From the NCBI GenBank assembly GCA_019058315.1, contig JAHPZH010000007.1, positions 1 to 64,000 on the forward strand: a DNA stretch of 64,000 nt. The letters run 5' to 3'. This document shows, piece after piece, positions 1 through 64,000 of this stretch (within the stretch, counting starts at the first letter, position 1; each line of letters opens with the position of its first letter). A model generated the notes under the pieces. The model was not told the DNA's origin and did no database searches. It saw only the letters and a program-made list of their open reading frames with translations. The position numbers and the translations under genes were made by a program. The stretch is from Candidatus Helarchaeota archaeon (GTDB lineage: Archaea > Asgardarchaeota > Lokiarchaeia > Helarchaeales > RDOG01).

Positions 1-408
1 CTGGAACTCGACCCCAAATTTGCCATGGCTTGGAATAACAAAGGAAGTACATTAATTATCTTGGGAAAATATGAGGACGCCATAGTTTGCTTCGATAAAG
101 CACTGGAGCTCGACCCCAAAGATGCCATGGCTTGGAGTAACAAAGGAAATGCATTAAGTAACTTGGGAAAATACAAAGACGCCATAGCATGCTTCGATAA
201 AGTGCTGGAGCTCGACCCCAAAGATGCCGTGGCTTGGTATAATAAAGGAAATGCATTAAATAACTTGGGAAAATACGAGGATGCCATAGTTTGCTATGAT
301 AAAGCGCTGGAGCTCGACCCCAAAGATGCAATGACTTGGAGTAACAAAGGAACTGCATTATTAAAATCAAAAAAATATAATGAAGCCATAGTATGTTTTG
401 ATAAAGCG
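1..408 (+). repeat. 102-bp coding tandem repeat (TPR units)
   Basis: ctgga(a/g)ctcgaccccaaa starts at 1, 103, 205 and 307. Confidence 0.9.
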
Positions 409-609
409 ATAGAACTCGAATTTGACTATGACTCTGCTTATTATAATAAAGCATGTGCTAAATCATTACTGAACAATAAAAAAGAGGCTATAGATCTATT
501 AAATATTGCAATTAAATTAAATCCTAAATATCAGGAGTCAGCAAAGACAGATCCTGACTTTGACACTATCAGAAAAACAAAGGAATTTCAAGAATTAATT
601 AAAGATTAA
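1..609 (+). CDS. TPR-repeat protein, 5' end outside window
   Basis: Frame +1 is open from base 1 (LELDPKFAMAW...); 34-aa TPR consensus AWxNKGxxLxxLGKYxDAIxCFDKALELDP repeated. Confidence 0.9.
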   Translation: MELDPKFAMAWNNKGSTLIILGKYEDAIVCFDKALELDPKDAMAWSNKGNALSNLGKYKDAIACFDKVLELDPKDAVAWYNKGNALNNLGKYEDAIVCYDKALELDPKDAMTWSNKGTALLKSKKYNEAIVCFDKAIELEFDYDSAYYNKACAKSLLNNKKEAIDLLNIAIKLNPKYQESAKTDPDFDTIRKTKEFQELIKD

Positions 610-918
610 ACAGTGAATTTTTGTATATCCGATTGATATTAACAATTTCCCTTTTTTTTATAGTGAGAGTCACTTGAAAATAAAAGAGATAGAGTAATTT
701 AGATGATAATATTTTACCTTTATTTAGTAATTTTTATTCTTTTAGAGGAAAAAATGTGACTGGTTAACAATGACATTTTACTGACAAAAACAACCTATAT
801 CTGTGAGTTTTTAGTCAAATATTTTTATTAATTGACTAATTTAACTGTACAATATCCAATTTTACATTTATTGCGACAAAAATTGATCTTAGTTATTCCA
901 AGTCAACACAATCAGGTG

Positions 919-1214
919 ATGAATCAACGTCCTATGTCACAAGGAAACAATACCAACTACCCAAGTTACAAGAAATCTTTGATTTTGACACGTTAATTAC
1001 TGACGGTCTGGAAGCATTGAAACGTGTGTGGGGAATGGGGAGAGCTAATATACAATTTAAGTTATATTTCAAATATCCCAATCTAAATTACGTTAATATC
1101 GGCAGATCGGGATGGGAGATTAGATTAAGGGACCTATCCGAGAAAATTAATAATGGGTTTGCAAGGGTAGAACAGTTTTATTCCGCGGGGTATCAACAAG
1201 AAACAGTCGCCTAA
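919..1214 (+). pseudogene. Probable frameshifted small gene of unknown function
   Basis: SD-like aggtg precedes ATG 919; that frame stops after ~25 codons; a one-base shift near the T-run at ~978-980 joins it to ORF 1017-1214. Confidence 0.3.
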
Positions 1215-1352
1215 ATAAGCAATAATTTCCCCAGATTTTACTTCCAAATATTCCCTTACCGAGTTAGATATACATATCCTCGATTTATTATCCAGTTTAA
1301 ATTTTACTACTTTAAAATGATCCTTTTCCATCATAAAGACTTCCTTTATCAT
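1134..1352 (-). CDS. AbrB/MazE/SpoVT-like small DNA-binding protein
   Basis: KLDNKSRICISNSVREYLEVKSGE fits the swapped-hairpin consensus (lD.kGRi.iP..vR..l.l..Gd). Confidence 0.6.
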   Translation of the reverse strand: MIKEVFMMEKDHFKVVKFKLDNKSRICISNSVREYLEVKSGEIIAYLGDCFLLIPRGIKLFYPCKPIINFLG

Positions 1353-1368
1353 AACTAAATATATAAAA

Positions 1369-1415
1369 TGCGCAATTATTTAATGTAAGTATATATAAAC
1401 TCTCGATTTTGCGCA
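1369..1415 (-). promoter_or_regulatory. TATA box flanked by two TGCGCA palindromes
   Basis: TGCGCA at 1369 and 1410 with TATATATAAA (minus strand TTTATATATA) at 1390-1399; same geometry at 42016-42062. Confidence 0.6.
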
Positions 1416-1616
1416 AATTCTCTTTCTCTTGCCAATTAGCATATTCTTTCATGATGAAAGCCATCTGGTGTGAGATTTGATTTATAAATATATTGTATAG
1501 TTTTTCGATTATGTATAATTGAATGTAGTTATATATAATTATATATAATTATCCCCAACTGAAGAAACTTAAAAATTGACAGAATTTTATTTATGTGAAA
1601 ATTATGGGTGAATCAT

Positions 1617-1781
1617 ATGCCCGAAAAATATTCCACTATTTCTATCCCTAAATCATTGATTGAAATTCTTGATAAAATAATAGATGCACGAATTGGATAT
1701 ACCAGCCGTGCGGAAATAGTTAAAGAAGCTATTAGAGATAAAGTCTTGGAAATTAGGGAAAAATATGGGCTTAAAGTTTAA
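1617..1781 (+). CDS. Ribbon-helix-helix (CopG/NikR-like) protein, 54 aa, not in ORF track
   Basis: Manual translation MPEKYSTISIPKSLIEILDKIIDARIGYTSRAEIVKEAIRDKVLEIREKYGLKV*; GYxSRAExVxEAIR motif; SD gggtga upstream. Confidence 0.85.
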   Translation: MPEKYSTISIPKSLIEILDKIIDARIGYTSRAEIVKEAIRDKVLEIREKYGLKV

Positions 1782-1814
1782 TACATACTAGCATAAAATC
1801 AGTAACCGCTGTAA

Positions 1815-2039
1815 TTAATAATTTTCTTCCTTATATAGAATCTTAACTTTTTGATATTTGTTATTTAAGTAATCGAGAATCAGATTTGCTCTTGCAGTTG
1901 CAAAATAATGCCAATCCTCTTTCTGATCATTGAGTACCTCATCACTAAATGATGTTCCAGACACTAAGAGCATAGTATATTCCCCATTTGTCAATTTTTT
2001 AATAATTTTATTCCCTTCTTTCCTTTCAATATTTTTCAA
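1815..2039 (-). CDS. Hypothetical protein, possibly the 3' part of a frameshifted gene
   Basis: ORF track; the frame stays open upstream to ~2163 with no ATG. Confidence 0.3.
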   Translation of the reverse strand: MKNIERKEGNKIIKKLTNGEYTMLLVSGTSFSDEVLNDQKEDWHYFATARANLILDYLNNKYQKVKILYKEENY

Positions 2040-2725
2040 ACTCTTCTCAGAATGTCTATGTACATAATTTTTTTTATCCTGCCACTCATTTTCAGAGAGT
2101 TGTTTAATCGAATTCTTAAAAATTAGATCTTTGTTTTGGATATCATTGTATAATTGATCGAAATTTACTTTTTCTTCGATTAGAATGTAATAATCTTCAC
2201 TATAAGTAAAAATAATTATTTTCAGACTCCTTTGAAAAATATTATCTTATTAATTATTATATAACACTTCTATATATATTTTTCTCGCTTAATAACAGAT
2301 AATTTTCCACACTCTCAATAAATAATGAGTTAAATTAATAGATCAAATGAAATACTTTAGGATTGGCGAAAAAAAACAAAATTATTGATTTTTTAAGAAT
2401 AATTTTCCAAAAGTGAGTAATATTATAGCGGCGTTTCCATCAAAATATAGGAAAAACTATTTGCGCAAAACTATAATTCTTAAATAATTTGCGCAAATTA
2501 TTGAAATGGAATTAAATATAACGATTATTTCGAATTTTATAATATAATATTATTTTGATCCAATATTTAATAAGATTTAGTTCCAAAATTTTCTCAAACA
2601 GCAAAAATGACTTAATGAAAGAATTTTTAAAGGTAATATGAATTATTAACATGATTAAAAAATAATGCATTTTTCTCCAAAAGTGAGTAAATGCGCAAAT
2701 TAATTTAATAAGAGTTTGTGAAAGC

Positions 2726-3936
<1,211 letters not shown>

Positions 3937-3984
3937 GTGAAATTGAGTAATAAAAAAGATAAAAAAAAGATTTTGGTGAATAAA

Positions 3985-4410
3985 ATGGAAAAAATTAGAT
4001 TAGGATTTGTTGTGGCGGAATTTCATTATGATATAACTTCTATGATGCTTGAGAAAGGAAAAGAGCATGCTGTATTTCTTGGATGTGAAGTCGGTGACGT
4101 TATTAAGGTTCCTGGGTCATTCGACATGCCAATAGCTATCCAAACGCTTCTAAAACGTGATGATATTCATGGAGTCGTAACATTAGGTGCGGTTATTAAA
4201 GGAGATACCGATCACGATCAAGTTGTTGCACAACATGCAGCAAGAAAAATGGTTGATTTATCTCTTGAATATCAAAAACCAGTTACGCTCGGTGTTTCTG
4301 GACCTGGTATGACGCGACTTGAAGCAGTTGAGCGAATTGAAGACTTTGCACGCCGTAGTGTCGAAGCATGTGTTAAAATGATTAAACGAATTCATGAACA
4401 TTCACAATAA
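3985..4410 (+). CDS. ribH: 6,7-dimethyl-8-ribityllumazine synthase
   Basis: [26 protein letters not shown]; ATG 3985 with SD ggtga preferred over GTG 3937. Confidence 0.93.
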
Positions 4411-4438
4411 GTATTAATTATAAAACTGGAAAATTAGG

Positions 4439-5617
4439 ATGCCAACAACATTTTTTTCTGATTTCGCACTAATAGGTGAAAATTTGGATTTAAAAGAAAA
4501 AATATATTTTCAAGTTTCAGAAGAAGGGTTAATTAAGGAAATTTCTACTCAATGCCCTAAAAGTTCGGATATTATTGAATTTAAAGACTCCTTACTAATC
4601 CCTGGTTTTATCAACGCCCATGTACATATTGGTGATTCATTCGCAAAAGATAAGGGAATAAATTTATCCCTTCCAGAGGTTGTGGAACCGCCTGATGGCT
4701 TGAAACACCGCCTCCTCAAAGAAACTGAAAAAGAGACCATAATTGATGGGATGAAAAATGGGTTCAAAGAGATGTTATCATCAGGGACAACTACATTTGT
4801 CGATTTTAGGGAAGGTGGACCTGAAGGCATTCTTATTTTAAAAGAAGCGCTAAAAGATTCTTTAATTAGAGCATTTATTTTGGGACGAACTACTCCAGAT
4901 TTTAATACTCCCCATGAAATATTAAAAATGGCTCATGGAATTGGTCTAAGTTCTTCAAACATATATGCTGATAATGAATTAGAAATGATTGCGATTTTTT
5001 GCTTAGAAGCATCCAAAATAATTTCTACTCATGTATCAGAAACAGAAGAAGAAAGGGAAATTGCTTTTAAGAAATTTAAAATTTCCGATATTGAGAGATC
5101 TATTAAATTATTAAATGCTGATTTATTAGTTCATGCCATTTATGCTGATGATAAAGATATTGATTTAATTTCAAAACATAATACCCCCATAGTTATCTGT
5201 CCTAGGGCAAACGGATATTTTGGTGTCGGATTTCCTCCAATTTCAGCTTTCTTAAAACATAAAATACTACTTTGCTTGGGAACAGATAATGTTATGGCTA
5301 ACAGTCCTGATTTATTTCGTGAAATGGAATTTCTATTTAAATTATTCCGAGGGACAAATGGAATTAATATGTTAAAAACCAAAGATATATTATCGATGGT
5401 TACAATAAATCCAGCTAAAGCACTAAGATTGGATCATCTAACAGGTTCTTTAGCAAAAGGAAGATATGCAGATTTTTTTATTCTTGATCTAAATTCTCCA
5501 AATTTGATACCAATGGAGAATGTATATGATAGTATAATTTTACGAGCAAAATCCGAAAATGTGATTGCTACTTATATAAAAGGGAGATTAGCTTATGAAA
5601 GACGTTATAATTCCTAA
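4439..5617 (+). CDS. Metal-dependent amidohydrolase, candidate riboflavin-pathway pyrimidine deaminase
   Basis: PGFINAHVH, HVSE, VHA and GTDN motifs; lies between ribH and arfC. Confidence 0.8.
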   Translation: MPTTFFSDFALIGENLDLKEKIYFQVSEEGLIKEISTQCPKSSDIIEFKDSLLIPGFINAHVHIGDSFAKDKGINLSLPEVVEPPDGLKHRLLKETEKETIIDGMKNGFKEMLSSGTTTFVDFREGGPEGILILKEALKDSLIRAFILGRTTPDFNTPHEILKMAHGIGLSSSNIYADNELEMIAIFCLEASKIISTHVSETEEEREIAFKKFKISDIERSIKLLNADLLVHAIYADDKDIDLISKHNTPIVICPRANGYFGVGFPPISAFLKHKILLCLGTDNVMANSPDLFREMEFLFKLFRGTNGINMLKTKDILSMVTINPAKALRLDHLTGSLAKGRYADFFILDLNSPNLIPMENVYDSIILRAKSENVIATYIKGRLAYERRYNS

Positions 5618-6272
5618 TGGAAGACCGTATGTTATTTTAAACGCCGCCATGAGTTTAGATGGCAAAATCTCAACTTGTGAAGGCGGTGCGGAATATTCTG
5701 ACGAACTAGATTGGAAACGAGTTCATAAATTGAGAGCAGAAGTAGATGGGATATTAATAGGTATAGGAACAATTTTAAAAGACGATCCTAAGTTAAGGGT
5801 TAAATATTTCGAGGGAAATCCAACAAGAATTATTATCGATAGTAAGTGCAGAATTCCATTAGATGCAAAAGTAATAAATTTCGAAAGAGAAAAATATCCT
5901 GCTATCATTGCCACCACAGAACAAGCCCCAAAGGAGAAAATTGAAGCATTAAAAAAATTAGATGTCGAAGTATTAATTTGTGGACCTGGTCCTCAAGTTG
6001 ATCTTGATGATTTAATGCATAAATTGCGACAAAAGGGATTCAAAAGTCTTATGTTAGAAGGTGGTGGGACTCTAAATTTTAGTATGTTTGAGCAAAATTT
6101 AATTGATGAAGTCCGAATTTGTATGGCTCCTGTTATTGTTGGTGGAGAAAAAGCGGTTTCCTTGGTAGAAGGAAAAGGATTCATCGACCTGAATGAAGCA
6201 GTTAATTTAAAATTAATGAAAATGGAAAAATTAGGTAAAAATATTATCTTATTTTATAAAGTTGTAGATTAA
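5595..6272 (+). CDS. arfC: 2,5-diamino-6-ribosylamino-4(3H)-pyrimidinone 5'-phosphate reductase (RibD C-terminal type)
   Basis: RPYVILNAAMSLDGK, GTILKDDP and EGGG motifs; no deaminase domain. Confidence 0.9.
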   Translation: MKDVIIPNGRPYVILNAAMSLDGKISTCEGGAEYSDELDWKRVHKLRAEVDGILIGIGTILKDDPKLRVKYFEGNPTRIIIDSKCRIPLDAKVINFEREKYPAIIATTEQAPKEKIEALKKLDVEVLICGPGPQVDLDDLMHKLRQKGFKSLMLEGGGTLNFSMFEQNLIDEVRICMAPVIVGGEKAVSLVEGKGFIDLNEAVNLKLMKMEKLGKNIILFYKVVD

Positions 6273-6379
6273 TTAACTTCTTTCCAGACTTTTTTTATTT
6301 TAAAGCTGAAAATGAAACTTTTTTTTAATAATATACTTTATGTTTTTTGGATTCTCTCAATTTATAGCTGGAAAAATTA

Positions 6380-7315
6380 ATGATTACAGATAAATACGGA
6401 AGGTATGTTGACGACATTCGCATTTCAGTTACAAAAAAGTGCAATTTAAAATGTATATATTGCCATCATGAGGGGCAATGGCAAAATGATTTTAACAAAA
6501 ACGATGAAATGACACCTGATGAGATTTATAAAATTGTAGAAATTGGTACTAAATTTGGAATTAAAAAGGTGAAATTGACTGGGGGAGAACCCCTAATTCG
6601 AAATGATATTTACGAGATTATAAGCAAGATATCAAAATTAAATGAAATAGAAGATATTTCCCTTGTTACTAACGGTACTTTACTTAAAGATTCTGTAAAA
6701 AAATTAGTTGAATCAGGTCTTAAACGAATTAACGTAAGTCTAGATTGTCTGGAACCATCCATATACAAAAATATTACAAAATCTAACAATAATTTAATTC
6801 CAAATGATATCATTGAGGGAATTAAATTAGCAATTGCCCATGGCTTAACACCTTTGAAATTAAATATGGTTGTGTTAAAAGGTGTGAATGATACCGAAAT
6901 TGAAAGAATGATCGAATTATCTAGTGATTTAGGAGCGACTTTACAATTAATTGAACTTGTTCCTTATAGAGAACGCGAGGGTTTCCTAAAATTTCATGTT
7001 GATTTATCAAATATTGAAGAAAAAATAAAAAAAAGTGCAGTTAAAACTAAAATTAGAGAATTACAGAAAAGAATGATTTATTTTTTAGAAAATGGAGCAA
7101 TAATTGAGTTTGTAAAACCATATCACAATCCAGAGTTCTGTGCAAACTGCCACCGGATCCGAGTAACCTCTGCTGGGCGATTAAAACCATGTTTAAGGAC
7201 TAACACTAACCTCATTAATATACTAGAACCCTTAAGGGAAGGGAAAAGTGATAAAGAATTAGAAAAGCTCTTCATTAATGCTATTGAATGTAGGAAGCCC
7301 TATTATTTAGATTAA
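6380..7315 (+). CDS. moaA: GTP 3',8-cyclase (molybdenum cofactor biosynthesis)
   Basis: RISVTxxCNLKCIYC radical SAM motif, TGGEP, C-terminal FCANCHRIRVT...LKPCL. Confidence 0.93.
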   Translation: MITDKYGRYVDDIRISVTKKCNLKCIYCHHEGQWQNDFNKNDEMTPDEIYKIVEIGTKFGIKKVKLTGGEPLIRNDIYEIISKISKLNEIEDISLVTNGTLLKDSVKKLVESGLKRINVSLDCLEPSIYKNITKSNNNLIPNDIIEGIKLAIAHGLTPLKLNMVVLKGVNDTEIERMIELSSDLGATLQLIELVPYREREGFLKFHVDLSNIEEKIKKSAVKTKIRELQKRMIYFLENGAIIEFVKPYHNPEFCANCHRIRVTSAGRLKPCLRTNTNLINILEPLREGKSDKELEKLFINAIECRKPYYLD

Positions 7316-7348
7316 CCCAATTATATAGATTAAAATTAGAATAAAATG

Positions 7349-8578
7349 TTAGATGTTTTTAAGCCCTGCTAATTTATTTTTTAGATTTTTAATGGTTTCT
7401 TCCCATTTTTTGAGTTCTTGATTAGTTTGTTTTTCAAAGTTGAATTGTTTTATTACCGCCATATTTGAATCAATCCAACCTCGTAATTCTTTATCGTAGG
7501 TATCCATTGATTCAACTAATTCATCACCTCGAGAGGCAAAAAGTTGCATTAGATCACCGAATTGTTTTTCATAATATTTTACAGTTTCAGTAATATTTTT
7601 TGTCATCTCATCCATTAAGGCTTTTACCTGTCCAGTAGCAGCGGTATCGGGCACAACTTCAACTTTTTCTTCCGGATAGATTTGTTTTTTAATGCTTTCT
7701 AGAGTATCTAAGAAAGCTTGTGTCTGCTGATCACCGTATTCATGGGCGATAGTATTTACAACTGAAGCCGCTTCTGAAAGAATTTCAATAAATCCTTTAT
7801 TTGCATCAAAAAGCACTTGATATATTAGAGGCTCTTTATCCATAGTTCCTCCGTGGACTGTCATAAATCCTTTACCTTGGTTAGTAAAAACAACAGAAAA
7901 TATTGGGAATCTTAGCTCTGTCTTTTCTGCTTTTTCCTTAACTATTGCATCTAATGAAAGTAAACCACCACCAAATTCGTCCGATTCAACTGTAATTACA
8001 GGTTGTTTCTGAAATGCAATCGGTAGTCCTAATTCATTTGTGATACATTGGGCTAAAATTAATGGATTTTTAACTTGTTCTATGGTAGCAGAAATTATAT
8101 CAAAATCATCAAGCGCTTCCTTATAAACAGTTAAGGGTTTAAAATCACCTGAATAAACATGATATAAGATTTTGACTACTCCTTCTACAACAGAAAAATC
8201 GTAGCCTTGAAGTCCTAATTCATTAATCCACATATTAATTAAATCATTAAGACAACTGCTAATTAACTCTGAATCCAGAATAAACCTGGTTTGATGATCA
8301 AGAACTATAACTAAATATCCTAAGCCAATTTCCATTGCTATTACAGCATTTTTCTCAAAGACGGAAATATGAATTAATTCTTTACCGAGATCAAGAAATT
8401 CGCAGATTTCTTGTGCTGCTTTGAAAATAGAAGATTCCATAGCTCCTAATCCTTCAATGGGATTCATTCTTAAGACTTTAGAGATAATTAGACCGACCTT
8501 GTCACAAATTACTACTTCTTTAACACTAGTCGAACTTCGGAGTATTTTAGCCAAAATTGCTTGCGGGCTGACTGACAA
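7349..8578 (-). CDS. Tandem Roadblock/longin-like domain protein with coiled-coil tail
   Basis: Two segments (VVICDKVGLII; AQCITNELGLPI) resemble Roadblock strand-turn starts; helical C-terminus. Confidence 0.5.
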   Translation of the reverse strand: MSVSPQAILAKILRSSTSVKEVVICDKVGLIISKVLRMNPIEGLGAMESSIFKAAQEICEFLDLGKELIHISVFEKNAVIAMEIGLGYLVIVLDHQTRFILDSELISSCLNDLINMWINELGLQGYDFSVVEGVVKILYHVYSGDFKPLTVYKEALDDFDIISATIEQVKNPLILAQCITNELGLPIAFQKQPVITVESDEFGGGLLSLDAIVKEKAEKTELRFPIFSVVFTNQGKGFMTVHGGTMDKEPLIYQVLFDANKGFIEILSEAASVVNTIAHEYGDQQTQAFLDTLESIKKQIYPEEKVEVVPDTAATGQVKALMDEMTKNITETVKYYEKQFGDLMQLFASRGDELVESMDTYDKELRGWIDSNMAVIKQFNFEKQTNQELKKWEETIKNLKNKLAGLKNI

Positions 8579-8765
8579 AACAAACCCTCTGAATTTAATC
8601 GATTTATTTATTTACAATTCTAAAATAAACTTGCAAATTTAAACTAAATTTAATTTCTATCTCTTTTTAATATATTTAATTTCATTTAGTTAGAAAATAA
8701 AAATTTCGCAGTAAAGAAAGAATTTAAAAATATAAGAATTCAAAAAATGATTTTTTTCTAAAGTT

Positions 8766-10223
8766 CTAATATTCTTTAATCCATTTACTTTTAAATTTCT
8801 TACCCGGATTTAAGATATTATTGGGATCAAATACTTTTTTAAGTTCCCACATATAATCCAGGCTGATTCCATGTTCATAGCGGTTAAATCCTCCAAGTCT
8901 GTCTCCATCACCAATATACGTTGACATAGTTCCCTCTTTATCAATTGCCATTTTGGACATATCTCGTACATAGTTATAGAAACGTTTTACCTCATCTGGA
9001 TTACTATCATCCACAAATACAGCAAAAGATATACTTGGACTGACCTTATTTGGGCGTTCATTATAAACACATGCACCTAATATCTCAATTTGATGTTTTT
9101 TTGTGAATTCAAGATATTTCTCATAAGCTTCTTCTAATCGCCCAATGGGTATTCCTAGATCTGCAGACCCAAACTTTTTTATCCTTTGAGAATCGGGCCA
9201 TTTTTGAAGAAATGGTTCAAATTCTAAGGTGTGTTTGCTCCTCCACCATCCATCGACAATTTCACGTTCTTTTACTATTTCGCCACCATGTAATTTCATG
9301 ATCTTTTTTGAATATTCATTTGAGAAATTAACAACTTCGCTATCACCATTAAATGAAACGAATAACAGCGCTCCAGCCCATTCAGGAATATCCGGGTCTT
9401 TTCCGTGTTTTGTCCTATATGCGTGAGTATAAAAACCAAGTCGATTTTTACAGTTAATATGAGCACTTTCTACAGATAAACCGGAATGAAGTAGTCTCAT
9501 TAATGCTTCAGCAGCATCACTAATTGATGGAAATATGAAAGCTTCAATAGCACGAGTTTCGGGTTTTGGTAATATAGCTAAAGTGGCTTCAGTAACTATA
9601 CCTAAAGTCCCTTCTGCCCCTATAAGTAACCAGTGAAGTTTATAACCACTCGATGTACAATATGCTTTTCTATGTCCTACTCTAACAATTTCTCCTGTAC
9701 CAGTGACTATAACGGCATTTAAGAGAAAATCTACCATTTTACCATATTTAATTCCAAATGTTCCATCATTATCACATGAGATTGCTGCACCTACAGTTGA
9801 TGAAGGCTTCGATTCAGGATCGTGAGGACACCAAAAATCATACTTCTCTAGTTCATTATTTAAATTTAAGATTGTTACCCCAGTTTGTGTCGTTACCGTA
9901 AAATTTTTTGTATCTACTTCAAGAACCTTATTTAAACCCTTTGTATCGATTACAATTCCTTTATTTATAGGAACCGCACCGCCACCCATCCCTGTAAGTC
10001 CTCCAATTGCCACAACTGGAATTTTATATTCATTTGCAATTTTAAGAGTTTTTGATACCTCCTCTGTAGATGTGGGACGAACCACGATGTCCGGTAATTG
10101 GGTATCAGTAGCCTCTCTTGGAGACCAGTCCCGAGAATAGGTCATTAAGTGAAATTTAGCAGTTTGAACTTTGCGTTTACCTATACTCTCTCGAATCTTT
10201 GTTGCAATTTCTTCAATATTCAA
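8766..10223 (-). CDS. FAD-linked oxidoreductase, GlcD/D-lactate dehydrogenase family
   Basis: PDIVVRP, GGLTGMGGG, GAEGTLGIVT, FDPNNILNPGK. Confidence 0.88.
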   Translation of the reverse strand: MNIEEIATKIRESIGKRKVQTAKFHLMTYSRDWSPREATDTQLPDIVVRPTSTEEVSKTLKIANEYKIPVVAIGGLTGMGGGAVPINKGIVIDTKGLNKVLEVDTKNFTVTTQTGVTILNLNNELEKYDFWCPHDPESKPSSTVGAAISCDNDGTFGIKYGKMVDFLLNAVIVTGTGEIVRVGHRKAYCTSSGYKLHWLLIGAEGTLGIVTEATLAILPKPETRAIEAFIFPSISDAAEALMRLLHSGLSVESAHINCKNRLGFYTHAYRTKHGKDPDIPEWAGALLFVSFNGDSEVVNFSNEYSKKIMKLHGGEIVKEREIVDGWWRSKHTLEFEPFLQKWPDSQRIKKFGSADLGIPIGRLEEAYEKYLEFTKKHQIEILGACVYNERPNKVSPSISFAVFVDDSNPDEVKRFYNYVRDMSKMAIDKEGTMSTYIGDGDRLGGFNRYEHGISLDYMWELKKVFDPNNILNPGKKFKSKWIKEY

Positions 10224-10340
10224 TTCTTTTCGCCTTTTTTTCGATAATAATTCTATATGGTAATAAAATTATAAAAATTCTTTACTTATTTTCATCATAT
10301 AAGGAGTTAATATAAGTTTAAAATTTAAGGAGATTTATGT

Positions 10341-11090
10341 ATGACATCTCTTGCCGTAATTTTTATGGGACAAGCAGGATGTGGAAAGTCACATTTATGC
10401 GCTTCATTTGGAAAATGGTTAGAGGAGAATAAAAAATCTTTTAAAATAATCAATCTTGACCCAGGGGCTGAATATATTCCCTTTAATCCAAATTTTGATA
10501 TTCGAAAATATTTTACAATTTCAGAAATTATGAAAAAGGAAAAATTAGGTCCAAATGGGGCAATGATACGTGCGAATAACAAAATTAACGAAATTTCCGA
10601 TGAGATTATCGATGAAATTATTGGTCCAGAAGATTTTATTTTAATAGATCTTCCAGGACAATTAGAAACGTTTATTTTTAGACAATCTGGAGCTAATTTC
10701 ATTCAAAAACTTGAAAATAAAATAAGAGTTGTGGGAATTTATTTAATCGATGCTGAATTTTTATCCTCAGCTACTGATTTTATAATCGCATCTTTAATAG
10801 GCACCGCTTGTAGTTTACAGTTACCAATTGAAGTGGTTTCAATATTACACAAATCTGATAAAATCATTAATCAGGAGATAATAAAGATAGTCCATAATTT
10901 CGATTTTTTAAAAGAAAAAGTAATCGAAGAAAAAAAGGGAGCTATGATAGATATGGTTCTTCCAATTTTGGATAATATCTTGGAGCCCTTTGCCCGCATC
11001 ATAAAGACATCATCAGTAACAAATGAGGGAATGCTTGAACTCTATGAATTAATTAATGAAATTTTTTGCGCTTGTGGTGATATTAGTTAA
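10341..11090 (+). CDS. GPN-loop GTPase
   Basis: GQAGCGKS, NLDPG, LGPNG, DLPGQ, C-terminal CxCGD. Confidence 0.92.
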   Translation: MTSLAVIFMGQAGCGKSHLCASFGKWLEENKKSFKIINLDPGAEYIPFNPNFDIRKYFTISEIMKKEKLGPNGAMIRANNKINEISDEIIDEIIGPEDFILIDLPGQLETFIFRQSGANFIQKLENKIRVVGIYLIDAEFLSSATDFIIASLIGTACSLQLPIEVVSILHKSDKIINQEIIKIVHNFDFLKEKVIEEKKGAMIDMVLPILDNILEPFARIIKTSSVTNEGMLELYELINEIFCACGDIS

Positions 11091-11132
11091 TTTTATCAAG
11101 TTTGCTAATATTATAAAAAAAAGAGTTATATT

Positions 11133-11645
11133 TTATACTGTTACTTTCTTGATAATTTCACTAGCAAATTTCTTTGCTGCTGCTATATCATCTTCATTTG
11201 GATGTCCATCAGATGCCTTTCTCGCTTTTGCGGCATATTCTGCATCCATCTTTTTGATCATTTCTTTAATTTGTGGTGTTTGTTCTCCCTGTGAGTCAAA
11301 GTAGCCTAATACATTAGCACCTTTTTTTTCTAGTTTTTTGCCAAATTTCCTAAATCCTGTTTCCCAGAATTGGCCAAATTTTTTAGGAGCCGCGTGCGTA
11401 CAGAATAAAACAATCCGCGTTGTTAATTCAGGAAGTCCTTTTAAAATTTTATTATAGATTCCTGCAAATCCATTTGTAATGATGGGTGAACCTAAAAACA
11501 CGAGATCATAATCATTTACCTTTGTAAAATCTACGTCTTTCACTGGACTAATTTTTTTATCATCTGATTCAATTCCATCAAATAATGCTTTCGCGATTTT
11601 TTCTGTATTCCCAGATTGGGTGTAATATACAACTAATACCTTCAT
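11133..11645 (-). CDS. Flavodoxin family protein
   Basis: YYTQSGNTEKIA FMN-binding loop; GHP near C-terminus. Confidence 0.88.
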   Translation of the reverse strand: MKVLVVYYTQSGNTEKIAKALFDGIESDDKKISPVKDVDFTKVNDYDLVFLGSPIITNGFAGIYNKILKGLPELTTRIVLFCTHAAPKKFGQFWETGFRKFGKKLEKKGANVLGYFDSQGEQTPQIKEMIKKMDAEYAAKARKASDGHPNEDDIAAAKKFASEIIKKVTV

Positions 11646-11844
11646 TTTATTTCCTCAAATAGAATAAATTTCAACAATTTCTTAGATTTGAATTTTTAAA
11701 ATAAAGATTACACACTAAAAAAGTTATTTATATTGTGAAATACTCAAATAATACTTTCATTTATTTTATTCGAATAATAGAAATGATTGTACTTATAGTG
11801 GATAAGTACAAGCACTTAAAAATTAGTATTAACTGAATAAAATA

Positions 11845-12585
11845 ATGACAACTGTTAATACTTTGCCAACAACTTGTCCCAAATGTAATAAAAGGTTCAA
11901 AGCCACAATAACCTTTTCTTGTGGATATAAGAGAATAACCACAGATCTAAGACCCCTTTTTTGGGGTATGAATCCTATGCCAAATAGGGTTATTAGATGT
12001 CCATTTTGTTCATTTGCCGATTTTGTAAATGGTTTCATCTTTGATCCACCTCCGGAAACTATGGAGGATTATCAGGAGCTATATAAAAGACGTAGGGAAG
12101 AATTAAAGAGTCTTAAAAAAAGTTCGGTTACAAATGGAGCATCTGAACGGTTTGATATTGCCTTAAGATATGAAAAAGAAGGACAACCTCCTGAAATAGT
12201 AGCACAAATTTTTAAAGAGGGGGTTGATGCAATCCGTATGAGTGTTGGATATCCATATGTATCTACTTTACCCCCAAATTTAAAAGCCCCAACTCCAGAA
12301 ATGGATATTCTCTGTGCTCAAAAATGCGCTCATGCTTTTGAATCCAGTCCCAACAATATTGCTTTTGCTTATATCACAGCTGAACATTATAGACTCGCTG
12401 GTGAATTTGATCTGGCTAAAAAATGGTATCAAATTTATAAAGATGCTGTTAAAAATATAGAAGAACCACCTGTGGCTTTAAAATTAGTGAACCGTGTAGA
12501 AAATGAGGCACTCAAAGGTAATTCTGAGGAATTACTGATTGAAGAAGAGATGGCTTCAATTTTCATAAGAGGATTGAATCTCTAA
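11845..12585 (+). CDS. Zn-ribbon plus helical protein (DUF2225-like)
   Basis: CPKC...TDLRP...CPFC; C-terminal TPR-like helix AEHYRLAGEFDLAKKWY. Confidence 0.6.
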   Translation: MTTVNTLPTTCPKCNKRFKATITFSCGYKRITTDLRPLFWGMNPMPNRVIRCPFCSFADFVNGFIFDPPPETMEDYQELYKRRREELKSLKKSSVTNGASERFDIALRYEKEGQPPEIVAQIFKEGVDAIRMSVGYPYVSTLPPNLKAPTPEMDILCAQKCAHAFESSPNNIAFAYITAEHYRLAGEFDLAKKWYQIYKDAVKNIEEPPVALKLVNRVENEALKGNSEELLIEEEMASIFIRGLNL

Positions 12586-12807
12586 GGACTGTTTAAGCGA
12601 AAAGGAGCATAATTGCTTAATTACCACTGAAAACATATTTTATTTTTTTTGAAAAGATATACTATGAAGTATACTGCTTATTCCAGTTAAATTTATTAAA
12701 AAAATCTAAAAAATCAATAAATCTAAAATGGATGGATGAATTAATTAAATCATTATATTCCTATAATTAACATTACAAATCATAAAAAATGCCAAAAAAG
12801 ATGAATT

Positions 12808-13602
12808 ATGATGATAAAATACTGGCAATATACGTTTGATTTTATCTCTAATCAATTCGCCGGTCTTGGAAGCTTTTTAGAACCAATGAATTTAATTTTT
12901 ACCTTTGTATATCTATTAGCAGGGGTTTTTTTAATCGCTTTGCTTTTTAGACTATATAAAAATTATAAACAGACAGAATCAGTTGAAATTTTATTATTCT
13001 TTCTAGGATTATTACTTCTGTTAATATCTAACATCATTTTTATCTTTAGAAGACTTACTTATGCATCTTTAGGATTATGGGGGCTTGGAGATTTATTAAC
13101 AATAATCCTCCAATTTCCATCTGAACTTGGGGTTTTATTAATTAACTCGTTTGCAATTCGTGCGACATTTCCAAAACGTTCAAAAATCGTCTTTTCTTCT
13201 GTCCTAACAATAATTGTTATTAAATGGATTGTTGAAAGTTGGGCAATTATGATAGGTCCACCATTATATGATGTAATCAACTTTGATATTGTATATTCTT
13301 TGGAGTATTCTTTGATTAGGTTGATATTTCTATTACCAATATACATCATACCCCCAGGTGTTTTCTTTTATTCTTCTAAAGTAATTCGGGAAGAAAGTAA
13401 ACCTAAAAGTACTAGGGCAATGTGGTTGGGAATTGGAATGTTATGTTTTGCAGTGCCATTTCTTACAGTCCCTATTGCTGTTATAATTATTGGATACGTC
13501 TTTAGAATCGTTGAAATACTCGTAGTCTTTGCTCCAATCATTTTCTATATCTGTTTTACCATGCCGGATTGGTTCAAACGTAGAATTGGTTGGACTAGCT
13601 AA
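12808..13602 (+). CDS. Polytopic membrane protein (~7 TM)
   Basis: About seven hydrophobic segments; C-terminal MPDWFKRRI. Confidence 0.7.
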   Translation: MMIKYWQYTFDFISNQFAGLGSFLEPMNLIFTFVYLLAGVFLIALLFRLYKNYKQTESVEILLFFLGLLLLLISNIIFIFRRLTYASLGLWGLGDLLTIILQFPSELGVLLINSFAIRATFPKRSKIVFSSVLTIIVIKWIVESWAIMIGPPLYDVINFDIVYSLEYSLIRLIFLLPIYIIPPGVFFYSSKVIREESKPKSTRAMWLGIGMLCFAVPFLTVPIAVIIIGYVFRIVEILVVFAPIIFYICFTMPDWFKRRIGWTS

Positions 13603-13633
13603 AATTTTTTACTTTTTTTTTAAATTAATGATT

Positions 13634-15100
13634 TTAAATTACATCAAACAAGCCGCTGACTTTACTAGTAATAGTGCTCTTTAATTTACTTGAAATATCA
13701 GTATTATAATAAATTTCAGACAATTTTTTAATGATTGGAATCTCTGCTCGATCAATTGTTATGTCATGAGCAACTTTCATTAATTTTATTAAATCATCTT
13801 CTGATATTTCTTCAACCTTTTCAATCTCTTTTAGAATGGTATCTGTATGAAGGATTAACTTTTCAAATTCTGAATAGGTATCTAATATTTGTAAATTTTC
13901 ATCCTTGTTTGATAAAATCTTTTTAAACAAGTTAAATTCGAAATTAAATGTTTCTCTATCCTCATAAGGATCAATGGCAATATTTGAATCAAAGTCAATT
14001 ATTAAAAAATCTTTATATTTACTATTATTCTTCTCCAACTCTTCTAGATCAATACTAAAAATATTTTCTTGATAATGTAAATCACCAAAGATTTTTTTAA
14101 GGAATTCTGTTATATGCTTCACAATTTCCTTTTCTGCTATGAAAGCAATTGAAAATTTGAAAAAAATAGCATGAAAGATATTGAAAAATAGATCTTGACC
14201 AAAAAAAGAAATTAAATTTCTAATTGAAAGATTATTTAAATCCAATTTATCTGTTCTTTCTTGTAATTGTTCAATTTCTTTAGTTTTAATCTTCAATTTT
14301 TTGTCAATTACAGCTAAACAAGTATGATCACATTCTTCTGGAAAGAATTGAACTCGAATTTTGTCCCCAAATTTATCTAGAATTATTTTTGGTATGAATA
14401 AATAAACTGAATTCTTACAATCAGTGCATTGCATGCTGATGTATTCGCAATCCTCAAAATCGATAATTTTTTTTGTATAAAAATTAAACATCCAATCTAA
14501 AATTTGAGTATCTGTAATATCTACACTTTTTTTAAGTTCAGTCAAATTATGCGTTCCATCACACATTCTTAAAACTTGAGCTTCCTCCAAACTAAATTTT
14601 TCTTTTTCCTTAAGCTTCCTTTTCAGAATTGGCTTTATTTTAGTAAATGTCCTCTCTTTTCTTGAAATAATAGGAATTTCTATTTCTTTTGGGGGAACCT
14701 CCAGAATGATGGGAGTTTCTTCAACCTGCTCTTGTGTATCATTAATACCAGTTGCTACTGAATTCTCAAGAGGTTCGATATAATTGTTCATGATGCTTTT
14801 AAAAGTAAGTAATTGCCCAATTTTACCCATTGGATTATACAAGACAGTAATACTATTGTCAGTGGTTTTAAAAAAGATGATGTTTTGACTAGAAAGAGGT
14901 ATGCTATGATCCCCAGTCTTAAGATATTTAAAATTGTTTTTTATGAAATCTTGAATAAAATTTTTGTATTCTTCAAATATAGAATCTGAAGCAATAAAAT
15001 TCCCATCAGAATCCGTAATTGTAATATAAACCCTTACTCCAAGTAATTCCCCCAACTTTTGAGTTATTTTCTTAACTATATCATAAACTGGATTACTCAT
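13634..15100 (-). CDS. Hypothetical multidomain protein (longin-like N-terminus, Cys cluster, possible DENN-like C-terminal part)
   Basis: Long ORF; CTDC...CDH; LFFNIFHAIFFKFSIAFI segment; domain call is weak. Confidence 0.55.
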   Translation of the reverse strand: MSNPVYDIVKKITQKLGELLGVRVYITITDSDGNFIASDSIFEEYKNFIQDFIKNNFKYLKTGDHSIPLSSQNIIFFKTTDNSITVLYNPMGKIGQLLTFKSIMNNYIEPLENSVATGINDTQEQVEETPIILEVPPKEIEIPIISRKERTFTKIKPILKRKLKEKEKFSLEEAQVLRMCDGTHNLTELKKSVDITDTQILDWMFNFYTKKIIDFEDCEYISMQCTDCKNSVYLFIPKIILDKFGDKIRVQFFPEECDHTCLAVIDKKLKIKTKEIEQLQERTDKLDLNNLSIRNLISFFGQDLFFNIFHAIFFKFSIAFIAEKEIVKHITEFLKKIFGDLHYQENIFSIDLEELEKNNSKYKDFLIIDFDSNIAIDPYEDRETFNFEFNLFKKILSNKDENLQILDTYSEFEKLILHTDTILKEIEKVEEISEDDLIKLMKVAHDITIDRAEIPIIKKLSEIYYNTDISSKLKSTITSKVSGLFDVI

Positions 15101-15210
15101 TTTTCAAGCATCCAATAGATAACAAAAATTTACTAATTAATAGGAAGTCTATATATGATATATGCAAAGGGTGTTATTTTAATGTTTAACTAATTATCCT
15201 TTATTTTTTG

Positions 15211-16233
15211 TTAAAAATCCAAATCCTCCAATTTCGCTTCGATTTCCAGACCTGCATGATGCCCTTTATCTTTAAACAATAATTTATTCCTTTTACCTCT
15301 TTTATAAAACGCCAATTTCACTTCAGATGTCAAGCTTTCCATTATACGTCCTTTCATTTCTCCCAGAGTAGGTGATTTTAATACTCCGGCTTCCTCAATT
15401 GGGGCTTTTCGTCCCTTATCGTGTATCTTTTTTGCGTCAAAAACTACAATGTGTTTTCTATCAGCAATTACTGCCCTAACCCTATTAGGATCGATTTTTA
15501 AACTATGAATTTTTGCACCAGTGTATGTAGTAAAAGTATAAATCTTCCCCTTATACCATAAAACGATTAAAAATCCAGTAAAATGCATTCCAAGAAAAGG
15601 AATTTTTGCTATTGATGCCATGAATGAAATTGGTTCAGTTTCAAAATGATTAGTTTGAATCCAGATATATCCGGAAGGAAAAGACTTTCCCCAATCTTTC
15701 TCAATATAACCAAGACCATTTGTAAAATCAATTTCCCTATTATTTATCGTTAATTTACCAACGATATTATGATTCATGGATAACATTCCGTGATAACATT
15801 CCATGATTGGAATGAACGTAAAAAAACCCATGACACCTGGAGCTAATAAACTCTTGGGCCAAGGTTGAATATTTTTGAAATGCAGTTCTCCATCCACATC
15901 ATGTCCATCTTGATGGATGTGAATCTCGATTTTGTTGAGAGAAAAATAACTCTTTCCAATTCTTACTTCAAAATCCTCTGAAGACGCCCAAAATTCCCTT
16001 AATGGATATTCAAAATAAAATGGCTCTCCGGTCCTGCCATCAAGCATTTGAATAAAGCAATGACTGCTTTTGTTCTTTTTATCTAGGGATACACCAGGAA
16101 TAAAAGCATAAAAATTCTCTTCTTTTTGATCAATTAACTTAAAATACCATCCCTCAAAGTATTGCTTCTTCTTCAAATCACCTTGAAACATCGGAGGATT
16201 TAAAATCTTTTTTAAATTCACCAAATTCACCAA
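15211..16233 (-). CDS. Tocopherol cyclase-like protein
   Basis: YFEGWYFK and GYIEKDWGKSFP motifs. Confidence 0.85.
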   Translation of the reverse strand: MVNLVNLKKILNPPMFQGDLKKKQYFEGWYFKLIDQKEENFYAFIPGVSLDKKNKSSHCFIQMLDGRTGEPFYFEYPLREFWASSEDFEVRIGKSYFSLNKIEIHIHQDGHDVDGELHFKNIQPWPKSLLAPGVMGFFTFIPIMECYHGMLSMNHNIVGKLTINNREIDFTNGLGYIEKDWGKSFPSGYIWIQTNHFETEPISFMASIAKIPFLGMHFTGFLIVLWYKGKIYTFTTYTGAKIHSLKIDPNRVRAVIADRKHIVVFDAKKIHDKGRKAPIEEAGVLKSPTLGEMKGRIMESLTSEVKLAFYKRGKRNKLLFKDKGHHAGLEIEAKLEDLDF

Positions 16234-16527
16234 TTATTATCTAAATTCTGCTTAAGTCTAAATATAATTTGTATAATTTAAATAAAAGGTTAAATTGATT
16301 TTACATTTGAAGGATTTTTAAAAATATCAAAAAATTGATAATTCAATTAAAATCTCAGAGAAAAAATATTAATCTGCCCACATTGAAAGTTGTGGGCTCA
16401 AATCTAAATAATCAAATCATTGAAAAGATTTTCGACAAAATTAATCTATTAAATATATTTAAATACAATGATTATAGAAAAATTCTTTGATAGCAACTTA
16501 AATTTTTTAAAAATCTTCTAATAAGGG

Positions 16528-18552
16528 GTGCAAACAATTAGTTCTCTAGATACAAATAATTATCAGAATGATATCATAAAAATTTTAATGCAAGTTTTCA
16601 ATGAAAAAGAAGTTAATAAAAAAATTAAACTCTTAAATAAAACAATTGAATCTATAAATAAGAAGATAGTAAACACCAAAAATAAAGAAAAAAAGGAATT
16701 AGAAGGAATACTTGGAACCATTTACATATATAAAATTGATATTCATGCATATAAAACAAGAAATGAATTATTAAACAAAAATTTTGAAACAGCTGAAAAA
16801 GAATATCAATTTCTCAATACTACTTTTCAAAATTTAAAAAAAATTGAGGTAATAAAAGAAGAAGAGAAATTATATAAAACAATTATATTATTTGAGCAGG
16901 AATTAGAAGCGATTTATAATTATATTTATATAAAGGAACAAGATAGTTCTAAATTATATGCTATAAGAAATGATTTCGTGAATAAACTTCTTGAATTAAT
17001 TAAAGAATATAAAAATCTTAAAGCTATTAAACGAATAATACATTGTTCCAAGATTCTTCAAGAGTATTATATCAATATTGGTGAATTTGATTATGGTTAT
17101 AATTATCTTTTAAATACTGCAGAATATATAATACAACAATCTAAAACAATAAAAGATGAAAAACAAAAAGCTTTATACATTTCTGAATCAGAAGGACTTT
17201 TAGGAAAGGCTAATTTTGATCATGCAAATTATTTACTTAATAAAGGTAACACAATTAAAGGATTGGATTATTTTAAAAAGAGCAAGACTCATTTTAATAA
17301 TGCTACCATTGGGGTAGATGCTATAAATAAAATTATTTATGATAATTTAGTAATTATTTGTGATAAACTAATAAAATTCATATCAGCAATTCTAAATTTT
17401 GAATCTGACCCCGAAAATGTAAAAAAAGAAATAGAGAATTTCTTTAATACGTTTTTAGATTTCGAAAATATGGATTCCCAGCTTCATGAATATATAAAAG
17501 TTGGAAATCTCACATTTAAAAGTATATCTTCAATGTTAGATGCGTTTCAATCAATTGAGCATACCAAGTTCGAATCTGCCGACACCTTCTATAAAAAGGC
17601 TTTAGCTTTTTTAGAACGCGCTGATAATACAGTAATACCAACACAAAAATTAAATTTAAACTATTATAAACATTCATTGGCTATATTATTCAATTTTGAA
17701 AGAGCAAAAAAGCATTTTGAAATAAATAACTTTCCTGAAGCTATAAAAATTTTAGAAAAAATCCCAATTCAAATAAAAGAATTTTTAGATTTTTTTAATT
17801 CACTTCCTTCAACTTCAAAAGAATTATGGAAGGGAATGAAAAATTATTATATAGGTTTAATTCCATTATGTGATGCGATGATAAAACATATTGATGGTTT
17901 TAGTACAATTTTGGAATCAAATGAATTAGCCTTAAAAAATTTTACAATTGCAGATAAAAAATATCAAGAAGCTCTGGAGATTTTTTCGAAAAACATTGAT
18001 TTAAATGATTTGTATCAGGAGAAACTTTCTTTAGACTGCCAAAAATATAAACAACAAGCGTATAATTATAAAAAATTAATTGAGAATAAAATAAAAAAAG
18101 AAGTTATGTTATTTCCAAATATTACTTTTAATTTCATTTCAAATTCAGAATATAAAAAACAATTAATACTTGATTATGAAGAATTAAAAAGATGCTATTA
18201 TTCTAATGCATTTAAGTCAGTATTATTATTATCTGGTAGTATTTTAGAATCCTGTTTAATTGATAATTTAAAACTTGACGAAAAAAATTATTTAGCTAAA
18301 TGTCTTAAATTGTTTCCTCCTAAAAAGCATGAGTCAGCACCCAAAAAAATTGAAAAAATGAAATTATTTCAAATGATAAGAGTAAAGTTTGATGAGTATC
18401 CTTTTCAAGAGAAACTTGCAGATTTAATAAGAGATTTTCGTAACATCATTCACCCAGATGTACAGATTAGGAAAAAGTTAGCATATAAAACAAATAAAAA
18501 TGATGCTAAAGCATTAATTGGGTATTTAATAAATCTTTTAAATAAATTCTAA
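16528..18552 (+). CDS. Alpha-helical (TPR-like) protein with C-terminal HEPN domain
   Basis: EELKRCYYSNAFKSVLLLSGSILE plus RNIIHP (Rx4H-type) at 18439-18456. Confidence 0.7.
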   Translation: MQTISSLDTNNYQNDIIKILMQVFNEKEVNKKIKLLNKTIESINKKIVNTKNKEKKELEGILGTIYIYKIDIHAYKTRNELLNKNFETAEKEYQFLNTTFQNLKKIEVIKEEEKLYKTIILFEQELEAIYNYIYIKEQDSSKLYAIRNDFVNKLLELIKEYKNLKAIKRIIHCSKILQEYYINIGEFDYGYNYLLNTAEYIIQQSKTIKDEKQKALYISESEGLLGKANFDHANYLLNKGNTIKGLDYFKKSKTHFNNATIGVDAINKIIYDNLVIICDKLIKFISAILNFESDPENVKKEIENFFNTFLDFENMDSQLHEYIKVGNLTFKSISSMLDAFQSIEHTKFESADTFYKKALAFLERADNTVIPTQKLNLNYYKHSLAILFNFERAKKHFEINNFPEAIKILEKIPIQIKEFLDFFNSLPSTSKELWKGMKNYYIGLIPLCDAMIKHIDGFSTILESNELALKNFTIADKKYQEALEIFSKNIDLNDLYQEKLSLDCQKYKQQAYNYKKLIENKIKKEVMLFPNITFNFISNSEYKKQLILDYEELKRCYYSNAFKSVLLLSGSILESCLIDNLKLDEKNYLAKCLKLFPPKKHESAPKKIEKMKLFQMIRVKFDEYPFQEKLADLIRDFRNIIHPDVQIRKKLAYKTNKNDAKALIGYLINLLNKF

Positions 18553-18667
18553 GGTTTAAAACTTAGGAAACACTTTCATTATTACTTATAATTGAAAATT
18601 TTTATACATCTTGAAATTTTAGTGTGCTAAAGACTAGACTTCATTTTTAATATATAGGGAGATTCGC

Positions 18668-19642
18668 TTGAGTTATAGAAATATACCCAAAATAGGTTTA
18701 GATAATCTTCCTAGCATAACCAACGAAACCCGCGATATCCTAATAGAACATGGAATAACTGATGTCTATACACTCTATAATACTCCAGACACAAAGCTAA
18801 TTAATATAGGAATTGACACTCTTTTTGCAAAAAATTTGTTGCAAGAAGCATATGAGATTATGAGTAAGTATATATCTACTTTTGAATTGGATGAAGGATT
18901 AAGAAAAAGAATAGCAAAAAAAGATGAAATGACAACAGGTTGCAGGGATCTTGATGATCTATTTGGTGGAGGATTAGTTACTACACAATTATATGAATTT
19001 TATGGTCCTAATAGAGTAGGAAAAACTAAACTTCTTCATCAATTCATTTGTACGGCAGCATTACCAAAAAAATTTGGCGGGCTAGATTCATCCTCGATAT
19101 ATATTGATGCAGAAGGAAGTTTTGCCCCTGAAAGACTTAAAATAATGACTCCTAGGTTTGGTCTAGATTTTGAACAAATCCTAAAAGGAGTAATTAGATT
19201 TCCCATTCATACAGTTAATGAGTTGATTGAGTGTGTGGAAGAAAAACTTTCTCCTATATTAGAAAATTCGAATGTTCGAGTCATCTTGCTTGATAGTATC
19301 ATTACTAATGCTAGAGATGAATTCACTGGAATTAGAAATTTGCCTATTAGACAAGGAGTTTTAGGAAAAATAGCATCTACTTTAAAAAAAACCGCTGAAT
19401 CTTTTAACGCGGTTGTAATAGTAACAAATCAAATAGTTACTGAGTTTTCAAATGGAAGTATAGCTCATGCAGGTGGGAATGTTTTAGGACATGAGTCACA
19501 ATTTCGAGTTGCAATAAATTATGTGCCAGAAAAGCCAGAAATTAGAGAATTTTTTGCAGAAAAAGGTATAGATTTGCCAGAAGAGAAATGTTATCTTAGA
19601 ATTTATCGAAATGGGTTTCAAGATATAAAAGGAGGAATTTAA
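18668..19642 (+). CDS. RadA paralog (Rad51-family recombinase)
   Basis: N-terminal HhH-like region, TTGCRDLDDLFGGG, Walker A GPNRVGKT, YIDAEGSF, LLDS, VTNQ, GGNVLGH. Confidence 0.9.
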   Translation: MSYRNIPKIGLDNLPSITNETRDILIEHGITDVYTLYNTPDTKLINIGIDTLFAKNLLQEAYEIMSKYISTFELDEGLRKRIAKKDEMTTGCRDLDDLFGGGLVTTQLYEFYGPNRVGKTKLLHQFICTAALPKKFGGLDSSSIYIDAEGSFAPERLKIMTPRFGLDFEQILKGVIRFPIHTVNELIECVEEKLSPILENSNVRVILLDSIITNARDEFTGIRNLPIRQGVLGKIASTLKKTAESFNAVVIVTNQIVTEFSNGSIAHAGGNVLGHESQFRVAINYVPEKPEIREFFAEKGIDLPEEKCYLRIYRNGFQDIKGGI

Positions 19643-19702
19643 ATAATTAATAAGCAAATAACTAATACTTAAGAAAAAATTTGTAAAAAGGGGGTATAAC
19701 TT

Positions 19703-20905
19703 TTGAAAATAGAAGATATTAAAGATTCATCGGAAAAGGAACTGGTTCAGAAATTTAAAGACCGATTTAAACTTCAAGATACTGATTTTACAATAAATAA
19801 AAAGGGGATTATAACTAAAATAAAATCTGACAATCCAGAAGCTCATTATGAATTAGGTAATAAATTATCAGATAAAGGGTTATATAAAAAGGCAATTTCA
19901 GCATTTAAAGAAGCTATAAAATTAAATCCAAATTATGCAGAAGCTTATAATAATTTAGGTTTTACTTATGATGAAACAAACAACAAACTAGATGCGATAG
20001 TAGAATATAAAAAAGCTATTAAAGCGAATCCCAAATATTCTGATGCTTTTTTTAATCTAGGGCTCGCTTATAAAGATATTGAAGAGTATGATGAAGCAAA
20101 AGAGGCATTGGAAAATTTTATTAAATTTGCAAAAGAAGAGGACACGAAAGATGTAGAACATGCCCATAAACTCATTATTGAGATTGATAAAATAAATATC
20201 TCTAGTGAAAAAGAAAAAAATCGTCGTGAAAGAGCATACTACACCCCTAATGATATAAAAAAAATAAAAAGTCCTGAAAAAATAAAAAAAATACCAAAAA
20301 GAAAAATAACAAGTAGAATGCCAACTTTCCCTGATGTACAAGATTATTCAATATATGAAAAATACTATTCCAAAAAAAAAGAAGATCAGGAACGAGAAAA
20401 AAATCCAGAACATCATTTTAACTTGGGACATGAATGTCTCAATAGAAGAATGTATCACGAAGCAATAAAACATTATAAAAAAGCTATAAATTTGAAACCC
20501 GATTATTTTGATGCTCTTCATGAGTTAGGTCTAGCATACCACGGCGATAGATGGCATAAAAAAGCAATAAATGTGTTTAGAAAAGCGATAAGTAAAAAAC
20601 CGGATAATAGTTTGGTTCATTACCATATTGGTCTAACATTTTCGGAAATGGGAAAATCAAAAGAAGCAATTAAGGAATTTAAATTCGCAATTAAATTGAG
20701 ACCATTTAATCCATTAATATATTTTAGTCTAGGTCTTGAATATGAGCATATTAGGGATTTGAATAATTGTAAGAATGCTTATAGAGAATTTGTTCGATAC
20801 CCAAGCTCTCAATATCGGGATCTAATTGAACATGCATTGGAAGTGTTAAGATTATTATCAAAAAAAGGAGGAATATATAGAGAATATATAGATTTTAAGC
20901 TGTAA
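19703..20905 (+). CDS. TPR protein (two TPR blocks with a basic linker)
   Basis: AYNNLGFTY...YKKAIKANP-type repeats. Confidence 0.88.
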   Translation: MKIEDIKDSSEKELVQKFKDRFKLQDTDFTINKKGIITKIKSDNPEAHYELGNKLSDKGLYKKAISAFKEAIKLNPNYAEAYNNLGFTYDETNNKLDAIVEYKKAIKANPKYSDAFFNLGLAYKDIEEYDEAKEALENFIKFAKEEDTKDVEHAHKLIIEIDKINISSEKEKNRRERAYYTPNDIKKIKSPEKIKKIPKRKITSRMPTFPDVQDYSIYEKYYSKKKEDQEREKNPEHHFNLGHECLNRRMYHEAIKHYKKAINLKPDYFDALHELGLAYHGDRWHKKAINVFRKAISKKPDNSLVHYHIGLTFSEMGKSKEAIKEFKFAIKLRPFNPLIYFSLGLEYEHIRDLNNCKNAYREFVRYPSSQYRDLIEHALEVLRLLSKKGGIYREYIDFKL

Positions 20906-21000
20906 AAAATTTTTTAATTAAATAAGATGATATCATATTCGATCTGAATTTATTCGACTCCAGTAGACGATAATAAATATTATGGGGAACGTGAAATTAA

Positions 21001-24000
21001 ATGTCTAAAGAATTAAATTTACCAAAAGATTGGTTTGAAAAATATTTAGAGGATTCTGAATTTAAAGAAAATCTTTCTAAACTTGGAGAATTTGAATACT
21101 ACGATGAAGATTTAGAAGAGCCAATAATTTTTAAATATTGGACAGATACACGTTGGAAAATCTCTGAAATTAAGGGCGAAGGGGATTTTGTTCCTCCTAT
21201 CGCAAAATATATTATATCTCCTGCCTTTTGGAATGACGAAGAGATAGAAGCTAGATTTGCTTTACGGTGTGCCCCTAACTTTCATTTGCAAATTTACGTA
21301 AAAAAGGATAACAAAGAACATATTCTTAGTGGTATTTTTTGTTTCAAAATCTTAGCAGATTATGGTAAAGATGAAGGACTTATTGGATATCGGAAAATTG
21401 AATTATCTCCAAAGGATGAATTAATCGCTACTATACAAAATTTAGATCATTTTTTCACTGAAAAGACTCCTGCATATATGAGTTTTGACTATAATATAGT
21501 ATATTTAGCTTTAAAAACGATAATCGATCATGGTTTGGCTTCAAATAAATTACTAGAATACAGACGTGACGAAATTAAAGATATTATATTAAAAATAATA
21601 GAAGATAGTAAAGAAATTCATGGAATTAATCAGCAAATTTACATCCAATTAAAAGCTCTTTTTGATTTTGAACCTGATGAATGGGTTAAGAGTTTAATAG
21701 GTAAGCTCGATTTATTGCAATACTTAAAAAAGATGTATGAAATAGAGGAAGAAAATACAAAAAGACGTGCAGCAAACTCAATAGAAAAAATAGAAGACAC
21801 GAGGGCAATAAAGCCCTTATTTAATATTTGGAAAGATAAGGAGTCAGAACTTCGATGGTCTGCTGCAGTTGCTCTCGGAAAAATGAATGACTCAAGAGTT
21901 TTAAAATCATTAACTGAGGAATTAAGAAATATTGATAGTAATATTAGATGGAGGGCTATAATTGCTCTTGGAGAAATTGGTTATAAAAAAGCATTGGAAC
22001 CACTTATTGAAATATTGAATAACAAGACGGATAAATATCGAAGATTTGCAGCAATGGCTTTAGGTAAATTTAGGGATAAAAGGGTAATAGAACCACTTAT
22101 ACAAGCTTTGGATGATCAAGATATTCAATATGAAGTTATAGTTGGACTCACTAATCTTGGAAAATTAGCTTTGGATTCCTTAATATCCGCTTTAAAAAAT
22201 GAAAAAAAGATTGTTAAACAAGGTGCTATTAGAGCTCTGGGTAAGATTAAAGCTTCAGAGGCGGTAGATCCTTTAATTCAAACCTTAAAAGATGAAGATA
22301 GTCATATTAGACGTCTAGTCTTAGAAGCACTTAGAGAAATTAAGGATAAAAAGGCATTGGATATAATAATTGCTACTTTAAATGATTCTGATGGGTATGT
22401 TAGACATGAAGCAACAAAAGTTCTGAGAGAAATGCCCGATGAAATAGCTATTCCTTCACTCATGCAGGCGCTTAATGATAAAGAAAGTCTAGTTCGAAGT
22501 CAAGCAAAATATGCTCTTGTTAAGATCGGAGAACCTGCTGTTGAACCTTTAATCAATGCGATTAATGATGCTAGTATAATGGATCGTGACGAAATTGTAG
22601 AAGCCCTTGGCGATCTCAAGGATAAAAGAGCAGTGGAGCCTCTAATTAAGGCTTTTAATCATGAAAGTAAATTTTTTAGGAATACAATTATAAGCGCTCT
22701 TGGAAAAATTGGAGATATAAGAGCCCAGGAAACCTTACTTAAAGCTTTGAGAGATGAATATGACAGATGTAGGAGCTCAGCAGCTTATGCTCTATATCGA
22801 ATGAACTTGGAACCTAAAAAAGATATTGATAAAGTATATTACTATTTCACTAGAAACGAACGTGAAAAATTAGTTGCTTTAGGGGAAGTAGCAATTGAGC
22901 CTCTTCTTCAATTATTAAATGATGAGAATAACGATGTTAAAAAACATGCAGAAGAAGTTCTCAAAGAAATGGGTTGGAAACCTAAAAATGATATCGAGAA
23001 AGCTTATGAATTAATTGCAACCCAAAATTGGCGTGAATTAAGAGAATTAGGAGAACCTGCCATAATTCCACTTTTTCAAAATAAAGATTATAAGATATCT
23101 GAAAATGTCTGGGATACTTTAAAAAGAATTGCTAAATCACATGTAGAACCATTTATAGAAATAATTAAAGATAAAAAAAACGAATACCGAGAAAAAGCAA
23201 TAGGGGTGTTAGGAGCGAGTAAATCTAATGAGGCAGTAAAATATCTTCTTCCAGATCTAGATGATGAGAATTTTGTAGTTCGAAAGGATGCTATACGGGC
23301 TTTGGGGAGTATTGGCGATATTGAAGCAGTTGAACCTATAATTCAAGCATTAGATGATAAAATAGAAACTGTAAGGACACAAGCTATTATTGCTTTGGGA
23401 AATTTACAAGATAAAAGAGCAATAGAACCGCTAATTAAATTTGTCGAAAGCCAAAGTCATTATGAGCGAAAATATGCTCTAGAAGCCCTCAATAAATTGG
23501 GTTGGAAACCGGAAAGTGTCAGTGAAAAAGTCAAAAGATTATTTAATCAAAAAAAATGGTTTAATCAAAAAAATTGGGATGAAATAATAAAATTTGGAGA
23601 ATCCGCTATAGAACCTCTAATTGAGATTATGACAACGGTTTGGTCATGGGTAGACCAACAAGATGCTATAAGATGTCTTGGAAAAATTGGTAGCAAAAAA
23701 GCAGTTGAGCCTCTTGTAAATTTTATAGAGGATAAGAAAAAGGAAAAATATGCTAGACACGAAGCTATCAGGGCACTTGGACTCATTAATGACGAAACTA
23801 CAGTTGATCTTCTCATATCTATTATGAATGATGATGAGGAAGATGATTATTATACTAGAAGTGCTGCTATATGGGCACTTGGAGAAATTGGAATTCCAAA
23901 ACCTGTCTCTGGTCTTATCAAATTAACAAAAAATGAGAATAAATATATTAAAAGAAATGTATTAAGAACTCTTGGCAAAATTGGTGATAAAAGAGCTGTT

Positions 24001-27000
24001 CCATATCTCATAGATGCCTTAGAAGATTTTGAAGATAAAAGAGACGATAGAAATTACAATAAGGAATATTATGATGAATATATGTACGAAAAACTCCGAC
24101 AATGGAATTCTCAAGATCAAAATTGGGATGACACCATGGGTGATTGGACGGTACGACATTTAGCTGCATGGGCACTTGGAAAAATTGGAGCTATCCAGGC
24201 TTTAGATAAATTAATTGAACTTTTAAATGATGAAGACGAAGATATCAGAATAATCAGTGCATGGGCACTTGGAAGAATAGGGAATGCAAAAGCCGTTAAA
24301 CCTCTTAAAAAAGCTCTAGATGACGAATTTTCGTTTGTTAGAAAAAAAGCTATGGATGCTTTAACCGAAATTGGAGAATTTGAAGATATAGACACAATTA
24401 TTAAAAAGTTAAAAGATAAGAATAAATCTGCTAGAATGGCTGCAGTAGGAGCTCTTGGTAAAATAGGGAGTTCAAGAGCCGCTGAAGTGCTTATTCAAGC
24501 TTTAAAAGACGAATTTGAATTTCTTCGTGAAGAATATACATATCAGTATGAAGATATGGGGAAAAAAATTGAAGAATTCGAAGAATCTTCATATGATGAG
24601 CATATTTGGCATTATACTGATAAAATTCTTTCTCCAATATCTAATGCGCTTGGAAAAATTGGTAAACCAGCAGTTGAACCTCTTATTAAAGCTTTAAAAG
24701 GTGAAAATGACAACGCACAATGGGGAATAGTTGATGCATTAGGCATAATTGGGGATCCAAGTGCTATTGAACCTCTTATTAATTCTTTTATCGAAGGTTG
24801 GGAGTGGATTGAAGATATTACTATTGAGGCTCTTGCAAAATTTGGTGATAAAGCAGTAGATCCCCTCATTAAAGCACTCAAAAATCAAAACTCTAATATT
24901 AGAGCAGGAGTTGCAAGAGTACTTGGTATGATTGGTAATGAAAAAGCAGTAGATTCGTTATTACAAGTTTTGGAAGATGAAAATCGTGGAGTTAGAGAAG
25001 CAGCAGTTAGGGCTCTTGGAAAGATCGGGGATGAAAAAATAGTTAAACCACTATTAAAAGCGTTAAGAGACGATTATGAGGTTAGTTGGAACGCGGCAGA
25101 GGCGCTAAGTTTACTTGGAAAAAAATCTATAGACCTATTAATTCAAGAACTTAAAACTCAAAATAATAGAGTCAAGGAAAAAATAATTTTTGTTCTTGGA
25201 AAGATAAAAGACCCAAGGGTAGTTGATATTCTTATAGAACTTTTAAATGATAAAAATAAAGATATACGTAATCAAGCAGCAAGAGCACTAGGAGCTATTG
25301 GAAATAAAAGAGCAACAGAACCATTAATTGAAGCTCTTAAAAATGAGGATAAAAAATTTAGGGACGAAATAATTTTTGCTCTTGGAGAATTAAAAGATAA
25401 GAGAGCTATAGAGCCATTAATTAAGATACTTCAGGAGAAAAATAGTTGGATTAGGGAGAAAGCCGAAGCAGCTCTAAAAAAAATCGGAGGTAAAAAGATA
25501 GTCAAATTAAATATTGAAGTGTTGAAAAATAAGGATGAAGATATAAAGAAATCAGCAATGAATGTCTTGAGTAGTATTGGTAAATTCGATATTGATTCTC
25601 TTCTTGTCGCGTTAAAAAATGAAAATAGTGATCTGAGAATAGGTGCTGCTAATGCATTAGGAAATATATTACGAAAAAAGGTATTAGATAATGATGATTA
25701 TATAAAACGAGCATTAATTTCAACTTTAAGAGATCCTGACTATAAAGTGCGAAAAGCTGTAGCAAGCGCTCTTTTTAATAATTACCATTTTGGAATGGGT
25801 CAAGAGGATATATATGCACAATTTTTAGTGGCACAAACAAGTTTCCAAAGTTTAGAAAGGTATGGAGAATCTGCAATAGATGCGTTAGTTCCAATTTTAA
25901 GTGATAAAGAATTCTGGTTAAGAGAAAGAGCAGCAGAGACTCTCGATAAACTAAATTGGAACCCAAGAAAGGATCAAGATAAAGTGAATTATTATATCGC
26001 CAAGAAACAATGGAATAAGTTAATAAATTTAGGTAAAACTGCAATAAATACCTTAGTTGAAATATTAATTTACGGACCTCCTTTCTTACGAAGTGAAGTT
26101 GTGAAAATTCTTCAAAAACTCGATTGGAATCCTAAAAATGATTTAGAAAATGCATGGTATTTAATTGTAGAAAGAGATTGGCAAAATTTAGAAAATTTAG
26201 GGGAAAAGGCACTTGGCCCATTATTAGATGCCTTAAAATATGAAGATAGAAAAATCTCAAGGAAAATTATTGAGTTAATTTCTAAAATTGGAGATAAAGC
26301 AGTAGAACCTCTTATTAATATGTTACAATTTGAGAAAAGAGACGTTAAAAACAAAGTTGCGAGAGTTTTGGGGAAAATTGGAAATACTAAAGCCGTAACT
26401 CCTCTCCTCGAATTTGTAAAAGACGATCGGGGCATAATTGAGGGTGATGTCGTGTGGGCTCTTGGCGAGATAGGTGATAATAGCACAATAAACCTATTAA
26501 AGCAGTTATTAGGCGAATCAGATAAAATAACTAGGATATTAATTAATGAAGCTCTCCAAAAATTTGGTGAATCTCCTTTAAATTCTTATACATTATCCTT
26601 AAAAAATGAGGATCCTGCAGTTAGAGTTGATACTATATCACAACTTGTAGGAATTGGTACAAGCGAAGCAATCGAACTTGTAGTTAATACAATGCTTGAT
26701 GAAAAGAAAATCGTACGCGAAACGGCAAGTAAAGCTCTCGATGGAATAGGTTGGGCTCCAAAAAATGATCTAGAAAAAGCTTATTATAACATCGCTAAGG
26801 AAAATTGGTATAAATTAATTAATATGGGGGTAAAAGCTGTAAGACCATTACTTCACTTTTTAAAAAATAAAAATGAAAAATTTAGAGGTGAAATCGAAGC
26901 TAATTTAATAGAAATAGGAAATAAAACAAGTTACCCTTTTGTTCAAGCACTAAATGATAAAGATAAATTTATTCAAGCTGAAGCTGCAAGAATACTTGGA

Positions 27001-28632
27001 ATAATAGGGGATACTAAATCTGTAGAACCTTTAATTGCTTTGTTAAATAATGAAGATAAATATATTTTATGGTACACTATCGAAACTCTTGGAAATTTAG
27101 GTGATCCAAAGGCAGTTGAACCTCTAATTAAAATATTAAATAGTAAAATACCAGGAGTCAATTTTAGATCTGCAGCTTCACTAGGTAAGATAGGTGATAT
27201 TAGAGCAATGGAGCCGCTTATACAAGCTCTAAAGGATGCAGAAGAGTATGCTAAAAAGTATTTTTACGAAGCACTTAATAAATTAGGAAAATTAAATTTG
27301 AATTATTTTATTCAAGCCTTAAATGACGATAATAAAGATATTAGATTGAATTCGGTAAGCATTCTAGGTAATTCAAAAAGTGAAACAGTAGTTGAACCAC
27401 TTATTAAATTATTAAATGATAAGGACAGTGATATTAGAGCTTCGGCAATAGGAGCATTAGGCGAAATTGGTAATAAAAAAGCTATTGAACCAATTAGGAA
27501 TATGTTGAATGATGAAAATTATCGAGTTATTAGAGAAGCAATGAGAGTACTTGGTGACTTTAAAGATGCAAAATCCGTTGATGCAATAATTAATATTATG
27601 GAAGATAAGTATAAATATGTTAAATTTAATACAGAATTGGCTCTTTCAAAAATAGGGGAACCAGCAGTAGATCCTCTTATAAAAAACTTAAAAAATAAAA
27701 ACACACGTATTCGAGAAGCTTCAGCTATAGCACTTGGATATATTAAAGATGAAAAAGCACTAGAACCTCTTATTGAAGCTTTAAAGGACGAAGATGCTAA
27801 TGTAAAGTGGCGTGCAAGAGAAGCTTTGAAAGCTCTTGGGGATGAGAGAGCAGTAATACCCCTTATTCAAATTTTTAAAGAAGAAAAGAATAGTCATAGT
27901 GCATCAGGTATAGTAAAACTTATTGGTAACTTTAAAACTGAAGAATCATTCGAATTTTTAATAAAATGTCTTAAAGGAGAATATGGAGATTTCGAATTTC
28001 CTGCTATTGAAGCGCTTAGTTTATTGGGAGATTCCAGAGCAGTAATGGATCTTATTTCAAAATTGAATCATTCAAAATATTGGGTTCGTAGGGAAGTTGT
28101 AAAATTACTTGGAAAAATTGGAGATAAAAGGGTAGTGCAAATTCTTATCGATAAAATTAAGAATGAACATTATGAAGTAAGAAGTGCCATAGTAGATGCA
28201 CTTGCTAGTATTGGAAAACCTGCAGTAGAGCCCTTAATTCAAGAGTTAACAGATAGTGATTACCGGGTACGATTAAGAACAATTTCCATTCTTGGTAGGA
28301 TTGGAGATAAAAGTGCAATTGAACCAATAGTTCAATGCTTAAAAGACGACGAATTGAGTGTTAGAAGGGAGGCAATAATCGCCCTAGGTAAAATAGGAGA
28401 TAAACGAACTATTGAAATAATCGTTCAACAGTTAAAAGATAAGGAAAAAAGAATTAAAGAATCAGCTGTAGAAGCACTTGGTGAAATCGGTGATTTAACA
28501 GCCCTTAATCCCTTGAATGAAATGCTAAAAATAGAAAAAGATTATACCATTAGAAAAGCTTTAAGGGAAGCTATTAAAAAAATAAAAAATAATAAAAAAG
28601 TTGATTCAGAACCGGGAAATACTAATATCTAA
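21001..28632 (+). CDS. Giant HEAT (PBS lyase-like) repeat protein, 2543 aa
   Basis: Dozens of VRxxAxxALGKIGDxRAVEPLIxAL repeats after a ~240-aa non-repeat N-terminus. Confidence 0.92.
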   Translation: MSKELNLPKDWFEKYLEDSEFKENLSKLGEFEYYDEDLEEPIIFKYWTDTRWKISEIKGEGDFVPPIAKYIISPAFWNDEEIEARFALRCAPNFHLQIYVKKDNKEHILSGIFCFKILADYGKDEGLIGYRKIELSPKDELIATIQNLDHFFTEKTPAYMSFDYNIVYLALKTIIDHGLASNKLLEYRRDEIKDIILKIIEDSKEIHGINQQIYIQLKALFDFEPDEWVKSLIGKLDLLQYLKKMYEIEEENTKRRAANSIEKIEDTRAIKPLFNIWKDKESELRWSAAVALGKMNDSRVLKSLTEELRNIDSNIRWRAIIALGEIGYKKALEPLIEILNNKTDKYRRFAAMALGKFRDKRVIEPLIQALDDQDIQYEVIVGLTNLGKLALDSLISALKNEKKIVKQGAIRALGKIKASEAVDPLIQTLKDEDSHIRRLVLEALREIKDKKALDIIIATLNDSDGYVRHEATKVLREMPDEIAIPSLMQALNDKESLVRSQAKYALVKIGEPAVEPLINAINDASIMDRDEIVEALGDLKDKRAVEPLIKAFNHESKFFRNTIISALGKIGDIRAQETLLKALRDEYDRCRSSAAYALYRMNLEPKKDIDKVYYYFTRNEREKLVALGEVAIEPLLQLLNDENNDVKKHAEEVLKEMGWKPKNDIEKAYELIATQNWRELRELGEPAIIPLFQNKDYKISENVWDTLKRIAKSHVEPFIEIIKDKKNEYREKAIGVLGASKSNEAVKYLLPDLDDENFVVRKDAIRALGSIGDIEAVEPIIQALDDKIETVRTQAIIALGNLQDKRAIEPLIKFVESQSHYERKYALEALNKLGWKPESVSEKVKRLFNQKKWFNQKNWDEIIKFGESAIEPLIEIMTTVWSWVDQQDAIRCLGKIGSKKAVEPLVNFIEDKKKEKYARHEAIRALGLINDETTVDLLISIMNDDEEDDYYTRSAAIWALGEIGIPKPVSGLIKLTKNENKYIKRNVLRTLGKIGDKRAVPYLIDALEDFEDKRDDRNYNKEYYDEYMYEKLRQWNSQDQNWDDTMGDWTVRHLAAWALGKIGAIQALDKLIELLNDEDEDIRIISAWALGRIGNAKAVKPLKKALDDEFSFVRKKAMDALTEIGEFEDIDTIIKKLKDKNKSARMAAVGALGKIGSSRAAEVLIQALKDEFEFLREEYTYQYEDMGKKIEEFEESSYDEHIWHYTDKILSPISNALGKIGKPAVEPLIKALKGENDNAQWGIVDALGIIGDPSAIEPLINSFIEGWEWIEDITIEALAKFGDKAVDPLIKALKNQNSNIRAGVARVLGMIGNEKAVDSLLQVLEDENRGVREAAVRALGKIGDEKIVKPLLKALRDDYEVSWNAAEALSLLGKKSIDLLIQELKTQNNRVKEKIIFVLGKIKDPRVVDILIELLNDKNKDIRNQAARALGAIGNKRATEPLIEALKNEDKKFRDEIIFALGELKDKRAIEPLIKILQEKNSWIREKAEAALKKIGGKKIVKLNIEVLKNKDEDIKKSAMNVLSSIGKFDIDSLLVALKNENSDLRIGAANALGNILRKKVLDNDDYIKRALISTLRDPDYKVRKAVASALFNNYHFGMGQEDIYAQFLVAQTSFQSLERYGESAIDALVPILSDKEFWLRERAAETLDKLNWNPRKDQDKVNYYIAKKQWNKLINLGKTAINTLVEILIYGPPFLRSEVVKILQKLDWNPKNDLENAWYLIVERDWQNLENLGEKALGPLLDALKYEDRKISRKIIELISKIGDKAVEPLINMLQFEKRDVKNKVARVLGKIGNTKAVTPLLEFVKDDRGIIEGDVVWALGEIGDNSTINLLKQLLGESDKITRILINEALQKFGESPLNSYTLSLKNEDPAVRVDTISQLVGIGTSEAIELVVNTMLDEKKIVRETASKALDGIGWAPKNDLEKAYYNIAKENWYKLINMGVKAVRPLLHFLKNKNEKFRGEIEANLIEIGNKTSYPFVQALNDKDKFIQAEAARILGIIGDTKSVEPLIALLNNEDKYILWYTIETLGNLGDPKAVEPLIKILNSKIPGVNFRSAASLGKIGDIRAMEPLIQALKDAEEYAKKYFYEALNKLGKLNLNYFIQALNDDNKDIRLNSVSILGNSKSETVVEPLIKLLNDKDSDIRASAIGALGEIGNKKAIEPIRNMLNDENYRVIREAMRVLGDFKDAKSVDAIINIMEDKYKYVKFNTELALSKIGEPAVDPLIKNLKNKNTRIREASAIALGYIKDEKALEPLIEALKDEDANVKWRAREALKALGDERAVIPLIQIFKEEKNSHSASGIVKLIGNFKTEESFEFLIKCLKGEYGDFEFPAIEALSLLGDSRAVMDLISKLNHSKYWVRREVVKLLGKIGDKRVVQILIDKIKNEHYEVRSAIVDALASIGKPAVEPLIQELTDSDYRVRLRTISILGRIGDKSAIEPIVQCLKDDELSVRREAIIALGKIGDKRTIEIIVQQLKDKEKRIKESAVEALGEIGDLTALNPLNEMLKIEKDYTIRKALREAIKKIKNNKKVDSEPGNTNI

Positions 28633-30279
28633 TTGCTGCCATAATTCCAGTTCAATTTCAGGAACCTCAATGGGAAATTCGAGATTATGCTCATCCTTTA
28701 TCGTATGTAATCCATATAATATTCCTTGCCACTGTTTATTGCTACCTCTTTCCTGTCTCTTGGTAAATTCTAAATATAGATCAAGTAGTGGTTCAAATGC
28801 TCTTTTATCACAGATATGACCAAGGGCTTGGGCGATAATTGAGCGTTCATCCCAATTACTATTTTTTAACATTTCTATTAGTGGATCAACTGCTCTTTTA
28901 TCTCCTATCCATCCAAGAGCAATTATTGCAGGTTTTCTAATATAAGAATCAGAATCTTTTAACATTTCTAAATATAAATCAAAGAATTTTTTATTAGTTA
29001 ATCTAGATAGTGCTTTTGCTGCCTTTTCTCTCACTGTCCAATTTTTATCATTCAAAGCTTGTATAAATATATTGATAATTTTTTCATTATTAATCATAAT
29101 TTGGATTGCTTCTAAAACTGCATTTTTAAATTCTACATTTTTACCCACAGCAATATCCGCCATTTCTTTCGGTTTAAGTCTTTTAAGCATGTTTTTTTTA
29201 ATTTCTAAAAGTATTGGATTTACATGCTTAAACATATTTATCAAATAACATGCCCAAGTTTCATCGTAGAGATCACCATAAATTGATTTTATGTGATCAA
29301 ACCCGATTTTAAAATTGATATGAGCAAGTCCCTCAATAATTTTTTTTCGAATCCTCCCATCTTCATCTTTAAATGCTCTTATTAATGGATCTATCGCTTT
29401 TTTATCAGCAATTTTCTTAATAGATTCTAATGCATTTAATTTAACTTCAAGATCAGGATCTTTTAAATCGTCAATTAATGGATATATAGTTTTTTCATTT
29501 TTAATATTTCCAAGAGCTGCTGCAGCAAATTTTCGAATACTAGGATCATTATTTTGTAGAGCTTTTGTTAATGGTTCGAGTGCTTTCACTCCATACAGTT
29601 TAAATACATTTTTTAATGTATAATCGTCTTTAGGATCTTTTTCTTTAAAAGCTTGGATGATTAACTCTATTGCATTTATAATTCCCATTCTTCCAGAAGA
29701 AATAGCAGCACTTATACGTACTCTCTCATTTTCATCTTTTAAAGCTTGAATAAGCAATTTCACTCCTCTTTGATCACCTATGAAACCATATAGGAGAGCG
29801 TAAAAACTTCTCACTACGTGAAATTCACTTTCAAAAGCATTGTAAATAAGGATTAGTATTTTTTCTCTTTTTTCGCTATCTAAGCCGTCTAATTTTTCCA
29901 TAAATGAATCAAGTACTCTTGAAATCCCTAACCATCCAAGAGCTTTTACAGCAACTTCTTGTACTTCCGCAACATCATGAAATAAAGCATTAATAATTGG
30001 ATGTATGGCTTGTTCATTTGCCAAATATCCTAAAACTTTTATTGTAAGTTTTCTAATATTAATATCATTATTTTCTAGGAGCTCGATTAATAATTCGACA
30101 GCCTCCTCCCCAAGCCATCTAATTTCAGTCAATGCCATTGAATTGATTCGATAATTATAATCTTCTTTGCGAATATCTTCTAGTTCATCAGTTAAAACTT
30201 TTAAAATATCAATAATGATGTTTGGAGCTTTTTCGTTAATTCCTTCAAGCACTGGTAAAAATTTTCGGTATAAAGACAT
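28606..30279 (-). CDS. HEAT repeat protein
   Basis: ALGWIGDKRAVDPLI repeats; convergent 27-bp overlap with the upstream HEAT gene. Confidence 0.9.
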   Translation of the reverse strand: MSLYRKFLPVLEGINEKAPNIIIDILKVLTDELEDIRKEDYNYRINSMALTEIRWLGEEAVELLIELLENNDINIRKLTIKVLGYLANEQAIHPIINALFHDVAEVQEVAVKALGWLGISRVLDSFMEKLDGLDSEKREKILILIYNAFESEFHVVRSFYALLYGFIGDQRGVKLLIQALKDENERVRISAAISSGRMGIINAIELIIQAFKEKDPKDDYTLKNVFKLYGVKALEPLTKALQNNDPSIRKFAAAALGNIKNEKTIYPLIDDLKDPDLEVKLNALESIKKIADKKAIDPLIRAFKDEDGRIRKKIIEGLAHINFKIGFDHIKSIYGDLYDETWACYLINMFKHVNPILLEIKKNMLKRLKPKEMADIAVGKNVEFKNAVLEAIQIMINNEKIINIFIQALNDKNWTVREKAAKALSRLTNKKFFDLYLEMLKDSDSYIRKPAIIALGWIGDKRAVDPLIEMLKNSNWDERSIIAQALGHICDKRAFEPLLDLYLEFTKRQERGSNKQWQGILYGLHTIKDEHNLEFPIEVPEIELELWQQLDISISRF

Positions 30280-30372
30280 GTTTCTTATTCCCCAATAACG
30301 ATTCTTAAATAAATTTATTCAATTTTATTTAAAAACTAATATATAATCAATAGAGAAAAATTAATTAAATAC

Positions 30373-30894
30373 TTAATCTGTGAAATATTTTTTAATTAAA
30401 TAAGATGATATATCGTATTCTTGCCCAAAAAAATTATATTTTTCATTTTCACTTTCAAAACTTCGATGTTTGTAAACTTCACTCACAATTTTATTAACAA
30501 AGTCTATGAAGAGTTCAATATCAGAATTAAGTTCCCCATTTTCCTCACGTAATTTTTTAATTTCTTCATTATTTACTCCAAATTTCTTTTTTGATAACTC
30601 ATTTTGTATTTTTAAATTATTTTCCTGTAAATTTTTCACTTTTTTCTTTAAATCCTTAATTTCATTAGTTTTGTCACTTTTATTATTAGTTTCTTTTGGA
30701 GGCATCCACCAAATCCAAGAACCGCGATTTTTAGTTTGTTTTCCTTTGATTTTTCCTTCTATTGCTAATTTATCTAACCTATTTTTAATGATATGACGTG
30801 GTTTATTAAATAATTTTACAATTTCATTTGTTGTATATGGTTTATTTGAATTTAGAAAAAGTAATAAAATATCGTTTAATATTTGATTTGACAT
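30373..30894 (-). CDS. Winged-HTH protein with coiled coil
   Basis: PYTTNEIVKLF...RLDKLAIEGKI...WIWW followed by heptad-like region. Confidence 0.75.
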   Translation of the reverse strand: MSNQILNDILLLFLNSNKPYTTNEIVKLFNKPRHIIKNRLDKLAIEGKIKGKQTKNRGSWIWWMPPKETNNKSDKTNEIKDLKKKVKNLQENNLKIQNELSKKKFGVNNEEIKKLREENGELNSDIELFIDFVNKIVSEVYKHRSFESENEKYNFFGQEYDISSYLIKKYFTD

Positions 30895-30915
30895 AATCTT
30901 AACCAGTTCATTATC

Positions 30916-30929
30916 TAGTTAATTAACTA
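30916..30929. promoter_or_regulatory. 14-bp perfect palindrome upstream of the wHTH gene
   Basis: TAGTTAATTAACTA. Confidence 0.35.
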
Positions 30930-30991
30930 AATAACTATAATATTTTTCTTAAAAAATTTTTTCCAAATCAATAATTTTATAGACCTATTTT

Positions 30992-33900
30992 TCACAAATT
31001 AAAACTTAAAAATGCCTCTATTACGTTATTTTTGATAGAATCTAAATTAAGAGTCTTTTTATTTAATTTTAAATATTTTATATTATCTAAAATTCCATCT
31101 ATAATATTTCTAGCTACCTCTAATTCTACATAAGACATTAATTCTGATATAATTTTCTCCCAAGTATCTTTTTCTTTTTGTTTATCATCAATTGGAAAAT
31201 AAAAAAAGCGAACTAATTCATCTATCAAATATTCCTTTGCATCTTTATCAAAGATATATTCTGGTTCTATATCTGGAGGGTTTTCAAAGAATTTATTTGT
31301 TGTTTCTATCAAAACTTCTATTTGAGACCTCAAATCTAAATAAAAAATATCTTCAAAAAGTATATCGGGATCATAATCTTTAAAATATAATGAAATATTT
31401 CCCGTTTCTTTTTTCAACATATTCTCATTTGCATCTGATTCTTCTGTTTTATAAATCAAAACCTTATTTTCTGGAAAAATACAAAAATCAAAATCTCTTT
31501 CTATGGTTAGTGAGTTTCTCCATGTAATTTGCTCTTCTTTATTAAAATAATCAAGTTTTAGGATTAGAAATGTAATTCCAAATTCATTCTTTTTAAGTTC
31601 ATAACTTTCGAGTTTTGGATGATTAATTATAGGAAGAATAGGTTCCATTTTTTCTTCAAGAGATTCCGCAGGTAATTTTTCTTTTTCTAGGATTTTATTT
31701 AACTGGAGTAATAACCAATCCAAGTTAGTTTGTATTTTAAAAATATTTCCTTTAAAAATTCCCTTTATTTTTTCTTCATTTACCCATGTTTCTATTATCT
31801 GCCTTAATCTTTTAATTTCCATCCAATTAAAAAAATCAGGAATTTCACGTAAAAATAATTCTTTACTTGCCCTTATTTTTCCATTTATCAATAACAATTT
31901 CAATTTTTTTATAAATTCTAAAAAATTTAAAATAATTTTAAAAGTAATGAGATTATTTTCAATCTCAATATCGTACTTTTTTGATTGATACTTAATAAAA
32001 TTCTTAATTTTCTCGCTTTCTACTTCTCTAACGAAATAAGGTATTTTTTTTAAGTTAAATTTCTTTTCTTTTTGTAATTTCAGGATTAAATTCAAATGTA
32101 AATAATGATTTAATGTTCTTTTTATTATTTTTCTTATTTCTTTTTCATCATTACTATTAAAATCTCTAATATTTTGAATTAAAGAAGTAAAAAATTCCTC
32201 AGTCAAATTAGAATTAAAATATTTCAAAATCTCACAATGCAAATCATACCATTTTGCCCTTATTCCTGGTTTGGTATATATTGATTTTTTAAAAATCTCT
32301 ACAACCCTTTTAAGCAACTTTTTTTTAGTTATTGGATGAATCCCCTCTATTAAATCATATCCAATTTTTTCATAATAAGAAATTTTTTTGGATGAATTAT
32401 CTTTATTCCAATTAAATTGGAAAAAATTGTAAGAATAACGTTCCAACATATTTAATAAATCCCTAAGAGAAGAAATCTTTTTACAAATATCCGTATTGAG
32501 AAAATGTAAAAAAAATTCTTCAAAATTCTTAAAATTATCCTCGTAATTATTTTTAAAGAATCTTATCACACTTGGAATTCGCTTATTACCTCTTTGCTCT
32601 TTTTTTACTCTTCCACCAAGATCTTCAAATATCTTTAAATTTATGTTTTTTGAATCTTGGATATAGATATAAAAACTATCTCCATGCCACAGACAAATAT
32701 CAATAGATTGCCCATGTTTGGTATTATTTAAGAGCAAGCTTAAATCTTCCTTTTCAATATCTTTTTTAAACTTAAAGAGAACATATTTTACACCGAATTT
32801 AGTCATTCCTTCTAAATAATATTGTAATTCAGAAGTTTTAGAATCAAAACTCAATTGAGTTTCCCTGATTAAATGGGGATAGCTGATACCTGAAAAATCA
32901 AATTTAGGAAATTTTTTTCGTCTTAAGATGATGTCGCATTTTTCATTAGCATAACCATATAATTTCACATATTTTCCAAAGGATTTTTTTAGAAAAATTT
33001 CTGTATCAAAAACTGGCATGAGTTTATAGGGCTCAAATCTTCTGTTTCTATAAATATTACTATCGTAAACCATTTGTGTTAATATAATTATAGAATTTGT
33101 CTCCCTTGCAATGAATTTTAACATTGTGGTAAAATTTCCTGCAATGCTTGCCCTCTTCCAAGTAGGAGATAGTTCTTCGTTATCTCCATTGATGGGAATA
33201 TTTCTTTGAATCTGAGTAATTAATGAGTTAACTATAATTAATTTGGGATGAAATTTATTCTTAATATCAATTAACCTTTGTAAGATCGAGTCTATATTAT
33301 CATTGTCGGAAAATGGGATGAAATGGACTCTCTTAAGATTTTCAATATTATAATTTTTAAAATTTCTAGAGATATCAGCTAAATTTTTATAAAAAGGGAA
33401 TTTTAAGTTATTTAAACAAACTACACTTTCTGAATTTAACCCATCCTCATGTTGTGCTGCTAACATGAGGTAACAGATTAAATCCATTAACTGTTTTTCT
33501 TCGTTTTTGTGACAAAAAATTAAGTTAAAGGAACCACAATTAAATCCTTCAGCTCGGCTTTTTTTCCAGCCAAATATTTCGATCCTTGTTCCCTTTTGTA
33601 TATTACGACCTAATTCAATTTTACCGTCAGAGATAAGTCTGATTTCATTTTCTTTAGGGATCTTATCAACAACCTCTAACTCTTCCCCTGTCCAATCGAA
33701 CTTTTTCTGAAGTGGAGGGTATATAATAGCCAAATTCATTTTAATTATTTTTTTATTTAATAAAATCTCAGTACCCTCTTTAAATTCCTGAGAAACCTCA
33801 AAAAAGATATGATTTTGTTCAGTTACTAATTTATCAATATCGGTGAATGTAGGAAAACAAGGTTTTGTTTCTGGAATGTGATCTATTGATTTAGAATAAC

Positions 33901-36900
33901 CGCTCTCAACCACATTAAAGTAAGTTTTTTTAAGGGAGAAGTTTTCATGATATTCTTCTTCATAATGGGGTAATAAATCACAAATCTTAATCCTACTCAA
34001 GAATTCAATAAAACTAATATATTGACCCAGTTGTAAAAACTGATAACCGCCATCCACACATTTATTCATGGGATCTAATACAGTTAGAGCAGTTTTATGA
34101 CCCATGCTTTTATTAAAAATGTTGTGAAGGTCAATTTTTTTGGATGTTCGTATAGCTATTTCTTTTGTAGTCCAACAAATGATTTTAATATCTATGTTTT
34201 CTGGATTTCTTCCTAAGTTTTTAATCAAGGTATTTATTTTCCTAATTGGAATATCTTTTTTTAATTCAAATGCTGCATAATTAAATCCATTCCGAGTATT
34301 CCCAAATTCGTAAAAATAGAGTAGCTTCTCAGGATTTTTAAGGAGATTTTCTCTCCGTTTTAAAAATTTTTCCAACTCTTTTGTTTTATTTGGCTTTGAA
34401 TATGCACACACTTCACGGAAAAATTTAGCAAAATCTATATTTTTTATAAATCTGAAGATATTATAAAGATAAAATTCATAAAAATCAAACCAATCATTTA
34501 TATAATTATTTTCATTAATGGTCGCAATCCAATTTTTAAAATTCTTAAGATTTGGTCTACCATATTTATTAAAAAATTCATCTTCATCAACAATTTCGTT
34601 AACATATTGAATTGTTAAATCATAAGCTTCCCTTTCTTTGGAATATAAAAACTCCCCATTATGTTCTTCAAATAGACTTTTTATATTATTTAGGTCATTT
34701 TCAGATTCTATTACTGGGTGATGATCAAACCAGATTAATTTGAAATTAAAGTATCTGTCTTCAAGTTGCTCAAAAAATATTTTAAGGAATTTTTCTCGAC
34801 CTGGTAAGAATGGAATGTCTGCAACATAAATATAATTCATCATATCGTGCTTTAAAGACTTTAAAACTTTATTTTCAAGAACCTTTTCAATATAGTTTAG
34901 ACCATATCTATTTGTTGCTGGAAAGATCGATAATATGTTATTTTTTCCTTGATGTAGAAATGTCAAGTTTACAGCAGACTTAAAACCATCCTTATCAACA
35001 TGAGGAATAATGCAGACATTTATCCAAGGTTCTAACTCAGGAATTCCCTTCTCCTTAGGAGATAAGAAAAAATCTAAGATTGTTAGGGTATCTTGAATCA
35101 TAATATTTCTATAAAATAGATCTTCATCCTCCAACTCAATGTATTGGGGAATATTCCCATTTCCCAAAATAGAGTCAATTATATTTACAATATTAAAAAC
35201 CCATTTTGCTTCTTTTTTTGTTTCAAAGGCACAAAAAGGAATATATTCAATATTATTTTTTGATTTCAAGAATTGAGCAAGATTTTTAGCTTCGAGCTCC
35301 ATAATCTGGAGCATAGATAATTCTTTATTCTTATAATAGAATTTTTTTGAACATACATCTTGGAATAATGTATCTAGTTTTTTCTTTGCCTTACATTTAC
35401 TTGAAACATAAAATAATTCTCTCCCTAATTCGTCCATTCCCCTCCATACGTCTTTTCTAAAAATTCTATTATCTATAAACATTTCAACTAAATAATATCT
35501 TAATGGTGGTCTATAAGCATCCATGAAATCAAAAAGTAACTCCTTATTTTTCTTAGTCATTGCCCCATAAAAGGTCTCATTTCTTTTCCCGCTATTTGCA
35601 CGATAATGCAATATTCCAGGTCCAGGGAAAAATCGATTAAATCCGACTTTACCTAAAGCTTTGCCTGCTTCTTTTTGTAATAAAATATATAGATAATTCA
35701 AGCATGCATTAAACACATCATAAGCCTTTGCACCATAATAAAAAATTGTCTCGGCGTATCTCTGTGCTTGCCGGCCAACAAAGCGAAATTTTGGGGGTAA
35801 AGCCCGTTTGATCACTTCCCAAGCATTTTTTTCTGAATTTCCTTCAGCAGAACGTAATCTATTCATGATATCTATTATTTCTTGTTCATTATGAGGTTCA
35901 TAAGAAGCATTATAAAATAAATATGTTAAAAGCAACCAATCAAGTTGACCATAAAGGAGTTTATCTTGATATTTCTTTATAACCCACGGTTTGTTTAATT
36001 CTGTAATGAATTTCGAGACTAATTTTCTTGTATAAAGCACATTTGACATTATTTTTGCAAAAACCATTTGTCTACCGACTTCCATCAAATCCCCTTTTGC
36101 TCTCCGATCTATTATTTTATTTCTAATCAAACTCTCGGATCTTTCCCTTTTCTCCGCTTCAAGTATTTCTTCTTTGTTATGTTCAATTAATTCTATTCGA
36201 TGTAAGTCAATAAAATTCATTGCTTCTTTACTTATTGTCCCTCCGAATAATTCAATTCTTCCCACCGCATCTATAAAGTAACGTCTTTTATTACCAGATA
36301 TATAAAAACGAAATACTTTATCTTTCGAGTCATAATCAACCCGTAATTCATGTCGCTTTTTCACAATTAGATTGTACGCATAATTTTTAACATTAGCTAT
36401 TAAAAAGCCATTAATTTCTTTGATTTTATTAGTTATTTGTTTATAAATTCCTGTTTTTCCCTCAAACATTCCCCTCTCTCCCATATATACCACTAATTTA
36501 CAATTCTTACAAATTGATGCAACTCCATATATGGGAATTAATAGTGTATTTATTTCACCACATTCAGGGCATTTTGGTTTGTCATCATGAATTTCAAAAC
36601 TTTTAAATTGAATATATTTACGTTCTATTTCTTCAAAATCATCACATATTTTTTGCTTTGGAGAACGTTCTTTTTTCTTAAAATTACATCTATATCTACA
36701 ATTTATTCTCTTTCTTCGATCATGAGGATGTTTTTGCAAGTGTTGGCAATCTTTACATGTTTTTTCTTGAGATTTTTCAAAATATTTCTTTAAAAAATAT
36801 CGATATGGAGGTCTTCCTATTACTTGATATTCTTGAACACAAACAACTCTATCTGAAAGTTTATCTAAGTGTGCTCTAATTTTACGAAGACTAATATCAC

Positions 36901-39292
36901 CATAAAGATTCATATACAACTCTTTTACTGTTAGTCCATTTTTACCAGCTATTTCTAATAGCTTTAATATTTCTTCATCAAGCATTGAAGGAGCTTTATT
37001 TCTCCAATTAATCTTGTGACGCCAAATCCCCGGTTTTTTACCTTTCTTTTCGATTTCTTCTTTTTGGTAACGTCTATAGATCTTATTAAGGGTATGAAAT
37101 ATTGTCTTATTTTCATCAAATACTCTAGTAAAATCAACTTCGTAGTAATTTTGTCCCTTCTCTTTAACAATTTTTTCGACATATTCATGGATTCTGCAAC
37201 CTTCACAGAAGAGATATAATGATGCAGCAAGCCAAATACTGGTTTTTCGATAATTTTCAATATCTCCATCATAAAGTCCTTTTTTATAATTCTCTTTTTC
37301 TTCTTGTTCTAGATCCCAGCGATAATTCTGTAATAAATCTCGAATTTTATCTTTCTTTTCTAGTACATAATCCCTTTGAAGTGCTTTTAAATCTTGAAAC
37401 CTAGGGTCCTCTTTAAGAAGAATCTTTGTTGCAGTATTAGTAAGGATATTGATACAAGAGCTGGGCGAGGGCTTATTATTATATAAAAACAAAAATGAAA
37501 ATTCATCAGCAGTTAAAATATCAACTTGCGATTCAACTGCTGCCTCCCCTATATATGTGAGCCCCATCACCTTTTTACTTGATCTTATATAAATTGTGTT
37601 AAGCAGATCATTGACAATTCTCCTAAGTCTATATCGAACATATCTATGTGTTAATCTTGTAAATTCATCACGCGTTATTTTTTTCCTTATATCTTCTGTT
37701 TCTTTTTTATTAATTTTATATAATTCCAAATTTCTTTCATTTTTTGCCCTTAAAATGAGCTTTTTAATATATTTCTTCCATTTTTTAAAAGATATTTGAT
37801 GATAAAATAACCTTTCAATTGCTAACTTTTCAATATCTTTTAAAGTAATTCTGCTTCTAATCTCATCAAGCTTAAAACCTCTAAAACGAAAATTCTTAGG
37901 TATTTTTTCTGATTTTTGATCTTGCTCTTTTATTTTCTTATCCTTGATTAGAAGAATTTTCTCTTCAAAATCATTTTTCAATAATTTCGAAACAAAAAAT
38001 ATTATATTCCCTTCTTTTTCTCTGGTTCTACCAATCATTTGAGTAAGTTCAACTGAGTTATAAATTTCAGCATCAGTTATTAGTATTGTATGGATGTTCT
38101 TGATATCTACTCCAACTTCCAATACAGGACTGCAAAAAAGGAATCGAATTTTATCATCCTTCATAAATTCGTTAAATTTTCTTTTTCTAATCTCTAAATC
38201 CAACCCTGCATGTATGTAATCAACATGAAAAGCAACTTTTTTTTCATTAATAAATTGCATATATTCTTCAAATTCTCTACCATATTCAGTATCAAGATCT
38301 GAAAATACAGCATTTGCGATATAATTTTTTGGATTAACATATGGAACCTTACCAAAATTTTCCCATACGAACATAGCGAGGGCTTCTGCAATCCTACGGC
38401 TATAGGTGAAAATGAGCATTTTGCCAGAAGTTTTTTTATCATTTTTCACAATATCATATAAAAATTTCTCACAATGTTTCAATGTTCTAAATAGCTTTTC
38501 ATAATATGCCCTAATATTATCAAACTTTAAGCGAGTCTTAATGAACTTTTCAACATCTGAAAATTTGTATTTTTTCAATAACTTTTTTCTTTCCCTCTTC
38601 CATATATGTTTAAAATCACCATATTTCTTTTGAATTATTTCTCCTTTAAAATTTCGTTCATTTGATCTAAAAATAAGTTCACAATTAAATTTTTTAGCCC
38701 AATTTTCTGCTGATTTTCTTTCAAAACTCCCACTTAAAAAACAAAATTGAACATCTTCATGCTCACGCTGAATTTTATATAACATCGTTTCGAGTTTTAA
38801 GCCACGAGATCTTTCTCCTAATTTATGAGCTTCATCAATAATAACCGCTCCAAATATTTTCTTTCCATAGAAATATCTTCTCTTTTGTATCTCAAAAAGG
38901 AATGAGCGAAATGCTTCATATGTTGCGATAATTATTGCATTCCCCATAGCATTTCTTAAATCATCAAGAGCAGGTCTAATTTCTGCTTGTAATTTTAATA
39001 TTTTTATTTCTCTTTGATATTCTCTTTCTAATTCAATAGCTTTTTGATGTAAAAGCATCACTGTCGGAACCAAATATACAGGAATTAAATTTCTGACTAA
39101 AGCCATTGTAGTACAAATTTTTGCAATTTCGGTTTTACCCATACCTGTTGGTGCAACTACAAAAACACTTCGACCTTTAATTACAAATTTATATCCTTTT
39201 TTTTGATATTTATGTAGTTTGCTAAGTAAGAAATTTCTACGCTTCGAACTCTTGTCTGCCTTCTCAATATTTCTAGAAATCGTCTCAAACAT
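30992..39292 (-). CDS. cas1: Multidomain Hel308-like helicase - wHTH/Zn - Cas1 - DHH - inactive RadA fusion protein
   Basis: APTGMGKT, DEAH, QMIGR; Cas1 SAEG, NACLNYLY, GILH, FDFMDAYRP; HVDKDG and DHH; RadA-like IIVNSL...IIILTQMV. Confidence 0.85.
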   Translation of the reverse strand: MFETISRNIEKADKSSKRRNFLLSKLHKYQKKGYKFVIKGRSVFVVAPTGMGKTEIAKICTTMALVRNLIPVYLVPTVMLLHQKAIELEREYQREIKILKLQAEIRPALDDLRNAMGNAIIIATYEAFRSFLFEIQKRRYFYGKKIFGAVIIDEAHKLGERSRGLKLETMLYKIQREHEDVQFCFLSGSFERKSAENWAKKFNCELIFRSNERNFKGEIIQKKYGDFKHIWKRERKKLLKKYKFSDVEKFIKTRLKFDNIRAYYEKLFRTLKHCEKFLYDIVKNDKKTSGKMLIFTYSRRIAEALAMFVWENFGKVPYVNPKNYIANAVFSDLDTEYGREFEEYMQFINEKKVAFHVDYIHAGLDLEIRKRKFNEFMKDDKIRFLFCSPVLEVGVDIKNIHTILITDAEIYNSVELTQMIGRTREKEGNIIFFVSKLLKNDFEEKILLIKDKKIKEQDQKSEKIPKNFRFRGFKLDEIRSRITLKDIEKLAIERLFYHQISFKKWKKYIKKLILRAKNERNLELYKINKKETEDIRKKITRDEFTRLTHRYVRYRLRRIVNDLLNTIYIRSSKKVMGLTYIGEAAVESQVDILTADEFSFLFLYNNKPSPSSCINILTNTATKILLKEDPRFQDLKALQRDYVLEKKDKIRDLLQNYRWDLEQEEKENYKKGLYDGDIENYRKTSIWLAASLYLFCEGCRIHEYVEKIVKEKGQNYYEVDFTRVFDENKTIFHTLNKIYRRYQKEEIEKKGKKPGIWRHKINWRNKAPSMLDEEILKLLEIAGKNGLTVKELYMNLYGDISLRKIRAHLDKLSDRVVCVQEYQVIGRPPYRYFLKKYFEKSQEKTCKDCQHLQKHPHDRRKRINCRYRCNFKKKERSPKQKICDDFEEIERKYIQFKSFEIHDDKPKCPECGEINTLLIPIYGVASICKNCKLVVYMGERGMFEGKTGIYKQITNKIKEINGFLIANVKNYAYNLIVKKRHELRVDYDSKDKVFRFYISGNKRRYFIDAVGRIELFGGTISKEAMNFIDLHRIELIEHNKEEILEAEKRERSESLIRNKIIDRRAKGDLMEVGRQMVFAKIMSNVLYTRKLVSKFITELNKPWVIKKYQDKLLYGQLDWLLLTYLFYNASYEPHNEQEIIDIMNRLRSAEGNSEKNAWEVIKRALPPKFRFVGRQAQRYAETIFYYGAKAYDVFNACLNYLYILLQKEAGKALGKVGFNRFFPGPGILHYRANSGKRNETFYGAMTKKNKELLFDFMDAYRPPLRYYLVEMFIDNRIFRKDVWRGMDELGRELFYVSSKCKAKKKLDTLFQDVCSKKFYYKNKELSMLQIMELEAKNLAQFLKSKNNIEYIPFCAFETKKEAKWVFNIVNIIDSILGNGNIPQYIELEDEDLFYRNIMIQDTLTILDFFLSPKEKGIPELEPWINVCIIPHVDKDGFKSAVNLTFLHQGKNNILSIFPATNRYGLNYIEKVLENKVLKSLKHDMMNYIYVADIPFLPGREKFLKIFFEQLEDRYFNFKLIWFDHHPVIESENDLNNIKSLFEEHNGEFLYSKEREAYDLTIQYVNEIVDEDEFFNKYGRPNLKNFKNWIATINENNYINDWFDFYEFYLYNIFRFIKNIDFAKFFREVCAYSKPNKTKELEKFLKRRENLLKNPEKLLYFYEFGNTRNGFNYAAFELKKDIPIRKINTLIKNLGRNPENIDIKIICWTTKEIAIRTSKKIDLHNIFNKSMGHKTALTVLDPMNKCVDGGYQFLQLGQYISFIEFLSRIKICDLLPHYEEEYHENFSLKKTYFNVVESGYSKSIDHIPETKPCFPTFTDIDKLVTEQNHIFFEVSQEFKEGTEILLNKKIIKMNLAIIYPPLQKKFDWTGEELEVVDKIPKENEIRLISDGKIELGRNIQKGTRIEIFGWKKSRAEGFNCGSFNLIFCHKNEEKQLMDLICYLMLAAQHEDGLNSESVVCLNNLKFPFYKNLADISRNFKNYNIENLKRVHFIPFSDNDNIDSILQRLIDIKNKFHPKLIIVNSLITQIQRNIPINGDNEELSPTWKRASIAGNFTTMLKFIARETNSIIILTQMVYDSNIYRNRRFEPYKLMPVFDTEIFLKKSFGKYVKLYGYANEKCDIILRRKKFPKFDFSGISYPHLIRETQLSFDSKTSELQYYLEGMTKFGVKYVLFKFKKDIEKEDLSLLLNNTKHGQSIDICLWHGDSFYIYIQDSKNINLKIFEDLGGRVKKEQRGNKRIPSVIRFFKNNYEDNFKNFEEFFLHFLNTDICKKISSLRDLLNMLERYSYNFFQFNWNKDNSSKKISYYEKIGYDLIEGIHPITKKKLLKRVVEIFKKSIYTKPGIRAKWYDLHCEILKYFNSNLTEEFFTSLIQNIRDFNSNDEKEIRKIIKRTLNHYLHLNLILKLQKEKKFNLKKIPYFVREVESEKIKNFIKYQSKKYDIEIENNLITFKIILNFLEFIKKLKLLLINGKIRASKELFLREIPDFFNWMEIKRLRQIIETWVNEEKIKGIFKGNIFKIQTNLDWLLLQLNKILEKEKLPAESLEEKMEPILPIINHPKLESYELKKNEFGITFLILKLDYFNKEEQITWRNSLTIERDFDFCIFPENKVLIYKTEESDANENMLKKETGNISLYFKDYDPDILFEDIFYLDLRSQIEVLIETTNKFFENPPDIEPEYIFDKDAKEYLIDELVRFFYFPIDDKQKEKDTWEKIISELMSYVELEVARNIIDGILDNIKYLKLNKKTLNLDSIKNNVIEAFLSFNL

Positions 39293-39594
39293 AATATCAA
39301 ATGAACAGCATCAGTAAAAAATTATAATTTCAAAGAAATCTCTAAAGTGTTTAAAAATTTTTTTAAATTAATTTTTTGAAATTCAAAATTACTAATTTAA
39401 ATTTAAAATTTTAAATAATTTATTAATTTTTGTTAATTCCATTTTTAAATATCATAATTTATTTATAAAGCCGAAGTGCCTAAATATCCGACTATTATCT
39501 ATTAGTCTATACCATTAATGGTAATTAAAGAAAACATATTTTCTAAAATGTAAGTGGAATATAAATAAATTTAAATGAAGTTAAAAATGATAAA

Positions 39595-40620
39595 TCATAG
39601 AAAATTACCAGAATTAAGTTCACTTAATAAAAAATTTTTTTCTATTCCTTTATAATAACCTCTCGTAACAAGGCTACCCTCTAGAAATCCGATTTTCCTT
39701 AAAAAACTTTTTTTATCTTTTTTCCTTACGATTAATAAATGGGTATATTTATCATTGATTAAATAATTGATGTTAAAATGATTATGAATTTCTCCTATTT
39801 CATATAAGAAATCAAGATTTTTTTGAGCCCCAATAAGCCAAAATCTCTTATATTTTTTGGATACAGTTATACCCCCATCATCTGCCCAAAAACATCGAAG
39901 AAACTCTCGTTTAAATTCGGAAGGACCAGCCTTTATCACTTCTGGAACTTGAATATTATTTGATTTACAACTGTAAGATGGTGCATATTTCATTAAATCT
40001 TGAATAGCTAAAATTGAGTTGTAATTAATAGATACGCAATTTTTATGGTTTTCATCAAATATACCATTATTTTCAAGTCCATATACAGTTTTCACATCAT
40101 TGATAAACTGCTGAATTACTTTTGGTGATGAACAGATAAATCTAAAGTAATTATTTCCTTTTCTATCATTGACAGAACCATCAAAAAGCATATGACTAAT
40201 GATTCTTATTTTTTCAATTGTCATTTTCTCTTGTTCCTTTATTGGTTTATATCTACTTTCTTGAAACTCTTTTGACTTCCATTTTTGTTTCATTATACGA
40301 CTAAAATGAATTCGACTTTGTTCTCTTTTAGAGGGGGTTACATTTGCAAGCTTAGCCCCCTTACTACAACCCCAATTTGGGGGGAATACTACAAATTGGA
40401 AGTCATATTTTGATTTACTGATAATTTTCAGACACTCAATAAATAAAGATTCCGGAATTGTAGATATTCCAGATCTATAATTATATAAATTATTCTTTGG
40501 TATATCCATCTTAATTGAAAGTTGCTTAAAAGTAACTTTCTTCCTTAATAAATCAAAGAATTTCTTCAAATCTAGTTTTTCTAATTTAATCCTGTTTTCT
40601 TTTGTATTTCTACCTTTCAT
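39595..40620 (-). CDS. Free-standing two-motif LAGLIDADG endonuclease with N-terminal HTH
   Basis: IISHMLFDGSV and FLRCFWADDGGI helices; N-terminal FKQLSIKMDIPKNNLYNYRSG. Confidence 0.7.
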   Translation of the reverse strand: MKGRNTKENRIKLEKLDLKKFFDLLRKKVTFKQLSIKMDIPKNNLYNYRSGISTIPESLFIECLKIISKSKYDFQFVVFPPNWGCSKGAKLANVTPSKREQSRIHFSRIMKQKWKSKEFQESRYKPIKEQEKMTIEKIRIISHMLFDGSVNDRKGNNYFRFICSSPKVIQQFINDVKTVYGLENNGIFDENHKNCVSINYNSILAIQDLMKYAPSYSCKSNNIQVPEVIKAGPSEFKREFLRCFWADDGGITVSKKYKRFWLIGAQKNLDFLYEIGEIHNHFNINYLINDKYTHLLIVRKKDKKSFLRKIGFLEGSLVTRGYYKGIEKNFLLSELNSGNFL

Positions 40621-40667
40621 TTTAAAACCGAAAATTTATTTCATAAAATCAAATAAAAACATCTAAG

Positions 40668-41969
40668 TCATTTTAGAAAATTCGATAAAAACGTTTGATT
40701 CTTAAAAAAGAGGCGGTAATCAAATTTTTGCATGTTTTGTAATGTTTTTTTAGTTTTTCTCCCATATTTTTTTATAATATAGTTTTGCATCTCATCTGGG
40801 TCTACTGTATAAGGGACTTCAATCAAAATTATCCCATTTTCTTTACATATTTTTCTTTTTATTTGGTCTCTTTTTTGTTGTTTTTTGAATCTTTTTTCAG
40901 TGGAGTGGAAAAATGAGTTATATTCATAATGCTGTAATCCATTATATTCAAATGCTAGTTTTAATTCTCGATTATAGCCATCTAGATGCATTTTTTCAAT
41001 TTTATAATCTCCAAATTCAATTTGATATTTTTCCAAAATTGTTTTATCAAGAAAAACATCATTTAAGGTAGTCGTAGGAAATTCTTTTTCAAATATTGCT
41101 TCAAAATAGCACCGACAAATTCGTTCATTAAATCCTTTCATACAATTAGGACACCAATGCCCCCTTAGAACATGTGTAGGTCTTGCTTCCCAGATATTTT
41201 TACATGCTCCGCATTGCCATTTATATTTCATATTAACATAAATATATTTTTTAGATGTGGATATTTTAGATAAAAATTTCCCAGGATAACCAGTCTTTTC
41301 CAAACCTATATCATATGCTATTTTATGCATCTCTGTTATAGAATGTCTTGCTTTTCCAGAACATCTTGGACACCAAGAATCCCCTCTTCGGATATGATCT
41401 GCAGTTGTTTCCCAAATATAGCCGCATTTCCCACATTGCCACTCATATTTTGTGTCTGTATTAATGTATTCTTTTGATAAGAATTTTCCTGGCTTCCCCG
41501 TGTTTTTTATTCCCATATCATGGGCAGCCTTATACATGTCATCTATACTAAGTTGAAGATTTTTCGCACAATTTGGACACCAAGCCCCCCTTCTCACATG
41601 ATCTGCCCTTGATTCCCAAATATAATTACATTTTCCGCATTGCCATTCATATTTTGTGTTAACATTAATGTATTTTTTTGATAAGAATTTTCCTGGCTTT
41701 CCCGTCTTCTTTAGACCTACTTCATGGGCAGTTTTATGCATTTCATCTATAGTGAGCCTACGATTCCCAGCACAATTTGGACACCAGCCCCCTTGCTTTA
41801 CTGAATCTGCCGTAACTTTCCATATATAGTTGCATTTTCCGCATTGCCACTTGTATTTTGTTTTAATATCAATATATTTTTTTGATAAGAACTTTCCTGG
41901 CTTCCCTGTCTTTTTTATTCCTATATCATGAGCTGTTTTATGCATATTTTTTATATCATATTTTTTCAT
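40668..41969 (-). CDS. Four Zn-ribbon repeats plus C-terminal PD-(D/E)xK/Vsr-like nuclease
   Basis: 4x WQCGxC..W...WCPxC; LDGYNRELKLAFEYNGLQHY; ATG 41969 with SD aggtg preferred over TTG 41987. Confidence 0.8.
   Translation of the reverse strand: MKKYDIKNMHKTAHDIGIKKTGKPGKFLSKKYIDIKTKYKWQCGKCNYIWKVTADSVKQGGWCPNCAGNRRLTIDEMHKTAHEVGLKKTGKPGKFLSKKYINVNTKYEWQCGKCNYIWESRADHVRRGAWCPNCAKNLQLSIDDMYKAAHDMGIKNTGKPGKFLSKEYINTDTKYEWQCGKCGYIWETTADHIRRGDSWCPRCSGKARHSITEMHKIAYDIGLEKTGYPGKFLSKISTSKKYIYVNMKYKWQCGACKNIWEARPTHVLRGHWCPNCMKGFNERICRCYFEAIFEKEFPTTTLNDVFLDKTILEKYQIEFGDYKIEKMHLDGYNRELKLAFEYNGLQHYEYNSFFHSTEKRFKKQQKRDQIKRKICKENGIILIEVPYTVDPDEMQNYIIKKYGRKTKKTLQNMQKFDYRLFFKNQTFLSNFLK
41140..41960 (-). 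repeat. ~204-bp coding tandem repeat, 4 copies
   Basis: gataagaa(c/t)tttcctggctt anchor at 41884, 41680 and 41476, with a diverged copy at 41269. Confidence 0.85.
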
Positions 41970-42015
41970 ATAAACACCTAATTTCAAGATTTTTTTACTT
42001 AATAATATTATAGAA

Positions 42016-42062
42016 TGCGCAGAATATATGTTTTGTTATATATAAAGAAGAGTTTTTGCGCA
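42016..42062 (-). promoter_or_regulatory. TATA box flanked by two TGCGCA palindromes
   Basis: TGCGCA at 42016 and 42057 with TATATATAAA at 42037-42046; identical spacing to 1369-1415. Confidence 0.6.
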
Positions 42063-42220
42063 AATTTAATTTAAGGGTTATTAATTTTTCCATTAATTTT
42101 CATTATCTATTTATAGAATTCCATTAGGTAATTCTGGGTCACTTAAAAGGAGTAATAACAAAATAGATAATATTCAATTAATTATTAAAAAAAAAGTAAT
42201 GGAAAATAAACAGTGAAGAT

Positions 42221-43096
42221 CTAAAAATTGAAAAACTGGGGAGCCATCTTCATTCGAGCAGCTATTTCATAGACTCCCCATGCCCCACAGCCCCCATGGC
42301 CTAAACAATCTACATCATTCCCATAACAACAGAAGGGTTGCTCAAATCCATTATCTCCAAGATACATGGGAACAAAAAATCTCTTTATTGGGCAATTCTT
42401 AATTATTTCTGGTGCATTTTGAGATAACATAAGTTCAAATGCTAACTCTTTATTAAGAATATATTTTGGATATTTCTTTTTTAAAGCAATTACTTTTTTT
42501 ATCACTGGATCTCGTTCTTTTAAAGTTTTCCAGCCCAGATCTGATGTATCGTTCTTTCTCGGAACATAAAAAGAGAAAATAATACCTCTAATAGGAGTTT
42601 CCTTACGTAAAATCTCGATTATTTCTTCAAAGCAATCCTCATTCTTTTTTGTAATTACGCATTGGCTTTGAAGGTCTCCTTCAAAATCGTCTGGTAGATT
42701 ATTTAGATTAGCTATAACTTTTTTAAAGGTCCCTTTTCCCCGAACTTCATCATTTACTTCTTCTGGACCATCTATTGAAACACACCATTTTGTTTTTTTT
42801 CCCAAATTTATTAATGGGAGAGTTCCATTTGTGGTAATAACATTTCTGGAGAATATTTTTATCCCTGGTCTTAATACATCTTTTCTTAATAATGGCTCAC
42901 CCCCCATCCAAACCATTGAGAAGATACCATAGTGGTTTCTGTATTTTTTAATTTCTTTTAACATGACTTCTGTAGGCATTTCGCTTTCTTTAGTTGGTAT
43001 GTTTGGGTTTCCCTCCCTAAAAACAAAGCAATGTTTGCATCTTAGGTTACATCTATTAGTTACATTTATCATAGCCATTGGGCGGAATTCTTTCAT
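42221..43096 (-). CDS. Radical SAM protein
   Basis: CNLRCKHC, GGEPLL, SIDG; Cys-rich C-terminus. Confidence 0.88.
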   Translation of the reverse strand: MKEFRPMAMINVTNRCNLRCKHCFVFREGNPNIPTKESEMPTEVMLKEIKKYRNHYGIFSMVWMGGEPLLRKDVLRPGIKIFSRNVITTNGTLPLINLGKKTKWCVSIDGPEEVNDEVRGKGTFKKVIANLNNLPDDFEGDLQSQCVITKKNEDCFEEIIEILRKETPIRGIIFSFYVPRKNDTSDLGWKTLKERDPVIKKVIALKKKYPKYILNKELAFELMLSQNAPEIIKNCPIKRFFVPMYLGDNGFEQPFCCYGNDVDCLGHGGCGAWGVYEIAARMKMAPQFFNF

Positions 43097-43229
43097 TTTT
43101 TACACCCTTTTAAGTTAAATTTATTATAAATATTTATGATTTGAACTTACTTATCAATTTAAAATAAGCAGAATTCTATTAAATTACTTTTTGTAAATTT
43201 TAAAATTTAGAAAATGTGTTGTAATCTAT

Positions 43230-44393
43230 ATGAGCCAATTAAATTTCACAACCTTATTGCTCCGATATGGAGAGATATCATTAAAGAGTGATAAAGTTCG
43301 AAGAAGGTTTGAAAAGAAATTAGAAGAGAATATAAAGTATGTTCTAGATAAAGAAAAAATTTCATATAAACTTGAACGTCTCCCATTGCAAGGAAGGTTC
43401 TATGTTCACACAGAAAAAATTGAAGAAACCGCAAAAATTCTCTCAGAAACATTTGGAATAGTATCAATAAGTCCGGTTAAAAAAGTTAGCTCCAAACTTT
43501 CAGCTATTTTGGATGAAATATTAAATTTTTCAGACATTTTAATTAAGAATAATAACACATTTGCGATACGTGTAAGACGCTCTGGGCAGCATGAATATAC
43601 ATCGCAAGATGTAGCCAATCAAGTTGGGGATTTTATAAACAAGAAATTTGATAAAAGAAATATTAAAGTGGATTTAACTAAACCTGATGTAACTATTTTT
43701 ATAGAGATAAGGGATGAATGGGCTTATATTTTCAAAGATATTATTGAGGGGTTAGGTGGTTTTCCATATAATTCACAAGATAATCTTGTTTCTCTCTTTT
43801 TTGGTGATTTTAATAGTTTTATCTCTACTTGGCTTATGTTTCGTAAGGGTTGTAGAGTTATACCGATATTTTTTAATTTTTCGATGTTTACAAATCAAAA
43901 TCTTTCAGATCAAATAATAGAAATGGCCCAAAATCTGAAAAAATACATAAATACGGACAAATTTTATATTTACGAAATTCCGGATTGTAAAAAATTAATT
44001 AAATCAAATAAATCTATAGAAAATGTAAATTTTTTTCAAATTAACCTCCAATTAATGTTTCTAGTAGCCGAAAGAATCGCTATTTCAGAAAATGCAAAGG
44101 GAATAGTTACTTATCATACGTTTTCTGATATTTTCAACCTAAAAGATTTAAGTATTATAGAAAATTCGGTAAAATTCCCAATTTTTAAACCTTTATTAGG
44201 AAAAAATTTAGACAATTTAAATGAATTAACTGATAAATTTGAAAATATTCCTTTTATCAATAAAAAAAATCTGCATTTGCATTTCAATGAAAAAGAAAAG
44301 ATAAAATTTCAGCATCTTAACAAATCAGAAATTAATTCAATACAAGATATTGTGGAAAAATTAGTTAAAAGTGCTAAAAAAATAGAAATTTAA
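43230..44393 (+). CDS. ThiI-like THUMP protein with degenerate PP-loop
   Basis: RYGEISLKS and VDLTKPD...GLGGFP conserved; SGGxDS replaced by FGDFNS. Confidence 0.8.
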   Translation: MSQLNFTTLLLRYGEISLKSDKVRRRFEKKLEENIKYVLDKEKISYKLERLPLQGRFYVHTEKIEETAKILSETFGIVSISPVKKVSSKLSAILDEILNFSDILIKNNNTFAIRVRRSGQHEYTSQDVANQVGDFINKKFDKRNIKVDLTKPDVTIFIEIRDEWAYIFKDIIEGLGGFPYNSQDNLVSLFFGDFNSFISTWLMFRKGCRVIPIFFNFSMFTNQNLSDQIIEMAQNLKKYINTDKFYIYEIPDCKKLIKSNKSIENVNFFQINLQLMFLVAERIAISENAKGIVTYHTFSDIFNLKDLSIIENSVKFPIFKPLLGKNLDNLNELTDKFENIPFINKKNLHLHFNEKEKIKFQHLNKSEINSIQDIVEKLVKSAKKIEI

Positions 44394-44395
44394 TG

Positions 44396-45256
44396 TTATT
44401 TAGTTTCAATAAATTCTAAATTGATGTTTAAAGATTTGGATGAATGAATTAGATATCCCATAGAGATGACATCAGGACTAAGTTTTGCATATTTTTTGAC
44501 ATTATTTTTATTAATTCCTCCAGAAAATTCGATTGTAACTTTATCACGTAATCCCTTGTCTTCTAACAGCTTTAAAGCTTCTGCAGCTTTTTCTGGGGTA
44601 AAATTATCAAACATTATTATATCAGCTTCAGCGTTTGCGGCTTCCATTACTTGATCAATTGTTTCAACTTCAACCTCAATTTTCTTTGAAAAACTTATTT
44701 CTTTTCTAATTTTTTCAACTGCTTTTTTAATATCCCCAAAAATGCTTAGGTGGTTATCTTTTACCATAATTTCATCGTCTAAATTGAATCTATGTGTATC
44801 ACCGCCCCCTAAGCTAACCGCTCGTTTTTCAAAATATTGAAAACCTGGTGTTACTTTCCTCGTACAGGCAATTCTCGTTATTTTATTTATTCCACGAACT
44901 ATTTTTATTACTGAATTTGTTTCAGTAGCAATTCCACTCATTCTCATAAGTATATTAAGAGCAGTTCTTTCTGCAGTTAAAATGTCTTTAGCTCGTCCTT
45001 TAATTCTTAAGATTGTCTGGTCTTTTTTTACCGCACTACCATCTTTGATATTATCAAGTATTTTTATATTCATTAATTCAAAAACCATTTTTGCCTCTTG
45101 TATCCCGGCTACTACTCCATTTTCTCGAGCTTTAATTTCAGCTGTGGCTTGTATATTATCTTGTATAAGTGTATTGGTAGTGATATCTCCAAATCCTACA
45201 TCAACTTCTAAAAATTCTTTAATAATTTTTCTTAAAATTGTTTTTGGTAATTCCAT
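44396..45256 (-). CDS. nadC: Quinolinate phosphoribosyltransferase
   Basis: GDITT, ERTALN, TRK, HR, KDNH, EVEV, DN, SGG. Confidence 0.95.
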   Translation of the reverse strand: MELPKTILRKIIKEFLEVDVGFGDITTNTLIQDNIQATAEIKARENGVVAGIQEAKMVFELMNIKILDNIKDGSAVKKDQTILRIKGRAKDILTAERTALNILMRMSGIATETNSVIKIVRGINKITRIACTRKVTPGFQYFEKRAVSLGGGDTHRFNLDDEIMVKDNHLSIFGDIKKAVEKIRKEISFSKKIEVEVETIDQVMEAANAEADIIMFDNFTPEKAAEALKLLEDKGLRDKVTIEFSGGINKNNVKKYAKLSPDVISMGYLIHSSKSLNINLEFIETK

Positions 45257-45291
45257 ACTAATTCACTATCCATGCCTTAATATCTCCAATT

Positions 45292-45915
45292 TTAACCCTC
45301 TCCAATATCTCTACGAACAACTTCCCCTTGAGGTGTTTCTTCTTCAAAAATTTCCGCTTGAAAACTTGATATTTTTACATTTCTCTCCTTCCAGGTGTTC
45401 GATGGAAGCCAAGCCTTCTGCATTAAATGAGCCAAATAAGTCTTAACATCCCACTTCCAATCTACAGGAACTTGGGGTAATAATAAACCGCTATAACCAC
45501 CATACTCAACAATCAAACCGTCTCTACCTATCTTAATCTTCTCTAAATATTCATCTGGATTATTTACTTTAATTTCTTCTGGTGGAGTTAAAGCACTTAC
45601 TTCAACTATAATATTGTTTAATTCTTTTTCTTTAACACGTGAAAATCTTGAATCTTTCGTTGCGGAACTTATGCTTGATTCAATAACAGCTTCTATGAGT
45701 GGGTGGTAAGGTAGTGGATAACCTATACAGCCTCTCAATTCCTTTTCAGGACCAGATCCCTTCAACTTTCTTAAAGTTACAAAAACACCAGCTTTCTCTT
45801 TTAATTTTTCAGAAATATCTTGAGGTATCTCAACTTTTTTCCCTGTCTTTATATAGGATTCAATATTCTTTCTGGCCAACTTTACTAAAAATTTTCCCTC
45901 TTCTAAAGAAAGCAT
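45292..45915 (-). CDS. AMMECR1 family protein
   Basis: GVFVTL, LRGCIG, GLLLPQV. Confidence 0.93.
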   Translation of the reverse strand: MLSLEEGKFLVKLARKNIESYIKTGKKVEIPQDISEKLKEKAGVFVTLRKLKGSGPEKELRGCIGYPLPYHPLIEAVIESSISSATKDSRFSRVKEKELNNIIVEVSALTPPEEIKVNNPDEYLEKIKIGRDGLIVEYGGYSGLLLPQVPVDWKWDVKTYLAHLMQKAWLPSNTWKERNVKISSFQAEIFEEETPQGEVVRRDIGEG

Positions 45916-46104
45916 AATTTATCACCAGAAAAAAACTCTACCGTTTTATCAAATTTAAAATATGACGATTTTTAAACTATAATTTATTCTGAAAATAATA
46001 AAAAGTTCCTAATAAAAATTCAAAAATATCATAAAAATTAAAAAATATGAAGTGATTTCAAACTAAATTCGGAAATAAACGACGATTTAAAGGAGATAGT
46101 TAAA

Positions 46105-46836
46105 CTGAAGATAAATCCCCCAACTTTGGAAGCCATCATCTTCTCAGGTGGTGGCGGACTCGTGATTCGAAAGCAAAAAATTAAAATAACTCCTGGAATG
46201 AATTACTTCGAAATTATGGACGTACCAGCTTCCTATGATCCCGAACAAGTCATCGCTGAATTAGAAGGAGAAAATGTAAATAATGTAAAAATCACCCAAT
46301 TGAGTCTAAAATTGCCAGATAGAACGATTGTAAATATGGTAATTCAACGTGAAAGAAATGCTTCTAATAACATAATATCAAGTGCAACGGATCTTCGAGC
46401 AGAATCCCGAAAGGAAATTTTAGCTATTTGTGAATCAGCATATTATAGACAATATGAAGACATGCTTGGAGAATTAAATATTACAGTTCAATCCGATATT
46501 CAAGGAGAAATAAATTTATCCATTAAATATTTCTTCAATGACACCCGAATTCGCTGGAAACCGGGAGTTCAAGTAGATTTGGACGAAAAAACCAATAATG
46601 CAAGAATAATTGGATATATAAATGTCGATAACAATTCAGATCTTCTTTTAGAAAACGTTGAATTGAAATTTGCAGAATTTGATCTTGCAGAAGCTCCTGT
46701 CGGTGAGAATGAAGATGAATTTGATTTTGAAGGAGAAGAAGAATTTGGTGAAGCACCAAGAGCAGCACCGGGAAGACCAGCGGCTAAGAAAAAGGTTTAT
46801 AAAAGAGTTCAACGATTAAAACAACTTTTAGCGTGA
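46105..46836 (+). CDS. DUF4140/DUF4139-like N-terminal half, paralog 1 (probable CTG start)
   Basis: Highly similar to the next gene; CTG-KINPP aligns with its MKINPP; SD aaggag upstream. Confidence 0.7.
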   Translation: MKINPPTLEAIIFSGGGGLVIRKQKIKITPGMNYFEIMDVPASYDPEQVIAELEGENVNNVKITQLSLKLPDRTIVNMVIQRERNASNNIISSATDLRAESRKEILAICESAYYRQYEDMLGELNITVQSDIQGEINLSIKYFFNDTRIRWKPGVQVDLDEKTNNARIIGYINVDNNSDLLLENVELKFAEFDLAEAPVGENEDEFDFEGEEEFGEAPRAAPGRPAAKKKVYKRVQRLKQLLA

Positions 46837-46891
46837 AGAAAAGATGATAAAAATGAGGGAACTTTAAATTGACCAAATGGAGGATCTTTAA

Positions 46892-47596
46892 ATGAAAATT
46901 AATCCACCAATAACAGATGCCATCATCTTTTCTGGTGGTGGCGGACTAGTAATTAGAAAGCAAAAAACTAAGGTTTCGCCAGGAAAAAATAATTTTGAAA
47001 TAATGGACGTACCTGCAAGTTTCGATCCAGAGCAAGTTATTGTAGAAATTGTAAGTGAATTTCAAGATAAAGTCAAACTAAGTCAATTAAGCATTAAACT
47101 GCCAGATAAAACAATTGTCAACATGGGTATTTCACGAGAAAGAACGGCTTCCAATAACATAATCACTAACGCGACTGATTTGAGAGCGGAATCAAGAAAA
47201 AAAATACTTGCCATTTGTGAATCTGCATATTATAGGCAATATGAAGATATGTTTGGAGAGATCGATGTTGTAGTGACCTCAGAAGTAGATACCGAAATCG
47301 ATCTTACTTTAAAATACTTCATTATAGATTTGCGAATTCGTTGGAAACCCGGAGTTCAGGTAGACTTGGATGAAAAAAACAATTCTGCCAAGATAGTAGG
47401 TTACATTAATGTTGATAACAATTCGGATTTCATTTTTGAAAATGTAGAGCTAGAATTTGCGGAATTCGACCTTGCCCCTACTCCTGTCATGCCTGTCGGC
47501 GGTGAAGCTGAGCAAGTAGCATTTGCTCAAATGCAAATACCTGCTAATGAAAATATTTTGAGAAATGTTCGACGATTAAAAAGGAGATTTAAGTGA
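46892..47596 (+). CDS. DUF4140/DUF4139-like N-terminal half, paralog 2
   Basis: LVIRK...PG.NNFEIMDVPASFDPE and RWKP...INVDNNSD. Confidence 0.7.
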   Translation: MKINPPITDAIIFSGGGGLVIRKQKTKVSPGKNNFEIMDVPASFDPEQVIVEIVSEFQDKVKLSQLSIKLPDKTIVNMGISRERTASNNIITNATDLRAESRKKILAICESAYYRQYEDMFGEIDVVVTSEVDTEIDLTLKYFIIDLRIRWKPGVQVDLDEKNNSAKIVGYINVDNNSDFIFENVELEFAEFDLAPTPVMPVGGEAEQVAFAQMQIPANENILRNVRRLKRRFK

Positions 47597-47606
47597 GGTT
47601 ATTAAT

Positions 47607-48272
47607 ATGAAAGCAACTTTATATCCCAGAAAAAAAATTAGATTAGAATGGTTTAAATTTGAAAGTGTTCCTTTCGAGATAAACCGAGAAACAGAAATAA
47701 AATATGCTGTTTCCTCGGCTCAATACGATAAATTAACCCATATGACGAAAATCCAGTATATATTTAATAATCTAAATAAAGATATTCCCCAAACTGACCT
47801 AATTGTCATGGAAAAAGGCCTACCAACTCTTTATTCAAGAACACCAGGATCAGTTGCAGGAAAATTATCTTCCGAAAAACATGACGACACTAGTATAGAA
47901 ATAAATGATTTATTAGTTAAAGTTGAGCGAGGAAAAGAAGAAATAAAAAGAGAACCACCAGAACATCCTGATCCAAGGATTAAAGAAATAGAAACCCGTA
48001 GAAGAAAAGATCTCATTCAAAGAAAAATTACCTTAAAAAATATTTCAAATAAGCGCGTTCAAAATTTAAAATTAAAGTATATTGAAGTTAAGGAAGTTCG
48101 CTACGAATCATCTGTTCCAGAACCTACGAAAAAAGACTTACCCGAATATATATGGGAAATTTCTTTGGATCCTGATCAAAGTACCTCAGTAGAATTAAGT
48201 GTGGTCGTAGAAATCGTGAAGACATTCAGGATTGAGAAAGAACCAGTAGTAAGATCTCAAAAATTTGAATAA
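47607..48272 (+). CDS. DUF4139-like C-terminal half
   Basis: RKITLKN...WEISLDPDQSTSVEL beta-sandwich ending; co-oriented with the two preceding genes. Confidence 0.55.
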   Translation: MKATLYPRKKIRLEWFKFESVPFEINRETEIKYAVSSAQYDKLTHMTKIQYIFNNLNKDIPQTDLIVMEKGLPTLYSRTPGSVAGKLSSEKHDDTSIEINDLLVKVERGKEEIKREPPEHPDPRIKEIETRRRKDLIQRKITLKNISNKRVQNLKLKYIEVKEVRYESSVPEPTKKDLPEYIWEISLDPDQSTSVELSVVVEIVKTFRIEKEPVVRSQKFE

Positions 48273-48287
48273 TATTCCAATAAATTC

Positions 48288-48301
48288 TTTTTTTTTATTT
48301 T
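48288..48301 (+). terminator. Oligo-T archaeal terminator
   Basis: T-tract directly after the 48272 stop, between convergent genes. Confidence 0.45.
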
Positions 48302-48381
48302 AGTCTAGATAATTCCTAATTCTTTTAATTTTCTATAATATTTTTTCGAATTTTATTAAATAGAAAAAAAAGTTAGAGATT

Positions 48382-48972
48382 TTATGATGTTTCCATCATT
48401 TCATGACGTATCCATAGAATCAGAACAACGCATAAAGGAACGCCAAAGATAAGTAAATCCCAAAGGATTGCGGAAATCCAAGAAAACACAAGATATTCAA
48501 TGCTCCAAGTTATAAAAGGAGTATTCCAATTATTTTCAACATAAATTATGATAAGCCACGTTAAAAATATCAGAAACGAGAATACTCCACCACCACTACC
48601 ACCTGTCATTCGTTGGCGATACCCTTTTTTCTTTGGTTCTCCCTTATATTCTTCCTTCTCCTCATCAGGTAATTTTCTCCACCACTGTATGAATACAACC
48701 GCAACAAATACAATAACTGGAATTCCAATGAATAAAAATTCCCAGAGAATCACATTTAATATAAAAGTTATTACAGAACCTATCGTCCATAAGCTTAAGC
48801 TCCGTGGTACTAGTCTAGTTGATAGTGCATTTGGTAGGATGAACCATAAAAATAACAAAAGCCCGCATATAGCAGCTACACTGACTCCAGCTATAATTAT
48901 TAACATCATCTTCCAGTGATTTTTGAAGAATTTTATCCATACTTCATCTTTGATATCTTCATTATTTGCCAT
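48382..48972 (-). CDS. Membrane protein (~4 TM)
   Basis: Hydrophobic segments. Confidence 0.7.
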   Translation of the reverse strand: MANNEDIKDEVWIKFFKNHWKMMLIIIAGVSVAAICGLLLFLWFILPNALSTRLVPRSLSLWTIGSVITFILNVILWEFLFIGIPVIVFVAVVFIQWWRKLPDEEKEEYKGEPKKKGYRQRMTGGSGGGVFSFLIFLTWLIIIYVENNWNTPFITWSIEYLVFSWISAILWDLLIFGVPLCVVLILWIRHEMMETS

Positions 48973-49085
48973 TTAAAATCCCTTCTATTATAAGATTTAT
49001 GACGATTAATATAAAACAAATAATTTACTTAAAAATTATTTTTTGTGCAAAAATGAAAATCTCTAATAAATTCTAATATTGTAAT

Positions 49086-49583
49086 TTAACCTAGAGTTTT
49101 TCTAATTTCTTTAATCTTTTCTAATGTTTTTTCGAAATTTATCCAGTGGTGACCTTTATAGTAAACTTTTTTACAAGAATCATTTGTACAAATCCAAAAT
49201 TCGTCAAAAAGGTCATAAGTGGATTGAGGAACTTGCTCTTTTATTTCTGATTTATTTACTGAAACAATCTCATAATTACATGTAGGACATCGAGATATTT
49301 TAGGGTCAATAATTAGATCAATATCATATTTTTTGGATAAAATAGCTAGATTTTTTATATAATTCCCCTTCAGAAATAAAACTGGTATTTTTTTATTTTT
49401 GGCTCTTTCAACTAATATTTCGTCCTTTGTGAGTAGAATTCTATTTTTATTTTTTGCTATTTCTAAAAATTGGTCGTCATCTATACTATTGTCGTATAAT
49501 GTATCATAACCTAATAGTCGTAGCCATTTAGCAGTTCTTCCAAACATAGAGTCACAAATAAATGTAATAATATAAAACACCAA
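49086..49583 (-). CDS. Mut7-C (DUF82) PIN-like RNase domain protein
   Basis: DSMFGRTAKWLRLLGYD, LLTKD, RCPTCN, KVYYKGHH. Confidence 0.9.
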   Translation of the reverse strand: MVFYIITFICDSMFGRTAKWLRLLGYDTLYDNSIDDDQFLEIAKNKNRILLTKDEILVERAKNKKIPVLFLKGNYIKNLAILSKKYDIDLIIDPKISRCPTCNYEIVSVNKSEIKEQVPQSTYDLFDEFWICTNDSCKKVYYKGHHWINFEKTLEKIKEIRKTLG

Positions 49584-49590
49584 AATTTTG

Positions 49591-50925
49591 TTAATTTTGA
49601 GGTTTAATAATTGATCCCATTCCTTCTTTCGCTAAAACTTCTCTATGATCCATGACTAATTTTCCATTTAAAAATGTCATAATTGGAATACCCTGGACTT
49701 CAAATCCATCAAATGGAGAATGATGAGCCTTGGAAAAGAAATTGGCTGAATTTATTTTATATTTCTTCTTTAAATCCACCACAACAAGATCTGCATCAAA
49801 ATTTGGGAAAATTCTTCCTTTTTGTTTTATATTGAATAATTTAGCTGGATTCTCTGAGCATAATTCAACAAATCTTTTTAAAGTGATTCTTTTATTGTTT
49901 ATATAGGTTAGCATTAATGGTAATAAAGTTTCTAACCCCGGAATTCCACTTGGGGCTTCTAAAAAAGTAGATTTTTTTTCATCTAACGAATGCGGGGCAT
50001 GATCTGTTGCTATAACATCCACAAAACCTGAATTAATTCCATCCCAAAGTGCATTACAATCACTTTTTTTTCGTAAAGGGGGGACCATTTTAGAAAAGGA
50101 CTTTTTAGTTTGAAGTAAATTGGAATCTAATATTAAATGGTGTGGAGTAACTTCAAGCGAAAAATTCAATCCTTTCTTTTTAGCTTCTATAATTCTTTTA
50201 ATAGACTCAGCAGTACTAATGTGAGCGAAGTGTAATTTTATTCCATTATCCTTAATAAAATTAATACATCTTTGTACGGTATCTATTTCACTATTAGCGT
50301 TATGTGCCTTTAAGAATGCTTCAATATCAGGATAATTAGCTTCTTTATATGTTTTAATTAATTTGTTAGTGTCTCTTTTTTCAGCATGAATAGTAACTGG
50401 AAGTTGAGTATTTTGAAGTAATTTGAATAAAGAACTAAGTTGGTCATCATTTGAAAAATCAAAATTAGAATATGGATGATCTGGATAAATTTTAAACCCT
50501 ATCGCCCCTAATTTTGTTATTTTTAAGATATCTTGGAAGTTTTCTGGAATAGCAGAATAAAAACCCACGTTACAAACAATTTTATTTGCTGCCTTTTTTA
50601 ATTTTAATTTAAAAATATCTGGATTATCAGTTCGTGGCTTAGTATTTGGCATGTCTAAAACTGTAGTTATTCCTCCTGCTAATGCTGCACGGGTTCCAGT
50701 TAAAAAATCTTCTTTATACGATAAATCCAAATCTCTCAAATGAACATGAACATCAATAATTCCAGGTAAAATTAAATTGCCATTACACTCTATTGTTTTA
50801 GATGCTGGGGGTAGATTGGGGTCTTTTCCTATTTTAATAATTTTCCCCTTATCAATAGCAATTCCCCCTTCCTTTATTTCTCCTTCTGTGAAAATTTTAG
50901 CGTTATTAAGGATTAAATCTTTCAA
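49591..50925 (-). CDS. pyrC: Dihydroorotase
   Basis: DVHVHLRD, DMPNT, HAE, HIST, EVTPHH, TDHAPH. Confidence 0.88.
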   Translation of the reverse strand: MKDLILNNAKIFTEGEIKEGGIAIDKGKIIKIGKDPNLPPASKTIECNGNLILPGIIDVHVHLRDLDLSYKEDFLTGTRAALAGGITTVLDMPNTKPRTDNPDIFKLKLKKAANKIVCNVGFYSAIPENFQDILKITKLGAIGFKIYPDHPYSNFDFSNDDQLSSLFKLLQNTQLPVTIHAEKRDTNKLIKTYKEANYPDIEAFLKAHNANSEIDTVQRCINFIKDNGIKLHFAHISTAESIKRIIEAKKKGLNFSLEVTPHHLILDSNLLQTKKSFSKMVPPLRKKSDCNALWDGINSGFVDVIATDHAPHSLDEKKSTFLEAPSGIPGLETLLPLMLTYINNKRITLKRFVELCSENPAKLFNIKQKGRIFPNFDADLVVVDLKKKYKINSANFFSKAHHSPFDGFEVQGIPIMTFLNGKLVMDHREVLAKEGMGSIIKPQN

Positions 50926-50979
50926 TGACTGATATTCCTTTTATTAAAAAATTGGGTAATAATTAAAGATGGGATCTTT

Positions 50980-51792
50980 TTAATCGACTTTTAAATTGTT
51001 TTTGACTAATTTAACCATGTCCGTTTTAGAAACTATTCCGACTAATTTATTATTAGCATTCAATACTGGTACTGCTCTCATTCCTTCTTCAAGCATTATT
51101 GTAGCTGCTTCACCTATAGAATCATCTTCTTTTAAAGTGGGTGGATCTGTCTTCATAGCATCTGCAACTAAAATATATCTTAAACGTTCTTCTTGATGGC
51201 GACCTGGGACTTTATTTCTAAAATTCGCAAAAGCTCTAGCAATCATTCCTTCAGAAATCAATCCTATAAGATCTTCTCCATCGAGTACAGGAAGCACAGA
51301 AACATTCTTATCAAATAAAATATTACGTGCGTGGATTAATCTATCATTGATTGAAATAGTAATTGGCCTTTTTGTCATTATTTTGTTTAAAGAAATATCA
51401 TCTAATTTTTGACATATTTGGGTCATTTCATTATACGTAATTAATCCCACAGGTTTATCATCTTCCATAACAGGTAGTCCCGAGACTTCTTCTTTAAGCA
51501 TTATCTCCGCCGCTTCACTTAAATCTGTATTTGGATTAACAGTTTTTGGTTTATAATACATTGATGCTGAAACGTGAAGACTCGAAGTCTTTATGGATTT
51601 AGTTTTGCTTGATCCTAATCTATCGGCAAGCTCTCGCTCTGTAAGAATACCTGCGAGTTTATCTTCGTTTGTACATAATAAAGTAGATAAATTTTGTTTT
51701 TTCATCATTTCAATAGCATCAATTAACAATCGATCTTTGTCAATTGATATTTTTCTAATATCTTTTTTTTGCATAATTTCATTGATACGCAT
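50980..51792 (-). CDS. Four-CBS-domain protein
   Basis: Repeated LPV...GII/GLI CBS pattern. Confidence 0.88.
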   Translation of the reverse strand: MRINEIMQKKDIRKISIDKDRLLIDAIEMMKKQNLSTLLCTNEDKLAGILTERELADRLGSSKTKSIKTSSLHVSASMYYKPKTVNPNTDLSEAAEIMLKEEVSGLPVMEDDKPVGLITYNEMTQICQKLDDISLNKIMTKRPITISINDRLIHARNILFDKNVSVLPVLDGEDLIGLISEGMIARAFANFRNKVPGRHQEERLRYILVADAMKTDPPTLKEDDSIGEAATIMLEEGMRAVPVLNANNKLVGIVSKTDMVKLVKNNLKVD

Positions 51793-51900
51793 ATATTACC
51801 CTCAATTCAATAATGAAACTAAATTTTATTAAGATTTTTTATTTGTGCAAAATATAATATTCAATGTAAGGAACAAGGAATTTGTAAAAAAAAGGGTTTT

Positions 51901-53934
51901 TCATATATTTATTTTACCTTTGCCAGTTGGAATTAAACGTTGAATTTCATCAATATTAATTCTTCTTATTTTATTTCGGAGTTTTGAGTCTTTAACATTT
52001 GATAACCAATAAGAAATAATTTCTTTTGCTAGAATTGAACTTTTTAAATCACCTGGGCAAATCTCTACTGGAAATAATATGTCTTTTGACTCAATATTTG
52101 GAGAAATTACGGGATATACATATTCATCTTCGATTTTGAATCCAATTTTGATTGTTGCAGGGATAGATTTCAAAATATTTTTTGTACCTTGGATGATGAA
52201 AGATCCTTTTTTACGATATTCACCTGATGGTGGAGTAAAAGTAACTTGAGAACCCTTAACCCAAAATGCATCAGCCTGACTATAACCTGCTTTCCAAGCA
52301 CCAGAATACGAAATGGCTAATTGAGCTCCCTCTAATATACTCTCTTCTGGAACCTCTTTTCCTTCAGTTTGAATAATAACAGCAGGTGCTCCAGCAAAAC
52401 TAGCATGAAGAAATATATCGTTATCATTCATATATTTTTTTACGATAATTTCATTCGTTTTAACGTCCTTTCCTCCTAAAATCAAAAAACCATTTGATGA
52501 TTTTAACCAATGAAATTTTTCAAACCATTTTTGAGTTCGCTTTTTTCTTGGTTTTTCAATAATTGGTTTCTCTATTGAATCTTCTAATTTTGCAGTTTCT
52601 AATTTTTTTAGAGTATTTTGAATAGCTTTTTCTGCTCCTAACTTTTTCTTCAACATTTTTTTTGATTTTTGATAAAAATTATTTGCAATTTGTGTTGGAG
52701 AATCCGTAAAATCTATTTGAAAACTCGTGTCTCCAATTTTTAACTCAACTAAGGCATTATTTGGTATAATTTTATTCATGATTTGAGCAAAGCTACCATC
52801 TTCCTTTTTCTCTTTCTCAAGTTTTGAAATTATTTCATCCCAAGAAATTTTATTTTTACGAGAAGAATTAACAAATTCGAATAATTGTTGAATTAATCCG
52901 AGATTTTGGTATATTAAATCACCATATTTTTTAAATTTTTCTCCTTTACTAATCAAAGCTTGAAGTTGTTGTTTTTGATCATTTAAAATTCTTTCAAGTC
53001 TCGTTATTTTTGCCTTTGACTCAGAAATTTGTTCTTGAATTTGCTTCTTTTCAATAGTTTCTTCTTGAAGGCTATAAAACTCATCCGCTGCTTCATTAAT
53101 GGTCTTGAATTTCTTCTGTTTAAATTCTTGAAAAATTTGCATATCAATTGGCGAAATTGCATAGAAATCTGAATTTTTATATATTATTTGGGGAGTAAAT
53201 TGTTTCTCTTTAAATGGGCGTAATAAATTCTCGATTTCTATAAAAATTTCTTTACTTTTATCTAATATCGAATTTGAAGACGCTTGAAGGTCAACATTCG
53301 CTCTAATACAAATCTCCTGTGCATAATTTGGTCCAATATTTAAATTACTAACTAAAGTTGGGATAATTCTTTTATTCGAATTCTGAAGCATGTTTTTGAA
53401 ATTCTCTAGCGATAAATTCATAATATTTTGACCAGATGTCGTTGGAAGCGAAAAAGCTCTGTTTGGGATAATTCGGCGATCACGCATTGTTTTATAACGC
53501 GATGCCGAAATGACAATATTATTTTCGTCAGTTAAAATAACATTTCCTTTATCAAAAAACTCGAATATTACCTTAAAAGTTATAATTGGTTTTGAATCAC
53601 TGGTTTCTTCTTCTGATTGAATATATCCTAACTCTAGAACTATAACCCTATCAAAATTATGTTGATAAACATCACAAACACGTAAATTCTTGGTGCTTTT
53701 TCTTAATTTTATACAAAAATTAGGTGGTATCTTTGGTTTACCCCTCTCATATTCAGTGATATGAATACGATTTGGTGTTTCCACTAACAAATTCATTTTT
53801 CCAGTTTCTGTTTTGAATTTAAAAATGAAAATATTCCCAATTTGGTATATTTTTTGAATTCTGGCTTCGATAAGTTTAGATCTTATTTCTGAAATAATTG
53901 CTAAAATATCAAAGTTTGACATGGAGTATTTCAA
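51901..53934 (-). CDS. rqcH: Ribosome quality control RqcH/NEMF (NFACT) protein
   Basis: FDRVI, EFFDKGN, WFEKFHW, GGKD...NE, GSFII. Confidence 0.9.
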   Translation of the reverse strand: MKYSMSNFDILAIISEIRSKLIEARIQKIYQIGNIFIFKFKTETGKMNLLVETPNRIHITEYERGKPKIPPNFCIKLRKSTKNLRVCDVYQHNFDRVIVLELGYIQSEEETSDSKPIITFKVIFEFFDKGNVILTDENNIVISASRYKTMRDRRIIPNRAFSLPTTSGQNIMNLSLENFKNMLQNSNKRIIPTLVSNLNIGPNYAQEICIRANVDLQASSNSILDKSKEIFIEIENLLRPFKEKQFTPQIIYKNSDFYAISPIDMQIFQEFKQKKFKTINEAADEFYSLQEETIEKKQIQEQISESKAKITRLERILNDQKQQLQALISKGEKFKKYGDLIYQNLGLIQQLFEFVNSSRKNKISWDEIISKLEKEKKEDGSFAQIMNKIIPNNALVELKIGDTSFQIDFTDSPTQIANNFYQKSKKMLKKKLGAEKAIQNTLKKLETAKLEDSIEKPIIEKPRKKRTQKWFEKFHWLKSSNGFLILGGKDVKTNEIIVKKYMNDNDIFLHASFAGAPAVIIQTEGKEVPEESILEGAQLAISYSGAWKAGYSQADAFWVKGSQVTFTPPSGEYRKKGSFIIQGTKNILKSIPATIKIGFKIEDEYVYPVISPNIESKDILFPVEICPGDLKSSILAKEIISYWLSNVKDSKLRNKIRRINIDEIQRLIPTGKGKINI

Positions 53935-54072
53935 GGTATATCCTCGTTATAATAACACATTCTTTTCATATTATCTTATCATAATAAAAATGGTAAATCT
54001 AGAATTTCTTTATTATGTAATAGAACAATTTTTATTTACATTAATTTTAAAATAAATACAAGGGTTTTTGTA

Positions 54073-54423
54073 ATGGTTATTGATAAATTAAAAAGAAAAA
54101 TCGATGAAATGAGTCTAAAGGGCCAAATTTATGTATCAAAAATAATTTTGGCCGCAATTGCAACATTAGGTTGTTTTATCTTAACGCTGACTCAAATAGA
54201 ACACTCACAAGCTTGGGGTGTTGCATTTGGTTGGAGTTTGGTAGCTGTACATTTTTTAGTTGTTTGGAAAGTCGTGAAAGTTGACATAAACGAAATTGGA
54301 GGAAAAGGAAAGATCCTTATGGAAGGATTCGGAACTTATATATTTATGTGGTTACTACTTTGGACGACTGTACATACTATATGGTGGATTTCAGTATATG
54401 GTGTCCCGATTTTTTATCCTTAA
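54073..54423 (+). CDS. 3-TM membrane protein, EMC6/Rab5ip-like
   Basis: C-terminal EGFGTYIFMWLLLWTTVH resembles the EMC6 GLFTYVLFWT ending. Confidence 0.55.
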   Translation: MVIDKLKRKIDEMSLKGQIYVSKIILAAIATLGCFILTLTQIEHSQAWGVAFGWSLVAVHFLVVWKVVKVDINEIGGKGKILMEGFGTYIFMWLLLWTTVHTIWWISVYGVPIFYP

Positions 54424-54623
54424 TAAACAAAACTAGTATAATATGACCCAACTTTTAAGTTTCGCCTATAATTTCTAATATTAAATCTGATCATATAATT
54501 TGGAAATTTCGAATTTCTCAAAAATTTTTCTAGAAATTGTTAAATCTTCAAATATAATTAAAAATATTTAATACATAAAAAAAATTAAATTATTATAAGT
54601 GGTAAAAAATCAGATGAAAATTA

Positions 54624-55118
54624 ATGAAAAAACAAGATAGCTCAACTAAGGGAGATATAGACGAATTAGATCATAAAATATTAGAATTTTTACAAGATGA
54701 TTCTCGGATGCCTTTTACGAATATTGCTAAAAAACTTAATGTGCCTGATACGACAGTTCATTTTCGAGTGCGCAAATTAAAAGAGATGGGTATAATCAAA
54801 AAATTCTCTATAGTGATACCTCCAGAGACATTAGGCTTTCGCGTTATTGCATGGTTTACCCTAAAAGTCGGTGGGCATATTGTTGAGGATATTTCCATCA
54901 AGAGACTAAATGAATTAACTGAATACTTATCAAAAATGAATAATGTTAAGTTTGTAGCTAATACATCCGATAATAATATTTGTATTCTTGTATTAACAAA
55001 AAATGAAGCAGAAATGGATCAAATTATAAATGAGCTTAACCATAATCCTGATGTTGGTGAGTTATCTGTTTCGAAAATTACTAAAATTATAAAAGGTGAA
55101 GGTTTTACTAGTTTATAA
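54624..55118 (+). CDS. Lrp/AsnC transcriptional regulator
   Basis: DELDHKILEFLQDDSRMPFTNIAKKL...RVRKLKEMGII. Confidence 0.92.
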   Translation: MKKQDSSTKGDIDELDHKILEFLQDDSRMPFTNIAKKLNVPDTTVHFRVRKLKEMGIIKKFSIVIPPETLGFRVIAWFTLKVGGHIVEDISIKRLNELTEYLSKMNNVKFVANTSDNNICILVLTKNEAEMDQIINELNHNPDVGELSVSKITKIIKGEGFTSL

Positions 55119-55135
55119 CATATGAGGGTGATTTT

Positions 55136-55855
55136 GTGGCTGATGAACGAGTTAAAACTGGAGTTCCAGGACTTGATGAAATTTTACATGGTGGTTTAAT
55201 TAAAGGACATAATATTTTGGTTACAGGTTGTGCTGGGACTGGAAAAACGATTCTATGTACGCAATTTCTTTATCAAGGTGCAAAAAAATTTAATGAACCT
55301 GGAATTTTAGTAACTTTAGAGGAAATGCCCAATGAGTTGAGGAAAGAAGCGTCATTATTTAAATGGGATGTAAAAGAGTTAGAAGAACAAAAAAAATTCG
55401 CTATAATTGATGCAGCATCAAGTAAAGCGGGTCTTCCAACTGGTGAAAAATTTGCTCTAAGAAGAGGTTTTGACGTTAATACTTTAGCACAAGAGATATA
55501 TCGTACAACAAAAGAAATAGGCGCTAAAAGGGTTGTAATTGACTCAATTGCAGGTTTGGGAATGCAATTTGAGGGTACTATAAATATAAGAACAGCAATA
55601 TTTCGTTTAAGTGCATTGTTACGAGAAATAAATTGTACATCACTTATGACTTCTGAAGTACCCGCAGGAGACGTTTTTACTAGATATGGTGTCGAAGAAT
55701 TTATTGCTCAAGGAGTAATTCTTCTTTATCTTGAAGAGGAAGCAGGAGAGTTAAAACGCAGTCTAGTTGTAAGAAAAATGAGAGGAACATCCCACTCACT
55801 AAAGCGCTATCCATTTGAAATTAATGACGACAAAGGAATAGTTGTAATGCTTTAA
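55136..55855 (+). CDS. KaiC-like (RAD55) single-domain ATPase
   Basis: TGVPGLD, GCAGTGKT, LEE, VIDS, KMRG. Confidence 0.92.
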   Translation: MADERVKTGVPGLDEILHGGLIKGHNILVTGCAGTGKTILCTQFLYQGAKKFNEPGILVTLEEMPNELRKEASLFKWDVKELEEQKKFAIIDAASSKAGLPTGEKFALRRGFDVNTLAQEIYRTTKEIGAKRVVIDSIAGLGMQFEGTINIRTAIFRLSALLREINCTSLMTSEVPAGDVFTRYGVEEFIAQGVILLYLEEEAGELKRSLVVRKMRGTSHSLKRYPFEINDDKGIVVML

Positions 55856-55934
55856 TATTTTTTTCTTTTATATTCTAAATATATTTCTTTATTTAAAATG
55901 TATTTTTACAATAAATAGGGAATAATTAATAGTT

Positions 55935-56837
55935 CTATTTCTCTTCTTCTGGTTCTTCCCAACCCAATACTTTTAGAGCTTCAAGCACAGCTTCTTTATC
56001 ACTTATTTTAAAAAGCTCATCATCACTTGCTTCGGCAGCTGTAAAAGGTTTTGTGGGGGGAGTTGAGATAGTTGGGGTGGGTTGAGTTGTTACAGGTTTT
56101 GGACCCAGTGCTGTTCTCAAAGCCTCAGTATCAATTTCTACACTTCCTGAAGTAGGCTGTGCAGGAGTTGGAGTTTTTTTACTTTCTAATGACTGTAAAG
56201 CATCGAATAATGCCCTTTTATCAAAACTTTCTTCCACTTCCGAAACTGAAGCTGGTGCTGGGATTGAATCTACTGAAACTGGGGCAGGAACTTCTTCTAA
56301 TCCAGTTGAAGCTGTTAATTGATCTACAGTAATAGGTTCGGGAACCTCTTCAGTGGTGATTGTTGTAGGTGTTGTAAGTGTTACTGGAGCAGATTGAGAT
56401 GAAACAGGTGCTGCTATAGTAGGCTCAGCTGTAGCTGGAAGAATTGCTGCTTCATATCCTAAGGTGTGCGCCACTTTATTACTAAATCTATGTAAAAGTG
56501 CGAGATAATAGCCCATTCTACTCATTTTTTTACAAGAACCTACGACCATATGTCTAGGTCCAGCTTGAGTGAGTATAGTATAACCATCTTCTCCTCTTAC
56601 GATGATTTCCTTCAATCCTCCATGTTTTAATTGGCGTAGACTAGTTTCTCCCAAATTTACAAGGGCAGCAGATGCTGCTGAATATACATCTGCATCAACA
56701 TCAGCAGAAACTGCACAAGCTATACGTAATCCTTCCTTTGTAACAACTGCACACGCTTCTAATTCAGTTCTAGCTTCCAATTTATTTAATAAATTGGTTA
56801 AAGTATCTTTCTGGTCTTCAGAAATCTCCAATTTCAA
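55935..56837 (-). CDS. Roadblock/LC7 protein with long Pro/Thr-rich tail
   Basis: ACAVVTKEGLRIA...EIIVRGEDGY; low-complexity tail. Confidence 0.85.
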   Translation of the reverse strand: MKLEISEDQKDTLTNLLNKLEARTELEACAVVTKEGLRIACAVSADVDADVYSAASAALVNLGETSLRQLKHGGLKEIIVRGEDGYTILTQAGPRHMVVGSCKKMSRMGYYLALLHRFSNKVAHTLGYEAAILPATAEPTIAAPVSSQSAPVTLTTPTTITTEEVPEPITVDQLTASTGLEEVPAPVSVDSIPAPASVSEVEESFDKRALFDALQSLESKKTPTPAQPTSGSVEIDTEALRTALGPKPVTTQPTPTISTPPTKPFTAAEASDDELFKISDKEAVLEALKVLGWEEPEEEK

Positions 56838-57092
56838 ACCTTCTTTAAAAATATCTCAAAAAGCTATTTCCAATTAATAATTTTTATAGATTTTAGCCTT
56901 ATTTAATTATGGTTTCTAGTTATTCTTATATTTTATTTCATTAATTTGAGTTTATCAATCAAGGTCATAATAAGAAATTTCTTAATTTATTGAATATAAT
57001 TTGAAAATTCATAAAAATTTTATAAAATTAGTTAAAAGAGTAATTATTTTAAATAAAATTTAATATTCTAAAATCAGTAAGGATGTTTTAAA

Positions 57093-57308
57093 ATGATAAA
57101 TGAGAAATTGATATGTTTAAATTGTAAAAAAGAAATTCCTTCTAATGCTTCATATTGCCCCCATTGTGGTTTAAAATTAAAAATGTCTATTCAAGCTAAG
57201 AATACAAGAATTTGTAAAAAATGCGGTACTAATATTTTAACATCAAAATTATCTTATTGTCCAATATGTTCAACTAATTTAGAAAGCACCCGAGTTCAAA
57301 AAAAGTAA
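57093..57308 (+). CDS. Double zinc-ribbon protein
   Basis: Four CxxC pairs. Confidence 0.8.
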   Translation: MINEKLICLNCKKEIPSNASYCPHCGLKLKMSIQAKNTRICKKCGTNILTSKLSYCPICSTNLESTRVQKK

Positions 57309-57417
57309 AATTAGCATTTTTCAATATTTCTGAGGATTTTAATTCATTTTTTGGTAAATCTAAATTAATTCTAATGGAATTAAGGTTATTTTTTTTACTA
57401 TTTTAAAAATCTAGGTC

Positions 57418-57615
57418 TTACAATGATTTTGCTCTCTCTTCTACTTCAGTAGCTTTATCATCAAGACCAGCTTTTCTATACCACTCTGCTGCACTTAATA
57501 AAAGTCTCTTAGCTATTTCTGGTTCACGGCTTTTTATATGACTCTCAGCAAGTTCTATATGATATTTGGCTTTCTTTTCTGCATATTCAATTAATTGATC
57601 ACTTGCTTTAGGCAC
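57418..57615 (-). CDS. Small helical protein
   Basis: GTG start with SD gaggg; TPR/SNAP-like helix pair. Confidence 0.65.
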   Translation of the reverse strand: MPKASDQLIEYAEKKAKYHIELAESHIKSREPEIAKRLLLSAAEWYRKAGLDDKATEVEERAKSL

Positions 57616-57771
57616 TAAAATCCCTCATATTTCTTTATTTTTAGTAATTGTTCTATCTAATTAAAAAATAAAACTTATGTATATTAATATTTTTTTAATT
57701 TTAAAAATGGGATAGAAAATTCTGAATATTTAAGTTAATTTGGGAATATTTTAGGTTAAAATAAATAAATA

Positions 57772-58674
57772 TTATTTTTGGAATTTAATCTTATATGCTT
57801 CGACTTGTGCACTAGATAGAACTTCAGTTGATCCTTTAAGTAATTCAACAGCCATTATTCGACCTTCATTAACAATCATTCGAGCAGTATAGTCCTTAGC
57901 GAGAAAATCACCCTCTGGTAAATCTGCGAAAATTTCCCATTTACGCTCAATCTTTTCTTGACCAAGAAAAGTTTTCTTACTCTCTACCATGCTGAAAACG
58001 TATGGACCGATTACCACAATCTCCCTCTCATAATTTGGTGGAACTGATTTTTGATCAATAATTGCGATAATTTGCTTTACACTATCTTCAACTGGAAGGG
58101 ATTGAATCCCAGTACTAACTACTGCCTCAGCTGGAACTGTTTCTGGTTGAGAAATAGGTGCAGGTTGAATCGTAGGTGTAGGTTGAAACGTAGGAGCTGG
58201 TTCAATAGTAGGAGGAGTTTGAACTATCGCGGGTTGGGGTTGAGTGGGTTGAATAATTGTAGGTTGAGCAACTGGCTGTGGTGGAGAGGCAACCGTTGGT
58301 TGAGGAGGTAATGCTGGAGGTTGGGCTGCTGGCTGCTCTGCCGGTATAAATTCTTCGATTTCAGGAGCAGTGGGAACAGGACCGCCAATTAAATTAATAA
58401 ATTCACTTGGTTCTGAACCTTGGTCAACAGAATCCACTTTAAAAGTTAAACCTAATTGCCCACGCAAGTCTTGACTTTTGCGTGCTGCAATAAACTTCCG
58501 ACGAACCCTTGCATTCTCTCCTTTCCAAATATATATTTTCTTTTGTATCTCATCAACAACTAAAACTACCATATCTGATTTTAACATAACATTAATTGGT
58601 CCAGATATTGGTACTTGTTCTAAATCGCCTTCGTCTAAAACATTGTGTAGTTGAATGCTCATAATAAACGCCAC
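57772..58674 (-). CDS. Single-domain gelsolin with Pro/Gln linker and C-terminal domain
   Basis: LKSDMVVLVVD...IYIWKG...VDQGSEPSEF gelsolin signature. Confidence 0.85.
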   Translation of the reverse strand: MAFIMSIQLHNVLDEGDLEQVPISGPINVMLKSDMVVLVVDEIQKKIYIWKGENARVRRKFIAARKSQDLRGQLGLTFKVDSVDQGSEPSEFINLIGGPVPTAPEIEEFIPAEQPAAQPPALPPQPTVASPPQPVAQPTIIQPTQPQPAIVQTPPTIEPAPTFQPTPTIQPAPISQPETVPAEAVVSTGIQSLPVEDSVKQIIAIIDQKSVPPNYEREIVVIGPYVFSMVESKKTFLGQEKIERKWEIFADLPEGDFLAKDYTARMIVNEGRIMAVELLKGSTEVLSSAQVEAYKIKFQK

Positions 58675-58933
58675 ATTTTGGAATAAGACATAAAATAATT
58701 GGAAATTTTTTCTATTTTGAATTATTAATAACTAAATAGTTTAATAAATTCTATACATAATGTAAAACATTTTAACTAATTATTATAATTTTCGTCTATT
58801 GAAACTAAAAACAAAAAGGAATATAATTGAAATAAACATTTTTTTATGAATAAATTATTTTTATATCGATGATTTTGTCGTTTTTTTTAATAAATTGAAG
58901 TTATACTCATTTTTAATTTAATATTACTATATT

Positions 58934-60490
58934 TTATACTTTCATTGCTTCAGGAATTAGTTCAAGTAAATCAGTTGCCATTATATGGTTGCCAAAATAT
59001 TTTTTAGAAGCCAATTTCCCGGCTTTTCCATTGATAAATGCAGCTGAAACAGCTGATTCAAAAACATCTACTTTTTGTCCTATTAAACATGACGAAATAC
59101 CTGTTAATACATCCCCAGTGCCTCCAACAGTCATCGCTGGGCATCCTGTTAAGTTAATTTTAAACTTTTTTCCATCCGAAATTATATCTTCATGACCCTT
59201 AAGTAAAATGGTAACCCTCATCTCCTTAGCTGAGTCAATGACTTTTTGGATTTTTGTCGATAACGACAAATCCTTTAAATCAATTCCAGTTAATATTTTA
59301 AACTCTCCTTCATGAGGAGTTAAGATTATATGTGATTTTGATAAAACTTTCAAATCAAGTGCGATTGCCTTTAAAGCATCGGCATCTATTACTAAAGGAA
59401 TATTAATTTTTTGAATTTTTTTAACAATTTCTACTACAGTTGTTAAAGTTGAGCTATCATTTCCTAAACCTGGTCCAATTGCAACTGAAGTCGCCCAAGG
59501 TAATAAATTATCTATATGTGGTATAGATTCTTCGGATAAAATATCTCCTGGAAAATCTCTAACTATTAAATTTGGAGAATAACTTCTTAAATTAGAAGCA
59601 ACTTTTTCAGGTGTGGCAATGATTACAAGATCTGCCCCAGTTCTATATGCTGCTAAACCTACCAAAGCTGGTGCTCCAGTATAATATTTTCCCCCTCCTA
59701 TTACTAATATTTTTCCAAAATCTCCTTTGTGGCTATGAGGATCTCTTGATCTTTCTAAAAATTTTACATCTCCAGTTCCTACTATGAATTCTGCTTCAGG
59801 AGGAATGCCAATTTCTGAAATTACTAATTTTCCTACAAATTTTTCATTATTTTTTAAACCAATTTTCAATTTATGGAAAGTTATAGTCAGATTTGCTTCA
59901 ATAGCTTTATCATGGATATTTCCATTTAAGGGATCCAAGCCAGAAGGAACATCAATAGCCACTTTAAGAGCTTTAGATTCATTAATAAGGTCTATTGCTG
60001 TAGATATTGGTTCACGTAATTTTCCCTTAACTCCAGTTCCTAATAAACCATCTATTATAATATCAGCTGACAATATTTTTTCTCTTATTGAATTTAGTTG
60101 ATTTGGATTAATAATTTCAAACTTAGAAATTGAAAATTTCATTTGTTCTAAAGCATTCCAATTCCTCTTAGAAATCTCTGTTCTGATTTGAGAGCTATGT
60201 CCTAATAAAAAGACATTTATTTTTGGTTTATAATATGATAGATGACGCGCTGCAACAAAAGCATCGCCACCATTATTTCCCGTTCCTGCAAAAATAAAAA
60301 TAGTTTTATTACTAATATCTGAAATCTCTCTAATTATTTCTTGAGATATCGCTTTACCAGCATTTTCCATTAATAATTCTGTTGGGACTCCTAAATAAGA
60401 GCAATTTTCATCAATCACTGCCATCTGCTTAGGCGTAATTTCCTTTATTCCATATTTTTTAAATAAGGATAAGAATGGTAAATTTTGCAA
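58934..60490 (-). CDS. nnr: Bifunctional NAD(P)HX epimerase/dehydratase
   Basis: LMENAG, GNNGGD, DVPSG, HKG, GPGLG, DADA, TPHEGEF, GGTGDVL. Confidence 0.95.
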   Translation of the reverse strand: MQNLPFLSLFKKYGIKEITPKQMAVIDENCSYLGVPTELLMENAGKAISQEIIREISDISNKTIFIFAGTGNNGGDAFVAARHLSYYKPKINVFLLGHSSQIRTEISKRNWNALEQMKFSISKFEIINPNQLNSIREKILSADIIIDGLLGTGVKGKLREPISTAIDLINESKALKVAIDVPSGLDPLNGNIHDKAIEANLTITFHKLKIGLKNNEKFVGKLVISEIGIPPEAEFIVGTGDVKFLERSRDPHSHKGDFGKILVIGGGKYYTGAPALVGLAAYRTGADLVIIATPEKVASNLRSYSPNLIVRDFPGDILSEESIPHIDNLLPWATSVAIGPGLGNDSSTLTTVVEIVKKIQKINIPLVIDADALKAIALDLKVLSKSHIILTPHEGEFKILTGIDLKDLSLSTKIQKVIDSAKEMRVTILLKGHEDIISDGKKFKINLTGCPAMTVGGTGDVLTGISSCLIGQKVDVFESAVSAAFINGKAGKLASKKYFGNHIMATDLLELIPEAMKV

Positions 60491-60513
60491 ATTTATTCAT
60501 CCCCTATAAACCT

Positions 60514-63500
60514 TTAAAAAACTGAAGGTGCTTTTTTTCTTTTATCCTTATCTTCTTCCTTTTTCTTAACAGGTTGTTCTGAGACTAATTTTTTCTTTTC
60601 CACTTCTTTTATCTTTCTCACTCGATTTAATAATAGAACCATTATTAATATAATTGAAATAAATGGGAGAACATAAAGTAATAAAATGTTAGGAATGGAC
60701 ATAATTACTTCTGTTATATAAAGCCTTGAATATTTCAATTCAAGTCCATTATCTGAGAATAGATAAACTTGGATATGGAGATATTTTAGACCTATATCCC
60801 ATGGTAAGGTTTTAAATAGACAAGGAATTGCCATAACTTTAGAAGCAAAAGCATCAATATGTGAACTTATGAGCATTGGTTGAAATCCACCAGTGCCAAA
60901 AACACCAATTACAACACGAACTGGTGTAGATCGATAATTTTCAATCTCTACTGTAAGTAAAGTGGTTTGATCTTGGTAGAGGGCCACTGGAGTCACTATT
61001 GTACCTACTTCTAAGTCAGGAGTAACCTTAATTGAGAAATAATAATCTATTGAATAATTAACCCAAGAAACCTTAATATTTCCTGAATATTCACCATAAG
61101 GAACTAAATTTTTTACAGATAAAGGAATATAAAAATAAGATTCGGCATTTGGGGATAAAGTCTCATTCATTTCAACGTAATCTAAAGCCTCTGGCAGAAA
61201 TATCTCTAATGTAAAATTTAAATCTACTAATAATTTTTGATTTTTTACTTTTATAATTGCATAACGTAGATCTCCCTCTGCGATTTGAGTTGGAATTCCC
61301 ATTCTTTCTGGATCTGTAGAATTTTTAACATCTACTAAAAGAGTTTCATTACTTATGTATTTATCTTGAAAATACAAATTTGTTATTAATTTATAATCTT
61401 CTTTAGGAATTGTTCTCTCATCTAATTTTACAAGAACAATTTGTTTAGTATATCCTACGTCTACTAAATAATTAATTAGTGATGAATTTGTGATAAAAAT
61501 ATCCCCATGAGCAGTCAAATTAACCACTGCAGCCTCTCTTCTATCATTTTTTAGAGTAAGATTGCATTGTAAAAAGTCTCCTTGAGCCACATCATCAGTT
61601 AGACTGTCTATATAGGCAATATAAATTCCATAACCTACTTGGATATACATTTTAGTCACTGCACTAGCGTACCACATTTTAGGTTCAGTATTTGAAGGTC
61701 CACTTGTTGCAGTAATTGTAACATTATAAATTCCGATTGCCTCATCTATATTCCTAGTAGGTCCAAATGATATTGTTGCTACTCCATCCTTAGTAGTTAT
61801 GAACGTTCTATTAACATAAAGAGAACCATCAGGATTTAAAACTATAAAATTTACTCTTGCATTTGGGATTGGGGTAGAAGGTTTTCCTAGAAAAAAATCA
61901 GAGCTTCCATATGTCACATTTATAGTGATTCTATCCTCTCCTAAAATAAATTCCTTCCAACGTAAATAATTATCTTCATGAATTACTACATCTGATAATA
62001 CTCTTTTATTTTTTATAGCAATTGGTGAAGTCGGAAAGCCAAGTAGTTGATAATCTAGAGTGGTTTCTAATCTTTGTAGATATCGAACGTTCCATAATGC
62101 AGGACTAGAAGAATTAATTCCAAAAATACAAAAAATAATTTTTTCTGCATTTGAAATATTGATATATTCACCAATATAGAAATTATTACCGCTTGAGTTA
62201 AAGGTAGCATTCACTCTATAAATAAAACTCTGGTAAGTTATGCCTTCTATTGTATCAAGACCTATTATATTCAAAGTTACATTTGCATCTGTTATATTAT
62301 CTGTAAGATTATAATACAAAGATAAAGTCACATTCATAATTTCTCCATTAGGAGGATCTGTACTAGGAATAAAATCTGTGTCATCAGTTAACCAAGGTGT
62401 AGTAGTATCATTCCAATAAGTTGAATTAATTAAATTAAAGAATTTTACTAAACATTTAATTAATAAAGCGTTTGAATCAAGAATAGAGTATGAATATTGT
62501 GGTCTGATAAAATTTGTTTTATTGACGTTGTCTCTATACCCGAAGAAGTATATTATTTCATCTTGAAACTGAAAATTGAGATAGAACGAATTTATATTAT
62601 TCATAATCTTTTCTGCTTGATAATATATTGTATGATTTTGAGTAATTTTAAAAAGTTCAATAAAAGCTAATAGTGCCCAAGCATTTGATATGGAATTTTT
62701 AGATGTTTCCTGCTCTGAAAGAGGTAAAGACCAATTTGCAAAAAGATATGGATAAAAACCAGTATCATTAGAATCCCAGAGATATCTGAACATTAAATTT
62801 GCGAGATATTCAGACTGATTCAGAAAAGCTGTATTGTTTAAAATTTCATAAAATTTTATTAGACTTAGAATTCCGAGAGCATTAGCTTGAGTTTCTTTAT
62901 AGCTTAATGTAAGATTCCAAGCTCCTTCTGAATTTGGATTTAATGAAAGATAACCTCCTCCATTCGATGCATTCTTATCCCAGATTTCTTTAGTGGTATT
63001 TAATAAATAAAAAGTTTCATTTGCCATTTTAAAAGCATTTTGTGTAATATTCGAATTAATTTCACTAGTCTGATTTATTTGTAAGGCAGCTAAAATCGTC
63101 AAAAAATTACCAGCTATATCCCTTGTCTCATTCGAAAACGATTTATTTGTATTTATGTAACCATAATTTATAGGATCCCAAAATGTAGCATTAAGATATA
63201 ACCAAGTTTCATTTGCCCTCCTTAAATAATCCGAATTTCCAGTCTGATTATATAACTCTAATAAAGTTAAGACTGCAAACGCATTATCAACTAATCGAGT
63301 TTCATTTAAAGGATTTTTTAGATCGGTACCACATCTTTCTATAAATCCAGTCACATTAGCTTCGACAATACTATTATTAATATAAACACTTTGATTAGCT
63401 CTTAATTTGATATTTAAAAAACTATAAACCCTATCAATAAATGTGTCATAAGTGTTATTTTCATACCAGGAACGGGCATACATAATAGGACCCATTAGCT

Positions 63501-64000
63501 GATATAAGCTGGAAATTGATTCTAAAATCATAAAATTATTGTAAGCATATTTATTTTCTGTATCTAAACCTTGAAGAAATCCATCAGCATAATCTTCATC
63601 TGTCCAAAAAGTTTGTGTCAACCAAGTTAAAGTATCTTGAGCAATTTGGATGTAAGTCGGAAATTTTCTATAGAATTTAAAAATATAAAATCCCGCTGTG
63701 AAACTTGATTTATTAAAAATTAATATATTAACAGAAATAGTATAGCTTAATCTTGATACATTTATTGTAGTTTTATAGATATTATCCACAATATTAACAA
63801 AATTAAAAACCTGATCTATACCAATTATAATTGCAAAGGCAGTTGCATTTTGAAGTGGAATACCCTCATCATCAAAAATTTCAATTTCAATTTCATATAA
63901 ATCTTCAATTTTTCCTGTTATTTTCTGTTCAACTATAAAATTATTTGCTACTGGTGGATCTTTTAAATTCAATCGTATTTTATATAAATTAGTTAACGCT
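60514..64000 (-). CDS. Large surface glycoprotein with (alpha/alpha)6 GH76/AGE-like region and C-terminal TM anchor; 5' end outside window
   Basis: DNAFAVLTLLELYNQTG...YL..A...FWD repeats; many NxS/T sites; TM plus basic tail; frame open to window end. Confidence 0.75.
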   Translation of the reverse strand, partial: ALTNLYKIRLNLKDPPVANNFIVEQKITGKIEDLYEIEIEIFDDEGIPLQNATAFAIIIGIDQVFNFVNIVDNIYKTTINVSRLSYTISVNILIFNKSSFTAGFYIFKFYRKFPTYIQIAQDTLTWLTQTFWTDEDYADGFLQGLDTENKYAYNNFMILESISSLYQLMGPIMYARSWYENNTYDTFIDRVYSFLNIKLRANQSVYINNSIVEANVTGFIERCGTDLKNPLNETRLVDNAFAVLTLLELYNQTGNSDYLRRANETWLYLNATFWDPINYGYINTNKSFSNETRDIAGNFLTILAALQINQTSEINSNITQNAFKMANETFYLLNTTKEIWDKNASNGGGYLSLNPNSEGAWNLTLSYKETQANALGILSLIKFYEILNNTAFLNQSEYLANLMFRYLWDSNDTGFYPYLFANWSLPLSEQETSKNSISNAWALLAFIELFKITQNHTIYYQAEKIMNNINSFYLNFQFQDEIIYFFGYRDNVNKTNFIRPQYSYSILDSNALLIKCLVKFFNLINSTYWNDTTTPWLTDDTDFIPSTDPPNGEIMNVTLSLYYNLTDNITDANVTLNIIGLDTIEGITYQSFIYRVNATFNSSGNNFYIGEYINISNAEKIIFCIFGINSSSPALWNVRYLQRLETTLDYQLLGFPTSPIAIKNKRVLSDVVIHEDNYLRWKEFILGEDRITINVTYGSSDFFLGKPSTPIPNARVNFIVLNPDGSLYVNRTFITTKDGVATISFGPTRNIDEAIGIYNVTITATSGPSNTEPKMWYASAVTKMYIQVGYGIYIAYIDSLTDDVAQGDFLQCNLTLKNDRREAAVVNLTAHGDIFITNSSLINYLVDVGYTKQIVLVKLDERTIPKEDYKLITNLYFQDKYISNETLLVDVKNSTDPERMGIPTQIAEGDLRYAIIKVKNQKLLVDLNFTLEIFLPEALDYVEMNETLSPNAESYFYIPLSVKNLVPYGEYSGNIKVSWVNYSIDYYFSIKVTPDLEVGTIVTPVALYQDQTTLLTVEIENYRSTPVRVVIGVFGTGGFQPMLISSHIDAFASKVMAIPCLFKTLPWDIGLKYLHIQVYLFSDNGLELKYSRLYITEVIMSIPNILLLYVLPFISIILIMVLLLNRVRKIKEVEKKKLVSEQPVKKKEEDKDKRKKAPSVF

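Follow-up and report, generated by a model that had tools for sequence, protein, structure and literature searches.

Does the helicase-Cas1 fusion gene of this Asgard archaeon belong to a mobile element or to a defence system? A preliminary description of the window (the whole 64,000-nucleotide stretch of DNA analysed here) had placed the gene in an accessory block at 16528-41987 and offered both readings: a Cas1-mobilised element carrying cargo, or a non-programmable defence system with repeat-protein sensors and HEPN/nuclease effectors. The nine ORFs that it listed are all present at their coordinates and strands. The fusion protein is referred to here as Cas1H. The features of the locus are as follows.

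12670..42232, no strand: outer limit of the variable region; whole stretch missing in GCA_013375355.1 (L018)
12808..16233, no strand: three further accessory genes, missing at the site in L018 and L019
16528..18552, plus: 674-aa helical protein, possible C-terminal HEPN (DUF4145-like) domain (R-x6-H motif; ESM Atlas)
18668..19642, plus: RadA/Rad51 paralog, Walker A intact (GPNRVGKT), oriented inward to Cas1H (Pfam Rad51, E 4e-43)
19703..20905, plus: TPR protein (Pfam; 38 paralogs in the genome)
21001..28632, plus: HEAT/PBS-lyase repeat protein, 2543 aa (Pfam; 14 paralogs)
28606..30279, minus: HEAT repeat protein, 557 aa (Pfam; 10 paralogs)
30373..30894, minus: wHTH and coiled-coil protein (weak wHTH match)
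30992..39292, minus: Cas1H, 2766 aa (Pfam/PADLOC)
about 32930-33580, minus: RadA-like domain of Cas1H, without Walker A (hhalign 97.7% to RadA, negative controls run)
about 34070-35035, minus: DHH nuclease domain of Cas1H (hhalign 95.7% to DHH, negative controls run)
about 35264-36322, minus: Cas1 domain of Cas1H (Pfam Cas_Cas1 above cut-off at residues 991-1281)
39471..39491, minus: motif B (21 nt), located upstream of Cas1H in the window, at C6 and in L105 and seen nowhere else
39595..40620, minus: free-standing, double-motif LAGLIDADG endonuclease with N-terminal HTH (PF14528 above cut-off)
40668..41987, minus: Zn-finger endonuclease, four Zn-finger repeats and a C-terminal PD-(D/E)xK-like domain (DUF4379/CapR; DUF2726 weak)
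42004..42089, minus: predicted promoter A, a TATA box between two TGCGCA palindromes at 42016-42021 and 42057-42062 (sequence match)

Insertion status and limits of the block

The block is an inserted, accessory stretch, and the insertion point lies between two convergent host genes. At the same site the sister Helarchaeota genome GCA_013375355.1 (L018, 87-89% identical) is empty or deleted: it aligns with the window up to 12653 and from 42233 (83-89% nucleotide identity), with a single 95-aa gene in between. The missing stretch is wider than first described, at about 12,670-42,232 (29.6 kb). It takes in a tocopherol-cyclase-like gene and two host-type paralogs, so the left flank, earlier called metabolic, is itself accessory at this site. 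The arrangement proposed as the mark of an empty site, tocopherol cyclase adjoining the radical SAM gene, was not found; the left neighbour is a 246-aa gene (11845-12585). The tocopherol-cyclase-like gene was not found in five order-level genomes.

A second sister genome (L019) carries scraps of Cas1H (88 nt at 91%, and a 24-nt piece) and of the RadA paralog (324 and 63 nt, 87-92%) at this site. The three related genomes differ in what they hold there: the 95-aa gene in L018, an S8 peptidase and a repeat protein in L019, and the present block. Sites informative on the order of gain and loss among the window, L018 and L019 were distributed 18/16/10. Since the insertion predates the split from L019 (about 88% nucleotide identity), it may now be immobile.

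The genes at 12808..16233 encode members of a 264-aa membrane-protein family (25 paralogs) and a 488-aa family (10 paralogs) and the tocopherol-cyclase-like protein (Pfam PF14249). Their GC3 exceeds that of the genes to their right, and they are probably separate gains or losses, not assigned to the Cas1H element. In contrast, GC3 is low (0.15-0.18) in all six genes between 16.5 and 30.9 kb, versus about 0.21 for paralogs. With nine candidate left ends, no terminal inverted repeat, direct repeat or target duplication beat shuffled sequences; the 18 end-repeat tests gave one A/T-run match, which was dismissed. The left end may lie anywhere within 12.67-18.67 kb. The only repeats in the window are coding, with no repeat-spacer array or Rfam match, and no cas2-sized ORF in the window matched cas2.

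Cas1H and the genes that recur with it

In Cas1H, an SF2 (Hel308-like) helicase is followed by wHTH/Zn ribbons, Cas1, a DHH nuclease, a RadA-like domain and a C-terminal helical region. The Cas1 catalytic residues E1150, H1229, D1255 and D1258 are invariant among nine homologs, and the Walker A/B and DxD/DHH motifs are intact. The nearest named relatives are from Ca. Helarchaeota, and by sequence the protein belongs to the Asgard aCas1 family, in which a diverged Cas1 is fused to a helicase. The source genome holds five Cas1H paralogs at unrelated sites. Within the order, the Cas1 profile matched three of eight genomes; among 149 class-level genomes (families f4 and f5) it matched none. In a tree, the Cas1H of the window falls inside a clade with 100/97 support, the other four members of which are all linked to TnpB. 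Upstream DNA was readable at 14 other Cas1H loci, and at every one of them the upstream partner is of TnpB type or ARAMP.

Co-occurrence near other Cas1 fusions, suggested earlier as a check, divided the neighbouring genes. The RadA paralog and the wHTH protein both recur at other Cas1H loci, whereas the HEAT, TPR and HEPN-like genes have no ortholog at any other Cas1H locus examined. Inward-pointing RadA paralogs lie downstream of Cas1H at C1, C11a, L069 and L070, in two separate RadA lineages. The RadA of the window falls in a clade (96/96) of accessory RadAs from Cas1H loci C1, C11a and C2 and from RadA-(DHH)-SSB units; its closest relatives are in such units, with no Cas1H nearby. The only full-length paralog of the wHTH protein (55% amino acid identity) lies directly after the Cas1H at C11:724k, in opposite orientation, and a 5' fragment of its gene is found at the start of C2. 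The wHTH protein thus appears to be associated with the element, possibly as a regulator.

The HEAT and TPR genes look like cargo from host families of 10-38 paralogs, and the idea that they act as sensors drops out of the leads. The gene for the 2543-aa HEAT protein contains DNA repeats with a 93-bp period. Pfam bore out most of the original domain labels (Rad51, TPR, HEAT twice, DEAD/Helicase_C/Cas_Cas1, LAGLIDADG_3, DUF4379/CapR); the wHTH label drew a weak profile match. The HEPN label fared worst. The 674-aa protein has the R-x6-H motif, and ESM Atlas matched its features at 0.92 to a cluster with 15% DUF4145, but it matched nothing in Pfam, PF13643 included, nor in NCBIfam, PADLOC or PHROG. 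No homolog was found among 300 genomes of the phylum, and AlphaFold modelled the HEPN-like C-terminus from one sequence with a pLDDT of 35. We treat this gene as cargo of uncertain membership in the element.

Nucleases in the TnpB position

The Zn-finger endonuclease resembles phage homing endonucleases (PHROG 559, E 3e-56; also 681 and 9084, 'homing endonuclease'). From gene order, it is seen to occupy the position held by TnpB in sister elements. The LAGLIDADG protein keeps its acidic residues (D147-G148, D247/D248-G249) in an alignment of eight homologs; no solved structure was found for its family. That both nucleases fill the slot of TnpB had been missed in the earlier reading. TnpB itself was not detected in the window by tblastn with three TnpB types, and in the search for a guide-RNA end Rfam gave no match. 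Both the right-end motif of the sister copies, GGTAGTTCAT, and the PNAS motif, GTTCACTCA, are absent from the intergenic DNA of the island.

Genome-wide, promoter A is matched best by the promoter of tnpB at C6 (78% over 86 nt, E 3e-11), and TGCGCA pairs of this type occur seven times in the genome against 0.03 expected. Promoter A is predicted to drive tnpB in sister elements and, in the window, the Zn-finger endonuclease and LAGLIDADG genes. In L095, L097, L103, L104 and L105 the gene that follows it is TnpB-related or encodes a LAGLIDADG or Zn nuclease. The nuclease behind it varies among close copies, being a classic TnpB, a TnpB-related protein, a Zn-finger nuclease or another LAGLIDADG. 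Promoter A marks the right end of the element approximately. As the actual terminus it was rejected, because in C6 and L105 it has an internal position and because unrelated genes follow it too (two of the six genes before which it was found have no relation to the element).

Related loci appear to lay out the steps of the replacement: TnpB, LAGLIDADG and Cas1H together, then an inversion, plus a decayed LAGLIDADG-Cas1H copy. In L105, promoter A reads outward into a TnpB-related gene, while a LAGLIDADG gene (62%), directly upstream of Cas1H as in the window, motif B and Cas1H follow in the other direction. The A-TnpB piece is inverted in L104, giving the order A, TnpB-related gene, LAGLIDADG. 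At a second site in the source genome (C6:230.1-232.4 kb), promoter A is followed by LAGLIDADG and the last 290 nt of Cas1H, 85% identical to the window at the nucleotide level; homology ends 6 nt past the Cas1H stop codon. In another Asgard family (G141, G145), the TnpB gene points away from LAGLIDADG and the Cas1 fusion, which follow in the other direction. LAGLIDADG abuts Cas1H at three independent Helarchaeota loci and in G141/G145. Note that L103, another site in a sister genome, holds the Zn-nuclease/LAGLIDADG pair without Cas1H, flanked by a ~77-bp duplication of the 3' end of the target gene, and that LAGLIDADG relatives are present in a virus-like contig (L113). The nuclease pair can therefore move alone.

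Competing explanations and known systems

On balance, we favour reading the region as a resident Cas1H mobile element between convergent host genes, with cargo between two arms and homing by protein-guided nucleases. The first of the two original proposals is supported in this form by the empty or deleted site in L018, the remnants in L019, the five Cas1H paralogs and the recurring wHTH and RadA genes. The layout, insertion status, intact catalytic motifs and variable nuclease behind promoter A are direct observations. The right arm would run from promoter A through the Zn-finger nuclease, LAGLIDADG, motif B and Cas1H to the wHTH gene, and the left arm would consist of the inward RadA paralog, possibly with the 674-aa gene. 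Cas1 would serve as integrase for new sites. The two nucleases would cut element-free alleles, as TnpB does for IS605 elements, whereupon the helicase, the RecJ-like DHH domain and the RadA paralog would carry out resection at the break and strand invasion, leaving a copy of the large element in the broken allele. An RNA guide would then be dispensable and the role open to protein-guided homing enzymes. The HEAT and TPR genes would be passengers taken from host families.

Several observations run against a single element: end repeats were not found, the left end is unfixed, the nuclease pair is mobile alone, promoter A precedes unrelated genes and the closest RadAs lack Cas1H. The gap between the host genes may instead be an accretion hotspot that gathered separate pieces (a compact Cas1H transposon without its former TnpB, an independent cassette of promoter A, Zn nuclease and LAGLIDADG, a stray RadA and host repeat genes) with no single 25-kb unit. 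The different content in each of three genomes, the solitary nuclease pair of L103 with its duplicated 3' end, the C6 homology stopping just after the Cas1H stop codon and the missing end signals all fit such a hotspot. We nevertheless consider it rather unlikely, as LAGLIDADG repeatedly abuts Cas1H, scraps of Cas1H and RadA survive together in L019, other Cas1H loci also carry RadA and wHTH genes and low GC3 is common to the six genes.

A defence system, in which TPR/HEAT proteins sense invaders and switch on HEPN and nucleases around a stationary DNA-processing Cas1H core, is not supported and highly improbable. A possible HEPN domain, the suggested defensive role of ARAMP-linked Cas1H systems (PMC8730458) and a long Cas1H ORF intact despite its old insertion speak for it. 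However, the sensor and effector genes do not recur at Cas1H loci, the 674-aa gene lacks homologs, HEAT and TPR belong to large host families, PADLOC gave no system-level match (only generic helicase, Cas1 and TPR domain matches) and the locus has decayed in L019. Highly improbable, too, is a domesticated repair module, with Cas1H and RadA as a host damage-inducible kit, promoter A as a host regulon and the nucleases as parasites of the locus. The repair functions of helicase, DHH and RadA and the unrelated genes behind promoter A are consistent with it, but the patchy distribution, the multiple copies and remnants and the loss in two sister genomes are not.

Asgard Cas1 homologs outside CRISPR have so far only been predicted as transposases or defence genes. 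The closest precedent for the resident Cas1H element is the aCas1-TnpB loci (TnpB groups Cas1H-Asgard-1/-2), whose Cas1 fusion Altae-Tran et al. (2023, PMC10691335) proposed to be the transposase of a separate family of transposons. Shared features are the helicase-Cas1 fusion family, the lack of a CRISPR array, TnpB head-to-head with the source-genome paralogs, and insertion polymorphism or multiple sites (absence in L018, remnants in L019 and, at 85%, at C6:230k). In contrast, the window copy lacks TnpB and its right-end motif, fills the slot with the inverted Zn-finger nuclease and then LAGLIDADG, carries about 11 kb of cargo between Cas1H and RadA, and has no detected flanking repeats. The kind of element is thus known, as predicted Asgard Cas1H transposons; the variant with homing-type nucleases replacing TnpB appears to be new.

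Like casposons, in which Cas1 outside CRISPR is the probable integrase and accompanies extra nucleases and HTH proteins (PMC9939771), the window element pairs a non-CRISPR Cas1 with extra nucleases and an HTH protein. Unlike them, it has no PolB among the island ORFs, no detected terminal inverted repeats or target duplication, and a Cas1 that is part of a 2766-aa fusion. TnpB of IS605/IS607 is a homing nuclease that cuts element-free alleles (bioRxiv 10.1101/2023.11.20.567912). As modelled here, and as for free-standing LAGLIDADG enzymes, a vacant site would be cut and recombination would restore or copy the element; unlike IS605/IS607, the window element lacks a Y1 or serine transposase and a guide RNA and carries a helicase, DHH nuclease and RadA of its own.

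The swap in the TnpB slot suggests that the element needs just some enzyme that cuts element-free chromosomes. A close copy with protein-guided nucleases in this slot argues that the partner cuts vacant sites rather than guiding integration. This role lends itself to direct testing, since L018 supplies the empty-site sequence, L104 and L105 supply intermediates, and intact enzymes are available. More tentatively, Cas1H elements may be, as a class, large Asgard 'integrate-and-home' elements that bring their own resection and strand-invasion kit (helicase, DHH, RadA) and have a plug-in nuclease slot, where one promoter can take either RNA-guided TnpB or protein-guided homing enzymes; the window would hold an intact copy running on protein-guided nucleases alone. 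If so, this copy would tie homing endonucleases to TnpB and to Cas1 integrases in nature.

ARAMP with aCas1 is likewise an array-less setting of the Asgard Cas1 homolog (Makarova et al. 2020, as far as described in PMC8730458 and PMC12669027). Three ARAMP-like genes accompany the same fusion at the C1 paralog and at four metagenome loci, whereas no window ORF matches these C1 genes or the PADLOC RAMP models (Cas7/Cas5-like). LAGLIDADG beside aCas1 may already be shown in Makarova et al. 2020.

Gene content of the window and the Cas1H fusion

The window forms the first part of contig C7. The genome carrying it measures 5.8 Mb at 30% GC, and its nearest named proteins are from Ca. Helarchaeota, an Asgard group. 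All nine ORFs claimed in the preliminary description were present as described, with Pfam support for Rad51, TPR, HEAT (two proteins), LAGLIDADG_3, Zn-finger repeats, and helicase and Cas1 within the 2766-aa ORF. The features discussed below are:

16528..18552 (+), 674-aa gene, labelled HEPN
18668..19642 (+), RadA paralog
30992..39292 (-), Cas1H, the 2766-aa helicase-Cas1-DHH-RadA-like fusion
39595..40620 (-), LAGLIDADG gene
40668..41987 (-), 439-aa Zn-finger nuclease
42004..42089, promoter A, a TATA box between two TGCGCA palindromes

In Cas1H, the helicase Walker A/B motifs, Cas1 residues E1150/H1229/D1255/D1258 and DxD/DHH are intact. Profile comparison (controls negative) backed the DHH domain at 95.7% and the RadA-like domain, which is without Walker A, at 97.7%. 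The fusion is a member of the aCas1 'Cas1H' family, which is itself already published, as the proposed transposase of TnpB-carrying transposons (PMC10691335) and with a known ARAMP association (PMC8730458). Four additional full or near-full paralogs are encoded elsewhere in the same genome. In a Cas1 profile search, 3 of the order's 8 genomes matched strongly and 6 other Asgard genomes distantly; the 149 genomes of families f4 and f5 gave no match.

Among the phage endonuclease families matched by the Zn-finger gene are PHROG 559 (E 3e-56) and 9084 'homing endonuclease'. The HEPN label on the 674-aa gene is only a lead, and a search of 300 phylum genomes with this gene returned no match. The window holds neither a tRNA nor a CRISPR array, and no Rfam RNA. 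Note that the Zn-finger nuclease ends C-terminally in a candidate PIP-box-like motif (QTFLSNFL, 40671-40694). A second promoter A palindrome pair (1369-1415) precedes a 72-aa AbrB-like ORF (1134-1352, minus), and three further TGCGCA sites occur at 2462-2697, in an ORF-poor stretch before 2726. Two genes at 46089-47488 (236 and 234 aa, about 73% identical) are tandem duplicates.

Exchange of the nuclease beside Cas1H

We compared 19 other Cas1H loci, several of them truncated, with upstream DNA readable at 14. A head-to-head TnpB-type gene was found at 9/14 (C6, C11a at C11:724k, the truncated second element C11b, G003 twice, G006 twice, L100 and L105) and ARAMP-like genes at 5/14 (C1, L066, L067, L068, L070). 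The window Cas1H sits inside a clade (100/97) whose four other members are all TnpB-linked. No tnpB was found in the window, and its replacement beside an intact Cas1H copy is what is unusual here. Promoter A lies upstream of the Zn-finger nuclease, and of its copies the tnpB promoter at C6 is the most similar; such palindrome pairs occur 7 times genome-wide versus 0.03 expected. Motif B, a 21-nt element, precedes Cas1H in the window, C6 and L105.

Homologs of the window LAGLIDADG gene trace the steps of this exchange. L105 reads TnpB-related <- A, LAGLIDADG -> B -> Cas1H, and L104 reads A -> TnpB-related -> LAGLIDADG, with the A-TnpB piece inverted. The two loci (L104:1-2900, L105:1-1600) have the TnpB-related gene in common, at 86% aa over 140 residues; together with promoter A it faces one way relative to LAGLIDADG in L104 and the other way in L105, and the inversion breakpoint is immediately upstream of the LAGLIDADG start. 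At C6:230.1-232.4 kb (G000 C6:230140-232400; L095:6140-8400), in the window genome, promoter A is followed by a different LAGLIDADG gene, 632 aa long, and then by the final 290 nt of a Cas1H that has 85% identity to the window copy, with the LAGLIDADG stop codon at the deletion joint. A TnpB <- LAGLIDADG -> Cas1 layout is present in a distant Asgard family too. The placement of LAGLIDADG next to aCas1 is thus ancient and has recurred.

L103:8350-11310 (GCA_013375355.1), another site and without Cas1H, carries promoter A, a different Zn-finger nuclease (35%) and LAGLIDADG (86% nt). This cassette occupies the 3' end of a peptidase M24 gene, and ~77 bp from the end of that target gene are present in duplicate, the copies having diverged; the orthologous site in the window genome (C11:677.1 kb) is empty. 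A 55% LAGLIDADG relative was also seen at L113, a virus-like contig that is rich in small ORFs and encodes a tyrosine integrase.

The TnpB-less, protein-nuclease Cas1H form with traceable intermediates appears undescribed; among the papers searched, a set without Makarova 2020, none combines Cas1, LAGLIDADG and Asgard.

History and boundaries of the insertion

The radical SAM protein has a 90%-cluster relative, through which two sister loci were reached. L018 (GCA_013375355.1) is 83-89% nt identical to the window locus. Because a single 95-aa gene separates its radical SAM gene from the ortholog of window 11845-12585, window 12.67-42.23 kb is absent there; the block was either never gained or since lost. 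In the same interval of L019 (GCA_048887025.1), 88 nt of Cas1H (91%, E 8e-29), a 24-nt Cas1H piece and the RadA paralog region as 324 nt (92%) and 63 nt (87%) are interspersed with two unrelated genes. Cas1H and RadA were thus together at the site before the split of the lineages, and in one of them they have decayed. The insertion at the window site is old.

The preliminary description had expected an empty site to join the tocopherol-cyclase-like and radical SAM genes. The block is indeed missing or decayed in the sisters, but the missing stretch takes in the tocopherol-cyclase-like gene itself, which places the left end somewhere from 12.67 to 18.67 kb. GC3 is low from 16.5 kb through to 30.9 kb, which speaks mildly for the left end proposed earlier. 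The right end can be placed between promoter A (42089) and about 42232. A search of the candidate element ends for terminal repeats found none.

Between its flavodoxin and ATPase genes, L018 has two genes (L018:11238-13302) that are absent at window 11090-11133, one of 333 aa and the other a second radical SAM paralog (75% nt). The L019 assembly is labelled Hodarchaeota, yet is 86-92% identical to the Helarchaeota-like window genome at the locus.

Companion genes and competing explanations

LAGLIDADG enzymes cut vacant sites with no need for RNA. IS605 TnpB likewise cuts vacant sites, and recombination then restores the element (10.1101/2023.11.20.567912). We lean towards a mobile Cas1H element, in which Cas1 would integrate at new sites, the nucleases would cut element-free alleles, and the 25-30 kb insert would be copied across the break with the aid of helicase, RecJ-like DHH and RadA. 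The HEAT and TPR genes would be riders between the element arms.

RadA and wHTH recur beside other Cas1H copies. An inward-pointing RadA paralog lies downstream of Cas1H at C1 (fused to DHH), C11a (with SSB), L069 and L070. The window RadA, whose Walker A is intact, clusters (96/96) with those of C1, C11a, C2 and two RadA-(DHH)-SSB units; those at L069 and L070 were recruited from another lineage. The sole full-length paralog of the window wHTH adjoins the C11a Cas1H. Contig C2 begins with a fragment of the same wHTH (265 nt, 97% identical to the C11a region), and the same RadA/SSB pair follows about 14 kb further in (87% identical to C11a; C2:1-14800); this start is perhaps the continuation of C11b. 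That the genes form a domesticated repair kit is very improbable.

The HEAT, TPR and 674-aa genes do not share this recurrence, with no orthologs at the other Cas1H loci examined, and the HEAT and TPR families number 10-38 paralogs in the genome. That separate pieces accreted at a hotspot is less probable; scraps of Cas1H and RadA persist together in L019. The defence system offered earlier beside a Cas1-mobilised element with cargo is very improbable, given that these three genes lack orthologs at the other Cas1H loci examined, and the mobile element is preferred.

Accessory RadA genes of the same clade also occur in RadA-DHH-SSB and RadA-SSB operons with no Cas1H nearby (G000 C11:631601-634922, L092:484-2200). 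The far end of C2 carries fused tnpB and Cas1H fragments plus a RadA fragment (C2:383449-384600, C2:377366-377725). At its start (window:19703-19850), the TPR protein resembles the N-terminus of a leucine-rich-repeat-like C11a cargo protein (39% over 49 aa, E 4e-5). An N-terminal domain of ~280 aa in the giant HEAT protein (window:21001-21840) has no Pfam match; C3:319 kb and C5:1.4 kb encode domains with 50-54% identity to it.

Follow-up and report, generated by a model that had tools for sequence, protein, structure and literature searches.

What does a single archaeal polypeptide do when it joins a helicase to Cas1, a phosphoesterase and a RadA-like fold, and does it act alone? The question is raised by one gene, here called Cas1H, in a 64,000-nt stretch of DNA (the window: positions 1 to 64,000 of contig JAHPZH010000007.1, assembly GCA_019058315.1) from an archaeon whose closest relatives are labelled Ca. 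Helarchaeota. A first-pass annotation had read its product as a self-sufficient machine that unwinds, trims and integrates DNA. We have examined the protein, its neighbourhood and its homologs, and we weigh below what it is likely to be for.

Architecture of the fusion protein

The ORF of 8301 nt has zero internal stops over 2766 aa (Table 1). A paralog in the same genome is colinear with it along 2614 aa (43% identity). A further protein, encoded in a separately assembled Helarchaeota genome, keeps the same order from about aa 560 into the tail. This double colinearity excludes a chimeric origin of the domain architecture, which is thus no artefact of assembly. The domain order proposed earlier (SF2 helicase, Hel308 part, winged helix-turn-helix, Cas1, DHH, RadA-like) was borne out by Pfam and by fold matches, for which AlphaFold models of aa 430-1400 and aa 1400-2300 were compared with known structures. 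Translation also showed that the coordinates given for Walker A (aa 47, nt 39131-39154) and DEAH (aa 153, nt 38825-38836) were exact, and that the named residues Q418, G676, C846, C908 and C928 were all correct.

At the N-terminus, Pfam recognizes DEAD (28-194) and Helicase_C (339-423), and residues Q30, G52, K53, D153, E154, H156, Q418 and R422 are invariant in 12 homologs. The model of the following region matches Hel308-type structures with middling Z scores (2va8, 10.4; 2zj2, 9.5). With motifs Q, I, II and VI, a winged helix and a ratchet domain, the N-terminal part is predicted to be a Hel308/Ski2-like SF2 helicase. The modelled winged helix-turn-helix further along gives Z scores of 8-10 against many domains of that kind. 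The cysteines noticed at first reading form two Cys4 clusters that are conserved in homolog alignments, the second being invariant in 18 homologs, and both would be expected to bind metal.

The Cas1 domain is recognized by Pfam Cas_Cas1 above the cut-off (aa 991-1281, E 8e-10). Its model has a Z score of 24.4 to Archaeoglobus fulgidus Cas1 (4n06) and 23.4 to a casposase (6opm); similarly, a profile of the Cas1 segment from 25 homologs matches A. fulgidus Cas1 (E 1e-14) and the M. mazei casposase (E 8e-13). Across these 25 homologs E1150 and H1229 are invariant and D1258 is kept in at least 90%, and all three align to catalytic positions of the reference 4n06. The first-pass call of Cas1 at aa 970-1353 therefore stands, since a two-domain Cas1 fold is modelled there and the triad is kept; by predicted fold and E, H, D/E triad, Cas1H falls within the Cas1 superfamily. 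In the Cas1 tree the branches are long and the backbone is not resolved, and casposase versus CRISPR Cas1 ancestry is not readable from it.

The DHH domain went undetected in a sequence search against the PDB and was revealed by fold comparison alone. Its model matches 5yh1 (Z 15.9 over 305 aligned residues), the pAp phosphatase 8a8k (14.1) and RecJ 2zxo (12.7), scores that do not separate the RecJ type from the NrnA/pAp types. The metal ligands H1431, D1433, D1435, D1492 and D1523-H1524-H1525 are invariant in 10 homologs, and the modelled fold together with metal-binding motifs I-III argues for a DHH/DHHA1 phosphoesterase. Next to it, aa 1810-2126 have a RadA/DMC1 fold match (Z 18.9, rmsd 2.7, 202 residues aligned), and HHalign to RadA (96%, E 4e-9) shows that the GKT loop is lost. 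This Walker A loop is missing in 7/7 fused homologs; furthermore, the Walker B aspartate is replaced by asparagine at aa 2022, there is an insert of about 95 aa, and the N-terminal HhH domain is absent from the aligned range. The model thus describes a RecA-type core fold without its P-loop, in effect a dead recombinase. The tail, previously called repeat-containing, includes extra DHHA1-like units, one clear (aa 2151-2225, E 4e-6) and one weak (near aa 2560-2625, E 0.002). Its greater part is without assignment, and aa 2300-2766 had no match in Pfam, PHROG or the atlas.

Table 1. Features of the window, with positions on its forward strand; sites on other contigs of the genome carry the contig name.
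Feature	Position	Strand	Evidence or remark
Maximal variable block, 29.6 kb; true element ends inside	12654..42232		Comparison with relatives
TPR-like protein, 674 aa	16528..18552	+	HEPN-like RxxxxH motif near C-terminus (lead only)
radA paralog, intact Walker A, convergent with Cas1H	18668..19642	+	Domain search; remnant in GCA_048887025.1
TPR (400 aa) and HEAT-repeat (2543 and 557 aa) genes	19703..30279		Domain search
wHTH/coiled-coil gene, 173 aa	30373..30894	-	Sequence comparison
Helicase-Cas1-DHH-pseudoRadA fusion gene (Asgard aCas1/Cas1H family), 2766 aa	30992..39292	-	ORF, Pfam, homologs
Variable tail	30995..32875	-	Two extra DHHA1-like units, the second weak
RadA/Rad51-fold core without Walker A	32915..33865	-	HHalign, fold match
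DHH-DHHA1 phosphoesterase, aa 1421-1776	33965..35032	-	Fold match, conserved metal ligands
Cas1 domain with triad E1150, H1229, D1258, aa 973-1363	35204..36376	-	Profile and fold matches
Two Cys4 clusters, C846/849/869/883 and C908/911/928/931	36500..36757	-	Homolog alignment
Winged helix-turn-helix, aa 764-839	36776..37003	-	Fold match
Hel308/Ski2-type winged-helix and ratchet domains, aa 478-752	37037..37861	-	Fold match
SF2 helicase RecA1/RecA2 domains, aa 24-430	38003..39223	-	Pfam, homolog alignment
Conserved motif, about 190-255 bp upstream of Cas1H start	39465..39500		Shared with C6 paralog and metagenome locus L080
Two-motif LAGLIDADG protein, 341 aa	39595..40620	-	Domain search
Zinc-finger-repeat endonuclease, 439 aa, phage homing-endonuclease type	40668..41987	-	phrog_559, E 3e-56
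TATA box between two TGCGCA palindromes	42016..42062	-	Motif comparison
TATA/TGCGCA-pair sites, whole genome	1369-1415, 42016-42062; C6:232334, C6:304396, C10:11210, C11:793485		

The variable block and the genes upstream

Cas1H lies in a block of lower GC content (28.8%) than its flanks (31.9% and 30.4%). In GCA_013375355.1, whose flanks are 87-89% identical in nucleotides, window positions 42233 and 12653 are joined via about 460 bp and the 29.6 kb are absent. At the same site GCA_048887025.1 (L082) carries 88 bp of the Cas1H tail (91% nt) and two pieces of the radA-paralog region (63 and 324 bp, 87-92% nt), plus other genes, enclosed by the same flanks; Cas1H and the radA paralog are thus parts of a single unstable block. 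Inverted repeats, target duplication and att-like duplication were not found at the block ends, only short A/T-rich matches at candidate ends, and the 64-kb window has no tRNA or Rfam match. No TnpB, guide-RNA end or RAMP remnant was found at window 12-44 kb. Furthermore, the genome holds no near-identical second copy of this Cas1H and so gives no sign of its recent movement. It is probable that the window copy is a long-established resident and that its tnpB has been lost.

Several other genes share the block. The only genome homolog of the 173-aa wHTH/coiled-coil gene (55% aa) follows the Cas1H paralog C11a. The 674-aa TPR-like gene, single-copy and of 23% GC, is probably defence cargo and possibly encodes an abortive-infection toxin, and the TPR and HEAT-repeat genes are either cargo or later insertions. 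The two HEAT-repeat genes (21001-28632, 2543 aa; 28606-30279, 557 aa) are convergent and overlap, and both are bracketed by a 39-bp A/T-rich direct repeat (92%; 20895-20933 and 30373-30411), possibly the trace of a nested insertion.

Upstream of Cas1H, in the same orientation, stand two intact ORFs of homing-endonuclease type. By inspection, the LAGLIDADG protein has both acidic motif residues; the zinc-finger endonuclease is built of 204-nt repeat units and has a PIP-box-like motif at its end. The TATA box between TGCGCA palindromes before them has six occurrences in the genome, where about 0.09 would be expected. It also stands before tnpB in C6, before TnpB-like genes in L078 and L080 and before two other LAGLIDADG genes. 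Since two host-type genes, identified by inspection as one AbrB-like (window about 1140-1340, minus strand) and one for an AAA ATPase, carry it as well, it is not exclusive to elements. We considered this motif as an element end and rejected that reading, because it flanks a TATA box and precedes host-type genes; it probably marks a small regulon of tnpB, LAGLIDADG, zinc-finger nuclease, AbrB-like and AAA ATPase genes. The separate conserved motif nearer to Cas1H has one further match, a weak one, elsewhere in the genome and is a candidate operator or element end.

How regular is the association of these nucleases with Cas1H? A LAGLIDADG gene lies directly upstream of Cas1H or of its remnant in four separate cases: in the window; in metagenome locus L080, with the order tnpB-like, LAGLIDADG (62% to that of the window), Cas1H; in L074, with the order tnpB, LAGLIDADG-HTH, Cas1-like; and at C6:230-232 kb, where it abuts a remnant (C6:230140-230429) of the last 290 bp of Cas1H, 85% identical in nucleotides to the window gene. 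Without Cas1H, a tnpB-like gene is found with LAGLIDADG in L078, and the zinc-finger/LAGLIDADG pair occurs in a close relative at L077. The latter cassette (L077:8355-11310, GCA_013375355.1) consists of promoter, zinc-finger gene and LAGLIDADG gene (86% nt), inserted where a gene for an M24 peptidase has its 3' end. It is accompanied by a diverged 77-bp duplication of this gene end, there is no integrase gene within it, and its insertion site is empty in the genome studied here (C11:677100-677204). It looks like an integration that replaces the 3' end of the target gene.

Paralogs, partner modules and known systems

The genome contains five helicase-Cas1 giants, the window copy and four paralogs, with 30-76% identity. 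The family is patchy, being found in 3/61 relatives, and a survey of the phylum was positive in 18/400 genomes with ordinary Cas1 counted in. Among about 30 homologs (50% clustering) the helicase-Zn-Cas1 core is common, and the DHH, RadA-like and tail parts vary. Most of those with enough flanking sequence are arranged head-to-head with a partner, either tnpB or a three-gene module that contains RAMP, and the two kinds of partner, TnpB and ARAMP, interleave on the Cas1 tree. There, the nearest TnpB-paired relative of the window copy is C6 (support 100/99).

Paralogs C6, C11a and C11b have an adjacent tnpB with a guide-RNA end, unlike the window copy. A common end motif lies just 3' of tnpB in three paralogs and a contig-end fragment; their flanks differ where aligned, and what varies past the tnpB end has the look of host DNA next to the element. 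Internally deleted derivatives of paralog elements are also present. In one, at C2:383459-384600, the 5' part of tnpB is fused to the 3' part of Cas1H in a C11-type element, and the start of C8 (C8:1-88) carries a tnpB-side end that matches this derivative. The C6 element is followed, immediately past its tnpB end, by a family B polymerase gene (C6:300168-302759); a casposon reading based on this gene was not adopted, as it lies outside the tnpB end motif.

A single RAMP module was found in the genome (C1:403774-405986), and the fourth paralog, C1, is divergent to it. This paralog is without DHH and RadA parts, and a convergent DHH-RadA fusion gene is found 13 kb away (C1:380162-382117, 651 aa); this has an intact Walker A and is matched by the DHH profile of the giant fusion (E 9e-18). 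A stand-alone DHH gene related to it lies at C11:595284-596213. Convergent radA genes adjoin Cas1H in loci L017 and L018, a radA-like gene is paired with an SSB gene about 38 kb away from the tnpB end of C11a, and a radA-DHH-SSB cluster occupies C11:631601-634922; the RadA tree shows no single element-specific clade. These arrangements speak against the notion of one self-sufficient polypeptide: an active RadA is often nearby, other copies can do without the DHH and RadA parts or carry them on a separate gene, and a separate nuclease module (TnpB, ARAMP or the two homing-endonuclease-like genes) adjoins family members.

Is the family itself new? The name aCas1 reportedly goes back to Makarova et al. 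2020, CRISPR J 3:156. Window Cas1H belongs to the Asgard aCas1/Cas1H family by host, context and architecture rather than by reference sequences, and the link drawn earlier to diverged Asgard Cas1 homologs agrees with what has been published on it (PMC10691335, PMC8730458). The aCas1-TnpB loci, in groups Cas1H-Asgard-1 and -2, have been proposed to be transposons with aCas1 as the transposase (Altae-Tran et al., 2023; PMC10691335), and ARAMP is an array-less Cas5/Cas7-like module with aCas1 (PMC8730458; PMC12669027) that has been termed enigmatic (PMC8730458). The family is therefore already known. Neither the TnpB-less, homing-endonuclease-flanked form seen in the window, with its sequenced empty site, nor any biochemistry of the family was found in the literature searched.

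The window locus shares with the aCas1-TnpB loci an Asgard host, a highly diverged Cas1 and the lack of cas2 or an array, and three of its paralogs are TnpB-paired. However, it lacks TnpB and a guide-RNA end, and it differs further in the pair of homing-endonuclease-like genes upstream and in the 29.6-kb variable block with a radA paralog. Many homologs, paralog C1 included, are divergent to a RAMP-containing three-gene module as in ARAMP loci, whereas the window has no Cas7/Cas5-like RAMP genes. With casposons Cas1H has in common the Cas1 fold, an intact triad, the absence of a CRISPR array and a probable transposase role, but the block has no PolB, the wHTH is N-terminal to Cas1, and the large helicase, DHH and RadA fusions are foreign to casposons; casposon-type terminal inverted repeats or target duplication were not found at the candidate ends. 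Although the best structural match is the CRISPR adaptation Cas1 of A. fulgidus, with the same E/H/acidic triad, identity is about 20%, the protein is a multi-domain fusion, and the assembly (94% complete) contains neither cas2 nor a CRISPR array; an array-like signal at the start of C10 was rejected as CRISPR and is a coding repeat. Finally, the folds are those of archaeal Hel308, RecJ/GAN, RadA and RPA, yet here they are fused to Cas1, and the RadA module is without its P-loop.

Proposed function and alternatives

In our judgement Cas1H is probably an integrase that serves a Cas1-based mobile element, one that is assisted by recombination and can exchange the partner which cuts its target. 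The active-site residues of its Cas1, helicase and DHH parts are intact and its RadA fold is dead; the family is patchy, multi-copy and found in unrelated gene contexts; and there is a variable block with an empty site, with interchangeable upstream nuclease modules and with RadA and DHH either fused or as separate genes. We infer every catalytic step of the mechanism, which might run as follows. A partner nuclease would cut the element-free site, this being RNA-guided TnpB or ARAMP in relatives and the zinc-finger and/or LAGLIDADG endonuclease in the window copy. The Hel308-type helicase and the RecJ-like DHH domain would act on the break, or on the donor ends, by unwinding and resection, a separate active RadA would pair the strands, perhaps docked through the dead RadA domain, and Cas1 would act last, at the strand-transfer joints. 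Against this explanation, the empty site in GCA_013375355.1 could be a deletion rather than a site never occupied. The missing repeats and duplications at the block ends, the lack of a near-identical second copy, the zinc-finger/LAGLIDADG pair that occurs apart from Cas1H and the promoter motif before host-type genes also count against it. Of the two options first offered, a system for array-less capture/integration or for transposition, transposition is the best supported and nothing was found in support of array-less capture.

The partner-swap step, and that step only, faces a competing account to which we give a substantial, though less than even, chance: the upstream nucleases may be an independent selfish cassette, or cargo, beside a Cas1H that has lost its tnpB and is now an immobile, partnerless relic or served by TnpB in trans. 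The L077 cassette sits at a different site with its own 77-bp target duplication and no Cas1H, L078 likewise has its tnpB-like and LAGLIDADG genes without Cas1H, and the remnants show that islands decay; however, the four separate cases of LAGLIDADG directly upstream of Cas1H or its remnant, and the intactness of all ORFs at the window locus, argue against this account. It is rather doubtful, by contrast with the integrase reading at large, that Cas1H drives a homing-type element. There, a single promoter would serve a nuclease slot open to TnpB, ARAMP or protein-guided zinc-finger/LAGLIDADG enzymes, and insertion would proceed by cutting, resection, RadA pairing and a finishing step by Cas1, not by casposase-like end transfer. 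If Cas1H does so, Cas1 would have a third role in addition to those in CRISPR adaptation and in casposons.

Two readings without transposition must also be weighed. In one, Cas1H would be domesticated and non-mobile, serving defence or DNA repair from within a defence island and processing foreign or broken DNA with Cas1 as nuclease or resolvase. The helicase part matches Hachiman HamB-type models (E 2e-15), but that match is limited to the generic helicase core; the block does carry the HEPN-like TPR protein and TPR/HEAT genes, ARAMP has been described as a defence-like derivative, and no element ends were found. We nevertheless think this reading unlikely, as the family is multi-copy and patchy, with paralogs that share an end motif, deleted derivatives and TnpB pairing. 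Array-less adaptation, by which Cas1H would capture short foreign DNA and write a guide beside TnpB or ARAMP, seems to us very improbable. Cas1 with a helicase and a DHH nuclease does resemble spacer-processing modules. A hypervariable region has been noted downstream of aCas1-linked tnpB (PMC10691335). However, the window block lacks TnpB, a guide-RNA end and any RAMP remnant, cas2 and an array are missing from the assembly, and in the paralogs the DNA past the tnpB end resembles host flank.

The papers naming aCas1 leave its role in Asgard archaea open, and the window copy offers a natural comparison of protein-guided with RNA-guided partners, for which the sequenced empty site is usable as a substrate. 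If Cas1H does integrate tens of kilobases at the cut of a swappable nuclease, this would have a bearing on how CRISPR adaptation arose from mobile elements, and Cas1H would be a candidate for programmable large-DNA insertion.

Some minor observations concern the wider family and the rest of the window. One genome (G307, L070-L073) has four shorter helicase-Cas1 genes, one of them split into two ORFs, each followed by a co-directional RAMP-like operon. A tnpB-Cas1H locus (L011/L067, DATKTP010000038.1) is labelled Candidatus Deferrimicrobium, a bacterium; the label is probably wrong, as the same genes are found in G003, which belongs to the order of this archaeon. Finally, window 46100-47488 holds two tandem paralogous genes of about 235 aa, assigned to no family and about 73% identical in nucleotides, which are also present in the relative L081.

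Follow-up and report, generated by a model that had tools for sequence, protein, structure and literature searches.

A Cas1 domain inside a helicase polyprotein of a Helarchaeota genome without cas2 or CRISPR array

The polyprotein gene and its locus

The window analysed here is a stretch of 64 kb, contig C7 in our survey of the whole 5.79 Mb genome (12 contigs, 94% complete). The host is an Asgard archaeon with an actin match at E 4e-134 and its nearest homologues are named Ca. Helarchaeota, among them the radical SAM protein NVM03150.1 of a MAG that is probably GCA_013375355.1, which is at least 90% identical to the protein in the window; one relative that has a bacterial name in NCBI yet is placed in the same order was treated as a labelling problem. 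The interval 35233-36380, which the first-pass annotation had described as a catalytically intact Cas1 domain, encodes residues 971-1354 of a 2766-aa open reading frame on the minus strand (30992-39292). The domain does appear intact, but the description omitted the main fact about it, namely that it does not stand alone and is part of a polyprotein (P0001) with the order helicase, wHTH, Zn, Cas1, DHH and RadA-like, as defined by the ORF call, Pfam and family profiles. A putative promoter of this gene lies at 39461-39491 (minus strand), where a 21-nt motif in common with the C6 paralogue (18/21) is followed by a TATA-like box.

The N-terminal part of the polyprotein (aa 25-440; 37973-39220, minus strand) is a Hel308/Ski2/Pol-theta-like SF2 helicase core with Pfam matches to DEAD (2.9e-19) and Helicase_C (1.9e-13) and PDB matches to Hel308 and Pol theta. 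Its Walker A, DEAH, motif III and motif VI are intact and the same motifs are kept in the paralogues. The following helical segment (aa 470-760; 37013-37885, minus strand) is conserved across the helicase-Cas1 family, has no Pfam match and, from its position, is probably the Hel308-type winged-helix/ratchet part. A winged helix with a weak HTH_20 match and then Cys clusters (C846, C908, C928) occupy 36488-36985 (minus strand); the cysteines are conserved in all five paralogues of the genome and the module is a candidate for DNA-end or target recognition. C-terminal to Cas1 we found a RecJ-type nuclease domain (DHH/DHHA1; 34013-35035, minus strand) that retains motifs I-III; its family profile matches host DHH proteins at 1e-11, and the homologue P0041 gives a weak Pfam DHH match. 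This domain is followed by a RadA/RecA-like domain with an insert of about 100 aa (32933-33910, minus strand; family profile to host RadA paralogues at 1e-12), where Walker A is lost and the Walker B Asp is changed to Asn, and which is predicted from these substitutions to be ATPase-dead. The C-terminal tail has repeated DHHA1-like units.

The Cas1 domain itself (aa 975-1365; 35198-36370, minus strand) was delimited with both subdomains by Pfam, homologue conservation, profile alignment, an AF2 model and structural matches. Pfam Cas_Cas1 (PF01867) gave 38.8 bits against a cut-off of 22.3 (E 8e-10), and the CRISPR cas1 profile TIGR00287 gave 62 bits, under its cut-off of 71.7. The AF2 model, with 31 homologues found by phmmer as alignment input, had a mean pLDDT of 91.7 and showed a beta subdomain at the N-terminus and a helical one at the C-terminus, confirming the two subdomains read earlier from the sequence. 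Its top structural match was Cas1 of A. fulgidus (AfCas1, 4n06) with a Z of 26.0 and an rmsd of 2.7 over 260 residues, and the M. mazei casposase (6opm) matched with a Z of 25.0 (helical subdomain) and an rmsd of 2.5 over 248 residues. Foldseek on the same model gave E 8e-13, and a search of the ESM Atlas returned no usable match. The motifs quoted in the first-pass annotation and its residues E1150 (codon 35843-35845), H1229 (35606-35608), D1255 and D1258 were all located where it had placed them; the four residues lie within 35519-35845 (minus strand) and each is at least 90% conserved among the 31 homologues. E1150/H1229/D1258 fall on E/H/E of AfCas1 in the profile alignment, which we take to be the metal-binding residues of that protein, in line with the proposed resemblance to the triad of characterised Cas1. 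The superposition at 2.5-2.7 Å suggests that the triad may be co-located in the modelled structure. Comparison of the C11a and C11b copies showed Cas1 to be under purifying selection (dN 0.12, dS 0.71, dN/dS about 0.17). The domain is real, has the whole fold and looks active.

Downstream of the polyprotein gene lie a 173-aa wHTH/coiled-coil gene (30373-30894, minus strand) that is 55% identical to a gene at the C11 helicase-Cas1 elements, then HEAT and TPR genes, and then a RadA paralogue facing the Cas1 gene (18668-19642, plus strand; Pfam Rad51 3.7e-43), which is possibly the far end of the same island. GC content is 0.265-0.276 at 16.5-20.9 kb and 30.4-42.0 kb versus 0.30-0.31 outside, and an island spanning about 16.3-42.1 kb is plausible. 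No TIR or TSD was found between the candidate ends of the window copy, where the sole inverted match (p=0.04) was rejected as AT-rich low complexity, and no empty site was obtained from the relatives searched, which are too distant for synteny. A direct repeat of about 50-64 nt, present at 20877-20941 and 30350-30420 and nowhere else in the genome, corresponds to the end (3') of the wHTH gene; between its two copies lie 9.4 kb with HEAT-repeat genes of 2543 and 557 aa. This recalls the duplicated gene 3' ends at L092 and at the C6 remnant, both described below. Beside the RadA paralogue, the low-GC stretch 16528-18552 encodes a helical protein of 674 aa for which Pfam, NCBIfam and PADLOC gave no match. 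A hairpin at 16370-16398 (minus strand), nearly unique in the genome and with a folding z of -2.7, points out of the low-GC block and presumably resembles an IS605/TnpB right-end remnant. No tRNA or Rfam RNA was detected within the 64-kb window.

The first-pass annotation reported no cas2, array or PolB in the 64 kb and concluded that the domain fitted neither a CRISPR adaptation module nor a canonical casposon. Both statements hold, and the conclusion is now true of the whole assembled genome: cas2 is absent from the 94% complete assembly and a genome-wide array scan returned only codon-periodic tandem repeats, hence there is no cognate array or cas2 elsewhere in the assembly. Two PolB genes are present, on contigs C6 and C2, with none near the window. 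Contig C7 carries no tnpB, and the genome's single RAMP match is at C1:403810, near the C1 paralogue, with no Cas7/Cas5-like RAMP genes at the window locus. No relative was found in viral contigs.

Sister copies, partner genes and mobility

All five Cas1 matches of the genome are helicase-Cas1 fusions at unrelated sites. The four paralogues are 29-43% identical to the window copy, and there are in addition two truncated tails, at C6:230146 and C2:383449. About 30 members of the family are known, and the long homologues all carry helicase, wHTH/Zn and Cas1. The Cas1 domain is thus less of a mystery than the first-pass annotation implied, being part of a fusion family whose usual contexts (TnpB, ARAMP) are published Asgard Cas1 systems. 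The distribution is patchy: two of the 160 other genomes of the class have close homologues (E<1e-50), the polyprotein is absent from the one relative genome of the same family, and a few other Asgard families also have homologues, one genome (G307) with five copies.

TnpB is head-to-head with helicase-Cas1 at C6, C11a, C11b, G003, G006 (two loci) and L030, and RAMP genes adjoin it at L026, L027, L029, L031, L090, C1 and five loci of G307. Genes for RadA or OB-fold proteins are likewise found next to other helicase-Cas1 copies. TnpB-linked and RAMP-linked copies are intermingled on the family tree, where the window protein has P0002 as its sister, the TnpB-linked C6 copy as the next relative (100/99) and the C11 pair further out (82/98, not starred). 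Because the window copy nests among TnpB-linked copies, this placement suggests that TnpB, its guide partner, was probably lost at the window locus.

The domain composition and surroundings of other copies vary. The C1 paralogue is without DHH and RadA domains and ends in leucine-rich repeats, and a separate DHH-RadA fusion gene faces it (C1:380162-382117). A different Asgard gene order, at L099-L101, is TnpB, a gene of about 540 aa, a Cas1 fusion of 1274-1392 aa and then a separate helicase gene. At L093-L098 (G307, G308) each helicase-Cas1 and RAMP unit is followed by a conserved non-coding sequence of about 130 nt with short variable stretches, present twice at L097; located downstream of RAMP genes, it is a candidate ARAMP guide RNA. 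An internally deleted TnpB/helicase-Cas1 remnant is found at C2:383449-384600 and C8:1-87, and the end of C11 and the start of C2 appear to join inside elements.

Four Cas1-linked TnpB ends terminate at GTAGTTCA, each with unrelated flanking DNA. The end of the C11a element interrupts an acyl-CoA synthetase gene some 90 codons from its start. The final 25 or so codons of this gene recur 39.9 kb off, past a pair of OB-fold and RadA genes, and its central part is absent. The event looks like a replacement and not an insertion with duplication. Among the candidate ends of the five G307 copies no TIR or TSD was found. Since the paralogues, at the identities given above, are old, there is no sign that the window copy moved recently.

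A nuclease cassette behind paired TGCGCA boxes

Upstream of the polyprotein gene and on the same strand are an HTH and double-motif LAGLIDADG nuclease (39595-40620; Pfam LAGLIDADG_3) and a Zn-ribbon repeat protein with a C-terminal PD-(D/E)xK-like segment (40668-41987; Pfam DUF4379/CapR, weak DUF2726). A TATA-containing promoter between two TGCGCA boxes 41 nt apart (42004-42075, minus strand) is also present upstream of the C6 tnpB, the C6 remnant and the cassette at L092. Eight boxed TGCGCA pairs occur in the genome, compared to about 0.2 expected from 213 single sites. Pairs 40-41 nt apart were recorded at 42016 and 1369 of the window, at C6:304396, C6:232334, C10:11210 and C11:793485, and at L092:8590, and the genes behind boxed promoters are mobile nucleases (TnpB, LAGLIDADG, Zn-ribbon nuclease) and a MoxR-like ATPase. 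A role of the motif as an element end was rejected; as it occurs within the C6 element and also precedes unrelated genes, we read it as a regulated promoter, and the boxed promoters are possibly a regulon under a repressor. Near position 1600 of the window there is a small ORF of ribbon-helix-helix-like type.

In the related Helarchaeota strain GCA_013375355.1 (L092) the same promoter and gene pair adjoins a peptidase gene at its 3' end; there the LAGLIDADG gene is 84% identical to that of the window and is preceded by a Zn-ribbon homologue of 35% identity. A copy of about 80 nt of the peptidase 3' end follows, the flanking DNA is 81-89% identical to the window genome and no Cas1 is present within 10 kb either side. 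The site of this cassette is empty in the window genome (C11:677180-677204). The insertion (L092:8438-12693, 4.25 kb) comprises two nuclease genes, a 75-aa ORF whose last part repeats the peptidase C-terminus, and an M20 peptidase, and forms with the C11 site a filled/empty pair for a free-standing homing-nuclease cassette. The Cas1-free copy and the empty site indicate that the cassette moves independently; the Cas1-free copy led us to reject LAGLIDADG as an obligate Cas1 partner, and the association at the window locus may be due to chance or secondary. At C6:230140-232400 the TGCGCA promoter drives another LAGLIDADG gene, which is joined, in a different frame, to the final 290 nt of a helicase-Cas1 gene with 85% identity to the window copy.

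Proposed role and relation to known Cas1 systems

We favour, with a probability of roughly 60%, a reading in which the Cas1 domain serves as integrase, carrying out strand transfer for an Asgard-specific, PolB-free mobile element whose core gene is the helicase-Cas1 polyprotein. Its observed basis is the architecture, the intact motifs, the multi-copy patchy spread, the swapping of partners and the sister element that interrupts a host gene; the ends and current mobility of the window copy itself we infer. In such an element the Hel308-type helicase and the RecJ-like DHH nuclease would produce a single-stranded 3' donor end, the wHTH/Zn module would bind this end or the target, and Cas1 would join the end to the chromosome, after which RadA/RPA-type proteins might finish the reaction by recombination and not by casposon-style PolB fill-in. 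A single-stranded donor end would fit the preference of the casposase for ssDNA (PMC9939771). A swappable neighbour module, either TnpB with its RNA or ARAMP genes, could provide targeting or retention in most copies; at the window locus this module would have been lost, with a mobile homing-nuclease cassette lying upstream instead.

A large, selected, nuclease-rich polyprotein beside RAMP or other defence-like cargo would also fit a role in defence. The window copy could be derived from an element and now be immobilised or domesticated, serving in place in host DNA repair or in an array-free defence that attacks or captures invading DNA with helicase, Cas1 and DHH. Its ends were not found, its frame and motifs are intact in spite of the lost guide partner, TPR and HEAT-repeat genes lie next to it, a defensive role is predicted for ARAMP systems in PMC8730458, and the helicase part weakly matches defence helicase profiles in PADLOC. 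The PADLOC matches are, however, to generic helicase and Cas1, and a settled host function sits poorly with the absence of the gene from most relatives, including the sole genome of the same family, with multiple copies and remnants, and with the interruption of a host gene by a sister copy; we consider domestication somewhat unlikely. Rather doubtful is a functional replacement of TnpB by the LAGLIDADG/Zn-ribbon cassette, whose protein-guided homing nucleases would maintain or propagate the element by cleaving the empty allele, much as TnpB acts as a programmable homing endonuclease (bioRxiv 10.1101/2023.11.20.567912). One TGCGCA-boxed promoter type drives both the C6 tnpB and the nuclease pair of the window, and the C6 remnant joins this promoter and a LAGLIDADG gene to a helicase-Cas1 tail; but the cassette of GCA_013375355.1 is Cas1-free at a site that is empty in the window genome, the two LAGLIDADG genes of the window genome are only 31% alike over 109 aa, and no other Cas1-LAGLIDADG pair occurs among about 20 family loci. 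That the protein works in trans as the integrase of CRISPR adaptation, or that it is a canonical casposase, is highly improbable, even though AfCas1 and a casposase are the nearest structures and an array could be missing from an assembly that is 94% complete in 12 contigs. The low score against the CRISPR cas1 profile, the lack of cas2 and array in the assembly and the lack of TIR or TSD among candidate ends speak against it, and although the C6 paralogue adjoins a PolB gene, this gene is outside the TnpB end, is one of two in the genome and has no counterpart at other helicase-Cas1 family loci.

Returning to the mobile-element reading, we may speculate further, in a form we regard as unlikely, that the polyproteins form a new class of Cas1 transposase, independent of PolB, TIRs and TSD. 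Such a transposase would make its own single-stranded donor by means of helicase and RecJ-like nuclease, replace its target with the help of RadA, and freely swap TnpB, ARAMP and protein-guided homing nucleases, the third of these at the window locus. The Cas1 homologues of Asgard archaea are the most diverse known, and we found no bench test of any of them in the literature searched. A single chain of helicase, Cas1 and nuclease that has TnpB or Cas7-like genes as partners is similar to the intermediates predicted between transposons and CRISPR adaptation, and several copies with different partners in one genome offer a system for testing Cas1 transposition without PolB. To this the window copy itself adds little beyond the observation that the core gene stays intact after loss of the guide partner.

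Among known systems the closest are the aCas1-TnpB loci of Asgard archaea (Cas1H-Asgard-1/-2; Altae-Tran et al. 2023, PMC10691335), in which aCas1 is described as the likely transposase. Likenesses are the Asgard host, a diverged Cas1 without array or cas2, the proposed transposase role, and the nearest paralogues of the window copy, which are head-to-head with TnpB of two unrelated groups. Unlike these loci the window copy has no tnpB, the motif GTTCACTCA given in that paper is absent from the TnpB ends of this genome, and its main text describes no helicase-DHH-RadA fusion. ARAMP with aCas1 is a second published Asgard context of Cas1, according to PMC8730458, which cites Makarova 2020; the same protein family lies beside RAMP gene sets without an array at seven or more loci, whereas the window locus has no RAMP genes. 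Casposons (M. mazei 6OPM; PMC9939771) are alike in Cas1 fold (Z 25), intact triad, lack of cas2, patchy spread and probable mobility. They differ in that the polyprotein is without PolB, has its wHTH N-terminal to Cas1 and carries fused helicase, DHH and RadA-like domains, with no TIR or TSD among its candidate ends. CRISPR Cas1, represented by A. fulgidus 4N06, is the best structural match (Z 26) with an aligned triad; yet the fusion partners are different from those of Cas4-Cas1 and RT-Cas1, the genome has no Cas2 or array and the domain is under the TIGR00287 cut-off. The family is of a kind already described computationally, with a predicted role as mobile-element transposase, and the window copy, without the usual partners, is a further member of it.
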